Source: a virus
IMG/VR virus record: IMGVR_UViG_3300017971_000228
Location: 1 to 64,000 of that record
Direction: 5' to 3' (one strand)
DNA: 64,000 nucleotides
The translations under genes were made by a program, and so were the position numbers. Positions 1 through 64,000 of the stretch are shown piece by piece (the first letter of the stretch is position 1; every line of letters begins with the position of its first letter). The notes beneath the pieces were generated by a model that saw only the letters and a list, made by a program, of their open reading frames with translations, had not been told where the DNA came from and made no database searches.

Positions 1-2
1 AC

Positions 3-167
3 AACCTAGGCATGTACCGCATGAGTACATTCAACCCACCAGACCCATGCCTACACCATCCTGAGCTCAAGCTCGATCTCGACACCTACGAAGATTATCA
101 AAGACTGCTGGCCAGCGGGGTGGACATAGACATGACGGCGGCTGAGATTGTGAGGTGCTTCCTATGA
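3..167 (+). CDS. C-terminal fragment of a SpsF/NeuA-like cytidylyltransferase (5'-truncated)
   Basis: Frame 3 reads ...HPELKLDLDTYEDYQRLL...RCFL*, resembling the 'RLTVDTPED' C-terminal motif; stop overlaps neuB start (ATGA). Confidence 0.6.
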   Translation, partial: NLGMYRMSTFNPPDPCLHHPELKLDLDTYEDYQRLLASGVDIDMTAAEIVRCFL

Positions 168-1222
168 CGATCACTGAAGTATTCGACAAGTCCCCATCAT
201 ATCCCCTTCTGCGTCGCCCCTATCTCATCGCTGAGTGCGGCGTGAATCATGAGGGGAGCCTGGATCTGGCGCTGGAGCTGGTGCGGCTAGCAGCGCACGG
301 GGGAGCGGACGCGGTAAAGTTCCAGGCGTACCGCGCTGAGACGCTGGCTGTTACAGACAGTCCCGCATACTGGGACTTGCGTGAAGAACCGACGCTGAGC
401 CAGCGGGAGCTGTTCGCCAAGTACGACTTGTTGGGGGATGACGACTACCGCAGGCTGAAGGAAGAGTGCGACAAGTGCGGCGTGGACTTCCTGTTGACGC
501 CCTTCGATTTGCACTTCATCGAGCTGGCGGGTGAGCTGTGTCTGGCCATCAAGATTGCGTCGGCTGACATCACCTGCAAGCCGCTAGTGGAAGCGGTGGC
601 ACAGCAGGGCAAGCCGATACTTCTGTCCACGGGTGCGGCTACGTCGGAAGAGGTGGAGGACGCTATCGTCTGGACGCATGCCCTGCCGTTGGTACTTAGC
701 CATTGCGTTCTGAACTATCCGACGAAGGACATCAACGCCAACCTGAAGTACATCCCAGCGATGAAGGAGCGGTGGCCACAGTATTGGATGGGGTACTCGG
801 ACCACACTTTGCCGGGGGGCATGGAGGCGCTGGAAGCGGCGTGGTTGCTGGGCGCAGTGGTCTTGGAGAAGCACTTCACCCACGATAAGTACCTACGCGG
901 TAACGACCATTACCACGCCATGGACTGGCACGACATCGAAGACTTCCGCAAGTGGACGGACAGGGTGCTGAGGATGAGCCAGGTGGAGGACTTGACGAGC
1001 CAGGCACCTGCCATCCAGCACGCCAGGAGAAGTTTGGTGACGGCGGGGGTGCTGCCAGCGGGGCACAGGATCGACTACGATGATCTGACTTGGAAGCGTC
1101 CTGGCCACGGCATCAGCCCGAAGTCGGTAGACATCGTGGTGGGGATGATCACGTCGGGTTCGCTGGCAGCGGATCAGGTGCTGCAGTGGGAGAACTTGGT
1201 AATGGAGGTTAAGCATGGATAG
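164..1222 (+). CDS. neuB: N-acetylneuraminate/nonulosonate synthase (NeuB/PseI/SpsE family) with C-terminal SAF domain
   Basis: IAECGVNHEGS, GADAVKFQ, KIASAD, GYSDHT, EKHFT, DHYHAM, RRSLV...KRPGHGISP. Confidence 0.95.
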   Translation: MTITEVFDKSPSYPLLRRPYLIAECGVNHEGSLDLALELVRLAAHGGADAVKFQAYRAETLAVTDSPAYWDLREEPTLSQRELFAKYDLLGDDDYRRLKEECDKCGVDFLLTPFDLHFIELAGELCLAIKIASADITCKPLVEAVAQQGKPILLSTGAATSEEVEDAIVWTHALPLVLSHCVLNYPTKDINANLKYIPAMKERWPQYWMGYSDHTLPGGMEALEAAWLLGAVVLEKHFTHDKYLRGNDHYHAMDWHDIEDFRKWTDRVLRMSQVEDLTSQAPAIQHARRSLVTAGVLPAGHRIDYDDLTWKRPGHGISPKSVDIVVGMITSGSLAADQVLQWENLVMEVKHG

Positions 1223-1415
1223 ACTGCTCTGGATGGCTTTGCACAGCGTGTTCCACATCGTGCTGATGATCGCGTTTCTGAAGCTGCTGGGCAAGGTATT
1301 GGACATGACGATGCTGGAGAAGCGGCAGAAGAAGGCGTGGAGGTGGATGCTGTTCTTGCTGGTGTTTATCTATGGGGTGAGCAAGATGTGGTTTGCGAGA
1401 ATGTGGCTAGTATGA
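1215..1415 (+). CDS. Small membrane protein
   Basis: Two hydrophobic segments; GGAGG RBS; overlaps neighbours. Confidence 0.6.
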   Translation: MDRLLWMALHSVFHIVLMIAFLKLLGKVLDMTMLEKRQKKAWRWMLFLLVFIYGVSKMWFARMWLV

Positions 1416-1426
1416 AAGGAGAAGGA

Positions 1427-1711
1427 ATGTACAGACAGGGTGACTTGCTGATAGTGCCAGTGGAGAAGATACCGGACGATGCGCGGAAGGCTGATGACAC
1501 GGTGCTGGCCTTCGGTGAACAGACGGGCCATACGCACAGGCTGGTCGGCGGCGAGGTGATGCTGACGAAGGATCAGGTCTACTTCACCGTGGCTATCCCG
1601 ACGCCACTGGAGCATGATGAGCATGCGACGCTGGTCATTCCGCCAGGGGACTGGAAGGTAGTACAACAGCGGGAGTACTACGGGGAGAGAGAACGTCCTG
1701 CGTATGACTGA
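1427..1711 (+). CDS. 'MYRQGD' His-rich cupin-like protein, usual partner of DUF6745 proteins
   Basis: MYRQGDLLI...GEQTGHTHRL...LEHDEHATLVIPPGDWKVVQQREY. Confidence 0.75.
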   Translation: MYRQGDLLIVPVEKIPDDARKADDTVLAFGEQTGHTHRLVGGEVMLTKDQVYFTVAIPTPLEHDEHATLVIPPGDWKVVQQREYYGERERPAYD

Positions 1712-2495
1712 AGCCTACGATTGGGTTGCTGAGCACATCATGGGGTTGGAATCTGGTGCTAAGTTCACAGGAACAGAACTGGCGGAACGACTCCGATCCC
1801 ATGATTTCAGCAAGCAATATGGTCCCACTGTTGACGGATTGATTCTGCATCGGGCTGACTGGGTAGGCTCATCAGGTTACTGGGACATGCGCGGCAGTTC
1901 ATGTTTCAATGGTGTCAGACTTGAGTTTGTTTGTGAACATATCAGATCCTGGGCGGCTCAGCATGTGACTCTGAGTCAACGAAGGACTGATGGGACTGAT
2001 GATGTTCGCCTCTGCCACGAATGTCACTTTTGGCAGAACTCCACTGATTCAGAGGGGAACAGTTACTGGCGATGTCATTGGCTCGCACAAGGCACCAGAA
2101 GGCCCCGAAGTTGGTGGGCTGCCCAGACACCAGACGGGGTACGTTCATGGGCAACTACGGAGGATACGCCTGGGTGTAGCGAGTGGCAGGGTCGTGGACT
2201 GCACGGCATCATCAATCAGATTGGCCAGAGATGGCACCGGCAAGACAGATCTGATCCCAGAGTTGTTGTCCGTGATCCGGATCGCAGACGAGAGTGGGGC
2301 GTGTTGGACTACAAGAAAGACTATATCCTGCTTGGCGTTAGAGGCTGGCGTCTGTTGGTCGCCAGGGATCCCAATGCTGGTGGTGGATGGCATGTTCTTC
2401 GGGTTCCACCGAATATGGAGACGGTAGAAGAAGCCCATGCATGGACCTTCGACATCAGCACAGATGATTATCACAAGATCAAGGAGCAGTCATAG
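1704..2495 (+). CDS. Cys/His-rich protein with DUF6745-like C-terminal module
   Basis: C-terminus WHVLRVPPNMETVEEAHAWTFDISTDDY; CHEC/RCH/GC motifs. Confidence 0.6.
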   Translation: MTEAYDWVAEHIMGLESGAKFTGTELAERLRSHDFSKQYGPTVDGLILHRADWVGSSGYWDMRGSSCFNGVRLEFVCEHIRSWAAQHVTLSQRRTDGTDDVRLCHECHFWQNSTDSEGNSYWRCHWLAQGTRRPRSWWAAQTPDGVRSWATTEDTPGCSEWQGRGLHGIINQIGQRWHRQDRSDPRVVVRDPDRRREWGVLDYKKDYILLGVRGWRLLVARDPNAGGGWHVLRVPPNMETVEEAHAWTFDISTDDYHKIKEQS

Positions 2496-2909
2496 GTGGT
2501 TACAAAGTGCTATAGCTGCAGTCACTATGGCCACATGGTGTATCCGCTGGCAGGTGGAGAGAAGTGGGATTGGGTATGTAACCTTTGGAAACATCCGAAC
2601 GGCCCAGAGGGTAGTTGCGAATGGCACAGTCGCAATGCAGATGCGCAATCTGCCCCTGTGACACAATCTGATCCGCGCGAAGTTCGGGAAGATCCTGAAA
2701 GACGCAGGCAGTGGGGAATCATAGATCATGATGAAGATTACATTCTCATGAGAGATATGGATCGGAGGTTCTTGCTGGCCAGAGACCCGCATCCGGCCCG
2801 GGAATGGCATGTCCTTCGCGTTCCGGCTGATATGCTAACGGTAGAGGAAGCCCATGCTTGGACGTTCGGTCTGGCAGAAGATGAGTATAGGGTAGAACGA
2901 GAGTCATGA
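2496..2909 (+). CDS. Paralogue of the preceding gene: Cys-rich N-terminus plus DUF6745-like C-terminal module
   Basis: SDPREVREDPERRRQWG...WHVLRVPADMLTVEEAHAWTFGL aligns with the C-terminal half of 1704-2495. Confidence 0.6.
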   Translation: MVTKCYSCSHYGHMVYPLAGGEKWDWVCNLWKHPNGPEGSCEWHSRNADAQSAPVTQSDPREVREDPERRRQWGIIDHDEDYILMRDMDRRFLLARDPHPAREWHVLRVPADMLTVEEAHAWTFGLAEDEYRVERES

Positions 2910-3988
2910 TTGATGAACTTCGCTCCTACATGGAACGCCTCTTCCCGCTGCCTCGCTACCTGACAGGCGAGCCCAACCGAGAGACGCTGCGGATCCTGCG
3001 CGAGATTGTGCCGTTGACCATGATAGAGTACCCCTCGGGCATGCAGCTCTACGACAAGTGGGTCGTGCCAGATGAATGGCAGTGGGGCGCCAGACCGCTG
3101 CCACATGAGCAGATTCTGGGAGACGACGGGCGCCTGGACTTGAGCAAGCACGACGGTCAGTTCGTCAAGGGGGGAATGACGGTTGGCGAGTACCGACTGA
3201 AGGGCAAGTATCCACAGGAGTATCTCGTCTCCACCTACATTTGCCACCCATCCACGGCCAACGACAACCTGAGCGGCATGGTGCTGACGGCATTCCTGGC
3301 GCGGGAATTATCAAAGCTGGAGTTGAACTATTCGTGGCGGTTCATCTGGGTGCCGGAGACCATCGGGGCCATAGCTTACTTGCACGAGAACGAAGCGGAG
3401 ATGCAGGCCATAGACTGCGGGCTGGTGGTGACGTGCGTGGCGGGGCCGGGGGAGATTGGGTGGAAGATGTCCTTTGAGCCAGGACACAGGCTCAACAACA
3501 TTGTCACTACTGTCGTGGATACGTGGGCGGGGGGAGATACCCGCTATCCCTATGACACCGACGGCTCTGACGAACGTCAGTACAGCAAGCCAGGATTCGG
3601 GATCAACTGCTGCTCCATTCATTCAGGCAAGTACTATGAGTATTCCCAGTATCATACCAAGGCCGATGATCTGAGCTTTATCAGCTACGAACGAATGGTG
3701 AGGATGCGGGATATTTATTTGCGTGTGTGCTTGGTCATGGACCTAGATTTGGTTTACCTAAACTTGCAGCCGATGTGCGAGCCGAAGCTGGGGGAACGGG
3801 GGCTGTACGGAGACGACACCGTAGACGCAACGCTGGCGCTGTGCCAGTGGGCGGATGGAACGAGGCCGTTGTCTGTCATAGCACGGGATACGGGGATAGG
3901 GTTTGACAAGCTACATGGAGCGGCGAAACGGATGGTGAGATTGGGATTGCTGAAGGAGGGGGCGGTATGCAAACATACGTTGAGATGA
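2906..3988 (+). CDS. DUF4910 / M28 aminopeptidase-like polysaccharide-biosynthesis protein with C-terminal winged helix
   Basis: LFPLPRYLTG, STYICHPSTANDNLSG, VPETIGAI, GSDERQY, YHTKADDL, CEPKLGERGLY. Confidence 0.88.
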   Translation: MIDELRSYMERLFPLPRYLTGEPNRETLRILREIVPLTMIEYPSGMQLYDKWVVPDEWQWGARPLPHEQILGDDGRLDLSKHDGQFVKGGMTVGEYRLKGKYPQEYLVSTYICHPSTANDNLSGMVLTAFLARELSKLELNYSWRFIWVPETIGAIAYLHENEAEMQAIDCGLVVTCVAGPGEIGWKMSFEPGHRLNNIVTTVVDTWAGGDTRYPYDTDGSDERQYSKPGFGINCCSIHSGKYYEYSQYHTKADDLSFISYERMVRMRDIYLRVCLVMDLDLVYLNLQPMCEPKLGERGLYGDDTVDATLALCQWADGTRPLSVIARDTGIGFDKLHGAAKRMVRLGLLKEGAVCKHTLR

Positions 3989-4269
3989 GGTATAGACCGC
4001 CTGGGAAACCGACATCTCCTGGCAAGATCATTCGAGATGAGTTGAAAGCCAGGGGGTGGACGCAGAAGTATCTCGCTAAACTGATGGGCAGGCCAGAGCA
4101 AGCTGTGAGTGAGATCGTCAATGCCAAGAAACGGATCACTCCAGAGACTGCAGTCCAGCTAGGGGAGGCATTCGGGACATCAGCACTGTTTTGGGCAAAC
4201 CTGGAGACTCGTTATCGCATGGATCTCTTAGCAGAGTACGAAAGGGCACATGCCCAAGACAGCCATTGA
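3967..4269 (+). CDS. higA: HigA-family antitoxin / XRE HTH (orphan)
   Basis: SPGKIIRDELKARGWTQKYLAKLMG...SEIVNAKKRITPETAVQLGEAFGTSALFWANL. Confidence 0.85.
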   Translation: MQTYVEMRYRPPGKPTSPGKIIRDELKARGWTQKYLAKLMGRPEQAVSEIVNAKKRITPETAVQLGEAFGTSALFWANLETRYRMDLLAEYERAHAQDSH

Positions 4270-5380
4270 CCTACTAGCGGACCAGCACCAACGCTCGCAC
4301 GGCATCCTCACCGGCTCCGGCACGTCTGCGCTCATATTGTCATTGTGGGCCCTGGGGCTGAGGGGCAAGACCGTCGCCATTCCCAACGGGGTATGCTATT
4401 CGGTGCCGATGGCGGTGTATCTGTCGGGGAACAAGCCGATGTATGTGGATCTGGACTTAGACACACTGAGCCTGGGCATCACCGAGTTTGAGAAGTGGCG
4501 AAGTTACGATGCCGTAATTGCGGTTCACAATTATGGGGCGCGGTGCCACATCGAAGCTCTGAACAGGTTCTGCGCAGATCACAAGGTGCCCCTTATCGAG
4601 GACTGCTGCGTTTCGCTGGGTGCCAAGGACATAGGCCATTGGGGCGACTTGTCGGTATTCAGCTTTGGCAGCGGCAAGATCCTGGACGCGGGTGGAGGCG
4701 GCGCGATTCTCGGGGATGACGCCAGGCTGCTCCAGACAGCGCACTTGCTCCAGCAGAGCTTTGGCCCACGGGACGGGATGTTCAACGCAGAGGCTGCGCT
4801 GTCCATGGCGCACACGGCGCTATACAACCAGCATTACGCTACATCCCGACGTAAGTTAGTGGTATTCAAGTCAATGGTGGATCTGATGGGACCAAGGACG
4901 CTATGGAGTCCGGGATTCATGCAGCAGCATGGCATTCTCTACGACCTGCTACCCAAGCTCTGGCATATCGTCGGGGAACGCGAACGCAAGTGGCAGTACC
5001 TGCATGATGAGCTGAAGGACGTGGTGGACATTTTCATTCCGCCCGAAGGCTCAGTTCATTGGCGCTTCAACTGCTTCATCGAGAAGGATCGCGACGGGCT
5101 GATGCATCATCTGCAAGCCAAGGGTTACAACGCCAGTTCGTGGCATGCGCCAGGGGATCTGTTTTTTGAGCAGGGTTCGAGATGCGGCAGTTTTGATTGG
5201 TTAGACCAGATGTTGGTTGAGAAACCCAACTACAATGATGCGTGGGCATATTGGCCCGTCACCGACTGGGTAGCAGATCACATTCTCAATCTGTGGGTGG
5301 ATCAGGCAGCGGATGAAGACTATCTGAAGGGGGTGGTGAAGGAGGTGAGGGGGTGGCACGCAACTACGACCAGCTCGTAG
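4250..5380 (+). CDS. DegT/DnrJ/EryC1/StrS family PLP-dependent sugar aminotransferase
   Basis: SGTSALILSL, VHNYG, LIEDCC, FSFGSGKILDAGGGG. Confidence 0.88.
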   Translation: MPKTAIDLLADQHQRSHGILTGSGTSALILSLWALGLRGKTVAIPNGVCYSVPMAVYLSGNKPMYVDLDLDTLSLGITEFEKWRSYDAVIAVHNYGARCHIEALNRFCADHKVPLIEDCCVSLGAKDIGHWGDLSVFSFGSGKILDAGGGGAILGDDARLLQTAHLLQQSFGPRDGMFNAEAALSMAHTALYNQHYATSRRKLVVFKSMVDLMGPRTLWSPGFMQQHGILYDLLPKLWHIVGERERKWQYLHDELKDVVDIFIPPEGSVHWRFNCFIEKDRDGLMHHLQAKGYNASSWHAPGDLFFEQGSRCGSFDWLDQMLVEKPNYNDAWAYWPVTDWVADHILNLWVDQAADEDYLKGVVKEVRGWHATTTSS

Positions 5381-5550
5381 ATCAAGAGACCTTCGCCGCC
5401 TGTGACTTCTTCCGTCTGCTGAAGGGCTGTGATACGAGGGGCCAATGGGAGCGGATGGACTTGGGGGAAGTCAGGGATGCGTTGGATCGGTGGATTGAGG
5501 CGAGGGAGGAGGTGGAGGGGTGGTCAAAGCAAGAACACTTGGGAAGCTGA
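5353..5550 (+). CDS. Hypothetical protein
   Basis: Packed ORF with GGAGG RBS. Confidence 0.45.
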   Translation: MARNYDQLVDQETFAACDFFRLLKGCDTRGQWERMDLGEVRDALDRWIEAREEVEGWSKQEHLGS

Positions 5551-5714
5551 GCGGTGTAGTTACGAAGATCAAGGAGATGCAATCCAGTGTTTGGGAGATG
5601 AAGGACACTATTGACAGCTTTGAGATGAAGCTGGAACTGGTAGGAGTGCATGAAAGACTGCAAAACGTGAAGGGAAAACTACTTGAGGTAATGGGCCTGA
5701 TAGAGCATGGCTAG
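5520..5714 (+). CDS. Hypothetical coiled-coil protein
   Basis: Packed ORF, helical pattern. Confidence 0.5.
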   Translation: MVKARTLGKLSGVVTKIKEMQSSVWEMKDTIDSFEMKLELVGVHERLQNVKGKLLEVMGLIEHG

Positions 5715-6024
5715 ATACTCCCTAAAGGATATTCCAATAGATGGCGTAGCAGTAACCGGCATAGCGCCCAAAGTACTCATCTACAAAGATTGCCGTCCTG
5801 GAGGTACTGCGACAGGCCAGTATGCCTATTGCGAGGGTTCACAGAAGTGGACGCTCTGGGACGAATGGATACGCATTCCGTACTTTCGCTTGCCAGGAGG
5901 TGAAATCATCTGGGGGCATCAGTGTTGGTGGACACTAGCTGACGGGACTGAAGGAACCGTGGAGGAAGAACAGGCCGCTTTGGAAGAACGCCTAGCAGAA
6001 ATGCGCGGGATGTTTCAGCCATGA
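5707..6024 (+). CDS. Hypothetical protein
   Basis: Overlaps both neighbours; GEIIWGHQCWW motif. Confidence 0.6.
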   Translation: MARYSLKDIPIDGVAVTGIAPKVLIYKDCRPGGTATGQYAYCEGSQKWTLWDEWIRIPYFRLPGGEIIWGHQCWWTLADGTEGTVEEEQAALEERLAEMRGMFQP

Positions 6025-6986
6025 GTTCGCGGTACTCCCTAGACCGAGTTCCCCTGGACAACGCCTGGGACGAGTTCGTTCAATCGTCTCCCGATCGCAC
6101 CATCTTCGCCCGCAAGCCTTACTTGGAAGGCGTGGGCGCTCAGCTCGGGACGTGGTTTTGCACCAAGGGGGAGCAGATCAAGGCAGCGTTCTTCGGTGTA
6201 GAGGGGGCGCATGGGCTAGAGGAAGATGACTTGGTGATCTATTCAGGCGTCCTTCACCAGAAGCCCGAGCCGGACCAGAATATCTCCCAAGCACGGTCTG
6301 ACAGGTTCAAGGTGATGGAGTTCATCGCGGCGGAGCTGCCCAAGACCTACAAAGTGATGGATTTTCAATTCAACACCAGCATCGTAGACATGCGTCCTTG
6401 GCTCTGGCATAACTATCACGAAGGCCCAAGGTATCAGGTGGAGGCGCGGTATACGAGCTACTTTGCGATTGGGCAGTATGGGTGGGGAGAGGAGGGTTCC
6501 AAGAGAGCGGGTGAGCAGATGAGCCAGAGCCGCCGGCAGCAGATCGCCTACGCGCAGCGGGACGGGATCAAGGTCATCCATACGAAGCCCTGCATAGACG
6601 CCTTCCTGAACTGGTACGGGCATACGGTAGAGGGGACGGATGCCTGGTTCGTATCACGCCTTCGGCACCTGCTGATTCATCTGGACAAGGTGAATCTGAC
6701 ACGGTGGTATGTGGCCCTGTCGCCGATGGGTGAGGGCAGGGCCTTGGCGGTCTTTGGTGTGGACGGGGGAAGGGCCTACTATCTCTGGGGAGCACGCCAG
6801 CCGGATCACAAGGACAGTCCGGCGGGCACGGAGGTGGTCTGGGAAGCGATGGTGGATCTGGCGAATCAGGGGATTCCGTGGACGGATTTGGAAGGCGTGA
6901 ACAGTCCGCGACGCGGATGGTTCAAGCTATCCTTTGGCGGAAGCCTGATTCCCTATTTCAGAGTGAGGTATGACGCATGCGTCTGA
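6021..6986 (+). CDS. GNAT/FemAB-like N-acyltransferase
   Basis: WDEFV, DMRPWLW, RAYYLWGA, DLEGVNSPRRGWFKLSFGG. Confidence 0.85.
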   Translation: MSSRYSLDRVPLDNAWDEFVQSSPDRTIFARKPYLEGVGAQLGTWFCTKGEQIKAAFFGVEGAHGLEEDDLVIYSGVLHQKPEPDQNISQARSDRFKVMEFIAAELPKTYKVMDFQFNTSIVDMRPWLWHNYHEGPRYQVEARYTSYFAIGQYGWGEEGSKRAGEQMSQSRRQQIAYAQRDGIKVIHTKPCIDAFLNWYGHTVEGTDAWFVSRLRHLLIHLDKVNLTRWYVALSPMGEGRALAVFGVDGGRAYYLWGARQPDHKDSPAGTEVVWEAMVDLANQGIPWTDLEGVNSPRRGWFKLSFGGSLIPYFRVRYDACV

Positions 6987-7174
6987 TGTGGGAGGTAACT
7001 GATTGGGAAAGATACAACTATCACCATGAATGGCCCTGGTGGGTACGTCGTTGTGATTACAACCCTGTGCGGAGAAGCGTTCTGTTTGCCAGCATGCCTG
7101 TTGCTTTGATCTGGCGGTTCACGCGATGGGTGCAACGTAGACTGTATAATTCAAGGGAGAATACTTGCGCGTAA
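6977..7174 (+). CDS. Hypothetical protein
   Basis: Packed ORF. Confidence 0.45.
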   Translation: MRLMWEVTDWERYNYHHEWPWWVRRCDYNPVRRSVLFASMPVALIWRFTRWVQRRLYNSRENTCA

Positions 7175-7377
7175 AGACTCGGGAATTTGAGGGCCAGCTA
7201 TGGATGCCGACAGGGCTTAAGTGTCCTGACTGTGGTATGGAGATGTGGGTTCAGGTTGATCCTGACTGTACTGAGCCAGGTGGGTGTCTGGAATGTGGGT
7301 ATCGCGGATGGAAGCATGGAGGATTCATGCCGAGCACTGAGGAGATGGTGGAGGAGTTTCTGAAATCATGCAAATAG
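7165..7377 (+). CDS. Small zinc-ribbon protein
   Basis: CPDC...CLEC. Confidence 0.55.
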   Translation: MRVKTREFEGQLWMPTGLKCPDCGMEMWVQVDPDCTEPGGCLECGYRGWKHGGFMPSTEEMVEEFLKSCK

Positions 7378-7850
7378 CACGACGCCAGTTCCTGAAGATG
7401 ATGGGGGCCTTCGGCGCATCATTGGCGGCTGAAGGCTTGGCACCCAAGGGGATTATCAAGCCAGCGGAGCTGGTGCTGCCCAAGGAGCCAACGGTGGTGG
7501 GGCCTATGCCAAGGAAAGGTGGTGGCATATCCAACTTCGTTGAGATAGGCTTGGCTGGGCATACAATCACAATAGAGAATCCCCTCATTACGGATTACAC
7601 AGTTGACGGAACTTTGTTGTACGTTGATCGGCCGTCGTATGCGACTGTGAACATAACGATGTTGGTAGATGGTGTAGCGTTATCTCTTGTAGATAACTGG
7701 GTCGCCACCAATATGCACGGCAAGGGGGGTATTCTTCGCATTCCACAGTATGCAGCAGAATGGCTCTGTGTTTTCTGTGGTTCGCCGCAACCGATGATTC
7801 GGACGCACTGCTCTCAGTGCGGAGGAGCTAGAGATTGGGTGGTAGAATAG
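7368..7850 (+). CDS. Twin-arginine signal-bearing protein with C-terminal zinc ribbon
   Basis: MQIARRQFLKMMGAFGASLAA; CVFC...CSQC. Confidence 0.7.
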   Translation: MQIARRQFLKMMGAFGASLAAEGLAPKGIIKPAELVLPKEPTVVGPMPRKGGGISNFVEIGLAGHTITIENPLITDYTVDGTLLYVDRPSYATVNITMLVDGVALSLVDNWVATNMHGKGGILRIPQYAAEWLCVFCGSPQPMIRTHCSQCGGARDWVVE

Positions 7851-7866
7851 ACAGAAAGGGATAACG

Positions 7867-8031
7867 ATGGATGCTCAAACTTCAGAGGTTACAATCACTA
7901 AGGCCAAAGGGGGCTACGTAATTGATCCGCTGACTGGCAAGCTAGAAGTCTATACTAATCCCGTGGTGGCCTTGGATCAGATCAGGGTGTTACTTGACAT
8001 GAGTGGGGTTGAAGTTAGGGAGAAAGAGTGA
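7867..8031 (+). CDS. Hypothetical 54-aa protein (not in ORF track)
   Basis: MDAQTSEVTITKAKGGYVIDP...VREKE*; AAGGGA RBS; stop overlaps the next start (GTGA). Confidence 0.55.
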   Translation: MDAQTSEVTITKAKGGYVIDPLTGKLEVYTNPVVALDQIRVLLDMSGVEVREKE

Positions 8032-8846
8032 CGCTCCCCATCACCGTCGCCGTCTGCACCAAGAACGCCGAGTCCTACATCGAACGCTGCCTGGAAGCGG
8101 TGATCGCCAATCAGCCAGCGCAGATCATCGTCGTGGACGCCTGCTCCGGCGACAAGACCTGGCACATCATCAAGGACTGGCCGGGGATCTTTCCCGTCGC
8201 CAAGTACGGAGTCGGGTTAGCGTCGCAGCGGCAGATCGCCTTGAGCTACACCAACCAGCCCTACTACGCAGCCGTGGACTGCTTCCACATCCTCTACCAA
8301 CGCTGCTTGCTGGACTTGATGCGCGAGATGGACTGGTACGGGTTCCAGGCCATCCAGGCCAGGGAGTGGCAGGTGCCCAGCGAGAACTGGTGGACCAACG
8401 CCCGCGCCAGTGCGAACTACGACATCACCACCATGCCGCACGTCGAGGAGACCAACATGGTGGGCAGGCCGGCGCTGTACCGAACCAAGGCACTGAGGGC
8501 CATTGGGGGCTTCGATAGCAAGTTCGACTTCGTGGGCGATGAAGACACGGACGTCAGTATCCGCATGGAGATGGCGGGCTATCGCATGGGGCACGGGACG
8601 GGCATCGCCAAGCGGCTCGACGAGCTGGATTATCATTCGGCCATGCGGAAGTTCGTCAAGTACGGACGAGGCGACGCCAGGATCGTTCGCAAGTACCCAC
8701 GGAAGCGATTGGCGATCATCCGGCACCAGCTGTGGACGTATCCCTGGAGGCGGGGGCTGAAGCATCTGGAGTATTGGCCCTACTACGCATTGTGCGGGTG
8801 GGTGAGGTTTGGAGCGATGATGAAGGAGTTGACACGTGGCGAATGA
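8028..8846 (+). CDS. Glycosyltransferase family 2
   Basis: ITVAVCTKNAESYIERCL, IIVVDACSGDKT, GGFD, EDTDVSIR. Confidence 0.9.
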   Translation: MTLPITVAVCTKNAESYIERCLEAVIANQPAQIIVVDACSGDKTWHIIKDWPGIFPVAKYGVGLASQRQIALSYTNQPYYAAVDCFHILYQRCLLDLMREMDWYGFQAIQAREWQVPSENWWTNARASANYDITTMPHVEETNMVGRPALYRTKALRAIGGFDSKFDFVGDEDTDVSIRMEMAGYRMGHGTGIAKRLDELDYHSAMRKFVKYGRGDARIVRKYPRKRLAIIRHQLWTYPWRRGLKHLEYWPYYALCGWVRFGAMMKELTRGE

Positions 8847-9078
8847 TCGGCTCTGGCTAGAGTGCAAAAAGTGCCATGAACGGATCATGCTCTACAAGTA
8901 CTATCCGAGTGGCGGTTACGTTCCGATTGATTCGATTCACAGCATCGGCGAGTTCATTCGCTATCATGCCCTGAATTGCTCAGGCGATGGATTGGACTTG
9001 GGTAGACCAGAAGATTGGCTTGGATTGGTGTCAGACTTGAAGGAGTACTGGGAGGGCTATGATGGGCGCGTGGTATGA
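8836..9078 (+). CDS. Hypothetical Cys/His protein
   Basis: CKKC...H...C; packed ORF. Confidence 0.55.
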   Translation: MANDRLWLECKKCHERIMLYKYYPSGGYVPIDSIHSIGEFIRYHALNCSGDGLDLGRPEDWLGLVSDLKEYWEGYDGRVV

Positions 9079-10099
9079 CCGACTGGCAGACACCGTTCCC
9101 GCATGGCTGGCAACGCTGAAGTCTCCCAACGGACTCTACAAGCACTCTGCTTCAGCCTACCACGAAGAATCGCTGGACGCGACGACGCTGGCGCTGGATC
9201 TGGAGCAGATGCTGAGTATGCTTCCATCGAAGTCCGGCGTCAAGTTCATCAAGTCCTGTCAGAACGGAACAACTGGTGAAGTACGGGAGCCGTTCTATCG
9301 GGAGCTGAGTGCCGAGGGACGCTTGCGCGAGATGGCGCATACCTACTCTGGTTGCCAGGTAGCGGCGCTGTTCATGGCGATAGACGCCCATCTGCAGAGT
9401 GAGTTCAAGTTCTACCGCCAGTTCCTATATCCAGGGGCGATCTCCCACTACATGATTCACAACATGCCTTGGGATACCAAACCCATGGGCGCGGGCAACA
9501 TGGTGGACGCGGCGGCGACCATGATGCGGTACAACGTCCGCATGCAGCACAAGCACGCCTACTGGCACGTCATCAATGAGATGTACCAGTGGCTAGATGA
9601 GCACCAAAGAACCTGGGAACACGGTTTCTGGGGCAGTGAGGCTGAGCAGGGCGTCAGCGGCGTAGTGCAAGCGGGCTATCACATATTGAGGGGACTGCAC
9701 TGGCAGGATGGGCGATACTATACGGACAATCACATGGAATCCACCGTCTTTGAGGCCATGGATCACCCATCAGCACCCAAGGACGCTTGTCACTACATGG
9801 ACTGCACAGTACTGGCAGAGCATTTGAGTCAGCTATGCCCTGGCTGCAAGATTGACAGGGAAATCGCGGAACTGGCAATAGAAGACCTAGAAGAGTTCCA
9901 TCGTGACGACGGCGCATTTTCATTCAGTCCCGACGGGGCCATAGACAACCACAACCTGTACGACGTGAGTCCTGGCAACCTGGAGTCCGACATCGTGGGG
10001 ACGGTGTTCTGCATGCAGGCGCTGAGATCGGCGCTGCATGTGCTGGGGGAGGAGGTGCCGTGGGGAGAATCAGCTACGCATGGAGTAAGGAGAGGATAG
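9059..10099 (+). CDS. Prenyltransferase/squalene-oxidase-repeat-like alpha/alpha-barrel protein
   Basis: Repeats such as LKSPNGLY, SCQNGTTG, EHQRTWEHGFWG, FHRDDGAFSF, SDIVGT. Confidence 0.55.
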   Translation: MMGAWYDRLADTVPAWLATLKSPNGLYKHSASAYHEESLDATTLALDLEQMLSMLPSKSGVKFIKSCQNGTTGEVREPFYRELSAEGRLREMAHTYSGCQVAALFMAIDAHLQSEFKFYRQFLYPGAISHYMIHNMPWDTKPMGAGNMVDAAATMMRYNVRMQHKHAYWHVINEMYQWLDEHQRTWEHGFWGSEAEQGVSGVVQAGYHILRGLHWQDGRYYTDNHMESTVFEAMDHPSAPKDACHYMDCTVLAEHLSQLCPGCKIDREIAELAIEDLEEFHRDDGAFSFSPDGAIDNHNLYDVSPGNLESDIVGTVFCMQALRSALHVLGEEVPWGESATHGVRRG

Positions 10100-10387
10100 A
10101 TGGCTGAAGACAAGTTCACTGCCCAAGACATTACGCATATCCAATTCTGGCGTTGGACCGTACTGGAGACGGAAACGAAGGCCGAAGCGATCACGCATCT
10201 CTACGTTCCCACGGATGCACCGCAAGAGGATCATGACAGAGCGGATGAGCTTTTGTGCATCATTCGTCCTGCGATTCAGGAAGCAGCAGATCGCGGGTGG
10301 TACTTTGAGACGTTCTACAAGATGAGTACGCCTCTGGAGCAGTTGAATGAAGAGTGGCAGGTTGTCATGAAACAGGAGGAGGGGTAA
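10100..10387 (+). CDS. Hypothetical protein
   Basis: Packed ORF with RBS. Confidence 0.55.
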   Translation: MAEDKFTAQDITHIQFWRWTVLETETKAEAITHLYVPTDAPQEDHDRADELLCIIRPAIQEAADRGWYFETFYKMSTPLEQLNEEWQVVMKQEEG

Positions 10388-10598
10388 TGCCTGATGCGAA
10401 GGTAGTGCTAGTCTGCCCGGAATGCTATGGGACGGACGTAGCGATTGAGGAACGGAAGTCGCCGGGGGGTGCGGGTGATGATGACGGAGCTACGCCAGAT
10501 CCGATTGCCGGGGTCTCTAGTAGGTGATGGGATGGTTTACTGGGTGGCGACGTGCAAGGAGTGTGGCTATGAAGTGGAGTGGGTGACGCGCAGGGAGG

Positions 10599-11192
10599 GT
10601 GGCGCTGGCGACAGCGACGTTCAGCAAGCAGAACTATGACGCCTATCGCGGCGAAGTAGAGTTCCTTGCGCCCTGCGTGGCAGCGGCAATCGTAGAAGTG
10701 CTGAATCCCAGCAGCGTAGTAGAGCTAGGCTGTGGGCTGGGGATCTATCTTCGAGAACTGGCAGAGTTGGGTGTGAAGGTACGGGGGTATGAGTTCTCGC
10801 CGGACGCTATCACCTTCACGGAAGCTCCGGAGGGGACAGTACTGCGGCACGATCTGACATCGGCGCTATTCGCTCACCGTCGGTACGACCTAGCGCTATC
10901 CAACCAGGTGGCGGAACACATCGAGGAGCGGTTCGCCGACCATCTGGTGCATCTGATGACGGACCTGAGCGACGTAGTGTACTGGTCGGCGGCAAGGCCG
11001 GGGGCCGGGGGGCAGCATCACGTAAACGAGCAGTGGCCACCCTACTGGCACAAGCTCTTTGGAAGGAGGGGATACCGACAGGACGAAGAGTTGGCAGAAC
11101 GAGTGAAAGCGGAGATCAAGACACGGTGCCCCCGCGTCGGGTGGGGGCACCACATCTATACCGATTGCATGATGTACGTCAGGGATTCATGA
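10599..11192 (+). CDS. Class I SAM-dependent methyltransferase
   Basis: VVELGCGLG, VAEHI, SAARPGAGGQHHVNEQ. Confidence 0.88.
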   Translation: MALATATFSKQNYDAYRGEVEFLAPCVAAAIVEVLNPSSVVELGCGLGIYLRELAELGVKVRGYEFSPDAITFTEAPEGTVLRHDLTSALFAHRRYDLALSNQVAEHIEERFADHLVHLMTDLSDVVYWSAARPGAGGQHHVNEQWPPYWHKLFGRRGYRQDEELAERVKAEIKTRCPRVGWGHHIYTDCMMYVRDS

Positions 11193-11899
11193 TGTCAGAT
11201 TATCATTCAGTGGCAGGCGTTGTGCCTGAGTGGGTAGAGACTAGGACAAGGAGGGCGGGATTGACGACCTGGAATGACTGTTATGAGGGGGGCATGGGGA
11301 ATCTGAGGTATCCGGATGAAGTGATCGTCCAGAGCATCCACCATCTGGGGCTTCATCCCTACCAGGCAAAGAAGGCGCTGGATCTGGGGTGCGGGAGCGG
11401 GCGGCATCTGGAGATGTTACACCGGCAGGGGTATGAGGTGTGGGCGGTAGACGGTGAAGAACGGGCGCTGAAGCTGGTACAGAGCCGCTGGGAGTTGCCT
11501 GGGCTGCATACGGTTCAGATGCGGTTCCCGCCGGTGAAGTTCCCCGACGGATTCCTGGATCTGGTGCTGATGGTGAACGTGCTGGAGCACAACGTCGCTG
11601 AGGATCGGGAAGAGTTAGTGCGGGAGGTGTACCGGATGCTGGGTAGTGGGGGCACCTTCATCTCACGCCATGCCGGGTGGACGGGCGCTCCACCGGACGG
11701 GGCCACGAAGCAGGTAGAGGAACGCAGTTGGCAGCGGGACAAGGATACCTTTGTCCATCTGTACACGGAAAGCGAACTGCTGGAGATCATGGTAGAGGTA
11801 GGATTCTCAGGAGTGCAGGTAGGTAGCCGGCGGGGGACCTACCCCTGGCTGAAGTGGGTGGATGAGAAGGAAATCTACGTGGTGGCCACCAAAGCGTGA
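11189..11899 (+). CDS. Class I SAM-dependent methyltransferase
   Basis: RYPDE, ALDLGCGSGRH, VLEH, EVYRMLGSGG. Confidence 0.88.
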   Translation: MMSDYHSVAGVVPEWVETRTRRAGLTTWNDCYEGGMGNLRYPDEVIVQSIHHLGLHPYQAKKALDLGCGSGRHLEMLHRQGYEVWAVDGEERALKLVQSRWELPGLHTVQMRFPPVKFPDGFLDLVLMVNVLEHNVAEDREELVREVYRMLGSGGTFISRHAGWTGAPPDGATKQVEERSWQRDKDTFVHLYTESELLEIMVEVGFSGVQVGSRRGTYPWLKWVDEKEIYVVATKA

Positions 11900-12978
11900 A
11901 CGAACGCGAACGCTTCCACGCAGTAATGCACTATGAGGCTGCGGACCGAGTACCCTTCTGGGAGGTGGGGTTCTGGGATGAAACGCTGATCCGGTGGTAC
12001 GAAGAGGGGTTGCCGATCACGGACAATTCCTGGGACCAACTGAAGACCTTGGGTCTGGACTGGTCCTTCGCCATGACCAACATTGCCATCGCTGAGTTCC
12101 CTCTGGCAGCGACGGAGGTGCTGGATGAGACGGACCAGCGGCAGCTATATCGGGATGAGTACGGCCGGATAGGCTGGCGACTGAAGGCACAGACAAGCAT
12201 GACGGAATTCGTCAGCTATCCGGTGACGGATCGAGAGAGCTGGGAGAAGGTACGGGAGCAGTACGTTCGGGTCTTCGACGCACGGGATCGCTACTGGATG
12301 GCGCACGCTATCGGCAGCAAGCGTCCCATCCCCATGGGGTTGACGGTAGGGAGCTTCTACGGGGAGCTGAGGGCCCTTCTGGGGTTTGAACGCTTCTGCA
12401 TCCTACTGTATGACGATGCTGACTTCATCAGGGAGATGCTAGCCTTCTTGACGAACGAGATGCTGCGACGGATGGAGGGAACGCGGCATCTGGAGTTTGA
12501 CTACGCCAAGTTCTGGGAGGACATGGCCTACAGCGGGGGGAGCTTCATGTCTCCGGCGATGTGGCGGGAGTTCCTGCAGCCCTGCTACGCAGCGGTAGCG
12601 GATGCACTACACGCACGAGACATCGACATTATCATGGTGGATTCGGACGGGGACGTGAACGAACTGATCCCGCTGTGGCTGGAGGTAGGCATCAACTGTC
12701 CCTTCCCCATGGAAGCGAGATACCATGACCTGATGGCGCTGAAGAAGCAGTACGGGCGAGAGTTGCGGATGTGTGGTGGGGTGAACAAGCAATCGCTGTA
12801 CGGCACGCGGGAGTGGATAGATCGGGAGGTGTTTCTGAAGACACGATACTTGATTCGGCAGGGGGGGTATATCCCAACGGTGGACCATGCCGTGCCGCCG
12901 CACGTAAGCCTGAGCAACTATGCGTACTTCCGGCGGGCGCTGGCGTTGGTGGCGGATGAGGTAGGGTGGGATGCGTGA
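11896..12978 (+). CDS. Uroporphyrinogen decarboxylase (URO-D/MtaA-like) family protein
   Basis: MNERERF..DRVP, WEDMAY...MSP, VDSDGD, GGVNK, GGYIPTVDHAVPP. Confidence 0.85.
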   Translation: MNERERFHAVMHYEAADRVPFWEVGFWDETLIRWYEEGLPITDNSWDQLKTLGLDWSFAMTNIAIAEFPLAATEVLDETDQRQLYRDEYGRIGWRLKAQTSMTEFVSYPVTDRESWEKVREQYVRVFDARDRYWMAHAIGSKRPIPMGLTVGSFYGELRALLGFERFCILLYDDADFIREMLAFLTNEMLRRMEGTRHLEFDYAKFWEDMAYSGGSFMSPAMWREFLQPCYAAVADALHARDIDIIMVDSDGDVNELIPLWLEVGINCPFPMEARYHDLMALKKQYGRELRMCGGVNKQSLYGTREWIDREVFLKTRYLIRQGGYIPTVDHAVPPHVSLSNYAYFRRALALVADEVGWDA

Positions 12979-13468
12979 GGTGACCAAGTTGCTACTCGTG
13001 CCGCACGCTAGTACAGACTGGAATGAGATGGGGAAGTATCAGGGGTGGCGTGATATCCATCTCAATCAGCGTGGACGGAAAATGGCTAATGAACTTGCAA
13101 GGCGACTAGCGTCTGAACCTATAGCGGCAATCTATAGCAGCGACCTAAGCCGAGCTATGGAGACAGTACGCGCGGTTTGGACCACTCACCAAGTACCTTG
13201 GTACGTTGAACCCAGGTTGCGAGAGTTCAGGCAGCCTAGCGACCAGCGGATGCTGGCAATGTGTGATCAAGTCTATGATGCCCTGGAATCCATTGCCCAG
13301 GCTTATGTAGGCATGACGGTGCTTGTCGTCATGCACGGTGGTCCGCTACGGGTGTTCCTGCGCAGGATCATCCTTGACTATGCAGATGAATGTAGGGGGC
13401 TCCAATGCCATGTGAATCGTGTAAACTACTTGGACGGCAAGTGGGAGGTGGTAACTCTGGATGAATGA
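12971..13468 (+). CDS. Histidine phosphatase (PGAM/CobC) family protein with degenerate RHG motif
   Basis: LLVPHASTDWN...YQG, IYSSDLSRA, RLRE, VVMHGG. Confidence 0.8.
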   Translation: MREVTKLLLVPHASTDWNEMGKYQGWRDIHLNQRGRKMANELARRLASEPIAAIYSSDLSRAMETVRAVWTTHQVPWYVEPRLREFRQPSDQRMLAMCDQVYDALESIAQAYVGMTVLVVMHGGPLRVFLRRIILDYADECRGLQCHVNRVNYLDGKWEVVTLDE

Positions 13469-13498
13469 GCAGCCGTATACCCAGCACGAGGATAAGGG

Positions 13499-13885
13499 GT
13501 GGTGAAGAAGGCTGAACGCAAATTGCTGTTCTCGGTAACGCGCAATGACTTCGAAGTGCAGACGTTTCGATCCGGTGGGCCGGGTGGGCAGTACCAGAAC
13601 AAGCGAGATTCGGGGATACGCATCATCCACAAAGCGTCTGGTGCTCGTGGTGAAGCGAGAGATCAACGAAGTCAGGCGCAGAACAAGAAGGCGGCATTCA
13701 GACGCATGGTAGCAACGCCAGAGTTTCAGACCTGGCTCAAGGTGCGGGCGGGAGAAGCTGCACTGACAGAGGGGCAGAAAGAGTTGCTGCGCCAGCGGAT
13801 GGAACGGGCAGTAGATAGGCAGATGGCAGGAGAGAACCTTTTGGTAGAACACAAGGTTGATGGGCAATGGGTGGTACAGACATAG
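13499..13885 (+). CDS. Peptide chain release factor-like peptidyl-tRNA hydrolase (ArfB/PrfH-like, GGQ)
   Basis: FRSGGPGGQYQNKRDSGIRIIH...RSQAQNKKAA. Confidence 0.88.
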   Translation: MVKKAERKLLFSVTRNDFEVQTFRSGGPGGQYQNKRDSGIRIIHKASGARGEARDQRSQAQNKKAAFRRMVATPEFQTWLKVRAGEAALTEGQKELLRQRMERAVDRQMAGENLLVEHKVDGQWVVQT

Positions 13886-13906
13886 ATAAGCAATGAAGGG
13901 GGAAGA

Positions 13907-14074
13907 ATGCCAACACTAGGACCGCTGGAACTGGGGATCATACTGGTCATCGCCATCGCCATCTTCGGCGTTGGTAAGATAGCCGACATCGGCAAGGAAG
14001 CCGGGCGCAGTGTGAAGGAGTTCAAGAATGCACTGCGAGAGACCAAGGGGCTTGATGACGTTATCAATGAATAG
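13907..14074 (+). CDS. tatA: Twin-arginine translocase subunit TatA/E (55 aa; not in ORF track)
   Basis: MPTLGPLELGIILVIAIAIFGVGKIADIGKEAGRSVKEFKNALRETKGLDDVINE: TM helix, FG hinge, amphipathic helix with EFK. Confidence 0.9.
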   Translation: MPTLGPLELGIILVIAIAIFGVGKIADIGKEAGRSVKEFKNALRETKGLDDVINE

Positions 14075-14085
14075 GGAGGACAACA

Positions 14086-14490
14086 ATGGATCGACGCGAA
14101 CTGCTCAAGAAGCTGCTGGGGGGAGCCGCTGGGGGAGTGATAGCCCTGGGCTTGCCCAAGGATATGGACATCGATACCTGCGATGAGGACGTGCTGGACT
14201 TACTGGCAGAGAAGATCGCAGAGAAGGTGGCAGAGCGGATAGGGCCCGCAGAGGATGATTTGATAGATGCGTCTCCGATGATGCCATACCCAGAGGAACC
14301 TATCATCACGATTAGAACGGTGCCATATCCACAGACTGTTACGGACAATTCAACTGGTTCGTATGGGATAGATTGGGGTACAGGCGGCAGTGTACTCTAT
14401 GACGACAACTCTACTGCGTGGAAGTTCTCAGGAAGTGGCGGGGTAGTATCGTGTTTGGGAGTAGCCGGATCAGCGGTTGATGTCTCCTAA
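14086..14490 (+). CDS. Twin-arginine signal-bearing protein
   Basis: MDRRELLKKLLGGAAGGVIALG; GGAGG RBS; directly after tatA. Confidence 0.7.
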   Translation: MDRRELLKKLLGGAAGGVIALGLPKDMDIDTCDEDVLDLLAEKIAEKVAERIGPAEDDLIDASPMMPYPEEPIITIRTVPYPQTVTDNSTGSYGIDWGTGGSVLYDDNSTAWKFSGSGGVVSCLGVAGSAVDVS

Positions 14491-15529
14491 CACCATCATC
14501 GCCATCCGCGCACGGACGCGGAGTTCACGGCTACACTCAAAGTGCCTGCAACCACTGGCAGGGAAGCCAGCTATCGTCCACGTAGGCGAACGGGCGGGGT
14601 TACTGCGGGACGTAGCGGATCGAGCGGTCTTCTGCATTCCTGACGGCAGGGCTGATGACGAACTGGCGGCGGTGCTAGGGGAACACTTCGGGGAGGATGA
14701 TTTCTACGCTGTCCACCGCGGACCGGAGTGGGACCCGGTGAGGCGGACGTGGGGCGCCATCGAGGAACACGAGGCGCAGATTATCATTGAGGGGCTGCAT
14801 GGGGATGCACCGCTGGCCTACATGGGATTCGTACGCCCGGCACTGCAACTGTTGGGACAACGCCCAGATCTGGACTGCGTCCGCTACGAGAACCTGGAAT
14901 GCCAGGTGACGATGGAGCATCTGGCCTGCCACGCCTGGCCAGTACGGCGAAGCTGGTGGGAGAAGACGGTCACGCTGAGGCCCAAGTCGGCAGGCTATCA
15001 GGAGCACCCCACGGCCTTCTTCACCGGCTACCCGGAGCAGTTCAAGGTGGGATTCCTGCCGGATGAGAACTTCTTCAGGCTGAGGCAGGACAGGTTTGGT
15101 CGGCCCTGGGATACCCGCTACTGCCTAGACTACCCGGAAGATCTGGTGTTCCTGGGAACGCTCTTCGAAGAGCTGTACAAAGACAAGCCCATCACGCTGA
15201 AGGAGGCAGTGCAATACGTGAACGCCCGTCCGCACCTACGGGCGCTGAACGCTTCCAGGGCAGAGTCGGTTCTGGTATACCCGACGGCGGTGCAGAAGCG
15301 GAAGTGGCGGCGGGCCTACGGGGAATGGGCGACGCCGGAGGGGTGTGAGCCGGTGCTGTGTGTGAACGGCAGCTGCTTCCTGGGGTGGGTGGATCCAGAA
15401 GACCGTGACAGGGACCAGCGACTGCATGGTTTGGACGGGAGCGTATGGAAGCGGGGGACGGTGAACTGTGAGTGCGGGGCGGGGCGAAGCGCAGTATGGA
15501 CGGGGGACAGGCGAGTCTGGCTGAAGTGA
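14477..15529 (+). CDS. SpsF/NeuA-like cytidylyltransferase with C-terminal Cys extension
   Basis: IIAIRARTRSSRLHSKCL, RGPEWD, GDAPL, QEHPT, YCLDYPEDL. Confidence 0.85.
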   Translation: MMSPNTIIAIRARTRSSRLHSKCLQPLAGKPAIVHVGERAGLLRDVADRAVFCIPDGRADDELAAVLGEHFGEDDFYAVHRGPEWDPVRRTWGAIEEHEAQIIIEGLHGDAPLAYMGFVRPALQLLGQRPDLDCVRYENLECQVTMEHLACHAWPVRRSWWEKTVTLRPKSAGYQEHPTAFFTGYPEQFKVGFLPDENFFRLRQDRFGRPWDTRYCLDYPEDLVFLGTLFEELYKDKPITLKEAVQYVNARPHLRALNASRAESVLVYPTAVQKRKWRRAYGEWATPEGCEPVLCVNGSCFLGWVDPEDRDRDQRLHGLDGSVWKRGTVNCECGAGRSAVWTGDRRVWLK

Positions 15530-15993
15530 ATGCGGGTCCGCTGACGGATGATCTGGTCGCTGAGAGGGTGATGGGGTGGCAGCGGAAGTGGGTATTGGCC
15601 AAGAGTCCCGGTGTTTTCTGGGGCGGACTCTATGCCACCAAGCTGGAATGCACCAACTACCAGCGGCGAAGCGGAATTGACAGAGATTATCATTCGACAT
15701 TGGTATGGGCAGAGGGGGATCGGATTGCAGCGTGGAGGGAGGAGTGGAAGCCGTCAACGGACGTGGGCGTGGCCATGCAAGCCGTTGAACACGTCCAGGG
15801 CTTGCCGTGTCTGGGGATAGGATTTGATCTGCATTCACGGGGAGATGTGAAGGTCCATCGGGAGAAGTGGACGGCTGAGATGAGCATGCCGGGGCTATAT
15901 CGACGGCAGGAATGGTGCGGTCATGGAGGTACGGCGGCGCTGGCCATCTGTCGTGCGCTGCTCGAATGGGCAGTATTCTTGACAGAACGCTGA
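15526..15993 (+). CDS. Phage ABA-sandwich (BC1872-like) domain protein
   Basis: DDLVAERVMGW...WKPSTDVGVAMQAVE...TAALAICRALL. Confidence 0.75.
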   Translation: MNAGPLTDDLVAERVMGWQRKWVLAKSPGVFWGGLYATKLECTNYQRRSGIDRDYHSTLVWAEGDRIAAWREEWKPSTDVGVAMQAVEHVQGLPCLGIGFDLHSRGDVKVHREKWTAEMSMPGLYRRQEWCGHGGTAALAICRALLEWAVFLTER

Positions 15994-16007
15994 TTCGGTG
16001 GTACTAT
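15979..16007 (+). promoter_or_regulatory. Sigma70-type promoter upstream of portal
   Basis: TTGACA-17 nt-TACTAT. Confidence 0.7.
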
Positions 16008-16032
16008 ATGATTACAATACAAGAGCCAACTT

Positions 16033-16080
16033 CTGAGATGTAAGGGCGACTCAGCACCATTGAGTCGCCCTTTTTTTGTT
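16033..16080 (+). terminator. Intrinsic terminator with competing antiterminator stem (leader copy 1)
   Basis: AAGGGCGACTCA/TGAGTCGCCCTT stem plus T7; alternative CTGAG/CTCAG pairing. Confidence 0.8.
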
Positions 16081-16096
16081 GCTTGAAGGATAACCG

Positions 16097-17572
16097 ATGC
16101 CAGATGAGACAAAACTGACGAGGGCCACCTTTGGCGAGTTGGGGGCGGCGGGCCTGAACCGCTATGGCGGCACGGTAGACAACGACTTCATCAAGGACCT
16201 GGAGCGAGCGACTTCCCGGTTCAAGATATTCACGGAGATGCGGCTGAACGATCCGGTCATTGGCGCGATTCTGTTCCTGGTGGAGCAGATGCTGCGCCGT
16301 GTCGTTTGGATGGTAGAACCTTCAGACCCGACGGATGACGTGGCCGTAGAACGGGCAGAGTTCATCGAATCCTGCATGGCAGACATGAGCCACACCTGGA
16401 ATGACTTCATCAGCGAAGCCATCACCTTCCTGCCCTACGGGTGGAGCTGGTTTGAACAGGTTTTCAAGAAGCGGCTAGGTCCAAAGCCGAAGAACTACTG
16501 CAAGGATCCCGCCCCATCATTGCACAACGACGGGCTAGTGGGCTGGCGCAAGTTCGCCGTTCGGGCGCAGGAATCCCTAGACCGATGGGACTTCGACGAG
16601 AACGGCGGCATCCAGGGCATGTACCAGCGACCAGCGCCGGACTACGTAGAGCGGTACATCCCTATTGACAAGTCGCTGCTGTTTCGGACGAGAGTAGAAC
16701 TGAACTCGCCGGAGGGGCGGAGTGTCCTGAGACACGCCTACCGCAGTTATCACTTCAAGAAAAATCTTGAGGTCATCATGGGCATCGGCGCGGAACGAGA
16801 TCTGGCGGGTATGCCGGTGATCTACCTGCCGCCGGGGGCCACGAAGGATGACTACGACCAGGCGCGGAAGGTCGTGGAGCGAGTAAGGGTAGACGAATAC
16901 TACGGACTTACCATCCCCGGTCCCAAGGCGACCAACATGGAGGCAGCCAGGGAGGGTGGGTGGTTGTTCGAGCTGGTCGTCAGTGGCGGGCGGCACTCCT
17001 TTGCCCTGGTGGAGATGCTGGAGTACTACGACCGACGCATGTCCATGGCCGTGCTGGCGCAGTTCATCATGCTGGGCAGCGGTTCGGTAGGCAGCTTCGC
17101 ACTTTCACGGGACCATTCGGAGATCTTCCTAAAGGCGCTGGAGGGGTGGGCGACGATGATAGCGGAGACCATCAACCGTCACGCCATCCCCAAGCTGATG
17201 CGCATGAACGGCTGGGATGAAGCACAGTCCCCGCAGCTGAAGCCTTCGGGTCTACTGAGAGCTGACATCGGCGAATTGAGTAACCTGATCATGGCCTTTG
17301 GCCAGGCGGGGTTGGATCTGCGTGACATCGAGGACCATATCCGGTCGCAGGCGAACCTGCCGCCCAGGACGGAAGAGGCGAAGCTGGTAGAGCCGATCAA
17401 GCCCATGAACCAGCGGAAGCCTGAAGTACCTGAAGAAGAAGAAGTAGAGAAGGCGGAACCCTGGCATCTGGTGGGGCGGATTCCGACGAGGGATGAGATT
17501 CTGGCGGGCTACCGGATCACGCCAGCGGATAGGGAACTGGTCGCAGCGGAGTTCGAGAAGGTGCTGGGGTGA
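16097..17572 (+). CDS. Phage portal protein (DUF935-like)
   Basis: 491 aa; EMRLNDPVIG, PYGWSWFE, SPEGRSVLRHAY, AERDLAGMP, GSFALS, INRHAIP. Confidence 0.9.
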   Translation: MPDETKLTRATFGELGAAGLNRYGGTVDNDFIKDLERATSRFKIFTEMRLNDPVIGAILFLVEQMLRRVVWMVEPSDPTDDVAVERAEFIESCMADMSHTWNDFISEAITFLPYGWSWFEQVFKKRLGPKPKNYCKDPAPSLHNDGLVGWRKFAVRAQESLDRWDFDENGGIQGMYQRPAPDYVERYIPIDKSLLFRTRVELNSPEGRSVLRHAYRSYHFKKNLEVIMGIGAERDLAGMPVIYLPPGATKDDYDQARKVVERVRVDEYYGLTIPGPKATNMEAAREGGWLFELVVSGGRHSFALVEMLEYYDRRMSMAVLAQFIMLGSGSVGSFALSRDHSEIFLKALEGWATMIAETINRHAIPKLMRMNGWDEAQSPQLKPSGLLRADIGELSNLIMAFGQAGLDLRDIEDHIRSQANLPPRTEEAKLVEPIKPMNQRKPEVPEEEEVEKAEPWHLVGRIPTRDEILAGYRITPADRELVAAEFEKVLG

Positions 17573-18168
17573 CGATTATCATTCGAAAGCAGCACCCAGC
17601 CCTTCTGGACGCTGAGACACGACGGGTACTGGCAGAGGCAAGACGAGACGCCTTTGACCGTCGGGTAGCGGCGCTGATGGCGTTGCTGAGGGATGGGGAG
17701 ATCGAACTGGTAGAGTGGGTAGAGGAGATGAAGGCGGAGATCAAGAGCCTTCACGTCTCTTCAGCCGTGATTGGCAGGGGCGGGCTGGAAGAGATGACAC
17801 CCGAGGACTGGGAAGCGGTAGAAGCTGAACTGCTGGAGCAGTACGACTACCTGCGGGGGATGGTGGATGAGCTAGTAGCCAATGACGGGCAGGACTTGGG
17901 GCCGCGTTGGGACTGGCGGGCCATTCTGTACGGAGGTGCTGCCTGGGGGACGTTCAACCAATCCGAACTGGCGTGGATGGAAGCGGAAGGGATGACGGAG
18001 TACCAATGGACTCTGGGCTACGCAGATCATTGTGCTAGTTGTGTAGACTATGCGAGCTACGGGTGGGTTCCGCTAGGAATGTTCCCCGGAGTGCCTGCAG
18101 ATGGGACAAGTACCTTATGTGGAACTAATTGCCATTGTCACCTGGAGTATAGAGAGGGGACGGAGTGA
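17569..18168 (+). CDS. Minor head protein (MuF-like)
   Basis: After portal; HCASC...CGTNCHCHL. Confidence 0.7.
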   Translation: MTIIIRKQHPALLDAETRRVLAEARRDAFDRRVAALMALLRDGEIELVEWVEEMKAEIKSLHVSSAVIGRGGLEEMTPEDWEAVEAELLEQYDYLRGMVDELVANDGQDLGPRWDWRAILYGGAAWGTFNQSELAWMEAEGMTEYQWTLGYADHCASCVDYASYGWVPLGMFPGVPADGTSTLCGTNCHCHLEYREGTE

Positions 18169-18980
18169 TGCTGAGTCTCAAGGAGCAACACGAACGGATG
18201 TTGTACCCGGAAGTGCGAGTGCGATCCGGCAAAGCGATGGGGTCGGGAACGATTCTGTACTCAGCCCCTCTGCCCGAAAGTGACGATGGCCGTCACGAGA
18301 CCTACATTCTGACCAATGAACACGTAGTGGACGATCTCATCAAGGTCGAGACCAAGTGGTCGGCGCTGCTGAAGCGGGAGCGCAAGGTAGATGTGCTGGG
18401 GACGCCTTCCATCGAGGTATTCACCTATGACTTCATGAGCCGCGTCATCGGTGGCACGATGTACCAAACGGACATCGTGTGTTACGACAAGGACGAGGAC
18501 TTGGCGTTGCTGCGGGTTCGGGCGCCTAACCAGTTCCCGCACGTCGCTGAGATGTATCCCAGGGCTGAAGTGGACGAGCTGAAGTCCTTCATGCCGGTGG
18601 TAACGGTTGGCTGTGGATTGGGTGCGAAGCCGGTCATCACCTTTGGCTACATCTCTGGGTTTGGGTACGAGATAGAGAACCGCGATTTTGTCCTCATGAG
18701 TGCAGCGAGTATCTTCGGAAACTCCGGTGGGGCTACCTTCCTGCTGGATACGGGGCAGTTCATCGGCGTTCCTTCGCGGCTGGCGGTGAACTGGGGCGAT
18801 GCGATTACGCATTGCAGCTATTCAATACCTGTGTGGAGGGTATACCAGTTCCTAGAGGATCAGGTATTCCACTTCGTCTTTGACGATTCCGTGACTAGCG
18901 CAGAGTGTGAGGAAATGCGTCGGGCGAAGCGGGAGAACGAAGAGTACCAGATGTTGGCAGAGGATCGGGGCAAGAACTAG
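18165..18980 (+). CDS. Trypsin-like serine protease (S1)
   Basis: Catalytic triad motifs TNEHVV, DLALL, GNSGG. Confidence 0.88.
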   Translation: MMLSLKEQHERMLYPEVRVRSGKAMGSGTILYSAPLPESDDGRHETYILTNEHVVDDLIKVETKWSALLKRERKVDVLGTPSIEVFTYDFMSRVIGGTMYQTDIVCYDKDEDLALLRVRAPNQFPHVAEMYPRAEVDELKSFMPVVTVGCGLGAKPVITFGYISGFGYEIENRDFVLMSAASIFGNSGGATFLLDTGQFIGVPSRLAVNWGDAITHCSYSIPVWRVYQFLEDQVFHFVFDDSVTSAECEEMRRAKRENEEYQMLAEDRGKN

Positions 18981-19106
18981 GGGTCACCTGCTGGGCCAGC
19001 ATGTCTAGTACATTCAGAGACAACACAGAACTTTGGGCGCGAGGTCTGCGCGGGTTCTAAACGGTGACGAGCGGAGGCATGGCTGGCCCAGCTTGACAAG
19101 GAATCA

Positions 19107-19391
19107 TTGATGGGATTATTGGCGCAACTGAACAAGGCCACCGAAGACTACCACCGTCGCCTAGTAGACCAACTCCGCCCCTTCGTGAGCCGTCATACTT
19201 TCGAGCACGCTCATCGCAGGGCACGGGGGTATGCTGGTGGACGGGCGAGTCCGAAGCAGCCTACAGGACTAGTAGATGCGTTGAACTCAGGCGTCTTGCG
19301 GCAAGCGTCAGACAAGGATCTGCTGAAGCTGTATGAGATGGTGCAGCAGTTGTCAGTAGTAGAGGAACAAGAAGATGACCTTACTGACTAG
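19107..19391 (+). CDS. Hypothetical protein
   Basis: Packed ORF; LLAQLNKA motif shared with 19375-20289. Confidence 0.55.
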   Translation: MMGLLAQLNKATEDYHRRLVDQLRPFVSRHTFEHAHRRARGYAGGRASPKQPTGLVDALNSGVLRQASDKDLLKLYEMVQQLSVVEEQEDDLTD

Positions 19392-20289
19392 ACTCAACAA
19401 AGGACCAACTCTATCCTCCCTCCACGTCAACCAGCCGATAGGCGCTGACGGACCGCCGCTGGAATGGCCCGAATGGGACTGGGAAGCGGTCCGTGGTGCT
19501 ATTCTGGAAGAGATGGAGAGGCGGGGGATGGAGATTGTAGACAAAGACGATGGCTTGGAGGGGGACGGGGTAGAGAAGGGCTACGAAGTCCCCATCGTCA
19601 AGTATGATGACTTCAAGGGGCTCGTGTACGGGGTTGTACTTGAACCAGGATCGGTGGATTCTCAGGGTGACATTATCTCCGAGGAAGAAATCGAGAAGGC
19701 TTGCCACGACTTCATGCGACGCGGGCATCGGCTGGATCTCCAGCACCACCGTGACGTTCAGGACGACGAAGCTGAAGTCGTCGAGAACTACATTGCGCCA
19801 GGGGACTTCGAAGGTGTGAAGAAGGGTTCCTGGGTGATGGTGACTCAACTCAAGACGGATGAATTCAAGAAGCAGGCCCAGGAAGGTGAGATAGCCTTCT
19901 ACAGCATTCGGGGGCGGGGGATGCGACAGAGCGTGGAGCTGGGGGTAGAAAAGGCGGAGACGGTAGAGGAAGTGCTGACGCTGCTGGCCCAACTCAACAA
20001 AGCCTCCTTCACCAACGACGCCTGGGACAAGAGCGTGACGAACCGGCTCAGCGCGGCGGAGTACTGCCGGTGCTGTCTGGTGGACGGGAACGCTCCAGGC
20101 GAAGAGAAGGTGAAGGCAAAGTGCAAGCTCCCCATCCGCGCCACGCCAGGGGGACCCATCTACCGGGCGGCACTGCGTAACGCGGCCTCGCGCATCTCCC
20201 AGATGACGGAAGTGTCGGCTGAGGATCGAGCCAAAGCAGCCAGACGATTGGAGAACCTGAAGCAGCAGGCGGGGGTGGGCGAGGAGTGA
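19375..20289 (+). CDS. XkdF-like prohead protease with extra C-terminal domain
   Basis: LVYGVVLEPGSVDSQGD..EIEKACHDF, DLQH, VENYIAP, KKGSWVM, YSIRG. Confidence 0.85.
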   Translation: MTLLTRLNKGPTLSSLHVNQPIGADGPPLEWPEWDWEAVRGAILEEMERRGMEIVDKDDGLEGDGVEKGYEVPIVKYDDFKGLVYGVVLEPGSVDSQGDIISEEEIEKACHDFMRRGHRLDLQHHRDVQDDEAEVVENYIAPGDFEGVKKGSWVMVTQLKTDEFKKQAQEGEIAFYSIRGRGMRQSVELGVEKAETVEEVLTLLAQLNKASFTNDAWDKSVTNRLSAAEYCRCCLVDGNAPGEEKVKAKCKLPIRATPGGPIYRAALRNAASRISQMTEVSAEDRAKAARRLENLKQQAGVGEE

Positions 20290-20468
20290 ACGCAGAACCC
20301 GCCCGACGCTGGGAGCTGGCACCGCAGGTGACACGTTCCATCTTCACCGATCAGGTAATGGGCATCTGGCTGCGACCTGGGGAGTATGTTCGCTGGAAGC
20401 TACTGAAGATGCCGGACGGGACCAGGGAGGTGATTGGGTACAAGATCATCTCCCGACTCAACGCCTAG
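20286..20468 (+). CDS. Hypothetical protein
   Basis: Packed ORF. Confidence 0.5.
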   Translation: MNAEPARRWELAPQVTRSIFTDQVMGIWLRPGEYVRWKLLKMPDGTREVIGYKIISRLNA

Positions 20469-20469
20469 C

Positions 20470-21063
20470 ATGGGCTATCACTGGGCGCCGGATGACAGCT
20501 ACAAAGAAGGGTGGCAGCGGGCAAGGGAGACCGTAGCGCGGGTAGTCCGGAACTCGGTGGGCGTCCCCTCCAGCAAGGGTGAGGTGCTGTACGTGGCGGC
20601 GCGGTACGGCCTCGGCGAGGGACGGGTGGTAGAGATCGGCGCAGCCTACGGGCGATCTGCCATCTACCTGGCCAGCGGGACCAGAGACGGCAACCGTGGG
20701 AAGGTATGGAGCGTGGACCCGCACACGGAGTATCGGAGTGGTGAGGCGTTCCTTCAGAACCTGCGCGAAGCCGACCTAATCAACTGGGTAGTGCCGCTGG
20801 TCTGCACGTCACGGGAAGCGTATCTGGGGTGGGATGGAAGCCCCATTCGGGTACTGTTTGTGGACGGCGACCATTCGACTTCAGCGGCGAGAGAGGATCT
20901 GGGGTGGTGGGTGCCGCTAGTGGTTCCCGGCGGGGTGGTCATCGTAGACGATTACGGGAGCTATAGCAGCGTGGCCACGGCGGTGGATGAGTTCTGTCGG
21001 GCGGAAGGATATGAAGTGGCCGTATGCGATCAGATGGCGATACTGAGTGTAAAGGAGGACTGA
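20470..21063 (+). CDS. Class I SAM methyltransferase (Methyltransf_24-like)
   Basis: VVEIGAAYGRSA, SVDPH, LFVDGDHS, PGGVVIVDDY. Confidence 0.88.
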   Translation: MGYHWAPDDSYKEGWQRARETVARVVRNSVGVPSSKGEVLYVAARYGLGEGRVVEIGAAYGRSAIYLASGTRDGNRGKVWSVDPHTEYRSGEAFLQNLREADLINWVVPLVCTSREAYLGWDGSPIRVLFVDGDHSTSAAREDLGWWVPLVVPGGVVIVDDYGSYSSVATAVDEFCRAEGYEVAVCDQMAILSVKED

Positions 21064-21079
21064 ACTGAGCGAAAAGAAG

Positions 21080-22411
21080 GTGTTACTGGTGTACCCTCAC
21101 GTCCGCCCCTACATGGCGGACAAATGGATTCCCACGTCTCACGTATTTCTAGCCTCATCGCTATTGGCCCTGGGCTACGAACCTATCCTCATAGACGACC
21201 GATTCAGCAGAGAGCGCACATTATCATTATTGGCCCGGCACCTGGATGATGCACTGTTGGTGGGCATCGGGACGGCGACGGGTTCCCAGCTGCGGAACGC
21301 CCAGGACCTGGCCAGGTGGTGCAAGGAGAAGCGACCGGACGTTCCAGTCGTCTTCGGGGGGCCCTTCCCCTCAGCGAAGCCGGACCTGATGCTGGAGAGT
21401 CCCTACGTGGACGCGGTGGTGACGGGGCAGGGAGAGTGGGCGCTGCCGTACCTGTGCGAGTCCTTCCACGAAGGGGTGGTCCGGGGCCAGCGGGTGAACA
21501 TCGACAACCTGCCACCGCTGCCCTATGCGGACAGAGAGTTCATGCGGGTGAAGGACTATCTCAATCCGTACACGGTGGCCCTCAACTTCGCCACGTCGTC
21601 GGGGTGCGTGGGACACTGTGGGTTCTGCTACTGGCATGAGGACTACGGGTATAGTCGATTCTCTGCCGGCAGGGTAGGGCGCAACCTGGAACTGTTGGTG
21701 GACGCCTTCGGGATCGAGAACGTCCAGTTCGATGACGGGACGTTCTTCGTGGGACAGAAGCGGACTATGGAGATCGTGGAGGCCATCGCCGGACTGGGCA
21801 TCCGCTGGCGGGCCAACGGAAGAGTGGACACGCTGGCCAGCTTCCGGGAGGGGGATTGGTGGCGGATTGCGGAGGCAGGTTGCCACCTGATCCACATCGG
21901 GTTGGAGCATGTGTCGGGGCGGATTCTGGCGCTGATGGACAAGCGCATCGACCCGGTAGGCTGTCTACCTATCGTGCGACGGGCAAAGGAAGTGGGGATT
22001 GGGGTGCGGTTCCACCTGCTGCTGGGGAACCCCACGGAGACGGTAGAGGACCTGGAAGCAGTAGGGGAATGGCTGGCGCAGATGCTGGAAGCCTACCCTG
22101 ATCTGGACTACACCTGCAACTGGTTCACGCCGTACCCCGGATGCGCGATGACGGAAATCGCCAAGCGTCATGGCTACCGAGAACCAACGACGCTGGAGGG
22201 GTTCGAGCGGCTGGAGCTGGCAAACTACGTAGCACTACCCGAAGACGACCGCGAGATTATCAAAGAGACGTCGCCCTGGGAAGTGGACTACAGAGTCCCA
22301 TGGTTCACGGATGAGGAAAACGCGGAGTACATGCAGACCTTTCGGCGGGTGATTCCGCAGAGAGGGACGATTGAGACGACGGGAGGAAAGCGAGATGAGA
22401 TCTACGCCTGA
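21080..22411 (+). CDS. B12-binding radical SAM protein
   Basis: VVFGGPFP, VTGQGE, SSGCVGHCGFC (CxxxCxxC), FDDGTF, IGLEH, TPYPG. Confidence 0.92.
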   Translation: MLLVYPHVRPYMADKWIPTSHVFLASSLLALGYEPILIDDRFSRERTLSLLARHLDDALLVGIGTATGSQLRNAQDLARWCKEKRPDVPVVFGGPFPSAKPDLMLESPYVDAVVTGQGEWALPYLCESFHEGVVRGQRVNIDNLPPLPYADREFMRVKDYLNPYTVALNFATSSGCVGHCGFCYWHEDYGYSRFSAGRVGRNLELLVDAFGIENVQFDDGTFFVGQKRTMEIVEAIAGLGIRWRANGRVDTLASFREGDWWRIAEAGCHLIHIGLEHVSGRILALMDKRIDPVGCLPIVRRAKEVGIGVRFHLLLGNPTETVEDLEAVGEWLAQMLEAYPDLDYTCNWFTPYPGCAMTEIAKRHGYREPTTLEGFERLELANYVALPEDDREIIKETSPWEVDYRVPWFTDEENAEYMQTFRRVIPQRGTIETTGGKRDEIYA

Positions 22412-23258
22412 CACCGTCTGCATCTTCCTGGGGCCGCTGAACAACCTGACGACGCTGACGGCGACGGCGCTGGCCTTCCATCCGAATGTACAGGTGCTGA
22501 ATCATGGGGCACGGTATCTGTGGGAAGCGCGGGGGTGTAACTTCCTGTGTGACTTCACCGAAGCCAACTACCAGCGATTCATTGACGAGGCCGTTACCCT
22601 GTCGCTATCATCAGGTCTGTGCCGCTATGATGGGGGGTCCATTCTCTCCTCGCATACTTTCGAGGGGAACCCGGAGATGATTGCCCGCTACATTGAGATG
22701 CACGGTTCGGGCAGTCTCAAGGATGATATCCGGTGTTTGGTATGGAAGGACCCGATGGAAGTGGAGCGGATGATTGAGGGGACGATGCTGGACTTTCACC
22801 GGCTCTTCGCGCAGGATGGAGGCCGACTGCGGTTCCTGCTACCGATTCGCAATCCTCTGGATACGATGGTATCCATATCGAATGGCCAGCACTGGAAGCT
22901 GTTACAGGGGCTGAACAACAACGAACTCAGCCCCATTCTAAACCGTCTCTTCGCCATGATTCGCCGGTTTCTGAACCGAGAGAGGGACTTCCCCAAGAGG
23001 TTCTTCCACTTCACTCAGAGCGAGTTTGCAGAAACGGAGACATTACAGGCACTGGCAGAGTTCCTGCGGCTGGAACCGGACGAGGGGTGGATGGAGGTAT
23101 GCAAGGACATCTGGCAGATAAGACCATCCTATGCGCTGGATGAGACCAGTCGGAAGATCTATGCCCTTATCAGCAGGCTACAGTTGAGCCAGTTCCCGGA
23201 GGATATGGGCAAGCTGATGGGCTTCGCTGAACTAGAGGGGACGAGGCCGTTGCCATGA
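22395..23258 (+). CDS. Sulfotransferase-like protein
   Basis: FLGPLNNLTTLTATALAFHP (PAPS-loop-like), PIRNPLD, LAEFL. Confidence 0.6.
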   Translation: MRSTPDTVCIFLGPLNNLTTLTATALAFHPNVQVLNHGARYLWEARGCNFLCDFTEANYQRFIDEAVTLSLSSGLCRYDGGSILSSHTFEGNPEMIARYIEMHGSGSLKDDIRCLVWKDPMEVERMIEGTMLDFHRLFAQDGGRLRFLLPIRNPLDTMVSISNGQHWKLLQGLNNNELSPILNRLFAMIRRFLNRERDFPKRFFHFTQSEFAETETLQALAEFLRLEPDEGWMEVCKDIWQIRPSYALDETSRKIYALISRLQLSQFPEDMGKLMGFAELEGTRPLP

Positions 23259-24145
23259 ACCCCAACACGCTCTGCCTGTTCCTGGGGCCCTATCGGAACC
23301 TGACATCACTGACGGCAGTGATGCTGTGGCTTCATCCTCAGTGCCAGGTGCTGAACCATGGCTACCGGCTGGTGGGCGGGGAGCGGATGAGATGGTTCCT
23401 GACGGCTGAGGACTCGGAGCGGTTCAACATTTTCATTCGCTTGCTTACTGAGCTATCGACGCAGGTAGTGGACAAAGAAGAGTGCAGCCCACACGTCCTG
23501 CAGGTAGTCCAGGACAACGCAGGGGTAGAGGACGCCTTCGGACGGCTGCATGGCGTTCCACCGGTGGCGATGGTAAAAGACCCGATGAAGTGTCTGGTGT
23601 GGAAGGAAAGCCAGCTGGTGATGAACGAGCTGCTGGCGATAGACATCCAGTGGGATGAACTCTTCGCCCAGAACAGCAAGCTACGGTTCATCATGCCCTT
23701 CCGCAACCCCATGGAATGTGCGGTATCGAACCACCGGCAGCGCAAGTGGATCTTCTTCTTGGGGCTCAACGACAACGACCCCCTACTGATGCTCAGGGCG
23801 GTGCTGGCAGAGTTTGCCTGGTTCGTAGGAATGGAGCAGCGGTACCCGGAACGGTTCTTCCACTTCTACGAAGACCTGACGGCGGAGACACTGACAGAGC
23901 TACAGCAGTTCCTGGGTCTGGACTACCATCAGGAGTGGGTGGATACGGTGTTGGGACTGTGGAAGATCCGCCATCCCTACCTATTCTCATTCGAATTCGT
24001 CCAGTACTATCTGCACATGGTACGCCTGCACTTCGGGGCGTGGCCGGAGGAGGAGAAGCGTCTGGTGGACTATGTAGACGGGGGCAGGGTACAGAAGCTG
24101 AGAGGAAGGGACTGGGATCGGGTGGGGCAATATGCCGACAGATAA
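23255..24145 (+). CDS. Sulfotransferase-like protein (paralogue)
   Basis: FLGPYRNLTSLTAVMLWLHP, FRNPME, FYEDL, LQQFLGL. Confidence 0.65.
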   Translation: MNPNTLCLFLGPYRNLTSLTAVMLWLHPQCQVLNHGYRLVGGERMRWFLTAEDSERFNIFIRLLTELSTQVVDKEECSPHVLQVVQDNAGVEDAFGRLHGVPPVAMVKDPMKCLVWKESQLVMNELLAIDIQWDELFAQNSKLRFIMPFRNPMECAVSNHRQRKWIFFLGLNDNDPLLMLRAVLAEFAWFVGMEQRYPERFFHFYEDLTAETLTELQQFLGLDYHQEWVDTVLGLWKIRHPYLFSFEFVQYYLHMVRLHFGAWPEEEKRLVDYVDGGRVQKLRGRDWDRVGQYADR

Positions 24146-25262
24146 CGGCAAGACACCCTACAATGTCCTGCTGCTGGTAGTGGACTGCCTGCGCTACGAT
24201 CATCTGCCGCTATTCGAGAGGACGCTGGGGCATCTGGGGACGAAGGTGTGGTTCTCCAATGCCTGGAGCATGGCCCCGATGAGTGACCCGAACTTTGCTA
24301 CGCTGATGACAGGCCAGCATTCAGATACCCACGGGGTACTGACGCAATGCATGGACACGGAGCTGATGACGCTGCAGGAGGCGTTGAGCTGGCGGGGGTA
24401 CAACACGCTGGGGGGTAGTGTGAGGTATTCAGGGGGGCCACCCGAGGGGCTGAGCGGCTTCTACTTCCGCGGCTTCGATGAATGGATATGGCTGAAGTGG
24501 CTTGACTTTGATTCGCTGGCAGTAGCGGAACGGATAGGGGCCTTGGAGCGTCCCTGGTTCGCCATGCTGCGACCGATGGACCTACATGAATCAGCACCGC
24601 AGAAGTACGACTATGATCGCTGCTGCCGCGATCTGGACCAGCGCCTGGATCTTCTACTGGGCATGGTAGTAGAAGAGAATACGGTAGTGGTCCTCACCGC
24701 CGACCATGGCCAAGGGCTGGGAGAACGGGGCATGTGGCACCATCGAGAGGGACTATGGCAGTTTCTATCACACGTGCCGGTCGTGTATGCTCACCCATCC
24801 TTTCATGCCAGGGAATGCGGGGCGCTGTACCAGCACATGGACACCACGGCGACGATTGCCGGGCTGTGCGGAGCGGACTTCGAGACCCAGGGCATCGACT
24901 GGTCACGGTACCTGACGGATACGCTGGTTCCGGACCGCATGCGGGAGTACGTGATTCTGTATTCCATGGGGTCGGAGAAGAGGGCGCACCTGGAGTTCTC
25001 AAAGCTATGGCGATATCGAGCCATCCGAAGCTACTTCTGGTCCTACTATGAGAGTCGCCGGCAGGGGGAAGAGGGGGAGCCGGAGCTGTACTTCACGCTC
25101 ACCGATCCGCTGGAAGAACACAACCTAGCGACTCTCAAGCCGACGGATAAGCTGGCGGCGCAGTGGTCACAGATGCTGAACTGGCCTGAAGATGGGGGCT
25201 ACACAGCGGAGGAAGAGGAAGTGGTTTTGGAGCGATTGAGGGCGATTGGGTACGCAGATTGA
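24132..25262 (+). CDS. Sulfatase / alkaline-phosphatase superfamily protein
   Basis: NVLLLVVDCLRYDHL, SDPNFATLMTG, TADHG, HVP, DPLEEHNL, ERLRAIGY. Confidence 0.85.
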   Translation: MPTDNGKTPYNVLLLVVDCLRYDHLPLFERTLGHLGTKVWFSNAWSMAPMSDPNFATLMTGQHSDTHGVLTQCMDTELMTLQEALSWRGYNTLGGSVRYSGGPPEGLSGFYFRGFDEWIWLKWLDFDSLAVAERIGALERPWFAMLRPMDLHESAPQKYDYDRCCRDLDQRLDLLLGMVVEENTVVVLTADHGQGLGERGMWHHREGLWQFLSHVPVVYAHPSFHARECGALYQHMDTTATIAGLCGADFETQGIDWSRYLTDTLVPDRMREYVILYSMGSEKRAHLEFSKLWRYRAIRSYFWSYYESRRQGEEGEPELYFTLTDPLEEHNLATLKPTDKLAAQWSQMLNWPEDGGYTAEEEEVVLERLRAIGYAD

Positions 25263-25289
25263 TGAGTTTGGACGTTTTGTAGTGGATTC

Positions 25290-25318
25290 TTGACATCCTG
25301 AAAGGAATCTGCTATTAT
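25290..25318 (+). promoter_or_regulatory. Sigma70-type promoter upstream of the scaffold/capsid block
   Basis: TTGACA-17 nt-TATTAT. Confidence 0.7.
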
Positions 25319-25325
25319 AGACTCG

Positions 25326-25350
25326 TACATCGTGCATTATGCACGATGTA
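25326..25350. promoter_or_regulatory. Perfect 12-bp inverted repeat (operator or 5' hairpin)
   Basis: TACATCGTGCAT-T-ATGCACGATGTA. Confidence 0.6.
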
Positions 25351-25369
25351 TCAACGGAATAGCCGTGTG

Positions 25370-25419
25370 CTGAGAAGTTCGGGCGACTCAGATCCAACGA
25401 GTCGCCCTTTTTTTGTTGC
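25370..25419 (+). terminator. Intrinsic terminator with competing antiterminator stem (leader copy 2)
   Basis: GGGCGACTC/GAGTCGCCC plus T7-GTTGC; alternative CTGAG/CTCAG pairing. Confidence 0.8.
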
Positions 25420-25430
25420 CAGGGGGGCCT

Positions 25431-26183
25431 ATGCCTGAAAAGGTGACGGAACTATTCGACGTTGAGGTGGAAACGGTGGGCCTTGTGAAACGCGGGGCCA
25501 ACAAGAGACCATGGTTTCTGATGAAATCAGAGGAGGGCAATACTATGGCAGAGGAAAAGGACGTGCTCGAAGTTCTCACCGAAATCGAGCAGGTCGAAGA
25601 GGGCGATCTGGAGATCAAGCACGTCCGCGGGCTTGCCAGCATCGTCAAGGGGCTGTTTGGTTTGACGACCAAGGAGCCAGAGCCTGAGCCAGAACCCGAG
25701 CCTGAGCCAGAACCGGAACCAGAGTTGGATGTGAGTGCCAGGTTGGATGCGCTAGAGAAGGCACACCAGACGGCGCTGGAGAAGGCGATGGTTGAGGTGG
25801 AGAAGGCACAGGCGGAGGCGGCGGAGGCCAAGGCGCAGGCGGCTGAGATGGCTGAGGCGAAGCGCAAGGTAGAGCTGGAGCCCATTGCCAAGAGTGCGGG
25901 GATGGACGTGGACATCTTCTATCGCCTGGAGAAGATGGACAAGGAGATCTTTGACGCAGTGACGGAGCGGTTCCGGGCACTGGACGCCCAGGTGACTGAA
26001 GCGGGCCTCTTCGAAGAGAAGGGCAGCACCCAGGCGGGTGAGCAGGATCCCAGCCAGCTGATTCTCAATCGGGCGGCTGAGCTCCAGAAGTCAGGCATGT
26101 CCGCTGATGAAGCCATTGCGGCTGCGGCCAGGGAAACGGGTGGGTATGGTGAAGCCCGCAACCAGGCCATGGAGGGTAAGTAA
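25431..26183 (+). CDS. Capsid scaffolding-like protein
   Basis: EVETVGLVKRGAN N-terminus, (PE)n linker, acidic coiled coil; upstream of the capsid genes. Confidence 0.7.
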   Translation: MPEKVTELFDVEVETVGLVKRGANKRPWFLMKSEEGNTMAEEKDVLEVLTEIEQVEEGDLEIKHVRGLASIVKGLFGLTTKEPEPEPEPEPEPEPEPELDVSARLDALEKAHQTALEKAMVEVEKAQAEAAEAKAQAAEMAEAKRKVELEPIAKSAGMDVDIFYRLEKMDKEIFDAVTERFRALDAQVTEAGLFEEKGSTQAGEQDPSQLILNRAAELQKSGMSADEAIAAAARETGGYGEARNQAMEGK

Positions 26184-26185
26184 CT

Positions 26186-26605
26186 ATGCCCATTGGAGCC
26201 TTCGATCATATTACCGATTACTTCCCCGGAGTGAACGCATCTCCGGACATGACTGCTAAGCAGTACTACTCGGTGTACCTGGCCAGTGCGACGCAGGTGA
26301 CACTCCCGGACGGATCGGCGTCTGAGTGCCCCATCGGCATCCTTCAGAACGAGCCGGGGTCGGGCATGACGGCCCAGGTGGCCTACCGACCCGGTGACAT
26401 CTGCAAAGCCTTTGCGAGCGTTTCTACATGCCAGATCACCTACTGGAACCCACTCTACGCTGACTCCAGCGGGTATGTCATTCGGCAGGCGACGGCTGGT
26501 TGTCCCGCCTTCGCACGGGCGTTGGTGTCCACTACGGCATCAGGCGTGATCCCGGTCATGCTGTGCAACCCCTGGCGGGTAACTACACCCAGCCTCAACA
26601 GCTAA
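26186..26605 (+). CDS. Capsid cement/decoration protein, copy 1
   Basis: DMTAKQY...PIGILQNEP...LYADSSG; position before MCP. Confidence 0.7.
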   Translation: MPIGAFDHITDYFPGVNASPDMTAKQYYSVYLASATQVTLPDGSASECPIGILQNEPGSGMTAQVAYRPGDICKAFASVSTCQITYWNPLYADSSGYVIRQATAGCPAFARALVSTTASGVIPVMLCNPWRVTTPSLNS

Positions 26606-26619
26606 GGGGGTAAGGGACT

Positions 26620-27039
26620 ATGCCAATCGGGGCGTTTGACCACATAACTGACTACTACCCAGGCGTAAGTGCATCCATCGACTTGACGGCGAAGCAGTAC
26701 CATGCGATGTACCTATCCAGTGCAACTACGGTGACCATTGCCAGGGGTTCGGCTTCGGAGGTCCCGGTAGGGATTCTCCAGAACGAGCCGAACACGGGGC
26801 ATACGGCGCAGGTAGTGTACCGAGAGGGGGACATCTGCAAGGCGTTCGCCAGCGTGACTACTTGCGACATTTCCTACTGGGATGCGCTCTACTCCGATTC
26901 CAGTGGGTACGTCATCAAGCAGGCAACGTCAGGATGTCCGGCCTTCTGCCGGGCCTTGGTAGCGACTACGGCTTCGGGCGTGATTCCCGTCATGGTGTGC
27001 AACCCATGGCGGATCACCACGGCCAGCCACAAGACGTAA
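26620..27039 (+). CDS. Capsid cement/decoration protein, copy 2
   Basis: Same length (139 aa) and highly similar to 26186-26605. Confidence 0.7.
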   Translation: MPIGAFDHITDYYPGVSASIDLTAKQYHAMYLSSATTVTIARGSASEVPVGILQNEPNTGHTAQVVYREGDICKAFASVTTCDISYWDALYSDSSGYVIKQATSGCPAFCRALVATTASGVIPVMVCNPWRITTASHKT

Positions 27040-27082
27040 TTCAACGAATCCTGAGTGATGGACGGATGAGGGGCTGAAGGGT

Positions 27083-27292
27083 ATGAGTAGAGTACAGGTG
27101 AGCTACGTTCATGGGGAGCATCCTTCCACCAGGACGGAAAGCCTGGAGGGATTGAAGGTTGGATTTGAATTTGACGATCCGCGTGATGGAATGTTCAAGA
27201 TCTGGGCGAACAGTGAGGGCAAGGAACAGACATTCTTTGTCCGTGAATCGAATGTAATCTGTTGGGATATTGAGATCGACAAGGCGCGGTGA
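27083..27292 (+). CDS. Hypothetical protein
   Basis: ORF with RBS between decoration genes and MCP. Confidence 0.5.
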   Translation: MSRVQVSYVHGEHPSTRTESLEGLKVGFEFDDPRDGMFKIWANSEGKEQTFFVRESNVICWDIEIDKAR

Positions 27293-27344
27293 ACCGAGAG
27301 GGGGGTTCATCATTTCAGGTGTAGGGCACATAGGAGGATAACCA

Positions 27345-28307
27345 ATGCCCTCACCAACTCTCAAAGATTTGCATGTTAACAGCGTGCTAACGGAGATGTC
27401 CATCGCCTATCGGAACGATGCGTACATCGCAGACCGGGTTTTTCCCTTGGTCAATGTTGACAAACAGTCTGATATCTATGCTCTGTACACCAAGCAAGAC
27501 TGGTTCCGAGACGAGGCGCAGCGGCGTGCTCCGGGTGAAGAGGTGAAGACTAGTGGGTGGAACGTTGACACAACGAACACCTACTACTGCATCAACTACG
27601 CTCTGGGCAAGGACATCCCTGACGAAATCGCCGCCGGCGCAGATGACGTGTTCGACCTGGACCGGGACGCCACCATCTTCGTGACGGACAAGCTGCAGCT
27701 CAGGCGTGAGATCGAGTGGGCGGCAGACTTCTTCACCACGGGCGTGTGGGGAACGGATGCCACCTTCAGTGCCACCACACGGTGGAATGTGTACGCCAGC
27801 TCGGATCCACTGAGCGACGTGCATGACGGCATCGAGACCGTTCTACAGAATACGGGCAAGCGGCCCAACAAGTTCGTCATGGGCTACCAGGTGTTCAATG
27901 AGTTGCTGGACCACCCGGACATCCTGGATCGGATCAAGTACGGGGCGAGTTCCGGCAATCCGGCAGTGACCACGGAGATGGCACTGGCGCAGCTCTTCGG
28001 CGTGGATGAAGTGCTGGTAGCACGGGCCATCAAGACCACGAATATCGAGAAGAACGAATCGCCTACCATGAGCTTCGTGTGGGGGCAGCATGCGCTGCTT
28101 CTGTACGTGGCGCCACGGCCCAGCAGGCTGGAACCCAGTGCGGGCTACACCTTCGTGTGGAACCCGATGGGCGGACGCGGCCCTCAGATTATCAATCAGA
28201 GGCGTGATTCGGCCCGACACTGCGACGTGGTGGAAGCCATTGGGTACTGGGATTCGAAGCGTACCGCACAGGATTGTGGATATTTCTTCTCATCGGTCAC
28301 GGCGTGA
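27345..28307 (+). CDS. Major capsid protein
   Basis: LTEMSIAYRN..IADRVFP, RRAPG, KRPNKFVMG..LLDHPDI, PSAGYTF; AGGAGG RBS. Confidence 0.88.
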   Translation: MPSPTLKDLHVNSVLTEMSIAYRNDAYIADRVFPLVNVDKQSDIYALYTKQDWFRDEAQRRAPGEEVKTSGWNVDTTNTYYCINYALGKDIPDEIAAGADDVFDLDRDATIFVTDKLQLRREIEWAADFFTTGVWGTDATFSATTRWNVYASSDPLSDVHDGIETVLQNTGKRPNKFVMGYQVFNELLDHPDILDRIKYGASSGNPAVTTEMALAQLFGVDEVLVARAIKTTNIEKNESPTMSFVWGQHALLLYVAPRPSRLEPSAGYTFVWNPMGGRGPQIINQRRDSARHCDVVEAIGYWDSKRTAQDCGYFFSSVTA

Positions 28308-28439
28308 GTTCTTAACGAATCTTTGGATGGTAACATCACCATCCGAGTATTCATCGTACTGACCGAAGCGGAGTGCGGTCTGTTTCACTCCGCATGACCG
28401 GGCCTCGGCGGTCTGTCTCCGGGGCAGGGATAACAACTC

Positions 28440-29495
28440 ATGAACAAATTCCGACGAACAACGCAACTCAACGGTCCGCTGACCGTTGGCTACAGTGATA
28501 CCGGCTATGACGTGGTGATGTATGGAGCCACGGCAGGCTGCAATGTCACCTGGGATGAGTCGGCGGATGAACTAGATATCAGCGCCACCACGGAAATCCA
28601 GGCGGCGCACAAGCTACAGTTCCGTGATACGGCCATCTTCCTCCAGTCAGGGGCGGATGGGCAGCTCGACATCGACGCCGATGGCAAGATTGATCTGGCT
28701 TCTGCCTCCATCACCATGACGGGTGAAGTCAATATCACCGGATCGCTGAACGTCACCGGGTCGCTGTCCATGACGGCAGCTTCGACCAACCTGAGCGGTG
28801 AACTCAACGTCACTGGGTCGGCGGATCTGTCATCGAGCATGAATGTGTCAGGGTGTGCGACCTTTGAAGATGCCGTTGGGATCACCAAGAACCTCAACGT
28901 AGCGGGGTCTTCCCTCTTCGGAAGCAGCGCCAGCTATAGTAGCTTTGACGCTGACGGCACGCTGACGATGACTGGTACGGCGCGGGTCATCAAGTCTCTG
29001 TGGCTCCAGCCGCGTGATGTTCGAGCCGATGTCAATGGCAACTGGACAGCAGGTTCTAATGCCAACGCGTCTACTTTCGCTTGGCAATACGGAAGCTCTG
29101 GCACGGCGGGATGTGCCCAGATCGGCTTTGCTGTACCGACGGACATGGATACTACGGCAACGGGCTGTGTAGACGTGCTGTGGTCGGCAGGGTGCGTAGC
29201 TGCGGCCAACGCCTCGATGAACATCACCTATCTCTACTATGGCATCGGGGACGGATCGACACCGGGTGGTACGGGCACACTCACAGGGGCGGAGGGATCG
29301 GGTACAGGTGGAGCCAGTGCCTTTGAGTATACGAACGTGACGGACGCACTGGTAGCACCGGCAGCAAGCACGCGGCACATGACGCTTACGCTCTGCTACA
29401 CACCCAACACAGCTCAGTCAAGTGCAGGGTCTACCTTCCAGCTTAACGGGATGGTCGTCAAGTACCTCTCGAACAAGCTCGGAACAGCGACGTAG
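28440..29495 (+). CDS. Virion fibre/decoration-like protein (Ser/Thr/Gly-rich beta repeats)
   Basis: GSLNVTG-type repeats; ends KYLSNKLGTAT. Confidence 0.65.
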   Translation: MNKFRRTTQLNGPLTVGYSDTGYDVVMYGATAGCNVTWDESADELDISATTEIQAAHKLQFRDTAIFLQSGADGQLDIDADGKIDLASASITMTGEVNITGSLNVTGSLSMTAASTNLSGELNVTGSADLSSSMNVSGCATFEDAVGITKNLNVAGSSLFGSSASYSSFDADGTLTMTGTARVIKSLWLQPRDVRADVNGNWTAGSNANASTFAWQYGSSGTAGCAQIGFAVPTDMDTTATGCVDVLWSAGCVAAANASMNITYLYYGIGDGSTPGGTGTLTGAEGSGTGGASAFEYTNVTDALVAPAASTRHMTLTLCYTPNTAQSSAGSTFQLNGMVVKYLSNKLGTAT

Positions 29496-29503
29496 GGGGG
29501 TGA

Positions 29504-30226
29504 ATGATGGAGAAAGATAGACGTCAACGCAACATCCTGGGACCGATGACGGTCGGTATGGATGATTCCGGCCACGACGTGACCTTCTACGGCGCAACGG
29601 CAGGCAGTAAGCTACTGTGGGATGAATCAGCGGACAAGCTGTACGTCCAGGGGATTCTCAATACCACGGGGGCAGTCACACTGGAGGGGGCGGGCAGGGT
29701 CTACAAGGAAAAATGGTTCGGGGCCCGTGAGTTCGATGTCACGGCTTCGGGCGCGACAGCGGGGCAGTATAGCTCTTCCATGCCCACCATCACCATCACC
29801 TCAACGAACTCGAACAATACCTTCGAAGATGTCTACGTCTGGGCACCGACACCTGATGACCTGGACACGACGGCCTGCATGACGGCCTACTGCTGGTGGT
29901 CCTGTGATACGGCAACCGGGGGTGATGCGCACTCTACCAGCCAGTATTCACAGATGGCGCTGCAGTGGGGCCACTACGCCGCTGGAGAGGCGTCACCGGC
30001 GACGACAGCTTCTACGGACGTAGCCAAGTTCATCGCAGCCAGTTCCGGCGCGAACTATATGACCAAGAGCACACTGACTTCCTCAGTCGATCCGCCTTCA
30101 GCGGGGGAGATGATGGGATTCAAGCTCCGAGTTTGGTCTAGTGGAAGTGCGACAACTGGCTCTGACATGCAGGTGCATGGCCTACAGATTCGGTATAGGG
30201 CGAACAAGCTGGGAACAGCGACGTAG
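29504..30226 (+). CDS. Virion fibre/decoration-like protein, paralogue
   Basis: N-terminus GP.TVG..D.G.DV..YGATAG....WDESAD shared with 28440; ends RYRANKLGTAT. Confidence 0.65.
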   Translation: MMEKDRRQRNILGPMTVGMDDSGHDVTFYGATAGSKLLWDESADKLYVQGILNTTGAVTLEGAGRVYKEKWFGAREFDVTASGATAGQYSSSMPTITITSTNSNNTFEDVYVWAPTPDDLDTTACMTAYCWWSCDTATGGDAHSTSQYSQMALQWGHYAAGEASPATTASTDVAKFIAASSGANYMTKSTLTSSVDPPSAGEMMGFKLRVWSSGSATTGSDMQVHGLQIRYRANKLGTAT

Positions 30227-30229
30227 CCT

Positions 30230-30841
30230 ATGCTGGAATACAACCGGATATATCAGGGTGACTTTCAGGATCTTCTCGTAGGGCTGGGTTCGGGCTGGGC
30301 AGACCTCATCTGCACCGGACCCAGCGCCTACGGGCAGGGACAGGAGCATCTGGACCGACTGACGCGGTGGGCACGACGGTTCAGGGAAGCACTCAGGCCA
30401 AAGGGAGTACTGTTTTCGATCTGGCCTGAGCTACGGGTATGGACCTTTGCCCAAGCAGCCCTGGATGCTCGGTACGTTACCATCCAGGTACAGCACAATA
30501 TCTGCCAGGGGCAGCCTCTGGCGTTGGCAGGACAGTGTACCGTCATCGCCACGCCGCAGACGCCTGAAGCTCTGCCGATGTATGATGGGGAACTGGCGAG
30601 CATCACTGCACCCCCCTGGACGTCGGGCTTCCCGGTAGAGCTAGCAGAACGGGCGATAGAGACCTATTGCCCCCCGGAAGGGGTAGTCTTCGATCCGTTC
30701 ATGGGGCTGGCCACCACGGCCATCGCTGCGATACGACTGGGGCGTCGGTGGGTGGGCTGCGAACTGGACGAGAAGCGGATCAAGTCAGCCTACGAACGCA
30801 TCACGCAGGAGACGGGATGGGAGCCAGATGCGGTTCAGTGA
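30230..30841 (+). CDS. N6/N4 DNA methyltransferase-like protein, atypical catalytic motif
   Basis: IYQGD, DLICTGPSAY (in place of DPPY), FPVEL, VFDPFMGLATT, WVGCEL. Confidence 0.75.
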   Translation: MLEYNRIYQGDFQDLLVGLGSGWADLICTGPSAYGQGQEHLDRLTRWARRFREALRPKGVLFSIWPELRVWTFAQAALDARYVTIQVQHNICQGQPLALAGQCTVIATPQTPEALPMYDGELASITAPPWTSGFPVELAERAIETYCPPEGVVFDPFMGLATTAIAAIRLGRRWVGCELDEKRIKSAYERITQETGWEPDAVQ

Positions 30842-31415
30842 GGCCCTGGAAGGACAGATCCATGCGGTAGACTGCGTAGACTTCATGCGGTCACTGGAGC
30901 CGCACTGGGCGGACGCCATCATCACCGGACCCAGCGCCAACGAACAGGGCAAGTGGGTCAAGCGTGAGCGTCGCTGGATGGTGAACTTCGCCAGGGCGCT
31001 GAGGTTCGGCGGGGTTCTGGCCCTGTTGGGCCGTCCGGGGTGGTGTAGCCGGCAGGAACGGGCGGTTCGCCGGGTAGGCTTCAACGTGCTGGGCATCTGC
31101 GGCACACCGGAATCTAGCTTCTCGGGCAAGGAAGTGCTGGTGGCGGTACTGGGAAGCCAGGTAGAAGTCAGGCAACCACCCAATCCCTGGAAGATGGTCT
31201 GTTCCAGGGTGCAGTGGGGGTCCAGTGTCCCTGTAGAGCAAGTAGTAGCGATAGTGGAAGAGTACACGAAGCCGGGGGAGCTAGTGTTCGATCCCTTCAT
31301 GGGGTTGGGAACGACGGCCATGGCCTGCGAGCGCACGGGCAGACGATGGGTAGGATGTGAGATCGAGGCTGGGCGTGCGCAGGATGCGACTAGGCGTATC
31401 GAAGCGATACGATAG
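30828..31415 (+). CDS. N6/N4 DNA methyltransferase-like protein, paralogue
   Basis: DCVDFM, DAIITGPSAN, LVFDPFMGLGTT, WVGCEI. Confidence 0.75.
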   Translation: MRFSEALEGQIHAVDCVDFMRSLEPHWADAIITGPSANEQGKWVKRERRWMVNFARALRFGGVLALLGRPGWCSRQERAVRRVGFNVLGICGTPESSFSGKEVLVAVLGSQVEVRQPPNPWKMVCSRVQWGSSVPVEQVVAIVEEYTKPGELVFDPFMGLGTTAMACERTGRRWVGCEIEAGRAQDATRRIEAIR

Positions 31416-31460
31416 ATCAGAGAGGCCAGGATTATCATTCCGGCTGAGGAGGGATAGGCA

Positions 31461-31730
31461 GTGCCGTTCAAGGCAGAGATCACCTATGTGGCAGCGCGGC
31501 CCTTTGAGTACTTCAGCGGTGAAAAGCTGAAGCGGGGGGACGAAGTCCCGTTGATGGGGGCGCCGAACGACCCGCGTCTTCTGAGTACGCCGCTGGTACG
31601 GCAGGAGATTCAGTTTGTCTGCCGGCAGCGGGGGTGCTATCGGAAGTTCCCCAACATCGCCAAGCTGTTGAGCCACGAGGCGACGCACAAGAAGGACGAC
31701 GAGGAGTCGTCCGAAGACAGCGAAGAGTAG
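31461..31730 (+). CDS. Small protein with C2H2 zinc finger
   Basis: FVCRQRGCYRKF.....LLSHEATH. Confidence 0.65.
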   Translation: MPFKAEITYVAARPFEYFSGEKLKRGDEVPLMGAPNDPRLLSTPLVRQEIQFVCRQRGCYRKFPNIAKLLSHEATHKKDDEESSEDSEE

Positions 31731-31923
31731 TTGAACCTATGCCCGGTGTACTCCCGCCTGGGCCTAAAAGACACTAGGAGCAAGTAATGATCACCACATG
31801 CAGCTCTCATCATGGGCACCGACCCACCCGCAAGGATGGGCGTGTTTGCCGTGCATGGGAGCTGCTTTACGCATGGCAGAGGCCGCAGCGTCCGGCGGTG
31901 CGGCGTTGGTAGGGGAGTGAACT

Positions 31924-32496
31924 ATGTCAGGGAAATCAGCTCCGCATCGGCAGGGCGCAGTATCGGCATGCACCAGTGGCTCGGAAGTGGCCCCCATGCT
32001 CATGGGGGGGATGTACATCGCCAGTCCATCAGCAGTCACGGATTTGGATGTCACGTGGGCGCTGACGGATTCCTACGGTCGGCTTCTGGTAGTCCCAACT
32101 GCCTATGACGGCAACTCTTCTGGGACGCTACTGGCTAGTGCCAGCCGCATATCCAGTAGCAACAGTGGGGACTTGACCAATCGAGGAGCCAGGGGTGCTG
32201 TTGTGTGGATGGACATCAGTGCCACGACCGCTGTGTCAGGTTCAGACAACTTGACGCTGGCAGTAGAAGCCAAGAACCCCGTCAGCGGCTGCTATCACAA
32301 CATGCTGGTATCAGCTTCGCTGACGGCTGTTGGGGCGTATATGTACGTTGTCTACCCCACGGGTGCATCTTGCATGACCACTGAGGAAGTGACGGAAACG
32401 GTAAGCCTGCCACTTCCCAGAACCTGGCGGGTAAACATCGCGGCGGACAGTGGGTGTTCGTTTACCTACTCACTGGGGTATGAGTATTTGATCTAG
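31924..32496 (+). CDS. Putative virion structural protein
   Basis: S/A/T/C-rich beta protein; NRGARGA...LPLPRTWRV. Confidence 0.6.
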   Translation: MSGKSAPHRQGAVSACTSGSEVAPMLMGGMYIASPSAVTDLDVTWALTDSYGRLLVVPTAYDGNSSGTLLASASRISSSNSGDLTNRGARGAVVWMDISATTAVSGSDNLTLAVEAKNPVSGCYHNMLVSASLTAVGAYMYVVYPTGASCMTTEEVTETVSLPLPRTWRVNIAADSGCSFTYSLGYEYLI

Positions 32497-32616
32497 GGGA
32501 ACATCGTGTGTGTTCAGTTACTTTGTTGGGTGCAGATTACAGTACCATTGACTGGTCCCTTGTTGAAACTGAAGCAATGAATACTGTAAACCGAACACAC
32601 ACTACAGTTCTAGGGG

Positions 32617-33177
32617 GTGAACATGGCAGACCAGAAGGTTACAGCTTTAGATGAAGAAACGACTCCAGCACTGGGAGACTTGCTCTACATAGTTGATGAC
32701 CCTTCAGGATCACCGACGAGCAAGAAAGTTACCGTACAAAATGTGCTGGACGTAACGAATTTTGAAGGGTTCAGGGCATACACAGATGGCGACCAGGCCA
32801 TAACAACTGGAACAAAGACCACCGTGCAGTTTGACCAGGAATCATTTGACATAGGGGCTAAGTATTCGGCAAGTACCTATCGATGGATACCATCAGCAGG
32901 ATATGTCGTAGTGGGCTTGAACTTATACTACAACGACTCTGAATCGGATGGACAATGGGCTCTCATTAGTATGAACGGCAGTGATGTTGCACAGACGAAA
33001 GTCAATCCAGCAACTGGCGCTGGAGTCCAAACTTCTGTGACCGCTGTATGGATGGGTGCTGCCGATGGTGATGACTATTTCGAGGGTAGGGCACTTCACT
33101 ACAAGGGTTCCAACATGAACGTGAATGCAGATAATCTGAAGACATTCTTTTGGGGGTATCGCATTCCCCAAAGTTAG
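32617..33177 (+). CDS. Fibre protein with C1q/TNF-like C-terminal domain
   Basis: MADQKVTAL...DLLYIVD....SKKVT N-terminus; FRAY...VQFD.ESFDIG..Y; AT-richer than flanks. Confidence 0.6.
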   Translation: MNMADQKVTALDEETTPALGDLLYIVDDPSGSPTSKKVTVQNVLDVTNFEGFRAYTDGDQAITTGTKTTVQFDQESFDIGAKYSASTYRWIPSAGYVVVGLNLYYNDSESDGQWALISMNGSDVAQTKVNPATGAGVQTSVTAVWMGAADGDDYFEGRALHYKGSNMNVNADNLKTFFWGYRIPQS

Positions 33178-33188
33178 CGTGGACTCAA

Positions 33189-33326
33189 ATGGCAGATAAG
33201 GTACTCAAAGAAGATAGTGATGTCATACTGCTGGAAACTGGAGATTCGCTTCTCCTAGAAGGGGAAGAAGAAGTTACAATAGTTCTACAGGCAATGTACC
33301 ACTATCGGGTGAGGAGGGCGACCTAG
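33189..33326 (+). CDS. 45-aa virion-associated peptide (not in ORF track)
   Basis: MADKVLKEDSDVILLETGDSLLLEG...; LLE(T/D)G..LLLE motif; stop abuts the next start. Confidence 0.55.
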   Translation: MADKVLKEDSDVILLETGDSLLLEGEEEVTIVLQAMYHYRVRRAT

Positions 33327-36300
33327 ATGCCCTTTCTGAAGCAAGCTACTGCGGCCTGCCTGATGATGGGGCCGTTCGTGTCGGAGGATGACGGTTATTC
33401 AGCCTGCAATGACATTTCCATTGACGCCTCCATGGTACTCTTATCAAAGGCAGGCGCAGCTATAGCTGCCATGAACTCATCCACTAGCCCAGAACACTCA
33501 GGGAGTGGGTACTTCCAGGTTACGCTGGACACGACGGATACCGGAACGCTGGGAACCCTGAAGGTCGCAGTTAGCGTTAGTCCGACTCTTCCGGTCTGGG
33601 AGACCTATGATGTGCTGAGTTCCTGCGTCTGGGATGCCTGGTTCTCCGACGGCGCCAAGATGACGGTGGATGTGGACGGCGGGGTAGTCAGTGCATCAGA
33701 TCTGGTCAGCGCTTCAGACATCACCAGTGCGGTGATTCCAGCATCCAACATAGATGCCCAGATGAGTACGCTGGCGACGGCAGCAGGTGTTATCAGTGCT
33801 TCGGATGTCCTGGCAGCTTCCGATGTTCAGGCCAGTGCCTGCGCTGCCCTTTCAGCCTACAAGTTGGATCACTTGGTCTTTGAGGCAGATGCCGACGATC
33901 CTGCCGATAACTCCATCATCGCCAAGTTGGCTGCTTCGGGTGGAGACTGGAGTACTTTCACGGCTAGTCTAAACTCCCTTGAGGCGATGACGGATAATCA
34001 ATCAGACATTGTCACAGACACAGCTGAGATAGGTGCCGCAGGGGCCGGGCTTACGGCCGTACCATGGAATAGCGACTGGGATACCGAAGTCGAATCAGAA
34101 GTCGATGATGCCCTGGGGGGTGGTACTGGAACTGCTTTGACGGCCGTACCCTGGAACAGCGATTGGGACGCAGAGGTCCAGTCCGAAGTCAATGATGCCT
34201 TGGTAGCGTTGAAGCTGGATCACCTCATCGCTACATCAGAGGCCGATGACCCAGTAAACAACTCGATCATAGCGAAGCTGGCAGCTTCCGGGGGCGACTG
34301 GAGTACCTTTACCGCCAGTCTAAACTCACTGGAAGCCATTACGGACGACGTGGGCGATGTCAACGCTGCTACCGGAATCAGCGCCAGTGACGTGCTGAGT
34401 TCCAGCGATCTGGACAAAGCCCTGACAGACATCAACCTGGATCACCTGCTGAAGACGGCGACGGCCGGTTCAGATATGACCACCGAAGTCGCTGACAATA
34501 CCGTCATGGCCCGAATCCTGGCCAATGGTGACACTTCGGCCTTCGATCAGGGAACTGACGGACTACAGCTGATTCGAGACAAGCTAACGGACATTGAGAC
34601 TGATACCGGGGAAATTGGCGCTGCAGGGGCGGGCCTGACCCAGCTCGGGGGCATGGCAACCTCCATGATGGCAGAAGTGCAGTCTGAAGCGAATGATGCG
34701 CTAGTCGCCTTGAAGTTGGATCATCTAGTTGCAGCCGCTGAGAGTGACGATCCGGTAGACAATTCAATCATCGCCAAACTGGCAGCGAGTGGTGGTGATT
34801 GGAGCACGTTCACAGCAAGCCTGAATGCTCTGGAAGCGTTGGCAGATAATCAATCAGACATCGTAACGGATACGGCGGAGATAGGTGCGGCAGGTGCTGG
34901 GCTCACAGCCGTGCCCTGGAACAGTGATTGGGACACGGAAGTTGAGTCAGAAGTCGATGACGCACTGGGCGGTGGAACCGGGACAGCCTTGACGGCGATT
35001 CCCTGGAACTCTGACTGGGATACTGAGGTACAGTCCGAAGTGAACGACGCACTGGTAGCCTTGAAGCTAGATCACCTCATCGCCACCTCGGAAGCTGATG
35101 ACCCGGCGGACAATTCCATCATCGCCAAGCTCGCAGCCAGTGGGGGTGACTGGAGTACCTTTACCGCTAGCCTGAATTCACTGGAAGCTATCACGGATGA
35201 CGTGGGCGACATCAGTGCCGCCCAGAGTATCGCTGCATCTGATGTGCTAAGCTCTAGTGACTTGGACAAGGCACTGACCGACATCAATCTGGATCACCTA
35301 CTCAAGACAGCCACCGCTGGGTCAGATATGACGACTGAGGTGGCAGACAATACGATCATGGCCCGAATCCTGGCGAATGGCGATACATCAGCCTTCGATC
35401 AGGGGACTGACGGACTGCAACTGATCCGAGACAAGCTAACGGATATCGAGACGGACACCGGGGAGATTGGAGCCGCCGGGGCAGGTCTGACACAACTGGG
35501 CGGCATGGCAACCTCGATGATGGCAGAAGTGCAAAAAGAGGTTGACGACGCGCTAGTAGCTCAGAAGCTAGATCATCTAGTAAACGTAGCCGACAGCGAT
35601 GATGCGGCCGACAATTCACTGATAGCGAAGCTGGCGGCCAGTACGGGCGACTGGAGTGACTTCACGGGAAGCCTCAACTCGCTGGTGGTCATCACGAACA
35701 ACCAGGCCAACATTGAGACTGATACCGCAGAAATAGGCGCGGCTGGTGCCGGACTCACGCAACTGGGCGGATTATCAACCTGCATGATGGCTGAAGTTCA
35801 AAGCGAAGTCAACGACGCCCTGGTGGCAGTGAAGCTGGACCACCTCGTCTTCGCAGCGGAAACAGATGATGCGGCCGACAACTCTATCATCGCCAAGCTC
35901 GCTGCGTCAACAGGCGATTGGAGCGACTATACAGCCAGCTTGAATTCGATGGTCATCCAGACCACGAATCAGGCCAATATCGAAGCGGATACTCAGGATC
36001 TACAGTCACAGATCGGAACTGCGGGGGCCGGTCTCACGCAGTTGGGTGGTATGGCTACTTCTATGATGGCGGAAGTCCAGTCAGAAGTCAACGATGCTCT
36101 TGTGGCTCTGAATCTGGACCACCTGCTGGCCACAGCAACGGCTGGCTCGGACATGACGACAGAGGTAGTGGACAATACCATCCTGAGTAGGGTACTGGCC
36201 AATGGAGATACTTCAGCCTTTGACCCGACTACGGACGGGTTGCAGCTCATCAGAGACAAGCTATCAGACATTGAAACGGATACTGGAGAGATAGGTACGG

Positions 36301-37574
36301 CCGGGGCGGGGTTGACCCAACTCGGCGGAATGTCCACATCCATGATGGCTGAAGTGCAAAGTGAAGCCAATGATGCTTTGGTTGCCCAGAAGTTGGATCA
36401 CCTAGTCGCTGTAGCTGATGGCGATGATCCGGTCAATGATTCTATCATCGCCAAGATCACTGCCAGCACCGGTGACTGGAGTGACTTCAGCGCAAGCACC
36501 CAGTCCCTGGTTGTGCTGGCGACCAACCAGGCAAACATCGAGACCGATACGGCCGAAATAGGTACGGCGGGGGCTGGCCTTACCCAACTGGGCGGACTCT
36601 CCACCTGCGCTATGGCTGAAGTCCAGAAGGAAGTTGATGACGGTCTGGTTGCACAGAAACTGGACCACCTGGTTAACGTAGCTGACTCTGATGATCCTGC
36701 CGACAATTCCATCATGGCGAAGCTGGCTGCGTCGGGTGGGGACTGGAGTACCTTCAGCCCCAGTTCTGACGCCCTGGAAGCTCTGGCGGACAACCAGTCC
36801 GATATCGTGACGGACACAGCAGAGATAGGCGCAGCCGGGGCAGGGCTGTCAGCGATTCCCTGGAACTCTGACTGGGACACGGAGGTGGAGTCAGAAGTTG
36901 ACGATGCGTTGGGCGGGGGTACGGGAACATCACTCACAGCTGTCCCGTGGAATAGCGACTGGGACACGGAAGTCCAGAGCGAGGTCAACGACGCGCTGGT
37001 TGCGCTCAAGCTAGATCACCTGGTAGCAGCATCGGAATCTGACGATCCCGTTGACAACTCCATCCTAGCCAAGCTGGCTGCCAGCGGAGGGGATTGGAGC
37101 GCCTTCAGTCCCTCAAGCGATGCTCTGGAAGCGGTGACTGACAATATCAACCAGGTCAGCACTGCGACCGGACTCAGTGCTTCAGATGTACTGAGTGCCA
37201 GTGATCTGATAGCGGCGTCGGACATCGCCGACGCAGTCTGGGATGAAACCAGCGCGGGGCATACCGATGCCGGCAAGGCCGGGCTACAGATGTGGACCGA
37301 CGTCGATGCCATCCTATCAGATACGGGAACGGACGGGGTGGTCCTATCTACGGCGACGCAGCAGTCCATTGCCGATGAAACGCTGAAGCGGGATGTGTCC
37401 AACGTAGAGAGCAGTGCTTGTGATCACTCGCTGACGACTATCGTTCTGGCCACACTGGAATCCAGTACGGCGGCCTCGGTCTGGACCATCAAGCAGACGG
37501 ATGGGTCCACAACCTACCAGACGAAGACACTGACGCTTGACGGCTCGGCGAGCGCGATCACTGGGGTGTCCTAG
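33327..37574 (+). CDS. 1415-aa modular repeat fibre/appendage protein
   Basis: Recurrent LDHL...DNSIIAKLAASGGDWS, DTAEIGAAGAGLT, PWNSDWDTEV and ANGDTSAFD modules. Confidence 0.8.
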   Translation: MPFLKQATAACLMMGPFVSEDDGYSACNDISIDASMVLLSKAGAAIAAMNSSTSPEHSGSGYFQVTLDTTDTGTLGTLKVAVSVSPTLPVWETYDVLSSCVWDAWFSDGAKMTVDVDGGVVSASDLVSASDITSAVIPASNIDAQMSTLATAAGVISASDVLAASDVQASACAALSAYKLDHLVFEADADDPADNSIIAKLAASGGDWSTFTASLNSLEAMTDNQSDIVTDTAEIGAAGAGLTAVPWNSDWDTEVESEVDDALGGGTGTALTAVPWNSDWDAEVQSEVNDALVALKLDHLIATSEADDPVNNSIIAKLAASGGDWSTFTASLNSLEAITDDVGDVNAATGISASDVLSSSDLDKALTDINLDHLLKTATAGSDMTTEVADNTVMARILANGDTSAFDQGTDGLQLIRDKLTDIETDTGEIGAAGAGLTQLGGMATSMMAEVQSEANDALVALKLDHLVAAAESDDPVDNSIIAKLAASGGDWSTFTASLNALEALADNQSDIVTDTAEIGAAGAGLTAVPWNSDWDTEVESEVDDALGGGTGTALTAIPWNSDWDTEVQSEVNDALVALKLDHLIATSEADDPADNSIIAKLAASGGDWSTFTASLNSLEAITDDVGDISAAQSIAASDVLSSSDLDKALTDINLDHLLKTATAGSDMTTEVADNTIMARILANGDTSAFDQGTDGLQLIRDKLTDIETDTGEIGAAGAGLTQLGGMATSMMAEVQKEVDDALVAQKLDHLVNVADSDDAADNSLIAKLAASTGDWSDFTGSLNSLVVITNNQANIETDTAEIGAAGAGLTQLGGLSTCMMAEVQSEVNDALVAVKLDHLVFAAETDDAADNSIIAKLAASTGDWSDYTASLNSMVIQTTNQANIEADTQDLQSQIGTAGAGLTQLGGMATSMMAEVQSEVNDALVALNLDHLLATATAGSDMTTEVVDNTILSRVLANGDTSAFDPTTDGLQLIRDKLSDIETDTGEIGTAGAGLTQLGGMSTSMMAEVQSEANDALVAQKLDHLVAVADGDDPVNDSIIAKITASTGDWSDFSASTQSLVVLATNQANIETDTAEIGTAGAGLTQLGGLSTCAMAEVQKEVDDGLVAQKLDHLVNVADSDDPADNSIMAKLAASGGDWSTFSPSSDALEALADNQSDIVTDTAEIGAAGAGLSAIPWNSDWDTEVESEVDDALGGGTGTSLTAVPWNSDWDTEVQSEVNDALVALKLDHLVAASESDDPVDNSILAKLAASGGDWSAFSPSSDALEAVTDNINQVSTATGLSASDVLSASDLIAASDIADAVWDETSAGHTDAGKAGLQMWTDVDAILSDTGTDGVVLSTATQQSIADETLKRDVSNVESSACDHSLTTIVLATLESSTAASVWTIKQTDGSTTYQTKTLTLDGSASAITGVS

Positions 37575-37834
37575 TGGCCAAGACGCGGGACCTTCTGAAC
37601 TGGGTTCTGCACTGGCTGTCGGCTGGTGCCGAACCCACGCGGAGGGTATCCGTTGACCTGACTTCTGATGTAGCGCGGAGCTTCGTGGTCATCTGTGACA
37701 TGGACCGGACTACAGACTTTACCCACGACATAGCGCGGAGCTTCACGCTCGTCTTTGACGTGGATCGCACGCCGGACTTCACGCACGACGTGGCGCGTAG
37801 TTTTACAGTGACAACGGACAGGAAAAATGCCTGA
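37574..37834 (+). CDS. Small virion-associated protein with internal repeats
   Basis: D(L/F)T.D(V/I)ARSF repeated three times. Confidence 0.55.
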   Translation: MAKTRDLLNWVLHWLSAGAEPTRRVSVDLTSDVARSFVVICDMDRTTDFTHDIARSFTLVFDVDRTPDFTHDVARSFTVTTDRKNA

Positions 37835-38132
37835 AGTTCACATGAACGATACGGGGGCCTCCATCATCTGCCTCATCCGGGAGGGGACGGCGGCCCTGGA
37901 CATAGGATCTGCTACGGCGATGGCCATTCACTATCAGAAGCCGGATGCTACAACGGGATCCTGGTCGGCGTCGCTGTACACCGACGGTTCGGACGGGAAG
38001 ATGTTCTACGAAACGGCGGCCTCTTCGGACCTGTCTGCGTCGGGGTGGTGGAGCATCCAGCCAGCCTTCACGCTGGGCGACTGGACAGGGCGGGCGGAGA
38101 CCAAGGAATTCGAGGTGCTGGCGAACATCTAG
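37827..38132 (+). CDS. BppU-like Ig-fold structural protein
   Basis: NDTG...LDIGSAT...KPD...DG...Y.....DL...G.W..Q. Confidence 0.6.
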   Translation: MPEVHMNDTGASIICLIREGTAALDIGSATAMAIHYQKPDATTGSWSASLYTDGSDGKMFYETAASSDLSASGWWSIQPAFTLGDWTGRAETKEFEVLANI

Positions 38133-38145
38133 GGGGATTATCATT

Positions 38146-38676
38146 ATGGCTTACGGTAGCGCATCGGGGGTCGCAGCCCTCTGCAAGCACCTCACTAACG
38201 AAGGCGACGGGGCCTTCAACAACGACACGACACCTACTCGTCGGCAGGTGCTGGCCTTCCTGGACGACGGCTCTGCGCTGATGGACGCGGAGATCGCCCA
38301 GCATGGGTTTACTACACCCGTCTCTGCCAGTCTGGTGGTAGCGGTACTGGACCCCATCGCGGAGTACTACGCCGCGGCCATGGCGGAGAGCATCGAAACG
38401 GTCTCCCGTTCTGACTGGCAGGGGACCAGCGAGAGCTCGAAGCCGACGCACTGGATGGACATGCACCGCGACTCCATGGACCGGATCCTGTCGGAACGGG
38501 GACGGGCGCTGGCTATTCTGGGAGCGGGGAGGGGCGTGGACCTGTCGGAGTACCTGCATGCCGGCGGGCTGAGTGAGGATGAGAAGGACACCTGGGAAAG
38601 TGACAGCGACTTCATTCAGCCACGGTTCAAGGTGGGGATGATGGAATACAAGACGGTAGACTGGAGAACGGTGTAG
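38146..38676 (+). CDS. Head-tail adaptor/connector
   Basis: MAYGSASGV...TTPT...V; position. Confidence 0.6.
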   Translation: MAYGSASGVAALCKHLTNEGDGAFNNDTTPTRRQVLAFLDDGSALMDAEIAQHGFTTPVSASLVVAVLDPIAEYYAAAMAESIETVSRSDWQGTSESSKPTHWMDMHRDSMDRILSERGRALAILGAGRGVDLSEYLHAGGLSEDEKDTWESDSDFIQPRFKVGMMEYKTVDWRTV

Positions 38677-39179
38677 TGCCGGTCCTTCTGAAGATCTCCA
38701 CCCAGGGTTTTGAGGCGACGGCGGGGCGGTTCGCACGGGCGCAGAGCTTCCTGCCGCATAGCTTCCAGCAACGGCTGGGAGAGCTGATGCGCAGCATCCG
38801 GGACGTGGTGCGGGCCGAAGCACCGCCCAATCTGAGCCGATACGTGACGCACCGAACGGAGATGCTATCCCATAGTCCGGCAAGGGCGCTGGGGAAGATC
38901 GACCTGGAGCAACCGCCGAACCCACCCTATCCAGCGGAAATCTGGGACTACATCATCAAGGGGACGAAGCCCCACCCGATTGTACCACGTCGGGCGCGGG
39001 CGCTGGCCTTCTACTGGGAGAAGGTAGGGGCGGACGTAGTACTGCCCCACGTAAATCATCCCGGTACGGACCCCAACGACTTCCCGGCGAGGGCGTGGCG
39101 CAGGATCGGGAGGGGGCATCTAGAGCGGACGGCGGCGAAGATCGGGCTGGACGTGGTGGGAGTGCTGGGGGGACAATGA
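38676..39179 (+). CDS. Neck protein (HK97 gp10-like)
   Basis: GTKPHPIVP...AL.F.....VNHPGT.PNDF. Confidence 0.7.
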   Translation: MPVLLKISTQGFEATAGRFARAQSFLPHSFQQRLGELMRSIRDVVRAEAPPNLSRYVTHRTEMLSHSPARALGKIDLEQPPNPPYPAEIWDYIIKGTKPHPIVPRRARALAFYWEKVGADVVLPHVNHPGTDPNDFPARAWRRIGRGHLERTAAKIGLDVVGVLGGQ

Positions 39180-39598
39180 GCTGGACGGGGGTACGAAGCG
39201 GGGCCTGTAGCCTGCTGATTGCGACCAGCATCTACGAAGCTGACAATAATACAGGCTGGATTGACCCAGGCGTACTGGACACGACGACATGTCGCTGGGC
39301 GGCCATCTTCGCACCGGGGCCTATTGAGATCCCGCGTACGACCTTCGGCAGCCATCACGTCACTTGGTCGCTCATCCTGCAGACCTGGATTATCAATGAC
39401 GGCAACTTCGACAACTGGCAGGACGACCACGATACGGTGATCCAGGACACGGTGGATGCGCTGCGGTCGGATGATACGCTGGGGGGGAGCTGTGACAACG
39501 CCGTCATCAGCCTGGTAGACATCAGCGTAGAGGAACGGGGAAACCGGCGGTACGACGTGTTGAGCTGGCTAATAGAAGCAGAAGAGTACGGACTGTAG
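39176..39598 (+). CDS. Tail terminator/completion protein
   Basis: ALRSDDTLGG motif; position. Confidence 0.6.
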   Translation: MSWTGVRSGACSLLIATSIYEADNNTGWIDPGVLDTTTCRWAAIFAPGPIEIPRTTFGSHHVTWSLILQTWIINDGNFDNWQDDHDTVIQDTVDALRSDDTLGGSCDNAVISLVDISVEERGNRRYDVLSWLIEAEEYGL

Positions 39599-39622
39599 AT
39601 GGACTGAGTCGAAAGGAAGGAG

Positions 39623-40801
39623 GTGCGGTTGCGATTTCTGTTCGTAGTAGCGGACAGCGCCCGCGAATGGAACTGTTCGGAATGGCGGGTGGCAATCCCG
39701 ATGAGGGCGATTAACAACACAGAGGGTCACAGCGCAGTGGCGATAAACTGGGAGCAATTCGGGCATTTTGAGAGACCGGATGTCCAAGACGTGGTTATGC
39801 CGGCGGATCTGGTGATCTACCAGCGGAATCTCTTTTGTGAACCGTACTTCTCAGCCGTCGAGTACTTCCAGGGGCTGGGCAAGCCGTTCATCCTGGACCT
39901 GGACGACTCCTATCCCATCTTGCCCTGGAGCAACCCAGCCCATGGGTTCTGGATCCAGAACGTCCGGAAGATGGACCCGGAGCCGCTGAAGGGGCTGGAG
40001 ATCGGGGTACAGCTGGTGGACGCGGTGTCGAGTCCCAGCAAGATGATCTGCCAGGACTGGGCGCATCTGAACACGCCGATCTGGCTACCCAACTTCGCAG
40101 AAGGTGGATGGTACAAGGACTTGCCGGGCAAGGCGGAAGAACTGAAGGACCGGATTGTCATTGGCTGGGGGGGCAGCATCAGCCACTATGATGGGTTCTG
40201 GCTCTCAGGGGTGCGGCAGGCGCTGGAGAACATCTGCCAACGAAGACCGGAGGTACTGTTCAAGTTCTGCGGGAACGACGGGCGAATCTATCTCCAGCTT
40301 CCGGTAGGTACATCGCAGAAGATGTGGCAGCAGGGGGTGCCGCCCAGCCAGTGGCCCAAGGTCATCTCTACCTTCGACATCGGGCTGGCGCCGCTAGACC
40401 TTATCGGGGGGTATGAATCACGCAAGAGCTGGCTGAAGGGGCTGGAGTACATGCTGGCAAAGGTGCCCTGGATAGGTAGCGATGGGCCATCCTACAGCGA
40501 CCTGCGGCATCATGGGCTGATGGTAGGCAACAGCCCGGCAGAGTGGGAAGAGGCACTGGAATACATGATAGACCATCTCGAAGAGGAGAAGGAGAAGGCG
40601 GCGGGTGAACCCTATGAATGGGCGCAGACGCTGACGATGGAGAACAACGTAGGGTTCTACGTTCAACTGGCACAGAAGATGGCGGGGCTAAGGTCGGCGG
40701 CAATGGGGCTGCCGGGGTTAATGCACGTAGGGGCGAAGCGACCGATAAGCGTGAAGGACGTGACACCACTGGAGGATCTGATCTATGTCAAAGCTGCTTG
40801 A
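39623..40801 (+). CDS. Glycosyltransferase (GT-B, GT4-like)
   Basis: WRVAIP, YQRN, DLDD, LPN, IGWGGSISH, DIGLAPL, KSWLKGLEY. Confidence 0.85.
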   Translation: MRLRFLFVVADSAREWNCSEWRVAIPMRAINNTEGHSAVAINWEQFGHFERPDVQDVVMPADLVIYQRNLFCEPYFSAVEYFQGLGKPFILDLDDSYPILPWSNPAHGFWIQNVRKMDPEPLKGLEIGVQLVDAVSSPSKMICQDWAHLNTPIWLPNFAEGGWYKDLPGKAEELKDRIVIGWGGSISHYDGFWLSGVRQALENICQRRPEVLFKFCGNDGRIYLQLPVGTSQKMWQQGVPPSQWPKVISTFDIGLAPLDLIGGYESRKSWLKGLEYMLAKVPWIGSDGPSYSDLRHHGLMVGNSPAEWEEALEYMIDHLEEEKEKAAGEPYEWAQTLTMENNVGFYVQLAQKMAGLRSAAMGLPGLMHVGAKRPISVKDVTPLEDLIYVKAA

Positions 40802-40994
40802 CGTTGAGGGGTTGCTGGACGAACGGGAGCCGCTGCAGCGCGGGGTATACCAGTTCGTGACGACTTGGTATGAACGACTGAAGCTAGAATACGAAGGAGT
40901 GAATCTGGGAGAATGCCTACAATACAACCTGAGCCAACTGTGCAACCATCGGGTGCTGGCGGAGATGGAGAAGGCACGGGCCAAACCGCTGTGA
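40785..40994 (+). CDS. Hypothetical protein (possible N-terminal partner of the next gene)
   Basis: LEYEGVNLGECL; overlaps both neighbours. Confidence 0.5.
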   Translation: MSKLLDVEGLLDEREPLQRGVYQFVTTWYERLKLEYEGVNLGECLQYNLSQLCNHRVLAEMEKARAKPL

Positions 40995-42265
40995 AGCCGG
41001 TCATCGTCCTGAGTGGGGGGCCCGCGGTCGTTCCCCTGGTAGCGAAGTTCGACGGGGACGGGAAGGTGACGGACCCGCTACTGTCGGGGGAGTACGATCT
41101 GGCATTCCTGTACCCGCAGGTAGCAGACCAGTTCAGGGGACGGGGACTGGAGTGCTTCAAGATTGACGACGGGACGACGGGGCAGGACAACAACGACGCT
41201 ATCAACTGGGCAGTTCAGAAGGCGATGCCGCTTCTGGCGTCACTGAAGGGTAGAAAGCAAAGCCGAATACGGGAGTGCTTCCCGCAGGACCAGCGGATTC
41301 TCAAAGTGGTGAGCGGGGGGTTGCTGGACTGGATGCCGGGGTACGTGGTCTCGTCGATGGCGCGGATGCACATGCGCATCACGGTCTGGAAGCGGTTCTG
41401 GGATTCGCATGACGTCCGGCTGGTGGTGACGCACGAGGACGTGGCAGAGGACACGAAGGCCCTGGTGCAGTTTGCCAGGGCGCAGGGAACGCCGACGCTG
41501 CACGTGCCGCACTTCAACCATGGCAGTCTGCCGAGGCCCATGCCGGACCTACATGACTCTATCAACTGTGACTACGCAGCGGTAGCAGGGACCTACATGC
41601 GGGGGTGGCTGGCGGAGAGGGGCATGGACCCGGACCATATCCGCATCACGGGGCATCCTGCCTGGGACCGATACGCGCACATCAACCCGGACCGCTACTG
41701 GGCGCGGGCGATGATGCGGCTGAATCCGGCAAGGAAAGCGGTCTGCTATGCAGCGGACTGGGTGCTCTGGACGACGCTATGCTACCACGAGCATACCCCG
41801 CAGGCAGGGTGGCGGGCGATGCTGGGAGCAGCCAAGGCGCTGACTCAGGAGGGGTGGATACTCATCTGCAAGGCACACCCGGGGGCCAAGGAGACCAACG
41901 CGGCATGGCACGCTAAGACAGCGGAGGACACAGGCGTGGAATGCGTGGTCACTGACAGGCATCTGGATGTGGTGCTACAGGCTGCGGATGTGTTTGTGAG
42001 CAACGGATTCTCAAACATCATCGCTGAAGCGGCCATGGCGGGGGTGCCGGGCATCACGCTGGGGCCGGGGTATCTGGATGAACCGGCGGTGCCGGGGGTA
42101 GAGTACGATGCGGAGGCGCTGTACCTGAAGATCAAGGAGGTCCAGGCGACCAGGGAGGCATGGCAGGAGAAGTTGCTGCCGGCTTTCATGACTCGCTTCG
42201 TCGGGCCGAATGACGGGCAGGCAGCGGATCGCATCGTGGAGTGGTGTCGGGAGTTGGCAGGATAA
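40991..42265 (+). CDS. GT-B fold protein (capsule-synthesis / CDP-glycerol transferase / epimerase-like); candidate CMP-nonulosonate transferase
   Basis: HVPH, ITGHPAWD, CKAHPG, SNIIAEA...GVP, DGQAADRI. Confidence 0.65.
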   Translation: MKPVIVLSGGPAVVPLVAKFDGDGKVTDPLLSGEYDLAFLYPQVADQFRGRGLECFKIDDGTTGQDNNDAINWAVQKAMPLLASLKGRKQSRIRECFPQDQRILKVVSGGLLDWMPGYVVSSMARMHMRITVWKRFWDSHDVRLVVTHEDVAEDTKALVQFARAQGTPTLHVPHFNHGSLPRPMPDLHDSINCDYAAVAGTYMRGWLAERGMDPDHIRITGHPAWDRYAHINPDRYWARAMMRLNPARKAVCYAADWVLWTTLCYHEHTPQAGWRAMLGAAKALTQEGWILICKAHPGAKETNAAWHAKTAEDTGVECVVTDRHLDVVLQAADVFVSNGFSNIIAEAAMAGVPGITLGPGYLDEPAVPGVEYDAEALYLKIKEVQATREAWQEKLLPAFMTRFVGPNDGQAADRIVEWCRELAG

Positions 42266-42273
42266 GCTGACCT

Positions 42274-42351
42274 AACGGAATAGTCTAGCGGACTTATCGG
42301 GCGACCGCGTCTCTCTGTCCTTGGGGGCAGGGGGTGGTCGCCTTTGTTTTT
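42274..42351 (+). terminator. Terminator/antiterminator leader, copy 3
   Basis: AACGGAATAG...GCGG-ACTTATC-GGGCGA-CCGC; GGGCGACC/GGTCGCCT stem followed by TTGTTTTT. Confidence 0.7.
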
Positions 42352-42363
42352 GAGGAGGATCCA

Positions 42364-42819
42364 ATGCCGCACGTACACGGCAAGAACGTCGATGTGAAGA
42401 TACTGGACGTGGACGCTGTAGAGCAGAACATCACGTCGGACGGCAACAGCGTCACGCTCACCTGGACAAATGATATCGCTGAACTTAGGGCCTTTGGTGC
42501 GGCGGCACTGGAGAAGCTGGAAGGTGTCCCGGACTGGGGCTGGGAGTTCGCCGGATACTACCATACCACGGCATCGCAGATAGACGAGATTCTGGGCAAC
42601 ATCGCTACCTGCGTGTCCAGTTCTACAGCCGCCTGCATTGCCTTCGGGGGTGCGGGGGCGACGGAAGTGGGGTGTCCCTTCTGGTATGGCAACTGTATTC
42701 TGGCAGAGTATGCAGTCGAAGCACCGTCTGACGGGCCGGTGACGGTAACAGCCACTTTCGCGGGCAGTGGTGCTCTATCGCGGGCAGCCATCGCCGCTGG
42801 CGGGTCCTGGACTCCATAA
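42364..42819 (+). CDS. Tail tube protein, copy 1
   Basis: HVHGKN...ELRAFG...LEG..DW..EFAG...YAVEAPSDGPVTVTATFAGSG. Confidence 0.8.
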   Translation: MPHVHGKNVDVKILDVDAVEQNITSDGNSVTLTWTNDIAELRAFGAAALEKLEGVPDWGWEFAGYYHTTASQIDEILGNIATCVSSSTAACIAFGGAGATEVGCPFWYGNCILAEYAVEAPSDGPVTVTATFAGSGALSRAAIAAGGSWTP

Positions 42820-42840
42820 CAGTAGGTAGGAGGACAACAC

Positions 42841-43266
42841 ATGCCACACGTGCATGGTAAGAACGTAGACCTGAAGATCATCACCGTAGACGGCAGTCTC
42901 CGCCGGATCGAAACCGACGGCAACTCTGTCACGCTGACCTGGACCAACGACATCGCTGAGCTGCGACCTTTCGGGGCAGCGGCCATGGAGAAGCTGGAGG
43001 GGGTGCCTGACTGGAACTGGGAGTTTGCAGGCTACTACCACACGGCAGCCAGCCAGATTGACGAGCATCTGGCCAACATCGCCACCTGCGTGTCCAGCTC
43101 TACATCGGCATCCATCGCCTTTGGCGGAAGCACGGCAGGCTGCCCGATGTGGTACGGCAACTGTATTCTGTCGGAGTATGCCGTGGAAGCGCCAAGTGAC
43201 GGGCCGGTGACGGTGACAGCTACTTTTGCGGGAAGCGGGGCGTTGAGCCGAGCTGCAGTAGCCTAG
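42841..43266 (+). CDS. Tail tube protein, copy 2
   Basis: Near-identical paralogue of 42364-42819. Confidence 0.8.
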   Translation: MPHVHGKNVDLKIITVDGSLRRIETDGNSVTLTWTNDIAELRPFGAAAMEKLEGVPDWNWEFAGYYHTAASQIDEHLANIATCVSSSTSASIAFGGSTAGCPMWYGNCILSEYAVEAPSDGPVTVTATFAGSGALSRAAVA

Positions 43267-43278
43267 TGAGGGAGTAGG

Positions 43279-43605
43279 ATGAACATACGGATTGACTGTT
43301 CGGTCGAAGGGCATGAAGGGGAGTATGTGGAGTACAAGCCGCTGCGGCTGAAGGACCGACGGCGGTTCATGGAAAGTGTAGGTGAGGAGAACATCTGGGC
43401 AGCCGTCCGCGACTGTTTGGTACGGTGGAAGCTCACCGACGCGGACGGTGGGGCGGTCGCGGATGTCGCGCCTGATACCACGCTGGACGATCTGGGGGAA
43501 CTGGAAGAGCCGATGTACTCCTGGCTCGTCGGTTCCTTCACCGAGTGCATCATCGAGGGGAGGCGACGGGCACAGTCCTCCCCTTTCTCCGAGACGTCGC
43601 CCTAG
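43279..43605 (+). CDS. Tail assembly chaperone (gpG-like)
   Basis: Between tail tube and tape measure; slippery C CCT TTC near the 3' end. Confidence 0.75.
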   Translation: MNIRIDCSVEGHEGEYVEYKPLRLKDRRRFMESVGEENIWAAVRDCLVRWKLTDADGGAVADVAPDTTLDDLGELEEPMYSWLVGSFTECIIEGRRRAQSSPFSETSP

Positions 43606-43925
43606 CCTATCGGGGCGAAGGGGCCCTACCCTACGAAGTGGAAGTGGTGATGACGGCGAAGGAGTTCGGCGTCACGCCCAGCGAAATTGAAGATGAAGAG
43701 GATGCACTGCTCCACATTGGGCTGGAAGGGCAAGCGGTGTTGCGGGCGCTGGCCGCCAGAGACGCCTTCCTGGGGTCCAAGGGAAGGGTCCGGTGGACGC
43801 CGGCGCAGGGGCGCATCATCATGCGGGTTGACGAGATACTGAAAGAAGAGGGGGTGGAGAAGGAACGGGAGTTCAAGGAGGACTTCGTTGAGTCGGATCT
43901 GGCGGGGATCAACATAGAGGACTAG
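43581..43925 (+). CDS. Tail assembly chaperone -1 frameshift extension (gpGT-like)
   Basis: Heptamer CCCTTTC at 43581-43587; -1 frame open to 43925; EFGVTPSEIE motif. Confidence 0.72.
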   Translation, partial: PFLRDVALAYRGEGALPYEVEVVMTAKEFGVTPSEIEDEEDALLHIGLEGQAVLRALAARDAFLGSKGRVRWTPAQGRIIMRVDEILKEEGVEKEREFKEDFVESDLAGINIED

Positions 43926-43926
43926 C

Positions 43927-46575
43927 ATGGCGTCACGAAGTGTCATTATCATTGAGGCTCAGGATCTGGCAACCCAGAAGCTGTCATCTGTTGAACGACA
44001 GATGGGGCGAATGGGTGGTGTGCTGGTTGGCATGTCCCAGGAAATCGGCCATCTCAACCTGCGGAACCAACAGAACAATGAAGAGCTAGACCAGACCCCA
44101 CCCAAGCTCAACCTGTTCAGCCAGGCCGTGGGAGGGCTAGTCAAGAATCTCGTCTCCCTCGGTTCTGCCTATGCCAGCATCAAGGGACTTCGGATCGTTC
44201 ACGATTTGGCACTACAGGGCGCCCAGGCTGAGATGACTGAGGCATCCTTCTCTCGGATGCTGGCCAGCGTGGGGGCCTCACCCGAAGTCCTGAACCGAAT
44301 GAAGGCTGCGGCCGGGGGCACCATTCCGGAAATGAAGCTCATGCAGGCGTTGAACACGTCACTGATCGGGGTCAGTGACGAGTTCGGCAACGCCATGGCC
44401 AGAGCCTACCCGCAGCTCATCCAGATGGCACGTGCGGCCAACATTGCTAACCCGGCGCTGGGCACGACCGACTTCATGCTCCAATCACTGGCCATCGGTC
44501 TAAAGCGAAACTCCATCAAGATCATCGACAACCTGGGCATTCAGGTCAAGCTGACCGAGGCGAACCAACGCGCGGCGGAGATGTACGGCAAGTCTACGAA
44601 GGCGCTGACTGAAGAAGAGAAGGCGATGGGGTTGCTGAACCTCACGCTGGAACGGGGGATGCGTCTCGTCGATCAGGTGGGCCTGTCAAACGACAATGCA
44701 GTAGTCAAGCAGCAGGTGCTGACGACGGCCGTGGCGGACACGAAGATCGAACTGGGCAAGTCGATAACAGCCATCCTGAGCTACCAAGGTGTGCTTGCCG
44801 GTGCAGTGACGATTCTCGGGGAATATGCCAGCAGGAGCAATGAGGCCAGAGATGCTGGTGTGTTGTTCCAAACTGCTCTCAATGAAGCAGCGGGGTCTGG
44901 AGAAGGCCTCCATCTTCAGGCTCGCATACTTGAGCTGCGCCTACGCAACCTACAGAACTCCTTCAAGAATGGATACATCACCGCCAACGAATTCAACACC
45001 CAACTGGTGGAAATGGCTACGGCGGCGGGTATCGACACGGAAGCCATCCGTAGACTGGACCCGGCGGTTCAGAGGCTATTGCAGGGTCTTGGAAGCATTG
45101 AATTCAAGGGCTTCACCGGCGGTGCGGAATTGGCAGAAGGTGCCTTCGATACAATAGGGGCAGCGACGGACGCTTTCAACGCAAAGTTGGCTGCACTGCT
45201 GGAGAACGAACAGGTCACGGGCGACCAGGCACTGAGACTGTCAGCGATTGTCCAGACACTGGCAGACAGCTTCGAGCCGGGTACGGTCAACACGGCTAAA
45301 CTCGTCGAGCGAATCGCGGAGTTGACCGGCACGCTGCCGGACCTTCAGGACAATGCAGTAGAAGCCGCAAAGGACATTCTCAAGACCGATAGCGCAATGA
45401 GCGCAGCAGCGAAGGGATTCAGTTCTGCGGCACCAGGGTTTGACGATATCCAGCGTGGCTACCGGGGAATTGCCGCTGAAGCCAAGGCGGCGGCTGAAGA
45501 AGCAGAAAAGGCCACGGCGAAGATCGTCGATCCTATCACTAGCCAAGCGGGCAAGATCGCAGCGGAATATGCCGACATCGTCCCGATGCGAACTTTGCAG
45601 GCACGCTACGCTCGGGTAGAAGAGTGGGCGAAGCAGAACGCCGAACGCCTAGCGGGAATGAGCGAATGGCAGCGGGACGTAGAAGTCCAGACCTTCCTGG
45701 ACGGGCTGTTCGCCAAGGAACAGGGGCTGAGGGACAGCCTGGAACGCCAGACCCAACTGCAAGAAGAGGCGGCGCGGGTTCGGGAACAGGCCAACCAGAA
45801 GATGCTGTCGGACATCCAGGGGCTGATGAAGCCGACGGTGGACGAATCCATCTGGAAGGATGCGCTACCCCGAGAAGATACGTGGGATGAATGGGCCAGA
45901 CGGGCAGCTACCGTAGCGGCTGAGGGGTGGGGGTCCGAATGGCTAGATGATATGCAGGCTCTGGATCCCGACTTCCAGGCACTGCTCGAAGAGATGGGGG
46001 ATCCGAAGGCGGCAGCCGCGGTATGGATCGACCAGTTCTACAAAGGGATGCATCCCGAAGCGGTAGATGTGGACAAAGTCGCCCAGGACTACATCGACAT
46101 GATCAAGGCGTCGGAACGGTGGGCTGAGATTGCCAATGTCGTGGCTGACAAGGTACGCGCGGCGGGATATGACCCTTCTGAGGAAGCCATAGCAGCACTG
46201 GCTCAGGGGGACAAGATCACGGCCATGGACCTCATCGAAGAAAACTTCGAGGATAACATCAAGACGACGGGTACGAGCGCCGGCACGGCACTGAGTGAGA
46301 CCTTCGGGGAGGAAGTCACCACGCCTTCCTACATCAGCGACATGCTGACGGCGTTGAACGAACAGTTTGACGAACAGCAGGATGAGTGGGATGCGCTGGG
46401 GCTGAGGATGGGGGAAACGCTGAGTACTGGAGTGCTGAAGGCTCTGACTTCCAGCGGGTTCATGGCGGGGCTGGTCAGCCGGCTGGCACCGGAGATTCTA
46501 CGCTACATCGGCGAAACGGGATGGGGGCGATGCGTGGTGCAGCAGCAACAGGCGGGGGGGAGGCCGGGGCTGTAG
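43927..46575 (+). CDS. Tape measure protein
   Basis: 882 aa, Ala-rich helical; IIIEAQD, IIDNLGI; follows the chaperone. Confidence 0.88.
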   Translation: MASRSVIIIEAQDLATQKLSSVERQMGRMGGVLVGMSQEIGHLNLRNQQNNEELDQTPPKLNLFSQAVGGLVKNLVSLGSAYASIKGLRIVHDLALQGAQAEMTEASFSRMLASVGASPEVLNRMKAAAGGTIPEMKLMQALNTSLIGVSDEFGNAMARAYPQLIQMARAANIANPALGTTDFMLQSLAIGLKRNSIKIIDNLGIQVKLTEANQRAAEMYGKSTKALTEEEKAMGLLNLTLERGMRLVDQVGLSNDNAVVKQQVLTTAVADTKIELGKSITAILSYQGVLAGAVTILGEYASRSNEARDAGVLFQTALNEAAGSGEGLHLQARILELRLRNLQNSFKNGYITANEFNTQLVEMATAAGIDTEAIRRLDPAVQRLLQGLGSIEFKGFTGGAELAEGAFDTIGAATDAFNAKLAALLENEQVTGDQALRLSAIVQTLADSFEPGTVNTAKLVERIAELTGTLPDLQDNAVEAAKDILKTDSAMSAAAKGFSSAAPGFDDIQRGYRGIAAEAKAAAEEAEKATAKIVDPITSQAGKIAAEYADIVPMRTLQARYARVEEWAKQNAERLAGMSEWQRDVEVQTFLDGLFAKEQGLRDSLERQTQLQEEAARVREQANQKMLSDIQGLMKPTVDESIWKDALPREDTWDEWARRAATVAAEGWGSEWLDDMQALDPDFQALLEEMGDPKAAAAVWIDQFYKGMHPEAVDVDKVAQDYIDMIKASERWAEIANVVADKVRAAGYDPSEEAIAALAQGDKITAMDLIEENFEDNIKTTGTSAGTALSETFGEEVTTPSYISDMLTALNEQFDEQQDEWDALGLRMGETLSTGVLKALTSSGFMAGLVSRLAPEILRYIGETGWGRCVVQQQQAGGRPGL

Positions 46576-46941
46576 ATGGCTAGTGCATGTGCAACCTATC
46601 TGGGCATCGCGGGGGCTTCAGCCCTGCTGCCCGACCCGGTAGTGTGCAACCGGGAGTTGCTGAGGATCGGCACCTACCGTCGGATGGCGGATTCGACGCT
46701 GCGCTATGACTACTCCGGCAGTGGCCTGCGCTGGCAGCTGGGGTGGCAGCTACTGGATGGGACGAACAAGGCGACGCTACAGGCGGAAGCAGAACGGACG
46801 GCGAGCATGCTCTTCAGCCCGCCGACGGCGGGCACCTGCTGGAACGTGCTGGTGATGAATTACGCTGAAGAGGCCGTCCCCATGGCGGGGGGAACGGTGC
46901 GCTGGAATGCGACCCTCACAGTGGAAACGGTAGACGACTGA
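46576..46941 (+). CDS. Distal tail protein
   Basis: Follows tape measure; RRMADSTLRYD. Confidence 0.6.
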   Translation: MASACATYLGIAGASALLPDPVVCNRELLRIGTYRRMADSTLRYDYSGSGLRWQLGWQLLDGTNKATLQAEAERTASMLFSPPTAGTCWNVLVMNYAEEAVPMAGGTVRWNATLTVETVDD

Positions 46942-48488
46942 TGGCGCAGAGCATCGCCGGCACGAGTCTGTGCGCCAACGCCATATCACACAACCGCAAG
47001 GTGCTATGCCAGGTGGACGTGGCCTGGGGGCAGACCTGGGCTACCCTGTCAGCCTCGGACTGGGTAGACGAAAGCGCCCACGTCCTGGCGGTAGACGGCA
47101 ATATGTCGCTGGCGGAACCGGGGGTGGGACTCACCCGAACGGGCGCAGCGGACGTCAACACGGCTCGGGTGACGCTGCGGAACTACGACAACCGTTACAG
47201 CCCCTGGAACACGAACAGCGCCATCTATGCCTCCACCTGTGGCGGGCAGCTCTTCATGACGCCTATCTCTGTCTGCGTCGGATTTGACGCCGCCGGCACA
47301 CCGGAGATGCTGCACCAGTTCGCTGGCGTCATCGCGCGACCCACAGAAGAAACCATCTCCAAGACGGCGACATGGGAATGCAAGGACCGAAGCTGGACCT
47401 TTCGGTCCACGAAATATGCCACCAGCGTCTGTACGGACATCACGCCTGACGCCTATCTGGGAGCACTGTGTACCCAGGCCAGCATTGCAGCAGCGGATCG
47501 GACCTTTGATGAGGGATCGCTGAGCTTTCCCTACGCCTGGATGGATGAAGAGAACATCGCCGCAGAGATGCAGGACGTGGCCCAGGCGGATGGGGGGATG
47601 CTGTACTTCAACAAGTCCGGCAGCCTGATCTATGAGAACATCAATCACTGGCTATCGGATACTGACTGCATTGACACGGCGGGAACCTTCGACTTCACGG
47701 TAAGCGACTTCCAGGAATTGCAGCCGGAGTTCACGCACAATGAAGTCTACTCAGGTGTCATTGTCGAACAGAACGTGCGAGAGCGGGGGGCCATCCATAC
47801 CGTCTATTCGCGGACGGACCCCATCTACATCGAGCCTGCGGGAACCCAGACCATCAAGTGCCGGCTGAACAAGCCCATATTATCATTGGAGACACCGGAA
47901 GAGGATACGGACTATCTGATCATGACGGGGGGCGGGCGCAAGGTGTCGGGGAGCGTAAGCATCACGTCCACTTCCTACGCCCAGCAGGTAGACGTGACCT
48001 TTACGAACTCTTCCAGCGCCTACGGCATGTATATCACGCGATTCGAGTTGCGGGGGGAGGCGCTGTGGGGTGGCCCCGTGGCGGAGAGCAAGGAAGAATC
48101 GACCGGGGGCTACATCGAGGAAGAGAAGCTGCTGGAACTGAGGGGCAATTCCTACATCCAGCGGCAAGCCCAGGCGGACATGCTGGCCAAGTTCCTGCGG
48201 GATCGGACGGAACGGCCTCGGGAGATCTACCACCTGTCGGGGGTGCCGGGCATTCCCTGGCTGGAACTGACGGACCGTATCTCCATCACCGAGGCGGACT
48301 CGGGTATCACGGCCTGCGCCCACATCTTCGGGCTGGGGTGGCGATTCATCGGCGGTGCGGGGGCGCTCTATGAGCAGGACATCACGGCGGTGAACGCTGC
48401 GAACCTATTCCCCTATGATAGCGCAAGTTACTTTGTGATCGGTTCCTGCGAAATGAGCGGTAGCGACAGTGCAATCCTGGCGTATTAG
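46941..48488 (+). CDS. Tail tip / baseplate hub protein
   Basis: VTLRNYDNRYSPWN, GGMLYF..SG.L.Y, PWLELTDRI. Confidence 0.75.
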   Translation: MAQSIAGTSLCANAISHNRKVLCQVDVAWGQTWATLSASDWVDESAHVLAVDGNMSLAEPGVGLTRTGAADVNTARVTLRNYDNRYSPWNTNSAIYASTCGGQLFMTPISVCVGFDAAGTPEMLHQFAGVIARPTEETISKTATWECKDRSWTFRSTKYATSVCTDITPDAYLGALCTQASIAAADRTFDEGSLSFPYAWMDEENIAAEMQDVAQADGGMLYFNKSGSLIYENINHWLSDTDCIDTAGTFDFTVSDFQELQPEFTHNEVYSGVIVEQNVRERGAIHTVYSRTDPIYIEPAGTQTIKCRLNKPILSLETPEEDTDYLIMTGGGRKVSGSVSITSTSYAQQVDVTFTNSSSAYGMYITRFELRGEALWGGPVAESKEESTGGYIEEEKLLELRGNSYIQRQAQADMLAKFLRDRTERPREIYHLSGVPGIPWLELTDRISITEADSGITACAHIFGLGWRFIGGAGALYEQDITAVNAANLFPYDSASYFVIGSCEMSGSDSAILAY

Positions 48489-48499
48489 GGGAGACGGGC

Positions 48500-49927
48500 A
48501 TGCTTGAGTGGGAGGATCCGCCCTCATTCTCGTCATCACAATCCAGCGGCGTTAACGTGGTACTGAGTGCCACGAAGCTGCGGATGTTGAACAAGGACGT
48601 GGACTTCCTGCAGGGCAGGGCCGACGGGCCTCACACCGTCTTTGCGGGGACGTATTGCCAAGCGACGCCCTCATCTAGCGGGACGATCTGGGAAGGGTGG
48701 ATTCGGCACAAGAAGGACGCCCTGCGTTACGGTGCTTTCGTTGCGGGTTCTTCTTCGGCCAGCATCCAGATTGAGGGGGATGAGGATGCCTGGGAGACGC
48801 TGGCGACCTGTGACTTTGGGGAAGCGACGGGGGCCTGGGTGGAGATCGGGGCCAGTACGGACATCTCTTCAGCCTGCATCACCTCGGGGTGCTGGTATCG
48901 TATGCGGGTGGGGTTGAACGGTGCCGGGGGGTCCATCCATCTGGCGATGCTGGAAGAGACCTGCCCGATTCAGGGATGGGTAGCACCACCTACTTTCTCG
49001 GCATGTACGGAAGATCTGGCTGCCAGTCTGAACACACTCCGCGATGACCTGAATGCGCTGAAGGCCAATAGTGATGCGCCTTTCGGGGCCTTCGGCGGCA
49101 TGACTACGCCCATTGAAGATTCCACCGCTTCGGACGTATGGTACAAGGACGACTCCTACAACAACGCACCGCACTATGACAACTGCTACTTTGGTGGGGG
49201 GTTCTACTATCCCGCTTGGTCAGCGGGCAGTGCCTTTGTGAAGTATGTCTACAAAGTCGGCTCTGGCAGCCTCTCGGGCAGCATTTACGCTGATGCGGGG
49301 GCGGGGCTGTCAGGCGATGCAGAGGGCACCTTCTCCTGTTCTGAAGGGGATACATACGAAGGGAGGGTGAACATCACCGGCGTAGCGGATACGGCGGGGT
49401 GTCTGTGCCGTCTGAGGATGCGAATTGAGGCAGACCCATCAGCCTGTGGGGCAGATCAGTTCAACCTTCTGTACCTGAGTGTGTACGCTGATGAGACGGA
49501 TTCCATCGCGGGCTGTTCGTTGCGCCACTGGGAAAGCGGGTGTCACATCGACTTCGCCGACCTGAACATGACGGGCAGCCGGATGGATCTGCTGGACGGG
49601 GCGGGGAAGCTGGCCTACTGGCGCAATGCAGCCATCAAGCGGATAGGTATCACGACCCCCAACGAAAATGAGGGATTTCGCATTGGTCTTCACCGGCGAC
49701 GGGGGTTCCCTATCCTTCACTACTACAGCAACAGTGGTCATGAGAACCCCCACCTCAAGTTCCCCGATCCATCAGAGAATGACTGGCATACCCAGAAGCT
49801 GGACACGGTATTGGATACTTGGCACACGATAGATCTGGACCAGGTGCGGGGGTTGTACGAGGGCATGTACTACAATGCTGATGAGGTTGAAGTAGCGCAG
49901 GAGTGGGATGAGGGCCTGAATGCCTAA
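48500..49927 (+). CDS. Minor tail / receptor-binding protein
   Basis: W..PP.F...LSA.KL..L and W..PP.F...AASLNTLRDDL repeats; position. Confidence 0.6.
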   Translation: MLEWEDPPSFSSSQSSGVNVVLSATKLRMLNKDVDFLQGRADGPHTVFAGTYCQATPSSSGTIWEGWIRHKKDALRYGAFVAGSSSASIQIEGDEDAWETLATCDFGEATGAWVEIGASTDISSACITSGCWYRMRVGLNGAGGSIHLAMLEETCPIQGWVAPPTFSACTEDLAASLNTLRDDLNALKANSDAPFGAFGGMTTPIEDSTASDVWYKDDSYNNAPHYDNCYFGGGFYYPAWSAGSAFVKYVYKVGSGSLSGSIYADAGAGLSGDAEGTFSCSEGDTYEGRVNITGVADTAGCLCRLRMRIEADPSACGADQFNLLYLSVYADETDSIAGCSLRHWESGCHIDFADLNMTGSRMDLLDGAGKLAYWRNAAIKRIGITTPNENEGFRIGLHRRRGFPILHYYSNSGHENPHLKFPDPSENDWHTQKLDTVLDTWHTIDLDQVRGLYEGMYYNADEVEVAQEWDEGLNA

Positions 49928-50381
49928 GAAGGACACCACTCGCTGGATTGACCTTCCCTACCTGAGTGAGCGTGATGCGATTGACCTGATCCGTCGTAGT
50001 ACGGACAGTAGCGAGGCTGCAGTAGCGGCCAATTACACGCGGCAGGTGCTGTTCTACGTTCCCGGTGCTGCGGTTACGGGGACCAGTGTATCGGGGGAAC
50101 CGGTATGGCGCGGTGAGGATGGGATACCGCAACGGATTGACGCAAGGGCAAAGGGAACGCCGACAGGGGCGGCACTGCAGTATACCGTCAAGGCGGGGGG
50201 AACAACCGTCGGAACCGTCACCATTGCGGATGGAGCCACAGCGGGAACGACAAGCACCATGTCGGTGAACTCCATTGATCCCAACACGGCGATTACACTG
50301 GACTGCGATCAGGTAGGGTCTACCACGTCGGGTTCGGACGTGACCGTGACGCTGGAATGTCTGGTGGCGACAGAAAGCTAG
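49920..50381 (+). CDS. Minor tail protein
   Basis: PTGAAL...ITLDCDQVGSTTSGSDVTV. Confidence 0.6.
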   Translation: MPKKDTTRWIDLPYLSERDAIDLIRRSTDSSEAAVAANYTRQVLFYVPGAAVTGTSVSGEPVWRGEDGIPQRIDARAKGTPTGAALQYTVKAGGTTVGTVTIADGATAGTTSTMSVNSIDPNTAITLDCDQVGSTTSGSDVTVTLECLVATES

Positions 50382-50390
50382 GTAGAGCGA

Positions 50391-51134
50391 ATGGCAACGA
50401 CGTGCGTTATTTCATCATGTACCTATACCTACCTTTCCATCGCTGCAGGATGTCCGGGAGCGGGTTATGGTTCCTATGATGAAGCGTCCTCACCAGCCTT
50501 TTTCTCAGCAGCGAAGCCGACGACATACAAGATCGGTCAGATGGTATATGACAACGGGGCACAGCTTATCTACTACATCAACCGTTCATATCTGAGCTTT
50601 GATACGTCGGTCATTCCAGGAGCAATTCTGGGGGCTTCGCTTTGGCTCACCGGGGCAGCAGATTATGCACTCAGTGGTCCCTACTGTACCGGGACGTGTG
50701 GTGAAGACTTTGACGTAGAAGTATACCGCTTTGACTTTACACTAGACGCCAATGGTGACCTCGCTCCTGATGATGCCACAGGTTCAGCCAACTGGTATGG
50801 TGCCTTCGGGGATGCTGCCAGCCACGTAGGTACGCTATCATCCACATCTGCTGATTACTGGGAGTACGCTGCATCTTCCCTCTCGAACTTTGGTATGGAA
50901 ATCCCAGCTTCCATGATTGACACAGCAGGATGTACGAGATTCACATTGGTTTCATCACGAGATATCAGTGCAACTGATCCTGGCATCTCAGCGAGCGATC
51001 TGAATGCCTATGACTGGTGGTGGGGGGCTGTATGGGCTGCGGGTATGCACCCCACGAGCTATGGGGGAAGTGACGGTTGGCCACGTCTAGCAGTTACCTA
51101 TGCTGCAAGTGGAGGCTATGCCTGGATATTCTGA
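50391..51134 (+). CDS. Minor tail protein (DNRLRE-like carbohydrate-binding domain)
   Basis: RSYLSFDTSVIP...ASL, PRLAVTY. Confidence 0.55.
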   Translation: MATTCVISSCTYTYLSIAAGCPGAGYGSYDEASSPAFFSAAKPTTYKIGQMVYDNGAQLIYYINRSYLSFDTSVIPGAILGASLWLTGAADYALSGPYCTGTCGEDFDVEVYRFDFTLDANGDLAPDDATGSANWYGAFGDAASHVGTLSSTSADYWEYAASSLSNFGMEIPASMIDTAGCTRFTLVSSRDISATDPGISASDLNAYDWWWGAVWAAGMHPTSYGGSDGWPRLAVTYAASGGYAWIF

Positions 51135-51146
51135 GAAGGAGACTCT

Positions 51147-52226
51147 ATGGGAGTATGGGGCGATACCCAGATGGCCATGCTGCACGAACTGGGACCCAAG
51201 GTGCAAGACAATGAGATGTCCTGGAACGATGCAGCAGAGATCATCAGCAAGACGGGGGAACGCCGGAGCGCACAGGGATGCAGGAACCGATGGAAGCGAG
51301 AGAGATTACAGCCTAGAAAAGAACAGACGCCGGAAGCTGTACCGATAGAGTTAACGGATCCCAGCGTAGACTGGGACGAGTGGATCACGCACCTTATCAA
51401 ACGACAGGAGATGGTGGAGGAAGCTGACCCCATCTTCACGTACGGCCGGACCCGCATCGACACGGACAAGCCGATCATTTACCAAGCTGTGGGCGACATC
51501 CACATGGGTTCGCGCTACGTGGAGTACAAGGAGTTCCGTGCAACCGTCCACCGGATGCTGGATACGCCCAGGGTCTACTGGGGCATGCACGGTGAGGACG
51601 TGGAGGGGTTCAATACCAGCTTCAAGGACGCTTCAGGTGTCCTGAACCAGCTGGTACAGCCGAAGATCCAGCGGGCTTTGGACCAACGGCTGCTGACGAT
51701 GCTTCACGAGAAGGGACGGCTGCTGTACGGGTGCGCCGGCACGCCCGGACACGGTGTCATCAAGATCATTGGCCAGGACTTAGTACAGGACTTGTACCAG
51801 GGACTGCATGTCTGGTACTTCGTGGGCAAGGCCATCTTCGTCCTGGAGGTGGGGGAGCAGCAATACGTGTTCATGGTGGGGCATCGACTTCCCGGAACCA
51901 GCATCTATAACCCCAACCACGCCCAGATCCGTGCGCTGCTCTACGACTGTCCGGTAGCGGACTTCATCGTCTCGGGCCACACGCATGCCTATGGCTACCA
52001 GGAGTATATGCATCACGAGTTGGCCTACCGTGCGGGGGTGATGCCGACCAACCGAACCCATCTCGTGAACGTCGGTACGGCGAAGACGGGGCCGGACCCC
52101 TACACCATGAGCAATTGGCGGCAAGGGGTGATGGAGTACCCAATGTTTTCGCTTCATCCCACACGCCATGAAATCAAAAGGGTCTATGGATGGGATGACA
52201 TGGACCATTATCTGGGACTGAACTAA
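51147..52226 (+). CDS. Calcineurin-like metallophosphoesterase with N-terminal helical domain
   Basis: GDIHMG, HGED, SGHTH. Confidence 0.75.
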   Translation: MGVWGDTQMAMLHELGPKVQDNEMSWNDAAEIISKTGERRSAQGCRNRWKRERLQPRKEQTPEAVPIELTDPSVDWDEWITHLIKRQEMVEEADPIFTYGRTRIDTDKPIIYQAVGDIHMGSRYVEYKEFRATVHRMLDTPRVYWGMHGEDVEGFNTSFKDASGVLNQLVQPKIQRALDQRLLTMLHEKGRLLYGCAGTPGHGVIKIIGQDLVQDLYQGLHVWYFVGKAIFVLEVGEQQYVFMVGHRLPGTSIYNPNHAQIRALLYDCPVADFIVSGHTHAYGYQEYMHHELAYRAGVMPTNRTHLVNVGTAKTGPDPYTMSNWRQGVMEYPMFSLHPTRHEIKRVYGWDDMDHYLGLN

Positions 52227-52237
52227 CGGGAGTTCTG

Positions 52238-52525
52238 ATGGCGGATAGACTAGAAGTCGACAGCCAATGGGTTGTCGCAACACTGAATACCATCTGCACC
52301 CAGGTCGCTGTGTTACCAAGCATAGAACAGCACCTGGCCAGACAGAACGACTCGATTGCGAAGATGCAGCAGAGAGCGCAGTTACGGGAAGACAGGTTGC
52401 GTGAACTGGAGCGACAGGCGCAAGCTAAGACGGCGCGGTGGAAGAGCTACTGCGCCTCTGGCATCAAGATCCTGGAAGCCCTGATCATTGCGTTCCTGCT
52501 GACCAAAGTTCTTGGAATGAGCTAG
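52238..52525 (+). CDS. Lysis-associated membrane protein (coiled coil plus C-terminal TM)
   Basis: HLARQN motif, hydrophobic C-terminus, upstream of endolysin. Confidence 0.55.
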   Translation: MADRLEVDSQWVVATLNTICTQVAVLPSIEQHLARQNDSIAKMQQRAQLREDRLRELERQAQAKTARWKSYCASGIKILEALIIAFLLTKVLGMS

Positions 52526-52548
52526 AGCATAGCAGGAGGGAATAGAAT

Positions 52549-54045
52549 ATGGGAAGCAAGCTGGGGATCCACGTCAACGTTCCGGAAGATGAGAATCGGT
52601 ACGTTGAGTTCTGCCGGGTAGCCAAACCTGCGGCTGTTCTACATCTGGACTTGGGCAACACGTCATTTCCAAGGCGAGTGAAGGAAGTTTCGCCCAACAC
52701 GCTCATCATCGGGCGGAAGTGGTTCGCGTCGCAACCGCTAGACAATCCAGAATCCCGAGCGGACCGTGCCGTTGGGGCAATGCTGGATTCAAGCTGTGGG
52801 CGTGAAGGGCTGATAGACGTCTGGGTAGTCTATAACGAGATTGGCCCCCACATCACCCATGACTACATGCGCTTTGACATGCGAGCCATGCAGCGACTTC
52901 ATGAAGCCAATCAGAAGGGGGCTGTTGGTAACTGGAGCGTCGGAACCCCCGACATCTATGACTGGTACTCGGGGTGGTTCCACGAGACGCTACGAGTTGC
53001 TGATTACCTTGCCATTCACGAGTACTGTGCCCCTGCGATGGATAGTCCCAGGGGGCTAGATGCTGCCAATCCAGGTGAGGGGTGGTTTACGTTGCGCTAC
53101 CGCAAGATGATGAGGGCCCTGCGGGAACAGAACCTGGGATTTTCAATCCCGCCACTGCTCATTACAGAGTGCGGCATTGATTCCGGCGCTGCTCATTGGG
53201 ACCCTGGAGCGCAAGGGGGGTGGCGTTCCTTCGCTTCGCCGCAGGAGTACCTGCGCCAGCTGAAGTGGTACGATTCCTACTTGCAGGGTGACGACTACGT
53301 AGCCGGAGCCGCCACCATCTTCTGCTGTGGGACGCACGACCCCACCTGGGACAGCTTCGACGTTCAGGGCGAGATGCTGGATCTGCTGCAGAACTACTTG
53401 GTGGAAGAGCAACAGGGCGACGACATTATCATTCCGCATCCCGACTGGCTGATGGACTTGCGCCACATACTCCCCAGGCACGTCACCAAGACCTACAGTC
53501 GGCGCAGCCTGGCCAACGTCACCCAAGTCGTCATCCACCATTCTGCCGTCGCCCCAACCGTGGGGCCCTGGCAGATAGCGGAGTATCACGTCGGTGTCAA
53601 GGACTGGCCTGGGCATGGCTATCATGCTGACATCGCCATGGACGGACGCGTGTGGCAGTGCCAGGATTGGGAGACTTGGTCCTACCATGCTGGCGCCGTC
53701 AACCCAACGTCCATCGGCATCTGCTTGCTGGGCAACTTCATGGGTGGTAGTGAACCTACGGACGCACAGATCGAGACCGCCCGCAAGCTCATCAGCCACC
53801 TGGAACAAGTGGTAGGGCATGACCTGGAAGTCGTGGGGCATCGGGAAGTCATGGACAACCGCGATTGCCCTGGCGACTCATTCCTTGGTGGGTGGAAGCA
53901 GCGGTTGTTGGATGGGGTGGAACCTGAGCCCGACTGGGAGGAGATGTACCACGCAGTTCAAGAGCGGTACGAAGCAGAAGTCGCAGAGAGTGGCAGATTA
54001 TCAACCTTGTTGGCAGATATCGAAGAGTTGGCGAAAGAGAGGTAG
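52549..54045 (+). CDS. Endolysin: glycoside-hydrolase-like domain plus Amidase_2
   Basis: YNE, AIHEY, ITECG; VVIHHSA, WPGHGYH, YHAG..NPTSIGICLLGNF, GHRE...CPG. Confidence 0.88.
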   Translation: MGSKLGIHVNVPEDENRYVEFCRVAKPAAVLHLDLGNTSFPRRVKEVSPNTLIIGRKWFASQPLDNPESRADRAVGAMLDSSCGREGLIDVWVVYNEIGPHITHDYMRFDMRAMQRLHEANQKGAVGNWSVGTPDIYDWYSGWFHETLRVADYLAIHEYCAPAMDSPRGLDAANPGEGWFTLRYRKMMRALREQNLGFSIPPLLITECGIDSGAAHWDPGAQGGWRSFASPQEYLRQLKWYDSYLQGDDYVAGAATIFCCGTHDPTWDSFDVQGEMLDLLQNYLVEEQQGDDIIIPHPDWLMDLRHILPRHVTKTYSRRSLANVTQVVIHHSAVAPTVGPWQIAEYHVGVKDWPGHGYHADIAMDGRVWQCQDWETWSYHAGAVNPTSIGICLLGNFMGGSEPTDAQIETARKLISHLEQVVGHDLEVVGHREVMDNRDCPGDSFLGGWKQRLLDGVEPEPDWEEMYHAVQERYEAEVAESGRLSTLLADIEELAKER

Positions 54046-54051
54046 CTTAGA

Positions 54052-54390
54052 ATGGATCTATTGCAGGCGTTCGCACAGGATCCGAGGGTTCGCACACTAG
54101 GGGGGCTGATTGTCCTGGATGTGGTGCTGGGCATTGCGGCCGCCCTCAGAACAGGTGAGTTTGACTGGCAGGAAGTGGGGCGGTTCTACACGTCCATGGT
54201 GCTTCCCATGATCCTGGGGTTCGCAGCGGTGTGGTTCGTGACCCCCTATCTGGTAGCGGACCTTCTCGGGCAGTACAGTGAAGTTCTGGGCCAGGCATTG
54301 GTGCTCTTGGCCTGGGGTACGTTAGTGGCACAGTTGGTGGCTTCTATCTTAGCTCACGTCAAGGAACTATGGGGCGCGGTTCCCGAGTGA
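54052..54390 (+). CDS. Holin
   Basis: Three TM segments; DVVLGIAAALRTGEFDW; after endolysin. Confidence 0.75.
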   Translation: MDLLQAFAQDPRVRTLGGLIVLDVVLGIAAALRTGEFDWQEVGRFYTSMVLPMILGFAAVWFVTPYLVADLLGQYSEVLGQALVLLAWGTLVAQLVASILAHVKELWGAVPE

Positions 54391-54537
54391 GCTAGTTTCT
54401 CCCTTCTTGGCGGGAACGCATCGGAAACCCAGGTAAGGGTCAACTCCTTCGCCCGGAGAGTCCTGCTATTCGGTGCGTTCCCGTTCCCCTGGACTTTTGG
54501 AATCTAAAAGTATGTCCTATGTGTATGAAGAGATCTT

Positions 54538-54559
54538 GAGCCGTCCTTCGGGGCGGTTC
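54538..54559. terminator. Hairpin between convergent holin and integrase
   Basis: GAGCCGTCC-TTCG-GGGCGGTTC. Confidence 0.55.
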
Positions 54560-54609
54560 TTGCATCTAGGGGATGGGTACTATGGAGATGACGCATGCAG
54601 ATGAATACC

Positions 54610-56136
54610 CTACATAGCACCCGCAAGCCAGAGACCGGTAACTTCGTCGTCTTCGATGAGGATGGCGCGTAGGACGCTGGTGAGGTTGGCGCGGAGGGCC
54701 TGCCGTTCCTGGGGGGTGAGATTATCATTCGCCAGCAGGCTGATGTGTTGGGGCAGTTCGTGGATGAGCAGATCGCGCAGCTCGTCACGTTCTCGGACTC
54801 GCTGCCGTTCTGCGTCAATCCTGGCAAGTTCCTGAGTGTTCTTGTCCAAGCGGGCCTTGAGGGCCCTGGCCCGTTCGGTGAAATCGGGAAGGGTGATGAC
54901 ACCGGATTCATAGGCTTCCCAGACACGACGCTGGCGCAGTTGGGTGTCATCCCGGTCAGCCAGTAATCGCCGTTCTTCCATCTCCCAGCCCTGGTCATCG
55001 GGGGCTTCCATCTGCCCCAAGAGTTCATCCAGTATGCGGGGGTTTCGGGCCAGCCTGATGAAGTAGTCCACCACCTTCTGGTGAATGACGTGGGTTCGCA
55101 TGGAATGGATACGCCAGTCTCGGGTAACGCTTCGACACCGATAGTACCGTCCGCCCCATTCTCGCTGATTGCCGGTGAAGAACCTATCATGGTGGACGCA
55201 GTAGAGTAGTTGGCTAAGTAAGAACGGTGCATTGCGGGAACGGGGGTGGTCCCCATCACGGCGACGCTGTTCGGCCTGTACTCTGTCCCACATGGATGGA
55301 TCATACAGTCCCTCAAAGGTGGCTTCGGCCAGTATGCAGTCTTCCCAGGGGAAGACGACGGCCGTCCGTTTTCCATTCCGCCTGATGTAGCGCCGCCGGC
55401 CGTAGGCTACCATCCCATAGTAGGCGGGCTGGTTCAGGATCCGATTGATGAGATCCTTGCCCCACTTTCCGCCTCGGGACGTGGCCAGACCGAGGCTGTT
55501 AGCTTCTTCGATGATCCACTTCTTGGTGACGCCACGAAGGAAGCTGTCTATCACGAAGCGGACGGTACGTTCGGCCTCGGGATCGACGAATTGGACGCGG
55601 GGCTTGCCCGAACCGTCCGACACGTAGGCGAACCCGAAGGGCAATCGAGATGGGGGAGAGCCGCGGCGCACCCTGGCCTTCATGCCCATCTCCCGACGCT
55701 GCTTGAGACGCAGGACTTCAGCCTCGGAGTAGCCAGACTCAATAGCCTCTCCCCAGACGTCCGCCTCCGTCCGTTCGTCGGTATTCGAGGGGGGCATGGT
55801 ACGGGAGTATACCCTGACACCGTGATCCTGCAAATAGTCGGCGACGGCCCGATTGAGGCGGCGAGTACGGGCCAGTCTATCGCGGGACTTGACGATGATC
55901 CACTGGATGTTGCCTGACGTGGCATGTTCCTGCAACGTGCGGTAGGCGGCGAGGTTCTTGACAGCATCGGCCATGCGATGATAGGATCGGGATTCGCCGG
56001 GGACGGTGATGTCCGCCACCAGTTCCCAGTCCAACGCTTCAGCCAGCGCATGGTTCAACCGATGCTGGTCATTGAGGGATTCCTTCTCAGCCTGGGGTTT
56101 GGAGGATACGGCAGCCCAGGAGATGGCTCGGGTCAT
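54610..56136 (-). CDS. Large serine recombinase (integrase)
   Basis: AVSSKPQA...SL..Q, SRDRLAR, PFGF, ILNQPAYYG, LLSQLLYC...YYRC zinc ribbon, coiled coil. Confidence 0.92.
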   Translation of the reverse strand: MTRAISWAAVSSKPQAEKESLNDQHRLNHALAEALDWELVADITVPGESRSYHRMADAVKNLAAYRTLQEHATSGNIQWIIVKSRDRLARTRRLNRAVADYLQDHGVRVYSRTMPPSNTDERTEADVWGEAIESGYSEAEVLRLKQRREMGMKARVRRGSPPSRLPFGFAYVSDGSGKPRVQFVDPEAERTVRFVIDSFLRGVTKKWIIEEANSLGLATSRGGKWGKDLINRILNQPAYYGMVAYGRRRYIRRNGKRTAVVFPWEDCILAEATFEGLYDPSMWDRVQAEQRRRDGDHPRSRNAPFLLSQLLYCVHHDRFFTGNQREWGGRYYRCRSVTRDWRIHSMRTHVIHQKVVDYFIRLARNPRILDELLGQMEAPDDQGWEMEERRLLADRDDTQLRQRRVWEAYESGVITLPDFTERARALKARLDKNTQELARIDAERQRVRERDELRDLLIHELPQHISLLANDNLTPQERQALRANLTSVLRAILIEDDEVTGLWLAGAM

Positions 56137-56606
56137 GTTTCCGATTCTGGCAGGGCTTCTCGTATGTTGATGCCGTATAGCAGCATGGCCAAGCCCACAA
56201 AGGCCGCGCCGTAGGTAATGGTGCGTTCAATTCCCCAGGCGATCTGCAAGTAGACTACACTACAGAGCATGACTGCCACGCCGATGCCGCCCACGATCCT
56301 GCCGGTCAGCGAGACGGGGCCCTTCGGCTTGTTACGCTGAGTAGAGAACGTGGGGGTGACTTCGCTCTGACAGTAGGGGCACTTGGTGGCTGCGGGGTCC
56401 ACGGTCTTCTTGCAGTAGGGACAGGGGTTGCCAGCTTCACCGACACAAAGTGCTATGATGAGGGCCAGGGGGCCCAGCAGGGCGCCGACGATGAACCACG
56501 CCAGGGCGCTACGTCGTTTGTTGCCGGCGACTATGGAGCACACAAAAGCGGAACCTAGCCAGATCAGCAGCCATGCCATCGCCCATCTCCCTTCAGCGAT
56601 TATCAT
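56133..56606 (-). CDS. Membrane protein with zinc ribbon (possible superinfection-related)
   Basis: TM helices, KRRSALAWF, CPYC...CPYC. Confidence 0.7.
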   Translation of the reverse strand: MIIAEGRWAMAWLLIWLGSAFVCSIVAGNKRRSALAWFIVGALLGPLALIIALCVGEAGNPCPYCKKTVDPAATKCPYCQSEVTPTFSTQRNKPKGPVSLTGRIVGGIGVAVMLCSVVYLQIAWGIERTITYGAAFVGLAMLLYGINIREALPESET

Positions 56607-56756
56607 TCCAGCCGTCGGATATTTCCTAGCTGATCAATCTCGAACCAGATGCGTATGGGAACATTTAGCCAGTGTGCAAGGAAGAGTTGGGAGGGTGGTG
56701 TCAAACGCTTCACAAACCAACCGAAGAGGTATTCGTTGATGCCGTTGGGGAGGTGC

Positions 56757-56966
56757 CTACTCGGCCTTGCAGGTACGCCCATCACAATACGCAGTACAGG
56801 CTTCGTGGCATCCAGGTGGGCCACAACATGAAGAACACTGCACCATGATTCTCCCGAGAAGTTGCTGCTGGCACGGTCTCAGCGACCGGATAATCTTCAC
56901 AAATAAGTCCTCTAACTCATCATGCGGGAATGCGTGTGGGTGAGTGCGGGTGTCTGGTCGCGGCAT
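56757..56966 (-). CDS. Hypothetical Cys-rich protein
   Basis: In the leftward operon with an AGGA RBS. Confidence 0.35.
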   Translation of the reverse strand: MPRPDTRTHPHAFPHDELEDLFVKIIRSLRPCQQQLLGRIMVQCSSCCGPPGCHEACTAYCDGRTCKAE

Positions 56967-57040
56967 TGGGTAGACATCCTATTGAGTTCTGTGCTGACTT
57001 TGGACGCCAGCGTAATGTGTCGGAGGTCGCTATCGTGGCC

Positions 57041-57463
57041 TCACTCCTCTAGGTCTTGACCCTGTGTGGTCGGTGGCCCTTCGTCATCTCCGATGATGCG
57101 TGGGTGTCGGGTACGCTGCTGGTGCTGCTGCAGGAATTGCACCATGTTCAGGATCGTGCGTTGTTCATCTTCTGGGAACTTACGAAAGTCATCCAGCAAT
57201 TGCCATTCGAGTTCGGTTCGGGGGGTGGAGGTTTGGTCGGCAAGCCAGTGCTGATCACTGAGACCGAGGAGATAGTCGGTAGTAGTATTCAGAGCTTCTG
57301 CAATCTTGCCCAGAGTTATTGCTGAAGCATTGGGCCGTTCGCCACTGAGCATGCGATAGATATGACCAACGCTTACACCCGAGCGATAGGACACCTGCCC
57401 CGGTGTAAAGTCCAGTGCCTCCATGCGTTCTCTGATTCTGTCGGTACGGATTCGTTCTGCCAT
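57041..57463 (-). CDS. CI-like XRE repressor (probably leaderless)
   Basis: RIRERM...VSYRSGVS..HIYRMLSGERPN...KIAEALNTTTDYLLG; divergent from cro. Confidence 0.88.
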   Translation of the reverse strand: MAERIRTDRIRERMEALDFTPGQVSYRSGVSVGHIYRMLSGERPNASAITLGKIAEALNTTTDYLLGLSDQHWLADQTSTPRTELEWQLLDDFRKFPEDEQRTILNMVQFLQQHQQRTRHPRIIGDDEGPPTTQGQDLEE

Positions 57464-57469
57464 GCGCCT

Positions 57470-57478
57470 ATTATAGCA
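57470..57478 (-). promoter_or_regulatory. Extended -10 promoter for the repressor
   Basis: TGCTATAAT on the minus strand, 6 nt before the ATG. Confidence 0.7.
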
Positions 57479-57527
57479 TATTCCGAAGGCAATTTGACCG
57501 TTTGGCGAAAGTCGTGGCAAATTGGAT

Positions 57528-57556
57528 TTGACAAGTGGCCAAAAGTATGCTATAAT
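57528..57556 (+). promoter_or_regulatory. Consensus sigma70 early lytic promoter
   Basis: TTGACA-17 nt-TATAAT with TG extension. Confidence 0.88.
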
Positions 57557-57588
57557 AGTAGCCAGGTGACAACAACGGAGGGAGGATA

Positions 57589-57825
57589 GTGAACAAGCTA
57601 TTGGAGGCACTGGAGCAGAAGCGCGGAGATACGTCGATAGTGGAGTTTGCTGAAGGACTCGGTATGCACTTCAGTTCATACTACCGACTTCTCAGGGGTG
57701 AGCGCGGGATAGGTGCGGATCTGGAACGACGGATCATGCGCCGGTATCCCGAACTCACCCTTGTTTTTTTGCAGCAATTTTCGCCAAGTGAGCACCAAGA
57801 AGTGCCAACTGAGCACCAGGAATAG
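57589..57825 (+). CDS. Cro-like HTH protein
   Basis: EFAEGLGMHFSSYYRLLRGER; GGAGG RBS. Confidence 0.8.
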   Translation: MNKLLEALEQKRGDTSIVEFAEGLGMHFSSYYRLLRGERGIGADLERRIMRRYPELTLVFLQQFSPSEHQEVPTEHQE

Positions 57826-57929
57826 CGTCTAGCAGGCCGTAGGATCAATTCTAAGCATCGGTGGGCGTGTTTCAGGGCGATTAGGACTTCCGATACCTCA
57901 AACAGCTAGAGAGCGTCTAGGGGGCTTAG

Positions 57930-58337
57930 ATGGTTACGATGACAGAAAAGATCAGCCAAGAGTTCGCAGGTAGGACACGGCAAGACGGCCCCGAGTTCCG
58001 CCCCACGTTCTCCAGGACCAACGGAAGTCTGATCTTCCAGTCACCCCGACGCGGCATCCTCAAGGGGTGGCTCGGGTGGGTGAAGATCCACCTGCCCATG
58101 TTCGCTTACGATCTGGAACGCCAATGGTGGGAAGCACCCCTGGGCGAAACGTCCTACGCCAAGGCAGTCTGGGCGGCGCATCGCCTACACGGCAAGGTGA
58201 ATTGGAGTGAGGGGATTCGGGAGTGGGCTGAGTCTCAGGGGCTAGAGACAGACGAATGGCGGGTCACCAAGCAGGAACGAGATGATGCGCTTCCCGCTTA
58301 TGTGGATCGACCAAGCCGAATGAGTATGTTCAAATGA
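57930..58337 (+). CDS. Hypothetical early protein
   Basis: Packed ORF. Confidence 0.6.
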   Translation: MVTMTEKISQEFAGRTRQDGPEFRPTFSRTNGSLIFQSPRRGILKGWLGWVKIHLPMFAYDLERQWWEAPLGETSYAKAVWAAHRLHGKVNWSEGIREWAESQGLETDEWRVTKQERDDALPAYVDRPSRMSMFK

Positions 58338-58537
58338 CGATCCGAAGATACCCCGATCCCGAACGATATCCCTACAACTGTACTCTCTGTAAGTTCTACG
58401 TGCCGACAGGCAAGCGGATGTGGGCCTGTGGGCATCTGAGGGGCTACGCGGGGTGCAAGGGGCAGAATGAATGGATAGCAAAGTCGGTCGAAGAGCGTCG
58501 TACCACCAAGGCGCCCAGATTTGCGAAGGAGGAATGA
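58334..58537 (+). CDS. Small Cys-rich early protein
   Basis: CTLC...C...C; ATGA overlap. Confidence 0.55.
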   Translation: MTIRRYPDPERYPYNCTLCKFYVPTGKRMWACGHLRGYAGCKGQNEWIAKSVEERRTTKAPRFAKEE

Positions 58538-58822
58538 TGGCAGATCCGATGGCGATAGCGTGGGGCATCTTTGCGGTAGTAGCGATCGTGCTGGCCTTTG
58601 CGCCAAGGAAGACCCAGTGATCCCCGAAGACGCGATTATCATTCGATACGGAGAAGTCCCCAGCATGAAGGCATCCCAGCGGTTTGCCAGCATGCTGAAG
58701 GGGATCATCGAGATAGGGAGGCAACATGAACGCATACATGCCATTGTTCCTGCTGGTGCTGGCCGTGCCGCTGGCGATGCTGATGGACTTGGCGCAGCGG
58801 ATACTCGGGTGAGGGAGGCCGC

Positions 58823-59095
58823 GTGAAGTTCTACCCCGATGCTGACTACTACTGTGGGGCTTGCGAAGCGGTCCGGTCCGGATGGGAGGACCCCCGACTG
58901 TGGGACATGCGATCCTACGGCGGGGGGCTGTATGTCATGGCCAACTGCCCGCACTGTCATAGTTCTAGGCTGATTGTAGAGCTGGAACGCAGACAGATGC
59001 TGGCCAGGAGTTTGGAAGGAGACCCCGATGAAAGTCATCGCCATCAACGCCTACACGCAGGACTATCCCCGAATCATCTTTTGTCGTCCGCATAG
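58823..59095 (+). CDS. Zinc-ribbon early protein
   Basis: CGAC...CPHC. Confidence 0.55.
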   Translation: MKFYPDADYYCGACEAVRSGWEDPRLWDMRSYGGGLYVMANCPHCHSSRLIVELERRQMLARSLEGDPDESHRHQRLHAGLSPNHLLSSA

Positions 59096-59210
59096 AAATC
59101 GCTGCTACGTTCTTACCCAGAAGCGGGCGCAGACGCTGATCCCGATTATCAATGACAGTGGCTCACGCCGCATTCATCATGATGGGTGGGCGTGGGTAAG
59201 GGGGGCGTGA
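59028..59210 (+). CDS. Hypothetical early protein
   Basis: AGGAG RBS; packed. Confidence 0.45.
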   Translation: MKVIAINAYTQDYPRIIFCRPHRNRCYVLTQKRAQTLIPIINDSGSRRIHHDGWAWVRGA

Positions 59211-59575
59211 TGGATATTGTGAACGAATATCTACAGGAAACTCGGAAGAGCATGGAGGGCTTGCCCCGCGGGCTTCGGGAGATGCTGGATATTAGGCCCA
59301 AGATCATCTGTGCTGATGGGTTTACCGTGTCAGTGCAAGCAAGCCTAACGCACTACTGTAGCCCTAGAGACAACTATGGGCCCTACAGTGAAGTAGAGCT
59401 GGGGTTCCCGTCGCAGGAAGAACCCGACATCATGGATTGGGCTGAAGATCCCGATGCTCCTACAGGCACAGTCTACGGGTATGTTCCCGTGACTGTAGTC
59501 GCAGCAGTCATTGACAAGCATGGTGGGATTGATCGCAATGCGACGCTGCGTGGTGGTGCGAAGGGGGGCACGTGA
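59207..59575 (+). CDS. Conserved phage hypothetical protein
   Basis: CADGFTVSVQAS..HYCSPR...EVELGFPS...TVYGYVP...KHGGI. Confidence 0.7.
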   Translation: MMDIVNEYLQETRKSMEGLPRGLREMLDIRPKIICADGFTVSVQASLTHYCSPRDNYGPYSEVELGFPSQEEPDIMDWAEDPDAPTGTVYGYVPVTVVAAVIDKHGGIDRNATLRGGAKGGT

Positions 59576-59677
59576 GATGTTCCGCTACTGTGAGCACTGC
59601 AAGGCAATGACCGTCCACCACCAGAAGCATGGTGAATGGGTATGTGGGAAGTGCGGTGAGAAGTACGGAAGGAGTGA

Positions 59678-60412
59678 ATGATGAACCAGGAACAGCTAGA
59701 ACGCCTGAAGTCTCCGTTCCCAGCTGAGGAAGTCCAGTGGCGGGCAGGTGCCACCAACAAGGATGATACCAAGGCTCTGGCCCTGGCCTACATTGACGCT
59801 CGTGCGGTAATGGAGCGACTGGATGAAGTAGTAGGGCCCATGAACTGGACCGACACCTATGATGAGTGGAAGGGTGGTGCAGTCAAGGCTGGCATCGGCA
59901 TCCGCAATGAAGAGGGCTGGGTGTGGAAGTACGACGGGGCGGATGATTCGGACTTTGAAGCTACGAAGGGTGGGTTCTCTGATGCCTTCAAGCGTGCGGC
60001 CGTCAAGTGGGGCATCGGACGCTATCTCTACCAGCTTCCAGCAGTTTGGGTTCCGTGCCAGAAGTACGGCAAGACCGTCAGATTATCAACCACACCAGCA
60101 CTGCCCAAGTGGGCCCTGCCCGACGGCGATACTTCATCCCCAAGATCCGAACCACAACCAGAACCTACCGAGGAACCAACAGCTGAAGAACCCACGACTG
60201 GGAAACCAAAGCCCTGGGTGGTCAACAATAGTACCCGTGGGCGCTTCTGGGGATGGGCCAAGAAGGCTGGCTTGTCCCACGATGACGTTCACACCGCCCT
60301 TGGCATAGACAGCCTCATGGACTGCGATCTGGACTATGGCGAGGCCCAGAAGGAAGCCCTACGCTGGCGGGACCAGCAGAAGCAAGCGGAACCCGAAGCT
60401 CTACCACTCTAA
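59678..60412 (+). CDS. Rad52/Sak single-strand annealing protein
   Basis: PFPAEEVQWR, YIDARAVMERLDEV, KGGFSDAFKRAAVKWGIGRYLY. Confidence 0.92.
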   Translation: MMNQEQLERLKSPFPAEEVQWRAGATNKDDTKALALAYIDARAVMERLDEVVGPMNWTDTYDEWKGGAVKAGIGIRNEEGWVWKYDGADDSDFEATKGGFSDAFKRAAVKWGIGRYLYQLPAVWVPCQKYGKTVRLSTTPALPKWALPDGDTSSPRSEPQPEPTEEPTAEEPTTGKPKPWVVNNSTRGRFWGWAKKAGLSHDDVHTALGIDSLMDCDLDYGEAQKEALRWRDQQKQAEPEALPL

Positions 60413-60430
60413 GTTCTGTGGGAGGATGCC

Positions 60431-60634
60431 ATGAAGCATTTCGTTGATGGGAACATGCTCTGCATAGTCAAGGATGACTTCGAGAATCTTCAGGAAAGCA
60501 ATGCGGTGTTCCTGCCCCTCAAGTCAGAATCTGCCCAGACAATCATCAATCGTGGTTTCAAGGCTCTGCCCATTGGGGATCTGATGGGTATTTACATGGA
60601 ACTACAAGGCGCTACGCCAGTAAGATTGAAGTAG
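60431..60634 (+). CDS. Hypothetical protein
   Basis: DGNMLCIV..DFENLQES.AVF; GGAGG RBS. Confidence 0.6.
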   Translation: MKHFVDGNMLCIVKDDFENLQESNAVFLPLKSESAQTIINRGFKALPIGDLMGIYMELQGATPVRLK

Positions 60635-60862
60635 TCGTGAATGCCGGCACGGAGGCTTAATGATGCTCGCTCTCTCTAGGGAAACACCGTCCGGCCCGTC
60701 TAGCCGGATACCGTGCAACGGAGAGGGGATCGCTGCTAGGGATCAGTCCGACGATCCACGTTAGGCTAGGTGGGGATAGGCCACCCCTATCCCCACCGCA
60801 ATCAGAGGCAAGGGGGTAGGGGAAGTTGAGGCCCCTGCCCCCACAATCAAAGGAGGCCAACA

Positions 60863-61239
60863 TCATGATCGACCTCCATACTGAACAGAGACGATACACT
60901 CAAAGCAGTCTGTGGGACGGGTTGACGGAACGAGGCAACCTCACCCACACAGCCATCCGACACATCGAGAACGCCCAATCGGAGTTATGGGGCGCCTGCG
61001 AAGTCTTCCTCGAACGACGCAAGGTTACCGAAGCCCGACACGCATTATCAATCCAGTTAGCAACCCTAGAAGCCAGAGAAGCGAAGCTGGTGACCAGGGG
61101 CGAGAACCTACTGCGACGATGCATGCTGGTGATGGGGGATCTGAGGCACATGCGACGAGTATGTTCTTCAGCGGAGTACCAGCAACGCGCAGACGACTGG
61201 CGCGACGGCCATCTTTACCAGGCATGTCCAAGCAACTAG
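60863..61239 (+). CDS. Hypothetical early protein (start uncertain)
   Basis: AGGAGG RBS ahead of the 3' part of ORF 60826-61239. Confidence 0.5.
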
Positions 61240-61485
61240 AGGAGGTGATCCGACTCTCTCTCCCCGGTGACACCCGCTTCCCACTTCTAGGCCCCATCTG
61301 GGAAGTACAGGATGACGGGGAGTACGTCCAAGTCGAGGGGGCCCGATGGCATAGAGAGGGGGACAGGATCATAGCAGACTACACACGTGAAGAACTTGAG
61401 TTGCTGTACGGGATGCTGGAGTACTCAGAGAACGGTGACACGAACGGGAACGGTTGGTGGTGGCTAGAGTAGAACGGAGGAATGA

Positions 61486-62409
61486 ATGAAGATCGCACTT
61501 AACAATATCAAGCCATCGCCTCACCCAATACGCACATCATGGGATGAGGACAAGCTGAATGAGCTGGCACAGTCCATCAGGGAGCAGGGGCTGATCGTGC
61601 CGGTGAAGGTGAGACCAGTGAACGGGTCGTATGAGCTGGTGTACGGCCATAGACGGACAGAGGCAGCACGTCGGGCAGGGCTAGCGGAGCTTGAGTGTGT
61701 GGTGGAGGGATTGGATGATACCGATACGCTCATTCAGGCATTGATTGAGAATGTGCAGCGAGAAGATCTGTCAGCAGTAGAGAAAGCCAAGGGTCTGCAT
61801 AGACTCATAGAGCAGACGGGATGGAGTCGCAATGAAGTGGCTAGGCGTGGGATCATGGACCTCAGCTTTGTCTCTCGATTGCTGTCTTTGCTGGAAGAGC
61901 CGGCACCGATATTGGCTAAGCTATCACCCATTGTCCAGGGCAATGACTTTCACATCACGGAAAAGCATATCAGGCAACCACGGGAGGTTGGCCTTTCCCC
62001 AAATGAGCGCATCAGCGTGATTGATAAGGCTGAGCGAGAAGAACTCACATCGACTGAGACCCGTCAAGTCGCAGAGTCGTATTCTGCTGCCGAGGATGAC
62101 GCTGAGCGCGAAGCCATCCTCAGCACTGACTACCACGATCCCGCCTTCCAGCAACTGGTAAGGGCTAAGGCTACGGTCAAGCGCCGCCAACAACGAAAGG
62201 AGCAGAAAGAACGACAAGACAACCCACGCGAGGTCAAGGAGTACATCGAAGCGGTTCAGACGTTTAGTGCCGCTGTCCAGCTAGCTATCAAGGTCGCTGA
62301 CTTCGGCAAGTTCTCACCAGAGGCAGGCCAGTTCCTGAAGGGCTGGCACAACAGTGTCCGCAATGGACTAGACAGACTAGAACAGGTATGGGAGGAAAAG
62401 AATGCCTAA
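61486..62409 (+). CDS. ParB/Spo0J-like protein
   Basis: LAQSIREQGLIVPV, YGHRRTEAA, LIENVQREDL. Confidence 0.88.
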   Translation: MKIALNNIKPSPHPIRTSWDEDKLNELAQSIREQGLIVPVKVRPVNGSYELVYGHRRTEAARRAGLAELECVVEGLDDTDTLIQALIENVQREDLSAVEKAKGLHRLIEQTGWSRNEVARRGIMDLSFVSRLLSLLEEPAPILAKLSPIVQGNDFHITEKHIRQPREVGLSPNERISVIDKAEREELTSTETRQVAESYSAAEDDAEREAILSTDYHDPAFQQLVRAKATVKRRQQRKEQKERQDNPREVKEYIEAVQTFSAAVQLAIKVADFGKFSPEAGQFLKGWHNSVRNGLDRLEQVWEEKNA

Positions 62410-62905
62410 GTTCAAGAGTGAAGAGTCACGGCAGGCGTTCTGCGAGCAGTATGCCGCCGTCAAGGAATGGAGAACCGATGTGGTGTGTGACCTGATTCGC
62501 AAGGTCATGCCCACGGGAAGCGAGAAGGCGATTCCCAAGAATGGGGTGGCCAGGGTCGCCGTTGACTACTATGAGAAGCATGCTGACGAGATCCGAGATG
62601 GTGACGCCATGTTTGATGCGCACAAGGACTCGTTCATCTGCATACGGTACATCCTCAATCACTGGTCTGACGTGACAGGGCGGCTGTCCGACATGGGGGT
62701 CACGGTCTGCTACTGCCATAAGGGGCAGTTCATCTCCGGCAAAAGGGCAGACATCGAAGCTGTGTTTACCCACAGGGACACCATCATTCGCAAGACAACT
62801 GAGAGGCGCAACTTGCTGGCTGAGAACGCCAACCGCAAGCGGTATATCGCTCTTCCGATGCTGACCCTAGACCTCTATCTGCCAGCGGTCTCTGTAGCTG
62901 CATAG
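62402..62905 (+). CDS. Hypothetical protein
   Basis: Coupled to ParB; GGAGG RBS. Confidence 0.6.
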   Translation: MPKFKSEESRQAFCEQYAAVKEWRTDVVCDLIRKVMPTGSEKAIPKNGVARVAVDYYEKHADEIRDGDAMFDAHKDSFICIRYILNHWSDVTGRLSDMGVTVCYCHKGQFISGKRADIEAVFTHRDTIIRKTTERRNLLAENANRKRYIALPMLTLDLYLPAVSVAA

Positions 62906-62991
62906 ATCATTGGGAACAGGAAACCTATACACATTATCAAAGCCTGGGGGCTGCCCCAGGTTGGACTCATACATAGAACGAGGGACACGTC

Positions 62992-63933
62992 ATGGAAGAC
63001 GCAGCCAGAATCAAGGAAGCGGTGGATTGTCGGGATTGGGTAGCAGCGACGTTAGGCGAACCAGAGTACAAGAACGGTGATCACTGGAAGTGGACATGTC
63101 CGTTTCATGGCGATACCGATCCGTCCCTTGCGGTGTACCAAAATGGATTCTACTGCTTCGGGTGTGATGCCAAGGGTGACGTGATTGACTGGGTGATGGA
63201 GTTCCAGAACCTGGACTTCAAGGCGGCAACGCAGGTGATAGAGTCCGGCATACTGACTTCGGGATCATACCGCGCCCAGGCCCAAGTCCACCAACGTATT
63301 GCCAAGGCCAAGAAGCAGCGAATCCGAGTGCTGGCAGCGGAAGTCAAGTGGCATGAAGAGTACGCTGATGCCCTACTGAAGCACGCTGAAGCGTTGGAGT
63401 ACCTAGAACAGCGGGGCGTGGACTACACGATGGCGGAACACTTCGGGCTAGGCTATCGAGAATCGCCCTGGGGCCCAGCGATAAGCATACCCTGGAAGGT
63501 GGGCGGTGAGTTACGGGGCATCCAGTACCGAATGATCCACGGGGACGGCCACATGCGCTATCGGTGGGAGAACCGCATGGAATCCAACCCGACGATTTTC
63601 AATGCCGACACCATCCATTCGGGTAGCAAGCCACTGTGGATCACGGAAGGCGCCCTCAAGAGTGTCATTCTCGTGAAGCATGGCCTGGACTCATGTGCGA
63701 TTATCAATAAGCAGGGCTGGAAGGCGGGCTGGGCCCCGCACTTCCACCAGCGCCAAGTCTATGTGGCCCTAGATCCCGATGCCCGAGATGAAGCGCAGAA
63801 GATCGCGTCCGACATAGGATCCAACGCGAAGGTGGTACAGCTGCCAAGGAAGCCGGATGACTTGTTGGTGGAAGATGGGTGGAAGGTAGAGAACTTGTTG
63901 GCGTGGGCGAGGAGTGGGAGGGTCGCTGAGTAG
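62992..63933 (+). CDS. DNA primase (CHC2 zinc finger plus Toprim)
   Basis: CPFHGDTDPS...CFGC...GDVI, YLEQRG, ITEG, LDPD, KPDD. Confidence 0.9.
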   Translation: MEDAARIKEAVDCRDWVAATLGEPEYKNGDHWKWTCPFHGDTDPSLAVYQNGFYCFGCDAKGDVIDWVMEFQNLDFKAATQVIESGILTSGSYRAQAQVHQRIAKAKKQRIRVLAAEVKWHEEYADALLKHAEALEYLEQRGVDYTMAEHFGLGYRESPWGPAISIPWKVGGELRGIQYRMIHGDGHMRYRWENRMESNPTIFNADTIHSGSKPLWITEGALKSVILVKHGLDSCAIINKQGWKAGWAPHFHQRQVYVALDPDARDEAQKIASDIGSNAKVVQLPRKPDDLLVEDGWKVENLLAWARSGRVAE

Positions 63934-64000
63934 ATGGCATATATCCAGAGCAAGCGGCACTTCATCAACTATCTGAACAAGGCGCTGCGAAACTCTGATG

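Follow-up and report, generated by a model that had tools for sequence, protein, structure and literature searches.

A predicted phage-encoded ulosonic-sugar pathway and glycosylation system in three blocks tied to morphogenesis genes

Introduction

Why should a phage encode a sugar pathway among the genes that build its particle, and what would that sugar be attached to? The locus that raises these questions lies in a window of 64,000 nucleotides, positions 1-64000 of a circularly assembled phage genome of 98,106 bp (G000). An initial annotation had proposed a pathway that makes and tailors an activated sialic-acid-like sugar, its genes grouped in three blocks within the morphogenesis region, and this outline is upheld here. 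Since the assembly is circular (terminal repeat, 123 bp), the two record ends join and the sugar cluster runs through them. G000 is an uncultured phage, and genes for a large serine recombinase and for a CI-like repressor mark it as temperate.

Gene identities were drawn from Pfam, NCBIfam, PHROG, PDB, the ESM Atlas, and AF2 models searched with Foldseek. Orthologues were compared with a complete, diverged relative of 98,979 bp (G001), which retains all three blocks together; 20 sugar genes have counterparts at the corresponding three places in G001, with identities of 34-67%.

Results

The ulosonic-sugar cassette

Block 1 extends from genome 92.3 kb, over the record ends, to window 15.5 kb. 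Directly upstream of the window are a KdnB-type oxidase (an Fe-ADH), a full DegT aminotransferase, a PseG-like hydrolase and a second cytidylyltransferase. The features listed are:

genome 96047-97054, just outside the window: PseG-like hydrolase, 335 aa
genome 97458-97982, just before window position 1: second cytidylyltransferase, 174 aa (75 bits)
155-1222, + strand: NeuB-family ulosonate synthase with SAF domain (Pfam NeuB 197.8 bits)
2906-3988, + strand: DUF4910 (M28-like) protein with wHTH (HTH_47), a cassette member (Pfam 220 bits)
3967-4269, + strand: HTH_3 regulator within the sugar cluster (Pfam HTH_3 41.3 bits)
4250-5380, + strand: second DegT-family PLP enzyme (Pfam 112 bits, N-terminal half only)
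6021-6986, + strand: FemAB-type GNAT (Acetyltransf_6), candidate amino-sugar N-acylase (Pfam 24.9 bits, barely above cut-off)
8028-8846, + strand: GT2 glycosyltransferase, soluble, no TM segment (Pfam 56.5 bits)
9059-10099, + strand: conserved 346-aa protein of unknown function (no Pfam or PDB match)
10599-11192 and 11033-11899, + strand: two SAM-dependent methyltransferases (Pfam Methyltransf_23/11/25), the second of uncertain start
11896-12978, + strand: URO-D/MtaA-like protein (Pfam URO-D 46.3 bits; 46% orthologue in G001)
12971-13468: His_Phos_1 protein (Pfam)
13499-13885: RF-1 domain protein (Pfam)
14477-15529, + strand: 350-aa cytidylyltransferase-like protein, N-terminal CTP_transf_3 and an unknown C-terminal part (Pfam 27.7 bits)

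Pfam matches bear out the NeuB, DUF4910, DegT, GNAT, GT2 and two methyltransferase genes that had been annotated before the portal. Of two SpsF-like cytidylyltransferases described there, one is in the window (14477-15529) and the other lies outside it. The HTH_3, URO-D-like, His_Phos_1 and RF-1 domain genes, and a trypsin-like gene further on, had been missed. Orthologues in G001 were found for NeuB (51%), the 350-aa protein (51%), the GT2 (50%), the second DegT (43%), the 346-aa protein (42%, matching position), the GNAT (34%) and both methyltransferases; the HTH_3 regulator had no match there. The 350-aa protein has weak KdsB matches, and in the fragment G004 a 326-aa CTP_transf_3 ORF stands ahead of the portal. 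The second DegT retains its PLP Lys and Asp, and the URO-D/MtaA-like protein could possibly carry out corrinoid-dependent methyl transfer.

The first two genes of the cassette, the Fe-ADH and a DegT, adjoin in both G000 and G001. Along its whole length the Fe-ADH matches the Kdo 8-oxidase KdnB (PDB 5k8c), at 224 bits, against at most 102 bits for ordinary Fe-ADHs. Asp189, His193, His257 and His271, which we regard as the family's metal ligands, are invariant in its homologues. The neighbouring DegT scores 76 bits against the solved structure of KdnA and 134 bits against that of another enzyme; that it is not closest to KdnA counts against our proposal.

These enzymes had been framed as a pseudaminic/legionaminic acid (Pse/Leg) pathway. 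A canonical pathway of this type could borrow a host 4,6-dehydratase, with the DegT acting as PseC/LegC on host UDP-4-keto-6-deoxy-HexNAc and the Fe-ADH having an unrelated tailoring role. Keto-sugars of that type are made by many bacteria, and the top NCBIfam matches are PseC, at 188 bits, for the 399-residue DegT and PseG, at 112 bits, for the 335-aa protein. Both scores, however, are far under the equivalog cut-offs, and NeuB, also below cut-off, scores higher with the NeuB_NnaB model (238 bits) than with PseI (182 bits). A KdnB-type ulosonate oxidase heads the cluster, and 9-deoxy sugars would offer KdnB no terminal alcohol to oxidise. The dehydratase and nucleotidase steps had been reported missing from the window, and so they are; a PseG-like hydrolase lies just outside, but no 4,6-dehydratase (Polysacc_synt_2 or Epimerase-family SDR) is present in complete G000 or G001, so that the suggested search upstream for PseB/LegB finds none in the whole genome. 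We consider the canonical pathway quite improbable. On these sequence comparisons, the likeliest product of the cassette is an omega-aminated ulosonic acid.

Bacterial relatives of the cassette

The order KdnB, DegT, PseG-like, cytidylyltransferase, NeuB (then DUF4910 and Fem-GNAT) is also found in a cassette common on bacterial metagenome contigs. In 31 metagenome loci the sequence runs on for at least 6 kb beyond a KdnB-like gene on the downstream side. NeuB was within 8 kb of that gene in 27 of these, a gene like that of the 174-aa cytidylyltransferase was present in 24 and a PseG-like gene in 15, in the same order as in the phage. One of these loci clearly belongs to a bacterial chromosome. 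At the head of the cassette in most of the longer bacterial loci stands the Fe-ADH, with DegT adjoining, as in the phages, which again argues against a canonical Pse/Leg pathway, as does the lack of an adjoining 4,6-dehydratase in the bacterial loci sampled. NeuB of the bacterial cassettes is 43-52% identical to that of the phage; the DUF4910 protein comes after NeuB in G001 and in eight bacterial loci, and the FemAB-type GNAT is present in four bacterial cassettes. Block 1 is, on the evidence of sequence and gene order, a captured bacterial cassette, and we count both its origin and its order as established. The NeuB-adjacent cytidylyltransferase is 174 aa in the phage and 238 aa in bacteria, a difference that counts against our proposal.

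Block 2 and the head genes

The portal, capsid and tail operons, which hold blocks 2 and 3, are headed by promoter-plus-terminator leaders. The first two leaders, with the head genes and block 2, are:

15979-16080, + strand: promoter-like site, then strong hairpin terminator, ahead of the portal operon
16097-20289, + strand: Mu-type portal, phrog_24776 protein, trypsin-like protein and XkdF-type prohead protease (Pfam, PHROG)
16097-17572, + strand: Mu-type portal (Pfam Portal_Mu 105.6 bits)
18165-18980, + strand: trypsin-like protein (Pfam Trypsin_2)
19375-20289, + strand: XkdF-type prohead protease (Pfam Peptidase_S78_2)
20434-21063, + strand: TylF/Methyltransf_24 O-methyltransferase, accessory (Pfam 81.8 bits)
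21080-22411, + strand: B12-binding radical SAM enzyme (Pfam B12-binding 49.2, Radical_SAM 49.5 bits)
22371-24145, + strand: paralogous sulfotransferase-fold pair, accessory (ESM Atlas, high-scoring match; TM 0.70 to Sulfotransfer_3 clusters)
24132-25262, + strand: alkaline-phosphatase-superfamily (sulfatase-family) protein (Pfam Sulfatase 52.5 bits)
25290-25412, + strand: second promoter and hairpin-terminator leader, ahead of the scaffold/capsid operon
25413-28307, + strand: scaffold-like protein, two 139-aa paralogues (candidate decoration proteins) and major head protein (orthologues in G001 and wider relatives)
27345-28307, + strand: major head protein (phrog_1005, 288 bits)

G001 has a hairpin in the place corresponding to the first leader, and its second leader has the same architecture with a different sequence. 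The methyltransferase and B12 radical SAM enzyme annotated after the protease are both confirmed by Pfam. The latter has a 56% orthologue in G001 and weak PDB matches to AprD4 and TokK; neither the TylF methyltransferase nor the sulfotransferase-fold pair has a match in G001. The two sulfotransferase-like genes find support in their predicted fold, although they have no Pfam match. Membership of the Pfam sulfatase family likewise stands, but S-D-P-N-F replaces the C/S-x-P-x-R formylglycine motif and the motif Arg is missing. This change is conserved in G001 (47% orthologue); the protein has Ser at the nucleophile position and keeps D18 and D191-H192. The labels sulfatase and sulfotransferase are valid at superfamily level only.

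The transferase pair at the neck-tail junction

Block 3 comprises the two GT-B proteins that had been noted between neck and tail tube, and these are confirmed:

37945-38676, + strand: neck/tail-junction protein (homologue directly 5' of the transferase pair in L016-L027)
39623-40801, + strand: GT4-like GT-B glycosyltransferase (AF2 model of low confidence)
40913-42265, + strand: TagF/TagB-like GT-B protein (Pfam Glyphos_transf 26.8 bits; AF2 model of very high confidence)
42290-42345, + strand: third hairpin-terminator leader, ahead of the tail-tube genes
42334-43266, + strand: two paralogous major tail (tube) proteins, candidate glycan acceptors (PHROG major tail protein)

The pair stands between the neck gene, which always precedes it, and the tail tube, whose homologues follow it, in 14 phage-like contigs (G000, G001, one Omnitrophota-bin contig and 11 IMG/VR contigs). 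The GT4-like protein is the most conserved of the system, at 67% identity in G001 and 34-41% in the 12 further contigs. Identities of the pair track those of the major capsid protein, that is, they diverge in step, and by these comparisons the pair is a vertically inherited, fixed part of the neck-tail junction in this phage lineage.

The GT4-like model has its best Foldseek matches in MshA/BshA/GlgM (TM 0.54-0.57); its low confidence counts against our proposal. In the TagF-like family, K-x-H-P and Y-A-S-S-W motifs are nearly invariant and the profile matches the TagF-like polymerase Cps3D (E 1e-6), so we regard the protein as a candidate CMP-ulosonate transferase. Its model, however, is closest to NeuC, a hydrolysing UDP-GlcNAc 2-epimerase (Z 23.1), rather than TarL (Z 20.0), and the protein could therefore be a biosynthetic enzyme instead; this top match also counts against our proposal.

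It may be asked whether the blocks belong together at all. The pair might glycosylate virions with host nucleotide sugars or CDP-alcohols, block 1 being an unrelated auxiliary cassette and block 2 modifying something else, such as a protein side chain. Both transferases are without an assigned donor and the B12 radical SAM enzyme has weak matches only. Homologues of the pair were not seen beside any of 79 bacterial cassettes, which counts against our own proposal as well. Five fragment records holding the pair (G002-G006) were searched for NeuB and CTP_transf_3; in G002, G004 and G006 no NeuB was seen, but these are just 25-38% complete, and NeuB and/or CTP_transf_3 was found in three of the five. 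The pair thus accompanies NeuB or a cytidylyltransferase in five of seven records examined (G000, G001, G003, G004 and G005), against NeuB matches in three of 50,697 GenBank phage records, and G001 keeps the three blocks together. Separate functions are distinctly unlikely.

The target of the sugar

Virions had been named as the more likely target, and this preference is sustained, on grounds other than the co-orientation with late genes first offered, which carries little weight since almost every gene of G000 is on the + strand. What favours virions is the conserved neck-tail position of the pair, the late-operon leaders and the absence of machinery at the membrane: TM segments are missing from all the sugar enzymes, and G000 has no polytopic membrane protein except a holin-like ORF and two small ORFs.

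The CMP-sugar of block 1 could instead pass to host glycoconjugate machinery (LPS, capsule, flagellin or S-layer), so that lysogeny or infection changes the surface, for example in superinfection exclusion or receptor masking, and not the virion. This reading is kept alive by the temperate nature of the phage with its recombinase and repressor. The cassette presumably serves surface glycans in its bacterial sources, two block 1 proteins have Tat-signal-like N-termini, and Acinetobacter offers known cases of prophage genes that modify the nonulosonates of the capsule (PMC12053666, PMC6586298). The HTH_3 regulator inside block 1 points the same way, and also counts against our proposal, as block 1 of a temperate phage could be expressed in lysogeny. 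Yet the genome encodes no flippase, polymerase or lipid-carrier priming transferase, blocks 2 and 3 lie within structural operons behind their leaders, and the pair is fixed at the neck-tail junction. Host-surface modification is possible but unlikely.

Elsewhere, G000 encodes a TET-associated glycosyltransferase (TAGT, 133.7 bits) and several DNA methylases, and the activated sugar might be put on phage DNA bases. No Tet/JBP dioxygenase is present in the genome, however, the TAGT has no match in G001, where the sugar system is preserved in full, and we know of no CMP-ulosonate DNA modification. Such hypermodification is very improbable.

Discussion

The reading that we favour, and to which we would give about an even chance from the genes at hand, is a self-contained, three-block protein-glycosylation system directed at virions. 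Our inferences on product chemistry, on the donor that each transferase would use, on the acceptor and on timing are as follows. The PseG-like hydrolase would free a hexosamine from a host nucleotide sugar, and NeuB would join it with PEP to give a nine-carbon (possibly eight-carbon) ulosonic acid. The KdnB-type Fe-dependent oxidase would convert the terminal alcohol to an aldehyde and the adjacent DegT would convert this to an amine, with no need of a 4,6-dehydratase. The KdsB-like cytidylyltransferase would yield the CMP-sugar. Tailoring may involve the FemAB-type GNAT, second DegT, DUF4910 protein, methyltransferases and URO-D-like protein, and block 2 may add further decorations through the B12 radical SAM and alkaline-phosphatase-superfamily enzymes and, in this phage, the TylF and two sulfotransferase-fold proteins. 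Late in infection, the block 3 pair and the block 1 GT2 would act together in the cytoplasm to assemble a short glycan chain on proteins of the virion; the acid sugar, activated as its CMP form, would be added by the TagF-like enzyme.

Among known systems, the Shewanella Kdo8N pathway shares the KdnB-like oxidase, adjacent DegT and KdsB-like cytidylyltransferase, and the logic of oxidation, transamination and activation without a 4,6-dehydratase. It differs in that the phage cassette is centred on NeuB instead of KdsA, so that the substrate is probably a nonulosonate; the phage DegT is not closest to KdnA, the cytidylyltransferase is shortened, and the setting is a phage, not an LPS core locus. 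With the CMP-Pse, CMP-Leg and CMP-Neu5Ac pathways (PseBCHGIF, LegBCHGIF, NeuCBA; SpsC-G in B. subtilis) the phage has in common NeuB with SAF, a DegT, a PseG-like GT-B hydrolase and a CTP_transf_3 cytidylyltransferase. Unlike them it has a KdnB-type oxidase, sub-cut-off equivalog scores, no dehydratase and no recognised PseH-type GNAT.

The TagF-like protein recalls the Tannerella forsythia Pse/Leg transferases, which have a TagB-like GT-B domain with an HP motif (PMC5420450), and the TagF/TarL polymerases, in its GT-B fold, Glyphos_transf signature and HP motif; the TagB-domain and TagF-type enzymes use cytidine-nucleotide donors. The phage protein is only weakly related to them in sequence, and its best fold is NeuC. 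As in Maf/FlmG flagellin O-glycosylation, a soluble transferase would use a CMP-nonulosonate to modify Ser/Thr of a structural protein that is still unassembled in the cytoplasm, although no Maf/MptE-like domain was found in G000 or G001.

Actinobacteriophages that glycosylate their virions reportedly depend on host nucleotide sugars and encode the glycosyltransferases within the structural operon. The phage described here, known from its genes, resembles them in having soluble transferases in a structural operon, and its proposed acceptors are likewise capsid or tail-tube proteins, the subunits glycosylated in actinophages (Freeman 2023, as cited in PMC12619734). Its transferases share no more than a remote relationship (24-25% identity) with glycosyltransferases of Streptomyces phage Zuko and Arthrobacter phage Atuin. 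Unlike the actinobacteriophages, this phage encodes a pathway of about 20 genes for a predicted acidic amino sugar of its own.

Proposed pathway and genome context

The analysis establishes family assignments, gene order, absences and conservation. We suggest, tentatively, that in an uncultured lineage of temperate tailed phages the particles may carry a coat of an omega-amino nonulosonic acid not described before, which NeuB, a KdnB-type oxidase and an aminotransferase would make without a dehydratase. The same route could be a widespread, uncharacterised sialic-acid-like pathway of bacteria from which the phage cassette was captured.

The window covers positions 1-64000 of a 98,106-bp IMG/VR record, a circular assembly with a 123-bp direct terminal repeat, so that going 'upstream' from window position 1 leads into the end of the record. 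Both GC content (0.52-0.62) and GC skew are even along the whole length, the + strand carries nearly all genes, and no tRNA genes were found. We regard the virus (G000) as a temperate tailed phage on the basis of three genes:

54610-56136, minus strand, large serine recombinase
57041-57610, minus strand, CI-like HTH protein
52549-54045, Amidase_2 endolysin

Directly 3' of the endolysin, a 112-aa ORF with three hydrophobic segments (54052-54390) is probably the holin. A megablast search with a 16-kb query gave no nucleotide match to GenBank phages, and no isolate has a terminase more than 50% identical to this one. The terminase large subunit, which the initial annotation had proposed to look for upstream, is encoded at genome 84845-86299; the distance from there to the portal gene (window 16097-17572) is about 29 kb and is taken up by auxiliary genes, most of them for sugar enzymes.

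Some further features are recorded here. A 1043-aa N6/N4 DNA methylase (genome 73602-76733) has its domain in three separate stretches, with weak intein-splicing and LAGLIDADG matches within it. A 1415-aa protein between the head and neck genes (33327-37574) has no family match, and a 195-residue stretch is the only part kept in the relative G001 described below. There are five tandem pairs of paralogues: 139-aa proteins ahead of the MCP gene (26186-27039), proteins of 351 and 240 aa behind it (28440-30226), a pair in which the DNA methylase domain is represented by its C-terminal piece alone (30230-31415), sulfotransferase-like proteins (22371-24145) and two tail-tube proteins (42334-43266).

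Pfam, NCBIfam and PHROG scans bore out nearly every gene named in the original proposal of a phage nonulosonic-acid pathway in three blocks. HTH_3 regulator, URO-D/MtaA-like, histidine phosphatase, RF-1-domain and trypsin-like proteins had been passed over.

Conservation and transcription of the three blocks

G001 (IMGVR_UViG_3300014613_000020; 98,979 bp, CheckV 100%) is a complete relative that has most of its genome in common with G000 at 30-67% amino-acid identity, and it keeps all three blocks in the same order and places. Its block 1 holds the KdnB-like oxidase (54% identity), the full-length DegT aminotransferase DegT-399 (66%), the PseG-like protein (46%), NeuB (51%) and a counterpart of the 174-aa cytidylyltransferase that is likewise short (50%). 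With these are DUF4910, the second aminotransferase DegT-376, Fem-GNAT, GT2, the 346-aa unknown protein, both methyltransferases, the URO-D-like protein and a 350-aa cytidylyltransferase, and the portal comes next. The B12 radical SAM (56%) and sulfatase-family (47%) proteins of block 2 lie in the protease-scaffold interval, and the GT4-like (67%) and TagF-like (45%) proteins of block 3 lie behind the neck genes. At E 1e-6, no match was found in G001 to the TylF methyltransferase, sulfotransferase-like pair, histidine phosphatase, RF-1 protein or HTH_3 regulator, and from this comparison these look like accessories of G000.

Just 5' of the portal gene (15979-16080) lies a consensus promoter, and no more than about 35 nt beyond it come a 13-bp GC-rich hairpin and a T-run. 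The scaffold gene has a near-identical unit ahead of it (25290-25412) and the tail-tube genes a related hairpin (approximately 42290-42345), and the portal and scaffold genes of G001 have the same leader architecture in other sequences. These three related promoter-plus-hairpin-terminator leaders suggest antitermination control of the late genes. By their positions, block 2 is internal to a portal-protease operon and block 3 forms the last part of a capsid-neck operon; block 1, upstream of the first leader, could be transcribed separately. That the three blocks are functionally unlinked is a reading we consider unlikely, and the retention of the whole layout in G001 speaks against it.

Block 1 and the missing dehydratase

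The sugar cluster runs on across the record ends, where four more genes lie upstream of NeuB:

genome 92328-93392, Fe-ADH, KdnB-like
genome 93691-94890, full-length DegT aminotransferase; best NCBIfam model PseC, 188 bits
genome 96047-97054, PseG-like protein; 112 bits against a cut-off of 153.55
genome 97458-97982, 174-aa cytidylyltransferase; best models KdsB-type

The nucleotidase step had been listed as missing along with the first dehydratase, but it is present, because the PseG-like gene lies upstream of NeuB. The dehydratase is indeed absent genome-wide: no match to PF02719 (Polysacc_synt_2) or PF01370 (Epimerase, SDR) was found at E<=1 in six-frame searches of G000 and G001, while controls matched in 14 of 14 genomes, and the suggested upstream search for a PseB/LegB-type enzyme was negative in both phages. 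Two cytidylyltransferases exist as first described, but only one lies in the window (14477-15529, a weak match), the other being the 174-aa gene just beyond the terminal repeat. The presence of both may mean that the function is split or that there are two activated sugars. Another protein, of 346 aa (9059-10099), was considered as a second cytidylyltransferase and rejected. The GNAT is an acyltransferase, of FemAB type (Acetyltransf_6) and barely above the cut-off.

Identification of the product as pseudaminic or legionaminic acid did not hold up, given the lack of a dehydratase and scores below the equivalog cut-offs. NeuB scored 182.5 bits against the PseI model TIGR03586 (cut-off 340.25) and higher, 238.4 bits, against the NeuB_NnaB model; for NeuB/LegI, TIGR03569 gave 238.4 bits against a cut-off of 399.65. 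DegT-399 reached 188 of the 423.5 bits set for PseC, and the 24 bits for PseF (cut-off 205.7) were exceeded by KdsB-type models (68.5). Judged from these profiles, homology to PseC, PseG and PseF is clear at the family level, as a canonical pseudaminic or legionaminic route with a host-supplied dehydratase would have it; with the equivalog levels missed, we hold that route to be quite improbable. NeuB itself sits in a large unnamed clade with relatives 50-55% identical. It matches 3 of 50,697 GenBank phage records, and as a single query it retrieved no relative from IMG/VR.

Two small proteins of block 1 (7368-7850 and 14086-14490) have twin-arginine-signal-like N-termini (MQIARRQFLK... and MDRRELLKKLLGG...). 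A possible corrinoid theme is seen in the URO-D/MtaA-like protein and 165-aa histidine phosphatase, both within 11896-13885, and the B12-binding radical SAM protein (21080-22411); the histidine phosphatase family includes CobC alpha-ribazole phosphatases. An RF-1-domain (ArfB-like) protein (13499-13885) lies beside the cluster with the FemAB-type acyltransferase, which possibly uses aminoacyl-tRNA.

A predicted KdnB-type oxidase and a possible KdnA-like partner

The Fe-ADH matches PDB entry 5k8c (KdnB, 3-deoxy-D-manno-octulosonate 8-oxidase) over its full length (residues 9-353, 224 bits) and, at 232 bits, 3rf7, whose deposited name is only iron-containing alcohol dehydrogenase; the next-best Fe-ADHs in the PDB score no more than 102 bits. 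D189, H193, H257 and H271 are invariant among its homologues. In a collection of 5.8 billion proteins, relatives of about 50% identity belong to Desulfovibrio-type and other bacteria and mostly bear the name Kdo 8-oxidase, whereas IMG/VR yielded the gene only from G001 and from a duplicate fragment. The enzyme is thus predicted to be a KdnB-type ulosonate oxidase. When Shewanella makes Kdo8N, the terminal alcohol of Kdo is first oxidised by KdnB, and the resulting aldehyde is then transaminated by KdnA, a DegT-family enzyme. Both phages have a DegT gene adjoining the oxidase, as do 67 of 79 bacterial loci; the G000 protein scores 76 bits with KdnA (5k8b), against 134 bits for its best match among solved structures. 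By analogy, the pair would provide the carbonyl for a terminal amination without a 4,6-dehydratase. We found no paper in the literature searched that ties an Fe-ADH to nonulosonate synthesis.

Linkage to NeuB in bacteria suggests that the substrate is a nonulosonate. A metagenome scan with the KdnB-like profile gave 80 loci, one of them the G001 record, and the phage sugar proteins were compared with the remaining 79. Where at least 6 kb lay 3' of the KdnB-like gene, NeuB occurred within 8 kb in 27 of 31 loci (at least 40% identical to phage NeuB in 24 of the 27), a homologue of the short cytidylyltransferase in 24 of 31 and a PseG-like gene in 15 of 31. The commonest order, KdnB-DegT-PseG-like-cytidylyltransferase-NeuB, at times with DUF4910 and Fem-type GNAT, is identical to that of the phage; a second variant lacks the PseG-like gene and has a DegT of another kind. 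On a 367-kb contig, the genes around one locus encode RecN, NAD kinase, PmbA/TldD and a MarR regulator, and the locus is therefore bacterial chromosome; its PseG-like protein is fused to an NTP-transferase-like domain, and its cytidylyltransferase is 238 aa long. On gene order and identity, the core of block 1 is a captured bacterial cassette, and we did not find this cassette, widespread among the metagenome loci (L033-L111), described in the literature searched.

The cytidylyltransferase beside NeuB is 174-175 aa in both phages against 238 aa in one bacterial cassette (L099:13901-14617), the C-terminal part being missing from the phage form. In the same operon (L099:9983-16956) a MarR regulator comes before and a MaoC-dehydratase/SDR fusion after.

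Enzymes between protease and scaffold

The gene first called a sulfatase does match Pfam Sulfatase at superfamily level (52.5 bits), but the formylglycine motif C/S-x-P-x-R is replaced by S51-D-P-N-F, as in the G001 orthologue, and the protein is better called an alkaline-phosphatase-superfamily enzyme. Pairing it with the radical SAM protein as an anaerobic sulfatase and its maturase was rejected, the latter having a B12 domain and the former lacking the motif. The putative sulfotransferase-like pair has no Pfam match and takes its name from the ESM Atlas, where Sulfotransfer_3 clusters match at a score of 0.97 and TM 0.70. Its N-terminal loops, GPLNNLTT and GPYRNLTS, depart from the usual PAPS-binding loop (basic-residue-Ser-Gly-Thr-Thr). 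In the conserved core of block 2, the B12 radical SAM protein and the Ser-nucleophile alkaline-phosphatase-fold enzyme might methylate or otherwise edit the sugar, a phospho- or sulfo-group being put on or taken off.

A transferase pair among the structural genes

Block 3 (TRANSFERASES) encodes the GT4-like (39623-40801) and TagF-like (40913-42265) proteins. Scanning with the TagF-like family added 11 IMG/VR contigs and a single contig from an Omnitrophota bin; the genome scan used a narrower alignment (A3, A2 being too diverse) and gave one genome locus only. GenBank phages have zero TagF-like homologues. All 12 contigs have a homologue of 37945-38676, then the GT4-like and the TagF-like gene, and tail-tube homologues come next where the contig is long enough (10 of the 11 IMG/VR contigs); as in G000 and G001, the pair lies between neck gene and tail tube. 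This order lies downstream of an MCP about 40% identical to that of G000. The identity of the GT4-like protein (34-41%) tracks that of the MCP (40-42%), a parallel that favours vertical inheritance together with the structural genes over mobile insertion. The pair is a core part of the structural module of a phage lineage. The records of five relatives, fragments 25-38% complete, were searched whole; NeuB was found in two and CTP_transf_3 in two, beside the terminase or portal. In a distant relative (G003:C1:24958-25563) the NeuB match has one in-frame TGA.

The GT4-like model is mediocre (pLDDT 62.6), but its nearest folds are the retaining GT4 enzymes MshA, BshA and GlgM and the modelled protein is clearly GT-B; its family profile had no sequence match in the PDB. 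The TagF-like protein scores 26.8 bits with Glyphos_transf (PF04464; gathering 22.1), and its 66-member family profile matches the TagF-like capsule polymerase Cps3D at E 1e-6. H322-P323, in a K-x-H-P motif, is almost invariant across the 66 homologues, and a Y-A-S-S-W motif is kept, which we take to be the counterpart of the TagF-type Y-A-P-T-W. Related ESM Atlas clusters are labelled Glyphos_transf, Epimerase_2 or Capsule_synth. By fold (model pLDDT 93, VIA-align), NeuC (Z 23.1) and other UDP-GlcNAc 2-epimerases (21-22) outrank TarL (20.0) and TagF (18.6), as would be expected of a NeuC-like biosynthetic enzyme. However, the gene is always paired with the GT4-like gene at the neck-tail junction, and a homologue is missing from all 79 bacterial cassettes. 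In Tannerella, the transferases for nonulosonates contain a TagB-like domain that has an HP motif (PMC5420450). The likeliest role of the TagF-like protein is that of a candidate CMP-ulosonate transferase. No match to the Maf/MptE-like domain PF01973 was found in G000 or G001 at E<=1.

Virion, host surface or DNA

We infer that the acceptors are virion proteins and that the sugar is attached late. The alternative, modification of the host surface, is somewhat unlikely in our estimation, although the temperate lifestyle and the regulator inside the cluster would suit it and prophage enzymes that edit capsule nonulosonates are known. Membrane segments are predicted in none of the sugar enzymes; in all of G000 the only ORFs with at least two are the holin-like one and two small ones, and no flippase, polymerase or lipid-carrier transferase was found. 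A TAGT (TET-associated glycosyltransferase; 133.7 bits) is encoded beside the terminase at genome 83330-84166 and has no match in G001. DNA hypermodification, to which it might point, seems extremely improbable and was set aside, as G000 has no Tet/JBP dioxygenase anywhere.

Sialic-acid-like sugars at the surface of bacteria control immune recognition, the adsorption of phages and motility. If a phage does make such a sugar and place it on its own particle, virions would be modified in a way that is new and that would bear on host range, stability, adhesion to mucus or biofilm, and antibody recognition. The bacterial cassette, for its part, predicts aminated nonulosonic acids of a new class. 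Being small, it can be expressed in a laboratory strain, so that both questions are open to direct test.

Relation to known systems

Actinophages are known to glycosylate their virions through structural-operon transferases, and bacteria to have nonulosonate pathways and to make Kdo8N. Phage nonulosonate glycosylation of virions was not found in the literature searched. What is new here is the joining of nonulosonate, Kdo8N-type and structural-operon glycosylation features in one phage, the tie between a KdnB-type dehydratase-free route and NeuB, a candidate transferase that is TagF/epimerase-like instead of Maf-type, and a three-block layout that is kept in a relative.

Follow-up and report, generated by a model that had tools for sequence, protein, structure and literature searches.

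Co-oriented Chi arrays occur in phages that lack a RecBCD inhibitor, such as LLS and MD8 (PMC12315714). The E. coli phage LLS carries Chi (GCTGGTGG) 20 times on its top strand and 3 times on its bottom strand, at one copy per 1.86 kb, and in the P. aeruginosa phage MD8 the distribution of GCTGGCGC is 32:0 (PMC12315714). Chi sites appear and vanish over time, and the Chi sequences named in that paper are all G-rich (PMC12315714). Chi-rich lambdoid phages are mostly devoid of a recombination module, although class B, exemplified by Gifsy-1, has one (PMC12315714). One-strand words are also found as nick sites. Pseudomonas phage tf, whose gene sets converge, has 14 exact 9-nt sites, confined to the top strand and about 20-fold above chance, and its relatives carry related words (PMC3517423). 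The nick consensus of tf and the LUZ24-like phages is 5'-TACT/RTGMC-3' (PMC3517423).

An uncultured marine phage of 98 kb carries an array of the word ATTATCA. The window analyzed here covers bases 1-64000 within a contig of 98,106 bp. Because the first 123 bp of the contig are identical to its last 123 bp, the unique genome is 97,983 bp long, with 43 unique copies on the plus strand and none on the minus strand. The window contains 29 exact matches on the plus strand and 0 on the minus strand (64,000 bp), at precisely the 29 coordinates listed in the original prediction. That prediction had noticed no TGATAAT on the plus strand and named similar counts of this reverse word as grounds for rejection; TGATAAT is absent from the window and from the entire genome, and the polarity does not flip beyond the window. 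The GC content is 56.8%, slightly below the 58-60% estimated by eye, and the computed expectation of about 2 copies per strand (~2.1 under an order-2 Markov model) agrees with the anticipated 1-2. Dinucleotide shuffles of the window give 3.81±1.74 copies, both strands summed, with a maximum of 10. ATTATCA is the most over-represented 7-mer in the genome, and its one-mismatch variants remain at background level. Flanking positions extend the consensus to G-ATTATCA-W-T-S, much as predicted: across the 43 copies, G stands at -1 in 31, A or T at +7 in 40, and T at +8 in 28. The functional word is (G/C)ATTATCA(A/T).

Coding context argues that the word is selected as DNA. All three reading frames are used, in keeping with the frame independence first proposed, and 30 of the 43 copies lie wholly within coding sequence, with others in non-coding DNA. 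When synonymous codons are shuffled within genes, the 30 fully coding sites compare with 8.69±2.41 (z=8.8; n=300 shuffles, highest count 17), so the excess persists under the codon-aware null that had been suggested. The xxA-TTA-TCA reading, which requires rare synonymous codons, occurs 8 times where 0.10 would be expected. Leu-Ser copies lie on the plus strand, as do all 29, at 3307-3313 (gene 2906-3988; xxA TTA TCA), 21220-21226 (gene 21080-22411), and 47879-47885 (gene 46941-48488). In the 1415-aa repeat protein, the copy at 35771-35777 falls in a GLST encoded from 35769 as GGA TTA TCA ACC, while the paralogous repeat at 36594, in an identical peptide context, uses GGA CTC TCC ACC, bearing out the codon contrast noted earlier.

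Other copies read Ile-Ile, at 7452-7458 (gene 7368-7850; ATT ATC A), 39389-39395 (gene 39095-39598; W-I-I-N), 53425-53431 (endolysin gene 52549-54045; I-I-I), and 63700-63706 (DnaG-type primase gene 62992-63933; A-I-I-N). Asp-Tyr-His is read at 8629-8635 (gene 8028-8846; xAT TAT CAx) and 11199-11205 (gene 11033-11899). The copy at 15686-15692 (gene 15472-15993) uses the second frame and that at 53997-54003, again in the endolysin gene, the third. Further copies fall at 59145-59151 in a small gene (59028-59210), at 60082-60088 in the gene for a Rad52-family annealing protein (59678-60412), and at 61044-61050 (gene 60826-61239). The coding status of 58635-58641 is uncertain, with ORFs at 58298-59047 (minus) and 58521-58826 (plus). 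The copy at 62933-62939 lies in non-coding DNA and precedes the start of the primase ORF (62992) by 59 nt. That at 2467-2473 lies 29 nt upstream of a start at 2496, at the end of ORF 1704-2495 or in non-coding DNA, and the copy at 94-100 recurs at genome position 98077 owing to the 123-bp end overlap. Two copies had been called intergenic: 31431-31437 is so, 30 nt upstream of a start at 31461, but 38137-38143 is ambiguous, either falling within ORF 37945-38676 or separating an SD-like GGGGG from an ATG at 38146.

The same skew, which the original prediction proposed to seek in related phages, recurs in a distant relative with 56% portal identity (G001) and in a fragment (L005). The relative, at a GC content of 45.6% against 56.8%, carries ATTATCA at 60:7, again as its most over-represented 7-mer and with z=11 in the same codon shuffle; the fragment has it at 3:0. 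Positions are mostly not shared. Only 3 of 20 sites in orthologous genes coincide, and the two phages can encode identical peptides whether the word is present or not. The copies at 3307-3313 and 14780-14786 (gene 14477-15529; I-I-I) have counterparts at 64885 and 78670 in the relative, and the latter copy and that at 21220-21226 have matching flanks in the fragment (8290 and 13333). At 17575-17581 (gene 17569-18168, codons 3-4) the copy in the relative is 6 nt off. Elsewhere the relative replaces the word: ATAGTAA (I-V) for 12628-12634 (gene 11896-12978; I-I), ATCATCA within the same REIIKET peptide for 22256-22262 (gene 21080-22411), ATAATCA for 28188-28194 (PQII in capsid-region gene 27345-28307), and ATCATAA, with the same residues, for 43945-43951 (gene 43927-46575, codons 7-8; V-I-I-I). 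These comparisons show a word that is gained and lost through synonymous substitution and that selection keeps across this phage clade, its positions mostly not. Together, the frames, rare codons, non-coding copies, and the relative support the earlier proposal of a polar, genome-wide signal under DNA-level selection: ATTATCA is a selected directional DNA signal carried on one strand.

The reverse copies in the relative bear on several ways in which such polarity might arise. They number 7 against 8.7 expected and lack the flanking consensus; they are neutral, neither depleted nor enriched. In phage T7, every EcoP15I site (CAGCAG) lies on one strand, a pattern explained by loss of one orientation. 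The confinement of a short asymmetric word to one strand is alike here, but the forward word is enriched 7-20-fold with the reverse at chance. Because the reverse orientation is undepleted in the relative, the bias must come from one orientation being enriched, and restriction avoidance, including head-to-head purging by a Type III system, cannot produce this. The word might otherwise be a half-site of a host regulator, such as an H-NS-like nucleation site or the Fur-type 7-1-7 box (TGATAAT-N-ATTATCA), of which ATTATCA is one heptamer. Yet a genome devoid of TGATAAT has no inverted repeat, and binding by a dimer or a silencer offers no reason for strict polarity. The counts largely refute this group of readings, to which we give almost no credence.

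Word placement is random relative to genes, frames, and gene starts. Spacing is Poisson, with a CV of 0.86 in this phage and 1.05 in the relative, a mean of 1.65-2.28 kb, and a density of one word per ~1.7-2.3 kb, on one strand. The longest gaps span 10.6 and 9.6 kb and the nearest copies are 7-153 bp apart; in both genomes the largest gaps are not significant, and spacing on the circle is indistinguishable from random. The word-dense regions of one genome differ from those of the other. No enrichment was found near gene starts, and neither gene ends nor intergenic leaders are preferred. A role in or through transcription, whether as an element on the non-template strand that serves an elongation factor or as a site of RNA processing, would let polarity follow gene direction. 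All genes except 3-4 are on the plus strand in both phages, and sense RNA carries 41 of the 43 copies. Against this very improbable reading stand the use of all three frames, the indifference to gene boundaries, and two copies that stay on the plus strand inside minus-strand genes, as originally observed: 54721-54727 in the serine integrase gene (54610-56136) and 56599-56605 in gene 56133-56606. The 3 kb of minus-strand genes hold these two and none on the minus strand (P=0.002 under background). Stoperators of Cluster A mycobacteriophages likewise comprise dozens of asymmetric sites across a temperate phage genome, but they are 13-14 bp long, mainly intergenic, and oriented with transcription, whereas ATTATCA spans 7-9 bp and lies mostly in genes. 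A stoperator fits poorly because the copies are mostly intragenic, show no preference for gene starts, and keep their orientation whichever way the genes run.

The strand that carries the word also carries terS, portal, and the late genes. It is G-rich, and its skew at four-fold sites holds whatever the direction of the genes: within minus-strand genes, G exceeds C on the plus strand at four-fold sites as well (181:82 and 70:45). Such a skew would be expected of a strand left single-stranded while the DNA replicates, and the word could be a start signal for lagging-strand priming, with the template strand fixed by unidirectional (rolling-circle) replication. The mean spacing is that of Okazaki fragments, both phages encode a DnaG-type primase, and a 7-nt requirement would force the enrichment. 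However, Poisson spacing with gaps of about 10 kb reveals no selection for regular coverage, and primases that are only 25% identical, with no DnaB homologue detected in the relative, are hard to square with an identical specificity of 7-9 nt. DnaG-type primases, moreover, read ~3 nt. Neither the gap-free coverage nor the conserved cognate primase characteristic of T7 gp4-type sites is seen, and we regard this reading as quite improbable. The same grounds speak against a site read by the primase or helicase of the phage itself.

Homologues of this phage's TerL, DnaB, Rad52-type protein, ParB, and Holliday-junction resolvase were not detected in the relative. Since the large terminase, DnaB helicase, and recombinase are not detectably common to both, they are poor candidates, and a packaging signal read by the terminase fits poorly for this reason. 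The same lack favors a signal that would be read by the host.

The main rival, which the original prediction had not listed, holds that the words are sites of a phage-encoded nicking enzyme, so that virion DNA would carry one-strand interruptions resealed by a ligase-family protein after entry. The two best-conserved DNA-acting proteins common to this phage and its relative suit this scheme. One is a putative phage-encoded reader, the product of a late gene (51147-52226, plus strand) with an N-terminal Myb-like helix-turn-helix and a Mre11/PolD-DP1-like metallophosphoesterase (nuclease) fold, 58% identical to its counterpart; the other is an RNA-ligase-family protein (61%). As in the tf/LUZ24-like phages, the phiKMV-like phages, and T5, the word is an exact, asymmetric, one-strand consensus, independent of gene direction, far above chance, and present in relatives, and tf sets the precedent for exact sites on one strand (PMC3517423). 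Those systems have 4-14 sites per genome at similar positions, with nicks physically shown, whereas the 43-60 sites here are both more numerous and denser, and turn over fast. Their mostly unconserved positions (3 of 20) contrast with the similar positions reported for the tf group, though the present two phages are more divergent than that group. Reverse copies in the relative are not purged, and breaks between Logan contigs from two runs do not coincide with ATTATCA sites. In phages whose homologues of the nuclease are more distant (G004-G007), a dispersed polar word is absent, which weakens the association of nuclease and word. A nick-site role is unlikely, if less so than priming or transcription.

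Among the mechanisms originally listed, a Chi/KOPS-like signal is the best fit, while stoperator, packaging, and primase or helicase sites fare poorly. By analogy with LLS and MD8, ATTATCA may act as Chi does, signaling to an end-processing nuclease of the host, a possibility we hold tentatively. Like their Chi, it is a short asymmetric word that forms the top k-mer of a temperate phage, lies almost exclusively on the late-gene strand at about one copy per 2 kb, is independent of frame, and turns over. Both over-representation relative to composition and codon usage and orientation bias on the packaging/late-gene strand (43:0 and 60:7) were found. LLS and MD8, however, have Chi clustered toward one cos end, whereas the present copies are distributed evenly over the genome, with random spacing and no clustering toward a nuclease-entry end. 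Phage P1, with 50 Chi in 94.8 kb, is similar in genome size, density, and dispersed distribution but is not polar (31 forward, 19 reverse). The Rad52-family annealing protein encoded here counts against a Chi role. A resolvase is encoded as well; no Gam- or Abc2-like protein was recognized in the genome, though many of its ORFs have no family. The search for a host returned no close prophage among 185,579 species genomes and, after allowing for composition, no lead in genome samples of ~300 and 400. A KdnB-like gene was found in 7 gammaproteobacterial genomes, of which 5 were counted; none has the word at Chi-like density, which also counts against Chi.

If ATTATCA is Chi-like, a host helicase-nuclease of the RecBCD or AddAB type would enter at a free double-strand end, for instance the tail left by rolling-circle replication or the side of a packaging cut that is not protected. 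Moving in one direction, the enzyme would read the word on the 3'-ending strand, and this reading would switch it from degradation to recombination and protection. A host reader would explain an identical word in two phages with no detectably common large terminase, helicase, or recombinase. In LLS and MD8 the words are established, G-rich Chi sequences whose hosts are known, whereas that of the present phage is AT-rich. To our knowledge, every further Chi is also G-rich. An AT-rich heptamer serving as Chi in a 57% GC genome would be the first of its kind, a point against this reading, under which the phage would be mimicking the polar word of its own host, with a host protein as the reader.

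ATTATCA is a DNA word under selection in a small phage clade; it is strand-polar and does not depend on position. The original prediction, which listed 29 plus-strand copies and inferred selection for a polar word at the DNA level, was right at its core: an exact search of the window returns ATTATCA 29 times on the plus strand, at precisely the positions listed, and never on the minus strand. In 100 dinucleotide-preserving shuffles of the window, the two strands combined carry 3.81±1.74 copies and never more than 10. The window covers the opening 64 kb of a virus contig of 98,106 bp whose ends share an identical run of 123 bases (window 1-123, genome 97984-98106). The shared run probably reflects an assembly overlap, circular or terminally redundant; the unit therefore measures 97,983 bp, and a raw genome count includes the copy at 94 twice. 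The whole genome (G000; 56.8% GC) holds 43 unique copies on the plus strand and none on the minus strand, an unusually clean case with a roughly 20-fold excess, and an unbiased scan under an order-2 Markov model places ATTATCA as its top over-represented 7-mer (43 against 2.1 expected). The extended consensus is G-ATTATCA-W-T-S, with G before the word in 31 of 43 copies, A or T after it in 40 and then T in 28; the 9-mer [GC]ATTATCA[AT] is found 37:0, and GATTATCAT is an oligonucleotide sequence that carries the word. All 21 one-mismatch variants remain at background level on both strands (0 to 15 copies each), and ATTATC is followed by A in 43 of 45 occurrences.

Chance and codon artefact are ruled out as sources of the enrichment by the dinucleotide shuffles and the order-2 Markov expectation, by synonymous-codon shuffles and by counts of synonymous opportunity. 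Copies in G000 use all three reading frames (ATT ATC A, xAT TAT CAx and xxA TTA TCA). Within-gene shuffling of synonymous codons predicts 8.69±2.41 fully coding copies (maximum 17 in 300 trials) against 30 observed (z=8.8), and 2.6 reverse copies against none; the null errs on the conservative side, since the word's own codons are part of the pools. The shuffled coding positions make up 82% of G000, and the other 13 copies fall in the remaining 18%, itself partly unshuffled coding sequence (start and stop codons, overlaps). Where the protein sequence permits the word, codon usage predicts 0.10 copies in the Leu-Ser frame and 8 are present; TTA accounts for 3% of Leu codons, and 8 of the 69 TTA codons lie within the word. 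The proposed example of a GLST peptide in paralogous repeats, spelled GGA TTA TCA ACC in one and GGA CTC TCC ACC in the other, is borne out.

The same word is found in a distant relative of different base composition. A portal search retrieved G001, a 98,979-bp IMG/VR genome whose portal is 56% identical to that of G000 and whose GC content (45.6%) is 11 points lower. ATTATCA is both the most over-represented and the most strand-asymmetric 7-mer of G001, with 60 forward and 7 reverse copies against 8.7 expected in each direction; the flanks are the same ([GC]ATTATCA[AT], 37:1), and a codon shuffle gives 15.1±3.4 copies against 52 observed. A further genome, 99.97% identical to G001 (G003), was not counted as independent. 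L005, a 20.6-kb fragment (59% GC, portal 67% identical), carries the word 3:0 against ~0.4 expected, two of the three copies having flanks that match G000 sites, and the count is 1:0 in a 5-kb fragment whose capsid-region protein is 69% identical. In distant portal and capsid relatives (~175 loci, ~1.6 Mb) the word is at chance (64:50 and 53:46), which confines the trait to the clade of G000, G001 and L005. The phage collection holds no DNA-level relative of G000, and portal relatives there are below 40% identity. Restriction-site avoidance of the T7/EcoP15I type was rejected, since it could not create enrichment and G001 shows no depletion of reverse copies.

Individual sites are seldom shared between the two phages. 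Orthologous genes spanning 46.7 kb contain 20 copies in G000 and 29 in G001, of which three coincide exactly and one is shifted by 6 nt. The peptides REIIKET, PQII and VIII are encoded with ATTATCA in G000 and with ATCATCA, ATAATCA and ATCATAA, respectively, in G001. Identical peptides bearing the word in one phage and a synonymous variant in the other indicate selection on number and orientation, not on place.

Word polarity is not simply gene direction. With ORF calling trained on codon usage, all confident G000 genes lie on the plus strand except a block at 54610-56824 (the serine integrase and two small ORFs); a helix-turn-helix repressor-like ORF at 57041-57610 is also on the minus strand. 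These minus-strand genes (3 kb) hold two plus-strand copies of the word and no minus-strand copy, where chance alone would give ~0.07 (P=0.002) and the density of the whole genome ~1.3. At four-fold degenerate sites, G exceeds C on the plus strand of G000 in plus-strand genes (5134:3317) and in minus-strand genes (window 54610-57610; 181:82, p=1e-9), and likewise on the plus strand of G001 (2922:2048 in plus-strand genes; 70:45 in the minus-strand genes at 44858-45724 and 60020-61264, p=0.025). The persistence of this excess in minus-strand genes, few in number and serving lysogeny, so that their codon usage might differ, assigns the skew to the DNA strand and not to gene direction, and agrees with an asymmetry between strands that arises from replication or from fixed prophage residence.

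Circular spacing is indistinguishable from random in both genomes (CV 0.86 in G000, 1.05 in G001); no regular spacing was found in either, the largest gaps (10.6 kb and 9.6 kb) are not significant, and word density is equal in genes shared and unshared between the two. The long gaps and Poisson distribution speak against a site where priming is obligatory, and priming sites, ranked third among the readings of the word, are improbable. A promoter or translation-start element was rejected: copies lie between -45 and +30 of a start in 4 of 44 cases in G000 (4.6 expected), and 8 of 60 lie near starts in G001 (6.8 expected).

G000, which derives from sediment and seawater metagenomes, looks like a temperate tailed phage. 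Its recognised genes encode a portal of Mu type (DUF935), an endolysin with amidase activity type, a serine integrase, ParB, a DnaG-type primase and a DnaB-type helicase, and also SSB, a Rad52-family annealing protein, a resolvase and several DNA methyltransferases. The small terminase subunit is encoded at 84182-84844 and the T4-type large subunit at 84845-86299 (L106:845-2299; L105 and L106 are stretches of G000 beyond the window). A ParB-like nuclease-domain protein is encoded at 82693-83346 (L105:18693-19346), ~0.8 kb upstream of the small terminase gene; one small ORF (83570-84166) separates the two. Interspersed with at least four DNA methyltransferase genes, one of them intein-bearing, are a homologue of Vut_1/YhhQ-type (queuosine-precursor) transporters and a radical-SAM-like fragment (genome 68994-69503 and 72752-73156; L105:4994-5503, 8752-9156), and DNA base modification in G000 is possible. 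The genome also has a block of sugar-pathway genes. An Fe-dependent dehydrogenase matches the solved 3-deoxy-alpha-D-manno-octulosonate 8-oxidase KdnB (5k8c, E=2e-65) and adjoins a DegT-type aminotransferase (genome 92328-94890; L106:8328-10890), which supports a Kdo8N-type pathway in the phage. G001 encodes tRNA-Tyr(GTA) and tRNA-His(GTG) (L101:13745-13818 and L102:17038-17108, stretches of G001) and G000 no tRNA; Tyr and His are the residues of the word's second frame, a match that may be coincidence.

The reader of the word most likely lies outside the phages' variable replication, recombination and packaging modules. Searches by tblastn found no G001 homologue of the G000 large terminase, DnaB helicase or Rad52-family protein, nor of its ParB, resolvase, ParB-like nuclease or integrase; identity is 25% between the primases and 30% between the small terminases. 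Proteins so poorly conserved are unlikely readers of one and the same 7-9-nt word, and the comparison argues against a terminase-read packaging signal, a phage primase site or a phage helicase site. The G000 large terminase lacks a detectable G001 homologue though portal (56%), small terminase (30%), head and tail genes are shared, which points to a packaging ATPase swapped between otherwise syntenic genomes.

The well-conserved DNA-acting proteins of G000 and G001 are an RNA-ligase-family protein (61%), methyltransferases (~53-56%) and a late protein (58%) whose gene (51147-52226) sits between those for tail and lysis functions. The late protein has an N-terminal Myb-like helix-turn-helix followed by a metallophosphoesterase fold closest to PolD DP1 exonuclease and Mre11 (pLDDT 84), and its family is small and environmental (23 proteins). 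Among the conserved proteins it is the sole candidate for a sequence-specific reader encoded by the phages, with a weak link to the word. Phages with 31-38%-identical homologues of this Myb-nuclease have no dispersed polar word; none was found in G004-G007, which carry distant homologues, and the G004 homologue matches over its full length, yet G004 lacks such a word.

Other words in these phages were rejected as polar arrays: TCGCCAG in G004 reflects a general CGCCAG codon bias, the G007 words derive from tRNA genes and a palindrome, and GCGTGCA(A) in G005 forms a local cluster upstream of small genes. In G005, an unrelated 87-kb phage, 17 of 18 same-strand GCGTGCA(A) copies fall within 53669-64684 (11 kb; L128-L129), several just upstream of small-gene ribosome-binding sites, and the word looks like a local early-promoter or operator word. 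The palindrome GTTTAAAC occurs 22 times in the 51-kb phage G007 (L139-L141) against 0.4 expected. Known elements that resemble ATTATCA fared no better. The word equals a 7-1-7 Fur-box half-site but has no inverted partner in G000, stoperators differ in length, location and orientation rule, and resemblances to IHF, DnaA-box, -10-like and H-NS-like sites have no supporting flanks when compared by eye with the flank frequencies.

A Chi-like signal for a host nuclease ranks first among the readings and is advanced tentatively, by analogy. Host Chi builds up in a single orientation in lambdoid phages that lack a RecBCD inhibitor, with 20 versus 3 copies in the E. coli phage LLS (one per 1.86 kb) and 32:0 in the P. 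aeruginosa phage MD8 (PMC12315714). The G000 word matches these arrays in density, polarity, frame independence, turnover and temperate lifestyle. It is uniformly spread, whereas Chi in LLS and MD8 clusters toward one cos end, and it is AT-rich, whereas the Chi words named in that study are G-rich (PMC12315714). Chi in P1 is dispersed but non-polar (31:19, counted here), unlike the strictly polar word of G000. A nuclease that always entered a rolling-circle tail from the same side would make sense of a uniform, strictly polar array. The literature yielded no paper tying ATTATCA to Chi, KOPS or phage polarity.

No close prophage of G000 was found in 185,579 species genomes. An apparent 7-10-fold excess and one-strand runs in 301 genomes of one class were both artefacts: the excess arose because the backward-read control ACTATTA is itself depleted, and the runs because forward matches were listed ahead of reverse ones. 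The contigs examined from this 301-genome sample have composition-level word counts on both strands. Among 400 Gammaproteobacteria, seven KdnB-bearing genomes were found, and the five KdnB-bearing genomes counted have no Chi-like word density, a result that neither supports nor excludes the Chi reading.

Nick sites rank second and are rather unlikely. In the Pseudomonas phage tf, all 14 exact 9-nt sites lie on the top strand although its gene sets converge (PMC3517423), and its nick sites are as strand-exclusive as the G000 word. Sites of the tf type are fewer than copies of the G000 word, are similarly placed in relatives and have physically shown nicks. Contigs of two runs break at 46.5, 47.0, 53.4 and 55.5 kb, none of these at a word site; coming from contigs alone, at ~8-12x depth, the break positions have no bearing on nicks. 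By 2012, when the tf paper appeared, what T5 nicks do had yet to be established (PMC3517423).

A phage-autonomous system of an undescribed kind that marks the genome directionally is a doubtful reading of the word; in such a system a clade-conserved reader would act at (G/C)ATTATCA(A/T) on one strand by loading, nicking or translocating there. Taken jointly with that reading, a genome-marking function unrelated to Chi, T5/tf nicks or priming, such as steering DNA entry or discriminating phage from host DNA, is equally doubtful. The probability left over by Chi, nick and priming sites is shared among roles in transcription or at the RNA level, other kinds of DNA binding and a new kind of reader.

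Polar DNA words, Chi, KOPS and nick sites among them, reveal how enzymes that travel along DNA are steered, and to our knowledge very few are known outside model bacteria. Here the same word is kept in two phages 11 GC points apart that have no detectable large terminase, helicase or recombinase in common. If the word is of Chi type, it would be the first AT-rich Chi (other Chi words known to us are also G-rich) and would disclose which Chi an uncultured marine host lineage uses, and word counts in candidate genomes would then link phage to host from sequence only. If it is instead a nick site or another phage-read signal, the conserved Myb-nuclease would be the enzyme to which it points.

Follow-up and report, generated by a model that had tools for sequence, protein, structure and literature searches.

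The window, a 64-kb stretch of phage DNA, forms the first part of a 98,106-bp IMG/VR virus record that carries 123-bp direct terminal repeats, has a G+C content of 56.8% and looks complete. The record belongs to a tailed phage encoding a Mu-type portal, an XkdF-type protease, a capsid-E-like protein, an Amidase_2 endolysin, a serine recombinase and a CI-like repressor. Upstream of the portal gene the window holds a co-directional accessory operon for a sugar of the nonulosonic-acid type (Table 1). Its genes encode NeuB, a DegT aminotransferase, a FemAB/GNAT-like acyltransferase (GNAT), a family-2 glycosyltransferase (GT2), two methyltransferases, a URO-D-like protein, a histidine phosphatase, an RF-1-domain protein and a cytidylyltransferase. 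A strong hairpin resembling an intrinsic terminator, with a 13-bp stem and a T run, ends the operon, and together with a promoter-like site it parts the sugar genes from the portal-led structural operon.

Three further genes of the operon are the subject of this analysis: tatA, encoding a TatA of 55 residues; the gene behind it, encoding a twin-arginine (RR) protein of 134 residues (RR134); and a gene further upstream, encoding a twin-arginine protein of 160 residues that ends in a zinc ribbon (RRZn). The initial annotation had picked out an open reading frame with TatA architecture, a twin-arginine protein following it after 11 nt and a second one beginning MQIARRQFLK at 7368. All three observations were borne out, as the ATG of RR134 (14086) lies exactly 11 nt past the tatA stop codon and the frame at 7368 reads as a complete protein. 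Both tatA and RR134 are preceded by sites of the Shine-Dalgarno type, that of RR134 overlapping the tatA stop codon. A hydropathy scan of the sugar operon (155-15993) identified TatA as its sole membrane protein, and the same scan found no flippase, polymerase or ABC transporter there. Directly 5′ of tatA stands a gene for a stand-alone RF-1/GGQ-domain protein, which is not present at the corresponding position of the related phage contig L055 described below.

Table 1. Features of the window discussed in the text; L055 is a contig of a related phage
Feature	Position	Strand	Details
Accessory sugar operon, nonulosonic-acid type	155 to about 15993		
FemAB/GNAT-like acyltransferase	6021-6986	+	PF13480; 53% identical to L055 394-1347
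Small ORF with CxxC...CxxC pattern	7165-7377		
RRZn (P0001), 160 aa, candidate Tat cargo	7368-7850	+	begins MQIARRQFLKMMGAFGASLAA / MQIARRQFLKMMGAFGASLAAEG; MQIARRQFLK start
Family-2 glycosyltransferase	8028-8846	+	PF00535; 65% identical to L055 3043-3870; just 3′ of RRZn, likewise in L055
Small ORF with CxxC...CxxC pattern	8836-9078		
Small ORF with CxxC...CxxC pattern	10354-10639		
Stand-alone RF-1/GGQ-domain protein	13499-13885		PF00472, 60 bits; phrog_3122, 107 bits
Purine-rich Shine-Dalgarno-like site	13896-13905	+	AAGGGGGAAG, just 5′ of the tatA start codon; read from sequence
tatA, 55 aa	13907-14074	+	PF02416, TIGR01411; stop TAG 14072-14074
Shine-Dalgarno site GGGAGG	14074-14079	+	6 nt 5′ of the RR134 start, overlaps the tatA stop codon; read from sequence
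RR134, 134 aa, candidate Tat cargo	14086-14490	+	begins MDRRELLKKLLGGAAGG / MDRRELLKKLLGGAAGGVIALGLPKD; MDRRELLKK start
CMP-sugar-type cytidylyltransferase	14477-15529	+	PF02348; 60% identical to L055 7990-9036; overlaps the end of RR134, same order in L055
Promoter-like site	15979-16007		
Intrinsic-terminator-like hairpin	16042-16072	+	13-bp stem and T run; ends the accessory/sugar operon before the portal gene
Mu-type portal gene	16097-17572		
Endolysin, 498 aa	52549-54045		Amidase_2
Holin-like membrane protein, 112 aa	54052-54390		Phage_holin_4_1, E 0.0016, below cut-off

A minimal TatA without a phage TatC

The product of tatA matches the Pfam model TatA_B_E (PF02416) with 50.4 bits (E 1.3e-13; cut-off 21) and with 49.6 bits when the whole genome is searched, and so passes the profile check that had been proposed for it. 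Against the tatAE model TIGR01411 it scores 50.6 bits, about 3 bits and thus narrowly below the cut-off of that stricter model (53.9). At the head of the NCBIfam matches stand TatA or TatA/TatE models, and no match among those listed bears the name TatB. The best solved relative is Bacillus subtilis TatAd (2L16, E 3.5e-8), and other PDB matches are chloroplast TatA and Escherichia coli TatA. These NCBIfam and PDB matches assign the protein to the TatA rather than the TatB type, a distinction of less importance because in TatAC systems TatA performs both jobs (PMC13673990).

The layout is that of the family. A short transmembrane helix (about residues 7-21) leads through the FG hinge (F20 G21) into an amphipathic helix (about residues 22-45), which contains the FK motif (F39 K40) conserved in all TatA paralogues (PMC13673990); a C-terminal tail is almost absent. 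The hydrophobic core spans residues 4-22, the hydrophobic moment reaches 0.72 over residues 22-45, and the polar residue expected at position 8 is present as E8. In an alignment of 17 TatAs the invariant columns are G5, E8, F20, G21, G29, G33 and F39, all of which are kept in the phage protein. The phage TatA is an ordinary member of its family; the novelty lies in its being encoded by a virus, in its minimal size and in its link to viral cargo.

The gene is the only tatA in the 98,106-bp genome. A search for TatC (PF00902) returned nothing from the window, in agreement with what the initial annotation had reported, and nothing from the remainder of the record, while the same search detected TatC in 11 of 14 control genomes.

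A profile search separated five phage TatAs of 51-56 aa, scoring 114-122 bits, from all other matches, which scored 71 bits or less and measured 66-97 aa. The five come from separate contigs. In a tree built from the first 50 residues, which is only indicative because it has so few columns, they form one group (support 89/82) among TatAs of the Chloroflexota type. Identity to the phage protein does not exceed 59% among the nearest cellular TatAs, which come from Ardenticatenales, Anaerolineae and other Chloroflexota, and the cellular TatAs in the sampled loci are 58-108 aa long, compared with 55 aa in the phage. TatC is present in four of five Chloroflexota genomes carrying these nearest TatAs. 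This points to a likely host among the Chloroflexota, an Anaerolineae-like bacterium with a TatA-plus-TatC system, as judged from the Chloroflexota relatives only.

Two families of twin-arginine proteins

RR134 begins with the motif D-R-R-E-L-L-K-K, followed by a stretch of 15 uncharged residues and a lysine. Next come a conserved acidic amphipathic helix, LAEKIAEKVAER, and a variable tail rich in Ser, Thr, Asn, Gly and aromatic residues. Among 1.8 billion representative proteins it has three relatives (P0011, P0013 and P0015), which share with it an MDRRE(L/A)(L/I)K start, a Gly/Ala-rich hydrophobic stretch and the acidic helix, and differ from it in their tails. RR134 matched no Pfam or PHROG family, its AlphaFold model is poor (pLDDT 44.5), and no relative was recovered from the scan of viral contigs or from a metagenome scan with the RR134 family. 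The tail of RR134 (residues about 85-110) contains two D-N-S-T sites, TDNSTG and DDNSTA, and P0011 and P0013 carry N-T-T, N-S-S and N-V-T; with sugar genes on either side, such sites could, judged by pattern alone, be glycosylation sequons.

RRZn begins with A-R-R-Q-F-L-K and a short hydrophobic stretch that ends in a conserved L-x-A. Further on come the conserved segment PTVVGPMPRxGGG and a beta-rich middle; the C-terminus is a Cys4 zinc ribbon of the pattern WxCxxC-x10-CxxC, which resembles the RanBP2-type and L40e-type ribbons (PF00641; RBM10/L40e matches). Three relatives (P0019, P0020 and P0021; 51-59% identity) preserve the signal region, the PTVVGPMPRxGGG segment and all four cysteines, which are invariant in the family. 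The family as such has no Pfam or PHROG model, and the AlphaFold model of RRZn is poor (pLDDT 48.4). Searching the ESM Atlas with the RR proteins returned only zinc-ribbon look-alikes and unnamed viral clusters below 0.9, and an RRZn profile run against 401 Anaerolineae genomes gave only weak zinc-ribbon matches. The zinc ribbon offers a plausible reason for export in the folded state.

Compared with the twin-arginine consensus (S/T)-R-R-x-F-L-K, the N-termini read D-R-R-E-L-L-K in RR134 and A-R-R-Q-F-L-K in RRZn. All 11 RR proteins examined carry x-R-R-x-(F/L/A)-(L/I/F)-K within the first ten residues (residues 3-10), then 10-15 uncharged residues with a mean Kyte-Doolittle value of 1.1-2.3, and then a charge (K, E or D). 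The uncharged runs measure 10-12 residues in most family members, which is at the short end for Tat signals. On the Tat-signal model TIGR01409 (cut-off 16.7 bits) both window copies fall below the cut-off, RR134 with 14.7 bits and RRZn with 12.7, while three relatives of RRZn pass it: L055 RRZn-a (18.0), L055 RRZn-b (16.8) and P0019 (17.8). P0011, P0013, P0015 and the third RR protein of L055 gave no match to this model. Neither window protein has a textbook AxA site; possible signal-peptidase sites picked out by eye are L-x-A before E in RRZn and V/I-x-A before L/I-P in RR134.

A motif scan of all ORFs of the genome found the one at 14086 to be the only convincing N-terminal combination of twin arginine and hydrophobic stretch. 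The scan required an uncharged run of at least 12 residues and therefore missed the ORF at 7368, whose run is 11 residues long and which was added by eye. Taken together, pattern and conservation make the reading of these N-termini as Tat signals well supported, short of proof.

TatA and twin-arginine genes in a related phage

When metagenomes were scanned with the closest TatAs, L055 was recovered, 11.5 kb long within a 22-kb contig, together with its short duplicate L056; three further loci (L057-L059) are cellular TatA loci and were set aside. L055 is syntenic with the window. Besides the identities given in Table 1, its proteins are 60% (346-aa protein), 62-72% (methyltransferases), 66% (URO-D) and 67% (portal) identical to their counterparts. 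It encodes one TatA, 76% identical to that of the window and identical to NIV37753.1, which NCBI lists as a TatA from an Anaerolineae MAG.

The position of tatA differs between the two phages. In L055 the gene directly follows that of the GNAT-like acyltransferase, in another slot of the same sugar operon, within the order GNAT, TatA, RRZn-a, RRZn-b, third RR protein, GT2. Its stop codon overlaps the start of RRZn-a, the first of the three tandem RR genes, by 4 nt. The RR134-like gene of L055 has stayed between the URO-D and cytidylyltransferase genes, the same place as in the window. Each phage therefore has one TatA and both RR families, with tatA immediately upstream of an RR gene: between the two, tatA has changed slot yet stays directly 5′ of a gene for an RR protein. 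In the L055 assembly the RR134-like gene is broken by N bases at 7830-7850, and its C-terminal part is unreadable.

The accessory operon is undergoing reshuffling around the RR genes. The histidine phosphatase, the RF-1-domain protein and TatA are inserted between URO-D and RR134 in the window (12971-14074; L055 7647-7662). L055 has TatA, a second RRZn paralogue and the third RR protein between GNAT and RRZn (1347-3046), unlike the window.

For a TatA (P0005) and an RRZn homologue (P0019) alike, the source is a Logan contig with a listed length of 3,153 bp; the two probably share one contig, which would make a third case of linkage between TatA and an RR protein. Recurrence of the pairing is documented by one fully readable relative (L055/L056) and one inferred contig.

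Comparison of the window with L055 indicated purifying selection on TatA (dN/dS 0.28 at dS 0.82). The corresponding dN/dS was 0.25 for RRZn and 0.13-0.31 for the neighbouring enzymes.

A model for export of phage proteins through the host translocase

That the pairing of tatA with an RR gene is kept in a different slot of a related phage suggests that the phage probably tops up the host exporter for its own proteins. We favour, with a probability of roughly 60%, a model in which the gene encodes a stand-alone, miniaturised TatA of the TatE/TatAc type, which is co-expressed with phage cargo and would work with the TatC of the host. During infection the accessory operon would be transcribed, and RR134 and RRZn would fold in the cytoplasm, RRZn with its zinc. 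Their RR signals would dock on the host TatC receptor, and the phage TatA would enter the host TatA pool or form mixed oligomers that give rise to the membrane-weakening assembly. In this way phage cargo that suddenly becomes abundant could be exported without saturating the host translocase. In the known systems TatA outnumbers TatC and can do without its C-terminal tail, and the stand-alone paralogues TatE and TatAc aid particular substrates (PMC13673990). Adding TatA alone may fail to raise export capacity if TatC is limiting.

From the sequence, the initial annotation had offered several roles for the pair: that the phage boosts or hijacks host Tat export, or that it uses TatA with decoy RR peptides to jam export or depolarise the membrane. 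Boosting export on behalf of phage proteins fits the data. In two diverged phages tatA lies directly 5′ of an RR gene despite the different slots, TatA and the RR proteins are under purifying selection, and the phage has no TatC while relatives of the likely host have one. Jamming and depolarisation are not supported, as set out below.

An explanation that dispenses with function altogether is that the phage acquired tatA from a Chloroflexota host and retains it fortuitously, and that its place next to RR genes is without significance. The nesting of the phage clade among TatAs of the Chloroflexota type would agree with this, as would the lack of TatA in four distant relatives recognised by their portal (35-41% identity; all fragments). 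So would the scans of viral contigs with a single protein, a close alignment and a Chloroflexota alignment, insensitive searches that yielded no tblastn-confirmed locus of a TatA relative. A comparison of two TatAs with 50,697 phage records gave no tblastn match even at E 1; this says nothing about the absence of TatA from isolated phages because the low-complexity filter probably masks the hydrophobic helix. Against chance retention stand the recovery of the clade from five separate contigs, a dN/dS of 0.28 at dS 0.82, and a relocated tatA that again lies directly 5′ of an RR gene, now with a 4-nt overlap. We consider a mere passenger unlikely.

A role in lysis or membrane control appears quite improbable. 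Here surplus TatA would thin the membrane and make it leak, acting as a holin-like or timing device to which the RR proteins are incidental. TatA assemblies are indeed thought to act through membrane weakening (PMC13673990). The mark of a phage holin or lysis cassette is a small membrane protein beside the endolysin, and that place is taken by the holin-like protein, 38 kb from tatA, which argues against a lysis role. Across the whole array of plus-strand genes, TatA and this holin-like protein are the only products that are clearly membrane proteins. Moreover, tatA sits inside a sugar operon that has its own terminator, and its partner in both phages is an RR gene, not a lysin gene. The same location in the sugar operon, far from the endolysin and its holin-like neighbour, speaks against the proposed depolarisation of the membrane, which found no positive support. 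The endolysin itself has an unassigned N-terminal domain of about 300 aa before its Amidase_2 domain and no signal peptide.

It is similarly doubtful that the RR N-termini are something other than export signals, such as cytoplasmic docking peptides or short membrane-association segments with which TatA acts in a process unrelated to translocation. The uncharged runs of 10-12 residues and the scores of the window copies below the TIGR01409 cut-off leave room for such a role. However, the N-terminal x-R-R-x-F/L-L/I-K motif and the Gly/Ala-rich hydrophobic stretch behind it are conserved in three unrelated protein families of these phages, and three members pass that cut-off.

Least probable of all is a jamming role, in which the RR proteins would be decoy signals filling the host's TatC, alone or together with a dominant-negative TatA, and would thus block Tat export by the host: the short hydrophobic stretches, the lack of a clear signal-peptidase site, the sub-threshold signal scores and an unusually short and diverged TatA could be read in this way, but the mature parts are conserved under purifying selection, including the Cys4 zinc ribbon, which argues against decoys, the phage TatA retains the conserved residues and motifs of its family, and a decoy needs no co-encoded TatA.

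The favoured model, a TatA supplied by the phage for its own cargo, has partial precedents. Like E. coli TatE and B. subtilis TatAc, the phage gene is a single member of the tatA family away from any tatC, and its product shares with theirs the architecture of transmembrane helix, hinge and amphipathic helix and the FK motif. TatE and TatAc are believed to cooperate with a TatC whose gene lies elsewhere, preferentially for certain substrates or under certain conditions (PMC13673990). The phage protein differs from them in being viral, in its length of 55 aa compared with the 58-108 aa of the sampled cellular relatives, and in its coupling to candidate cargo genes.

In the B. subtilis phoD-tatAd-tatCd operon a tatA gene is likewise co-transcribed with the gene of its presumed cargo; TatAd is the nearest solved relative of the phage TatA, and the likely host phylum also appears to use TatA-plus-TatC systems. 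In a cargo-dedicated Tat operon, tatA and tatC both accompany the cargo, whereas the phage has tatA only, and its candidate cargo comprises two or three families of small proteins instead of a phosphodiesterase.

A viral parallel is the psbA gene of cyanophages, a phage-encoded subunit of host machinery. In both cases the virus provides one high-demand subunit of a host membrane machine and not the whole machine. The phage described here differs in that the process is protein export, not energy metabolism, and in that the virus brings its own substrates.

Use of the host's Sec pathway by phages is known, as is their production of holins of their own. A full-text literature search found no paper describing a phage-encoded TatA, and a 2026 review of the Tat system mentions phages in other connections only (PMC13673990). 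As far as the literature searched shows, a virus with a subunit of the folded-protein translocase and its own twin-arginine cargo is undescribed. If the favoured model is correct, the supply of TatA constrains Tat export in vivo to such a degree that carrying the gene is worth its cost to a virus. A natural minimal TatA of 55 aa that cooperates with a foreign TatC would then be useful for studies of TatA-TatC compatibility. The model would also suggest a class of phage proteins whose site of action, prior to lysis, is outside the infected cell.

A tentative extension, to which we assign a low probability, connects export with the surrounding sugar genes. The Tat system is the one route that tolerates bulky folded cargo. 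RR134 and RRZn might be glycosylated in the cytoplasm with the nonulosonic-acid-type glycan and exported through Tat as folded glycoproteins, redecorating the surface of the infected cell, for example to block superinfection. In both phages the RR genes are interleaved with those of the glycosyltransferase and the cytidylyltransferase, and the tail of RR134 is rich in Ser, Thr and Asn. The operon also encodes no flippase, polymerase or transporter of its own, and it is this feature that raises the possibility of Tat-exported glycoproteins. If they exist, they would represent a route of glycoprotein export without earlier description.

Small ORFs with CxxC...CxxC zinc-ribbon patterns are dotted through the sugar operon (Table 1); one shares 10 nt with the start of RRZn.
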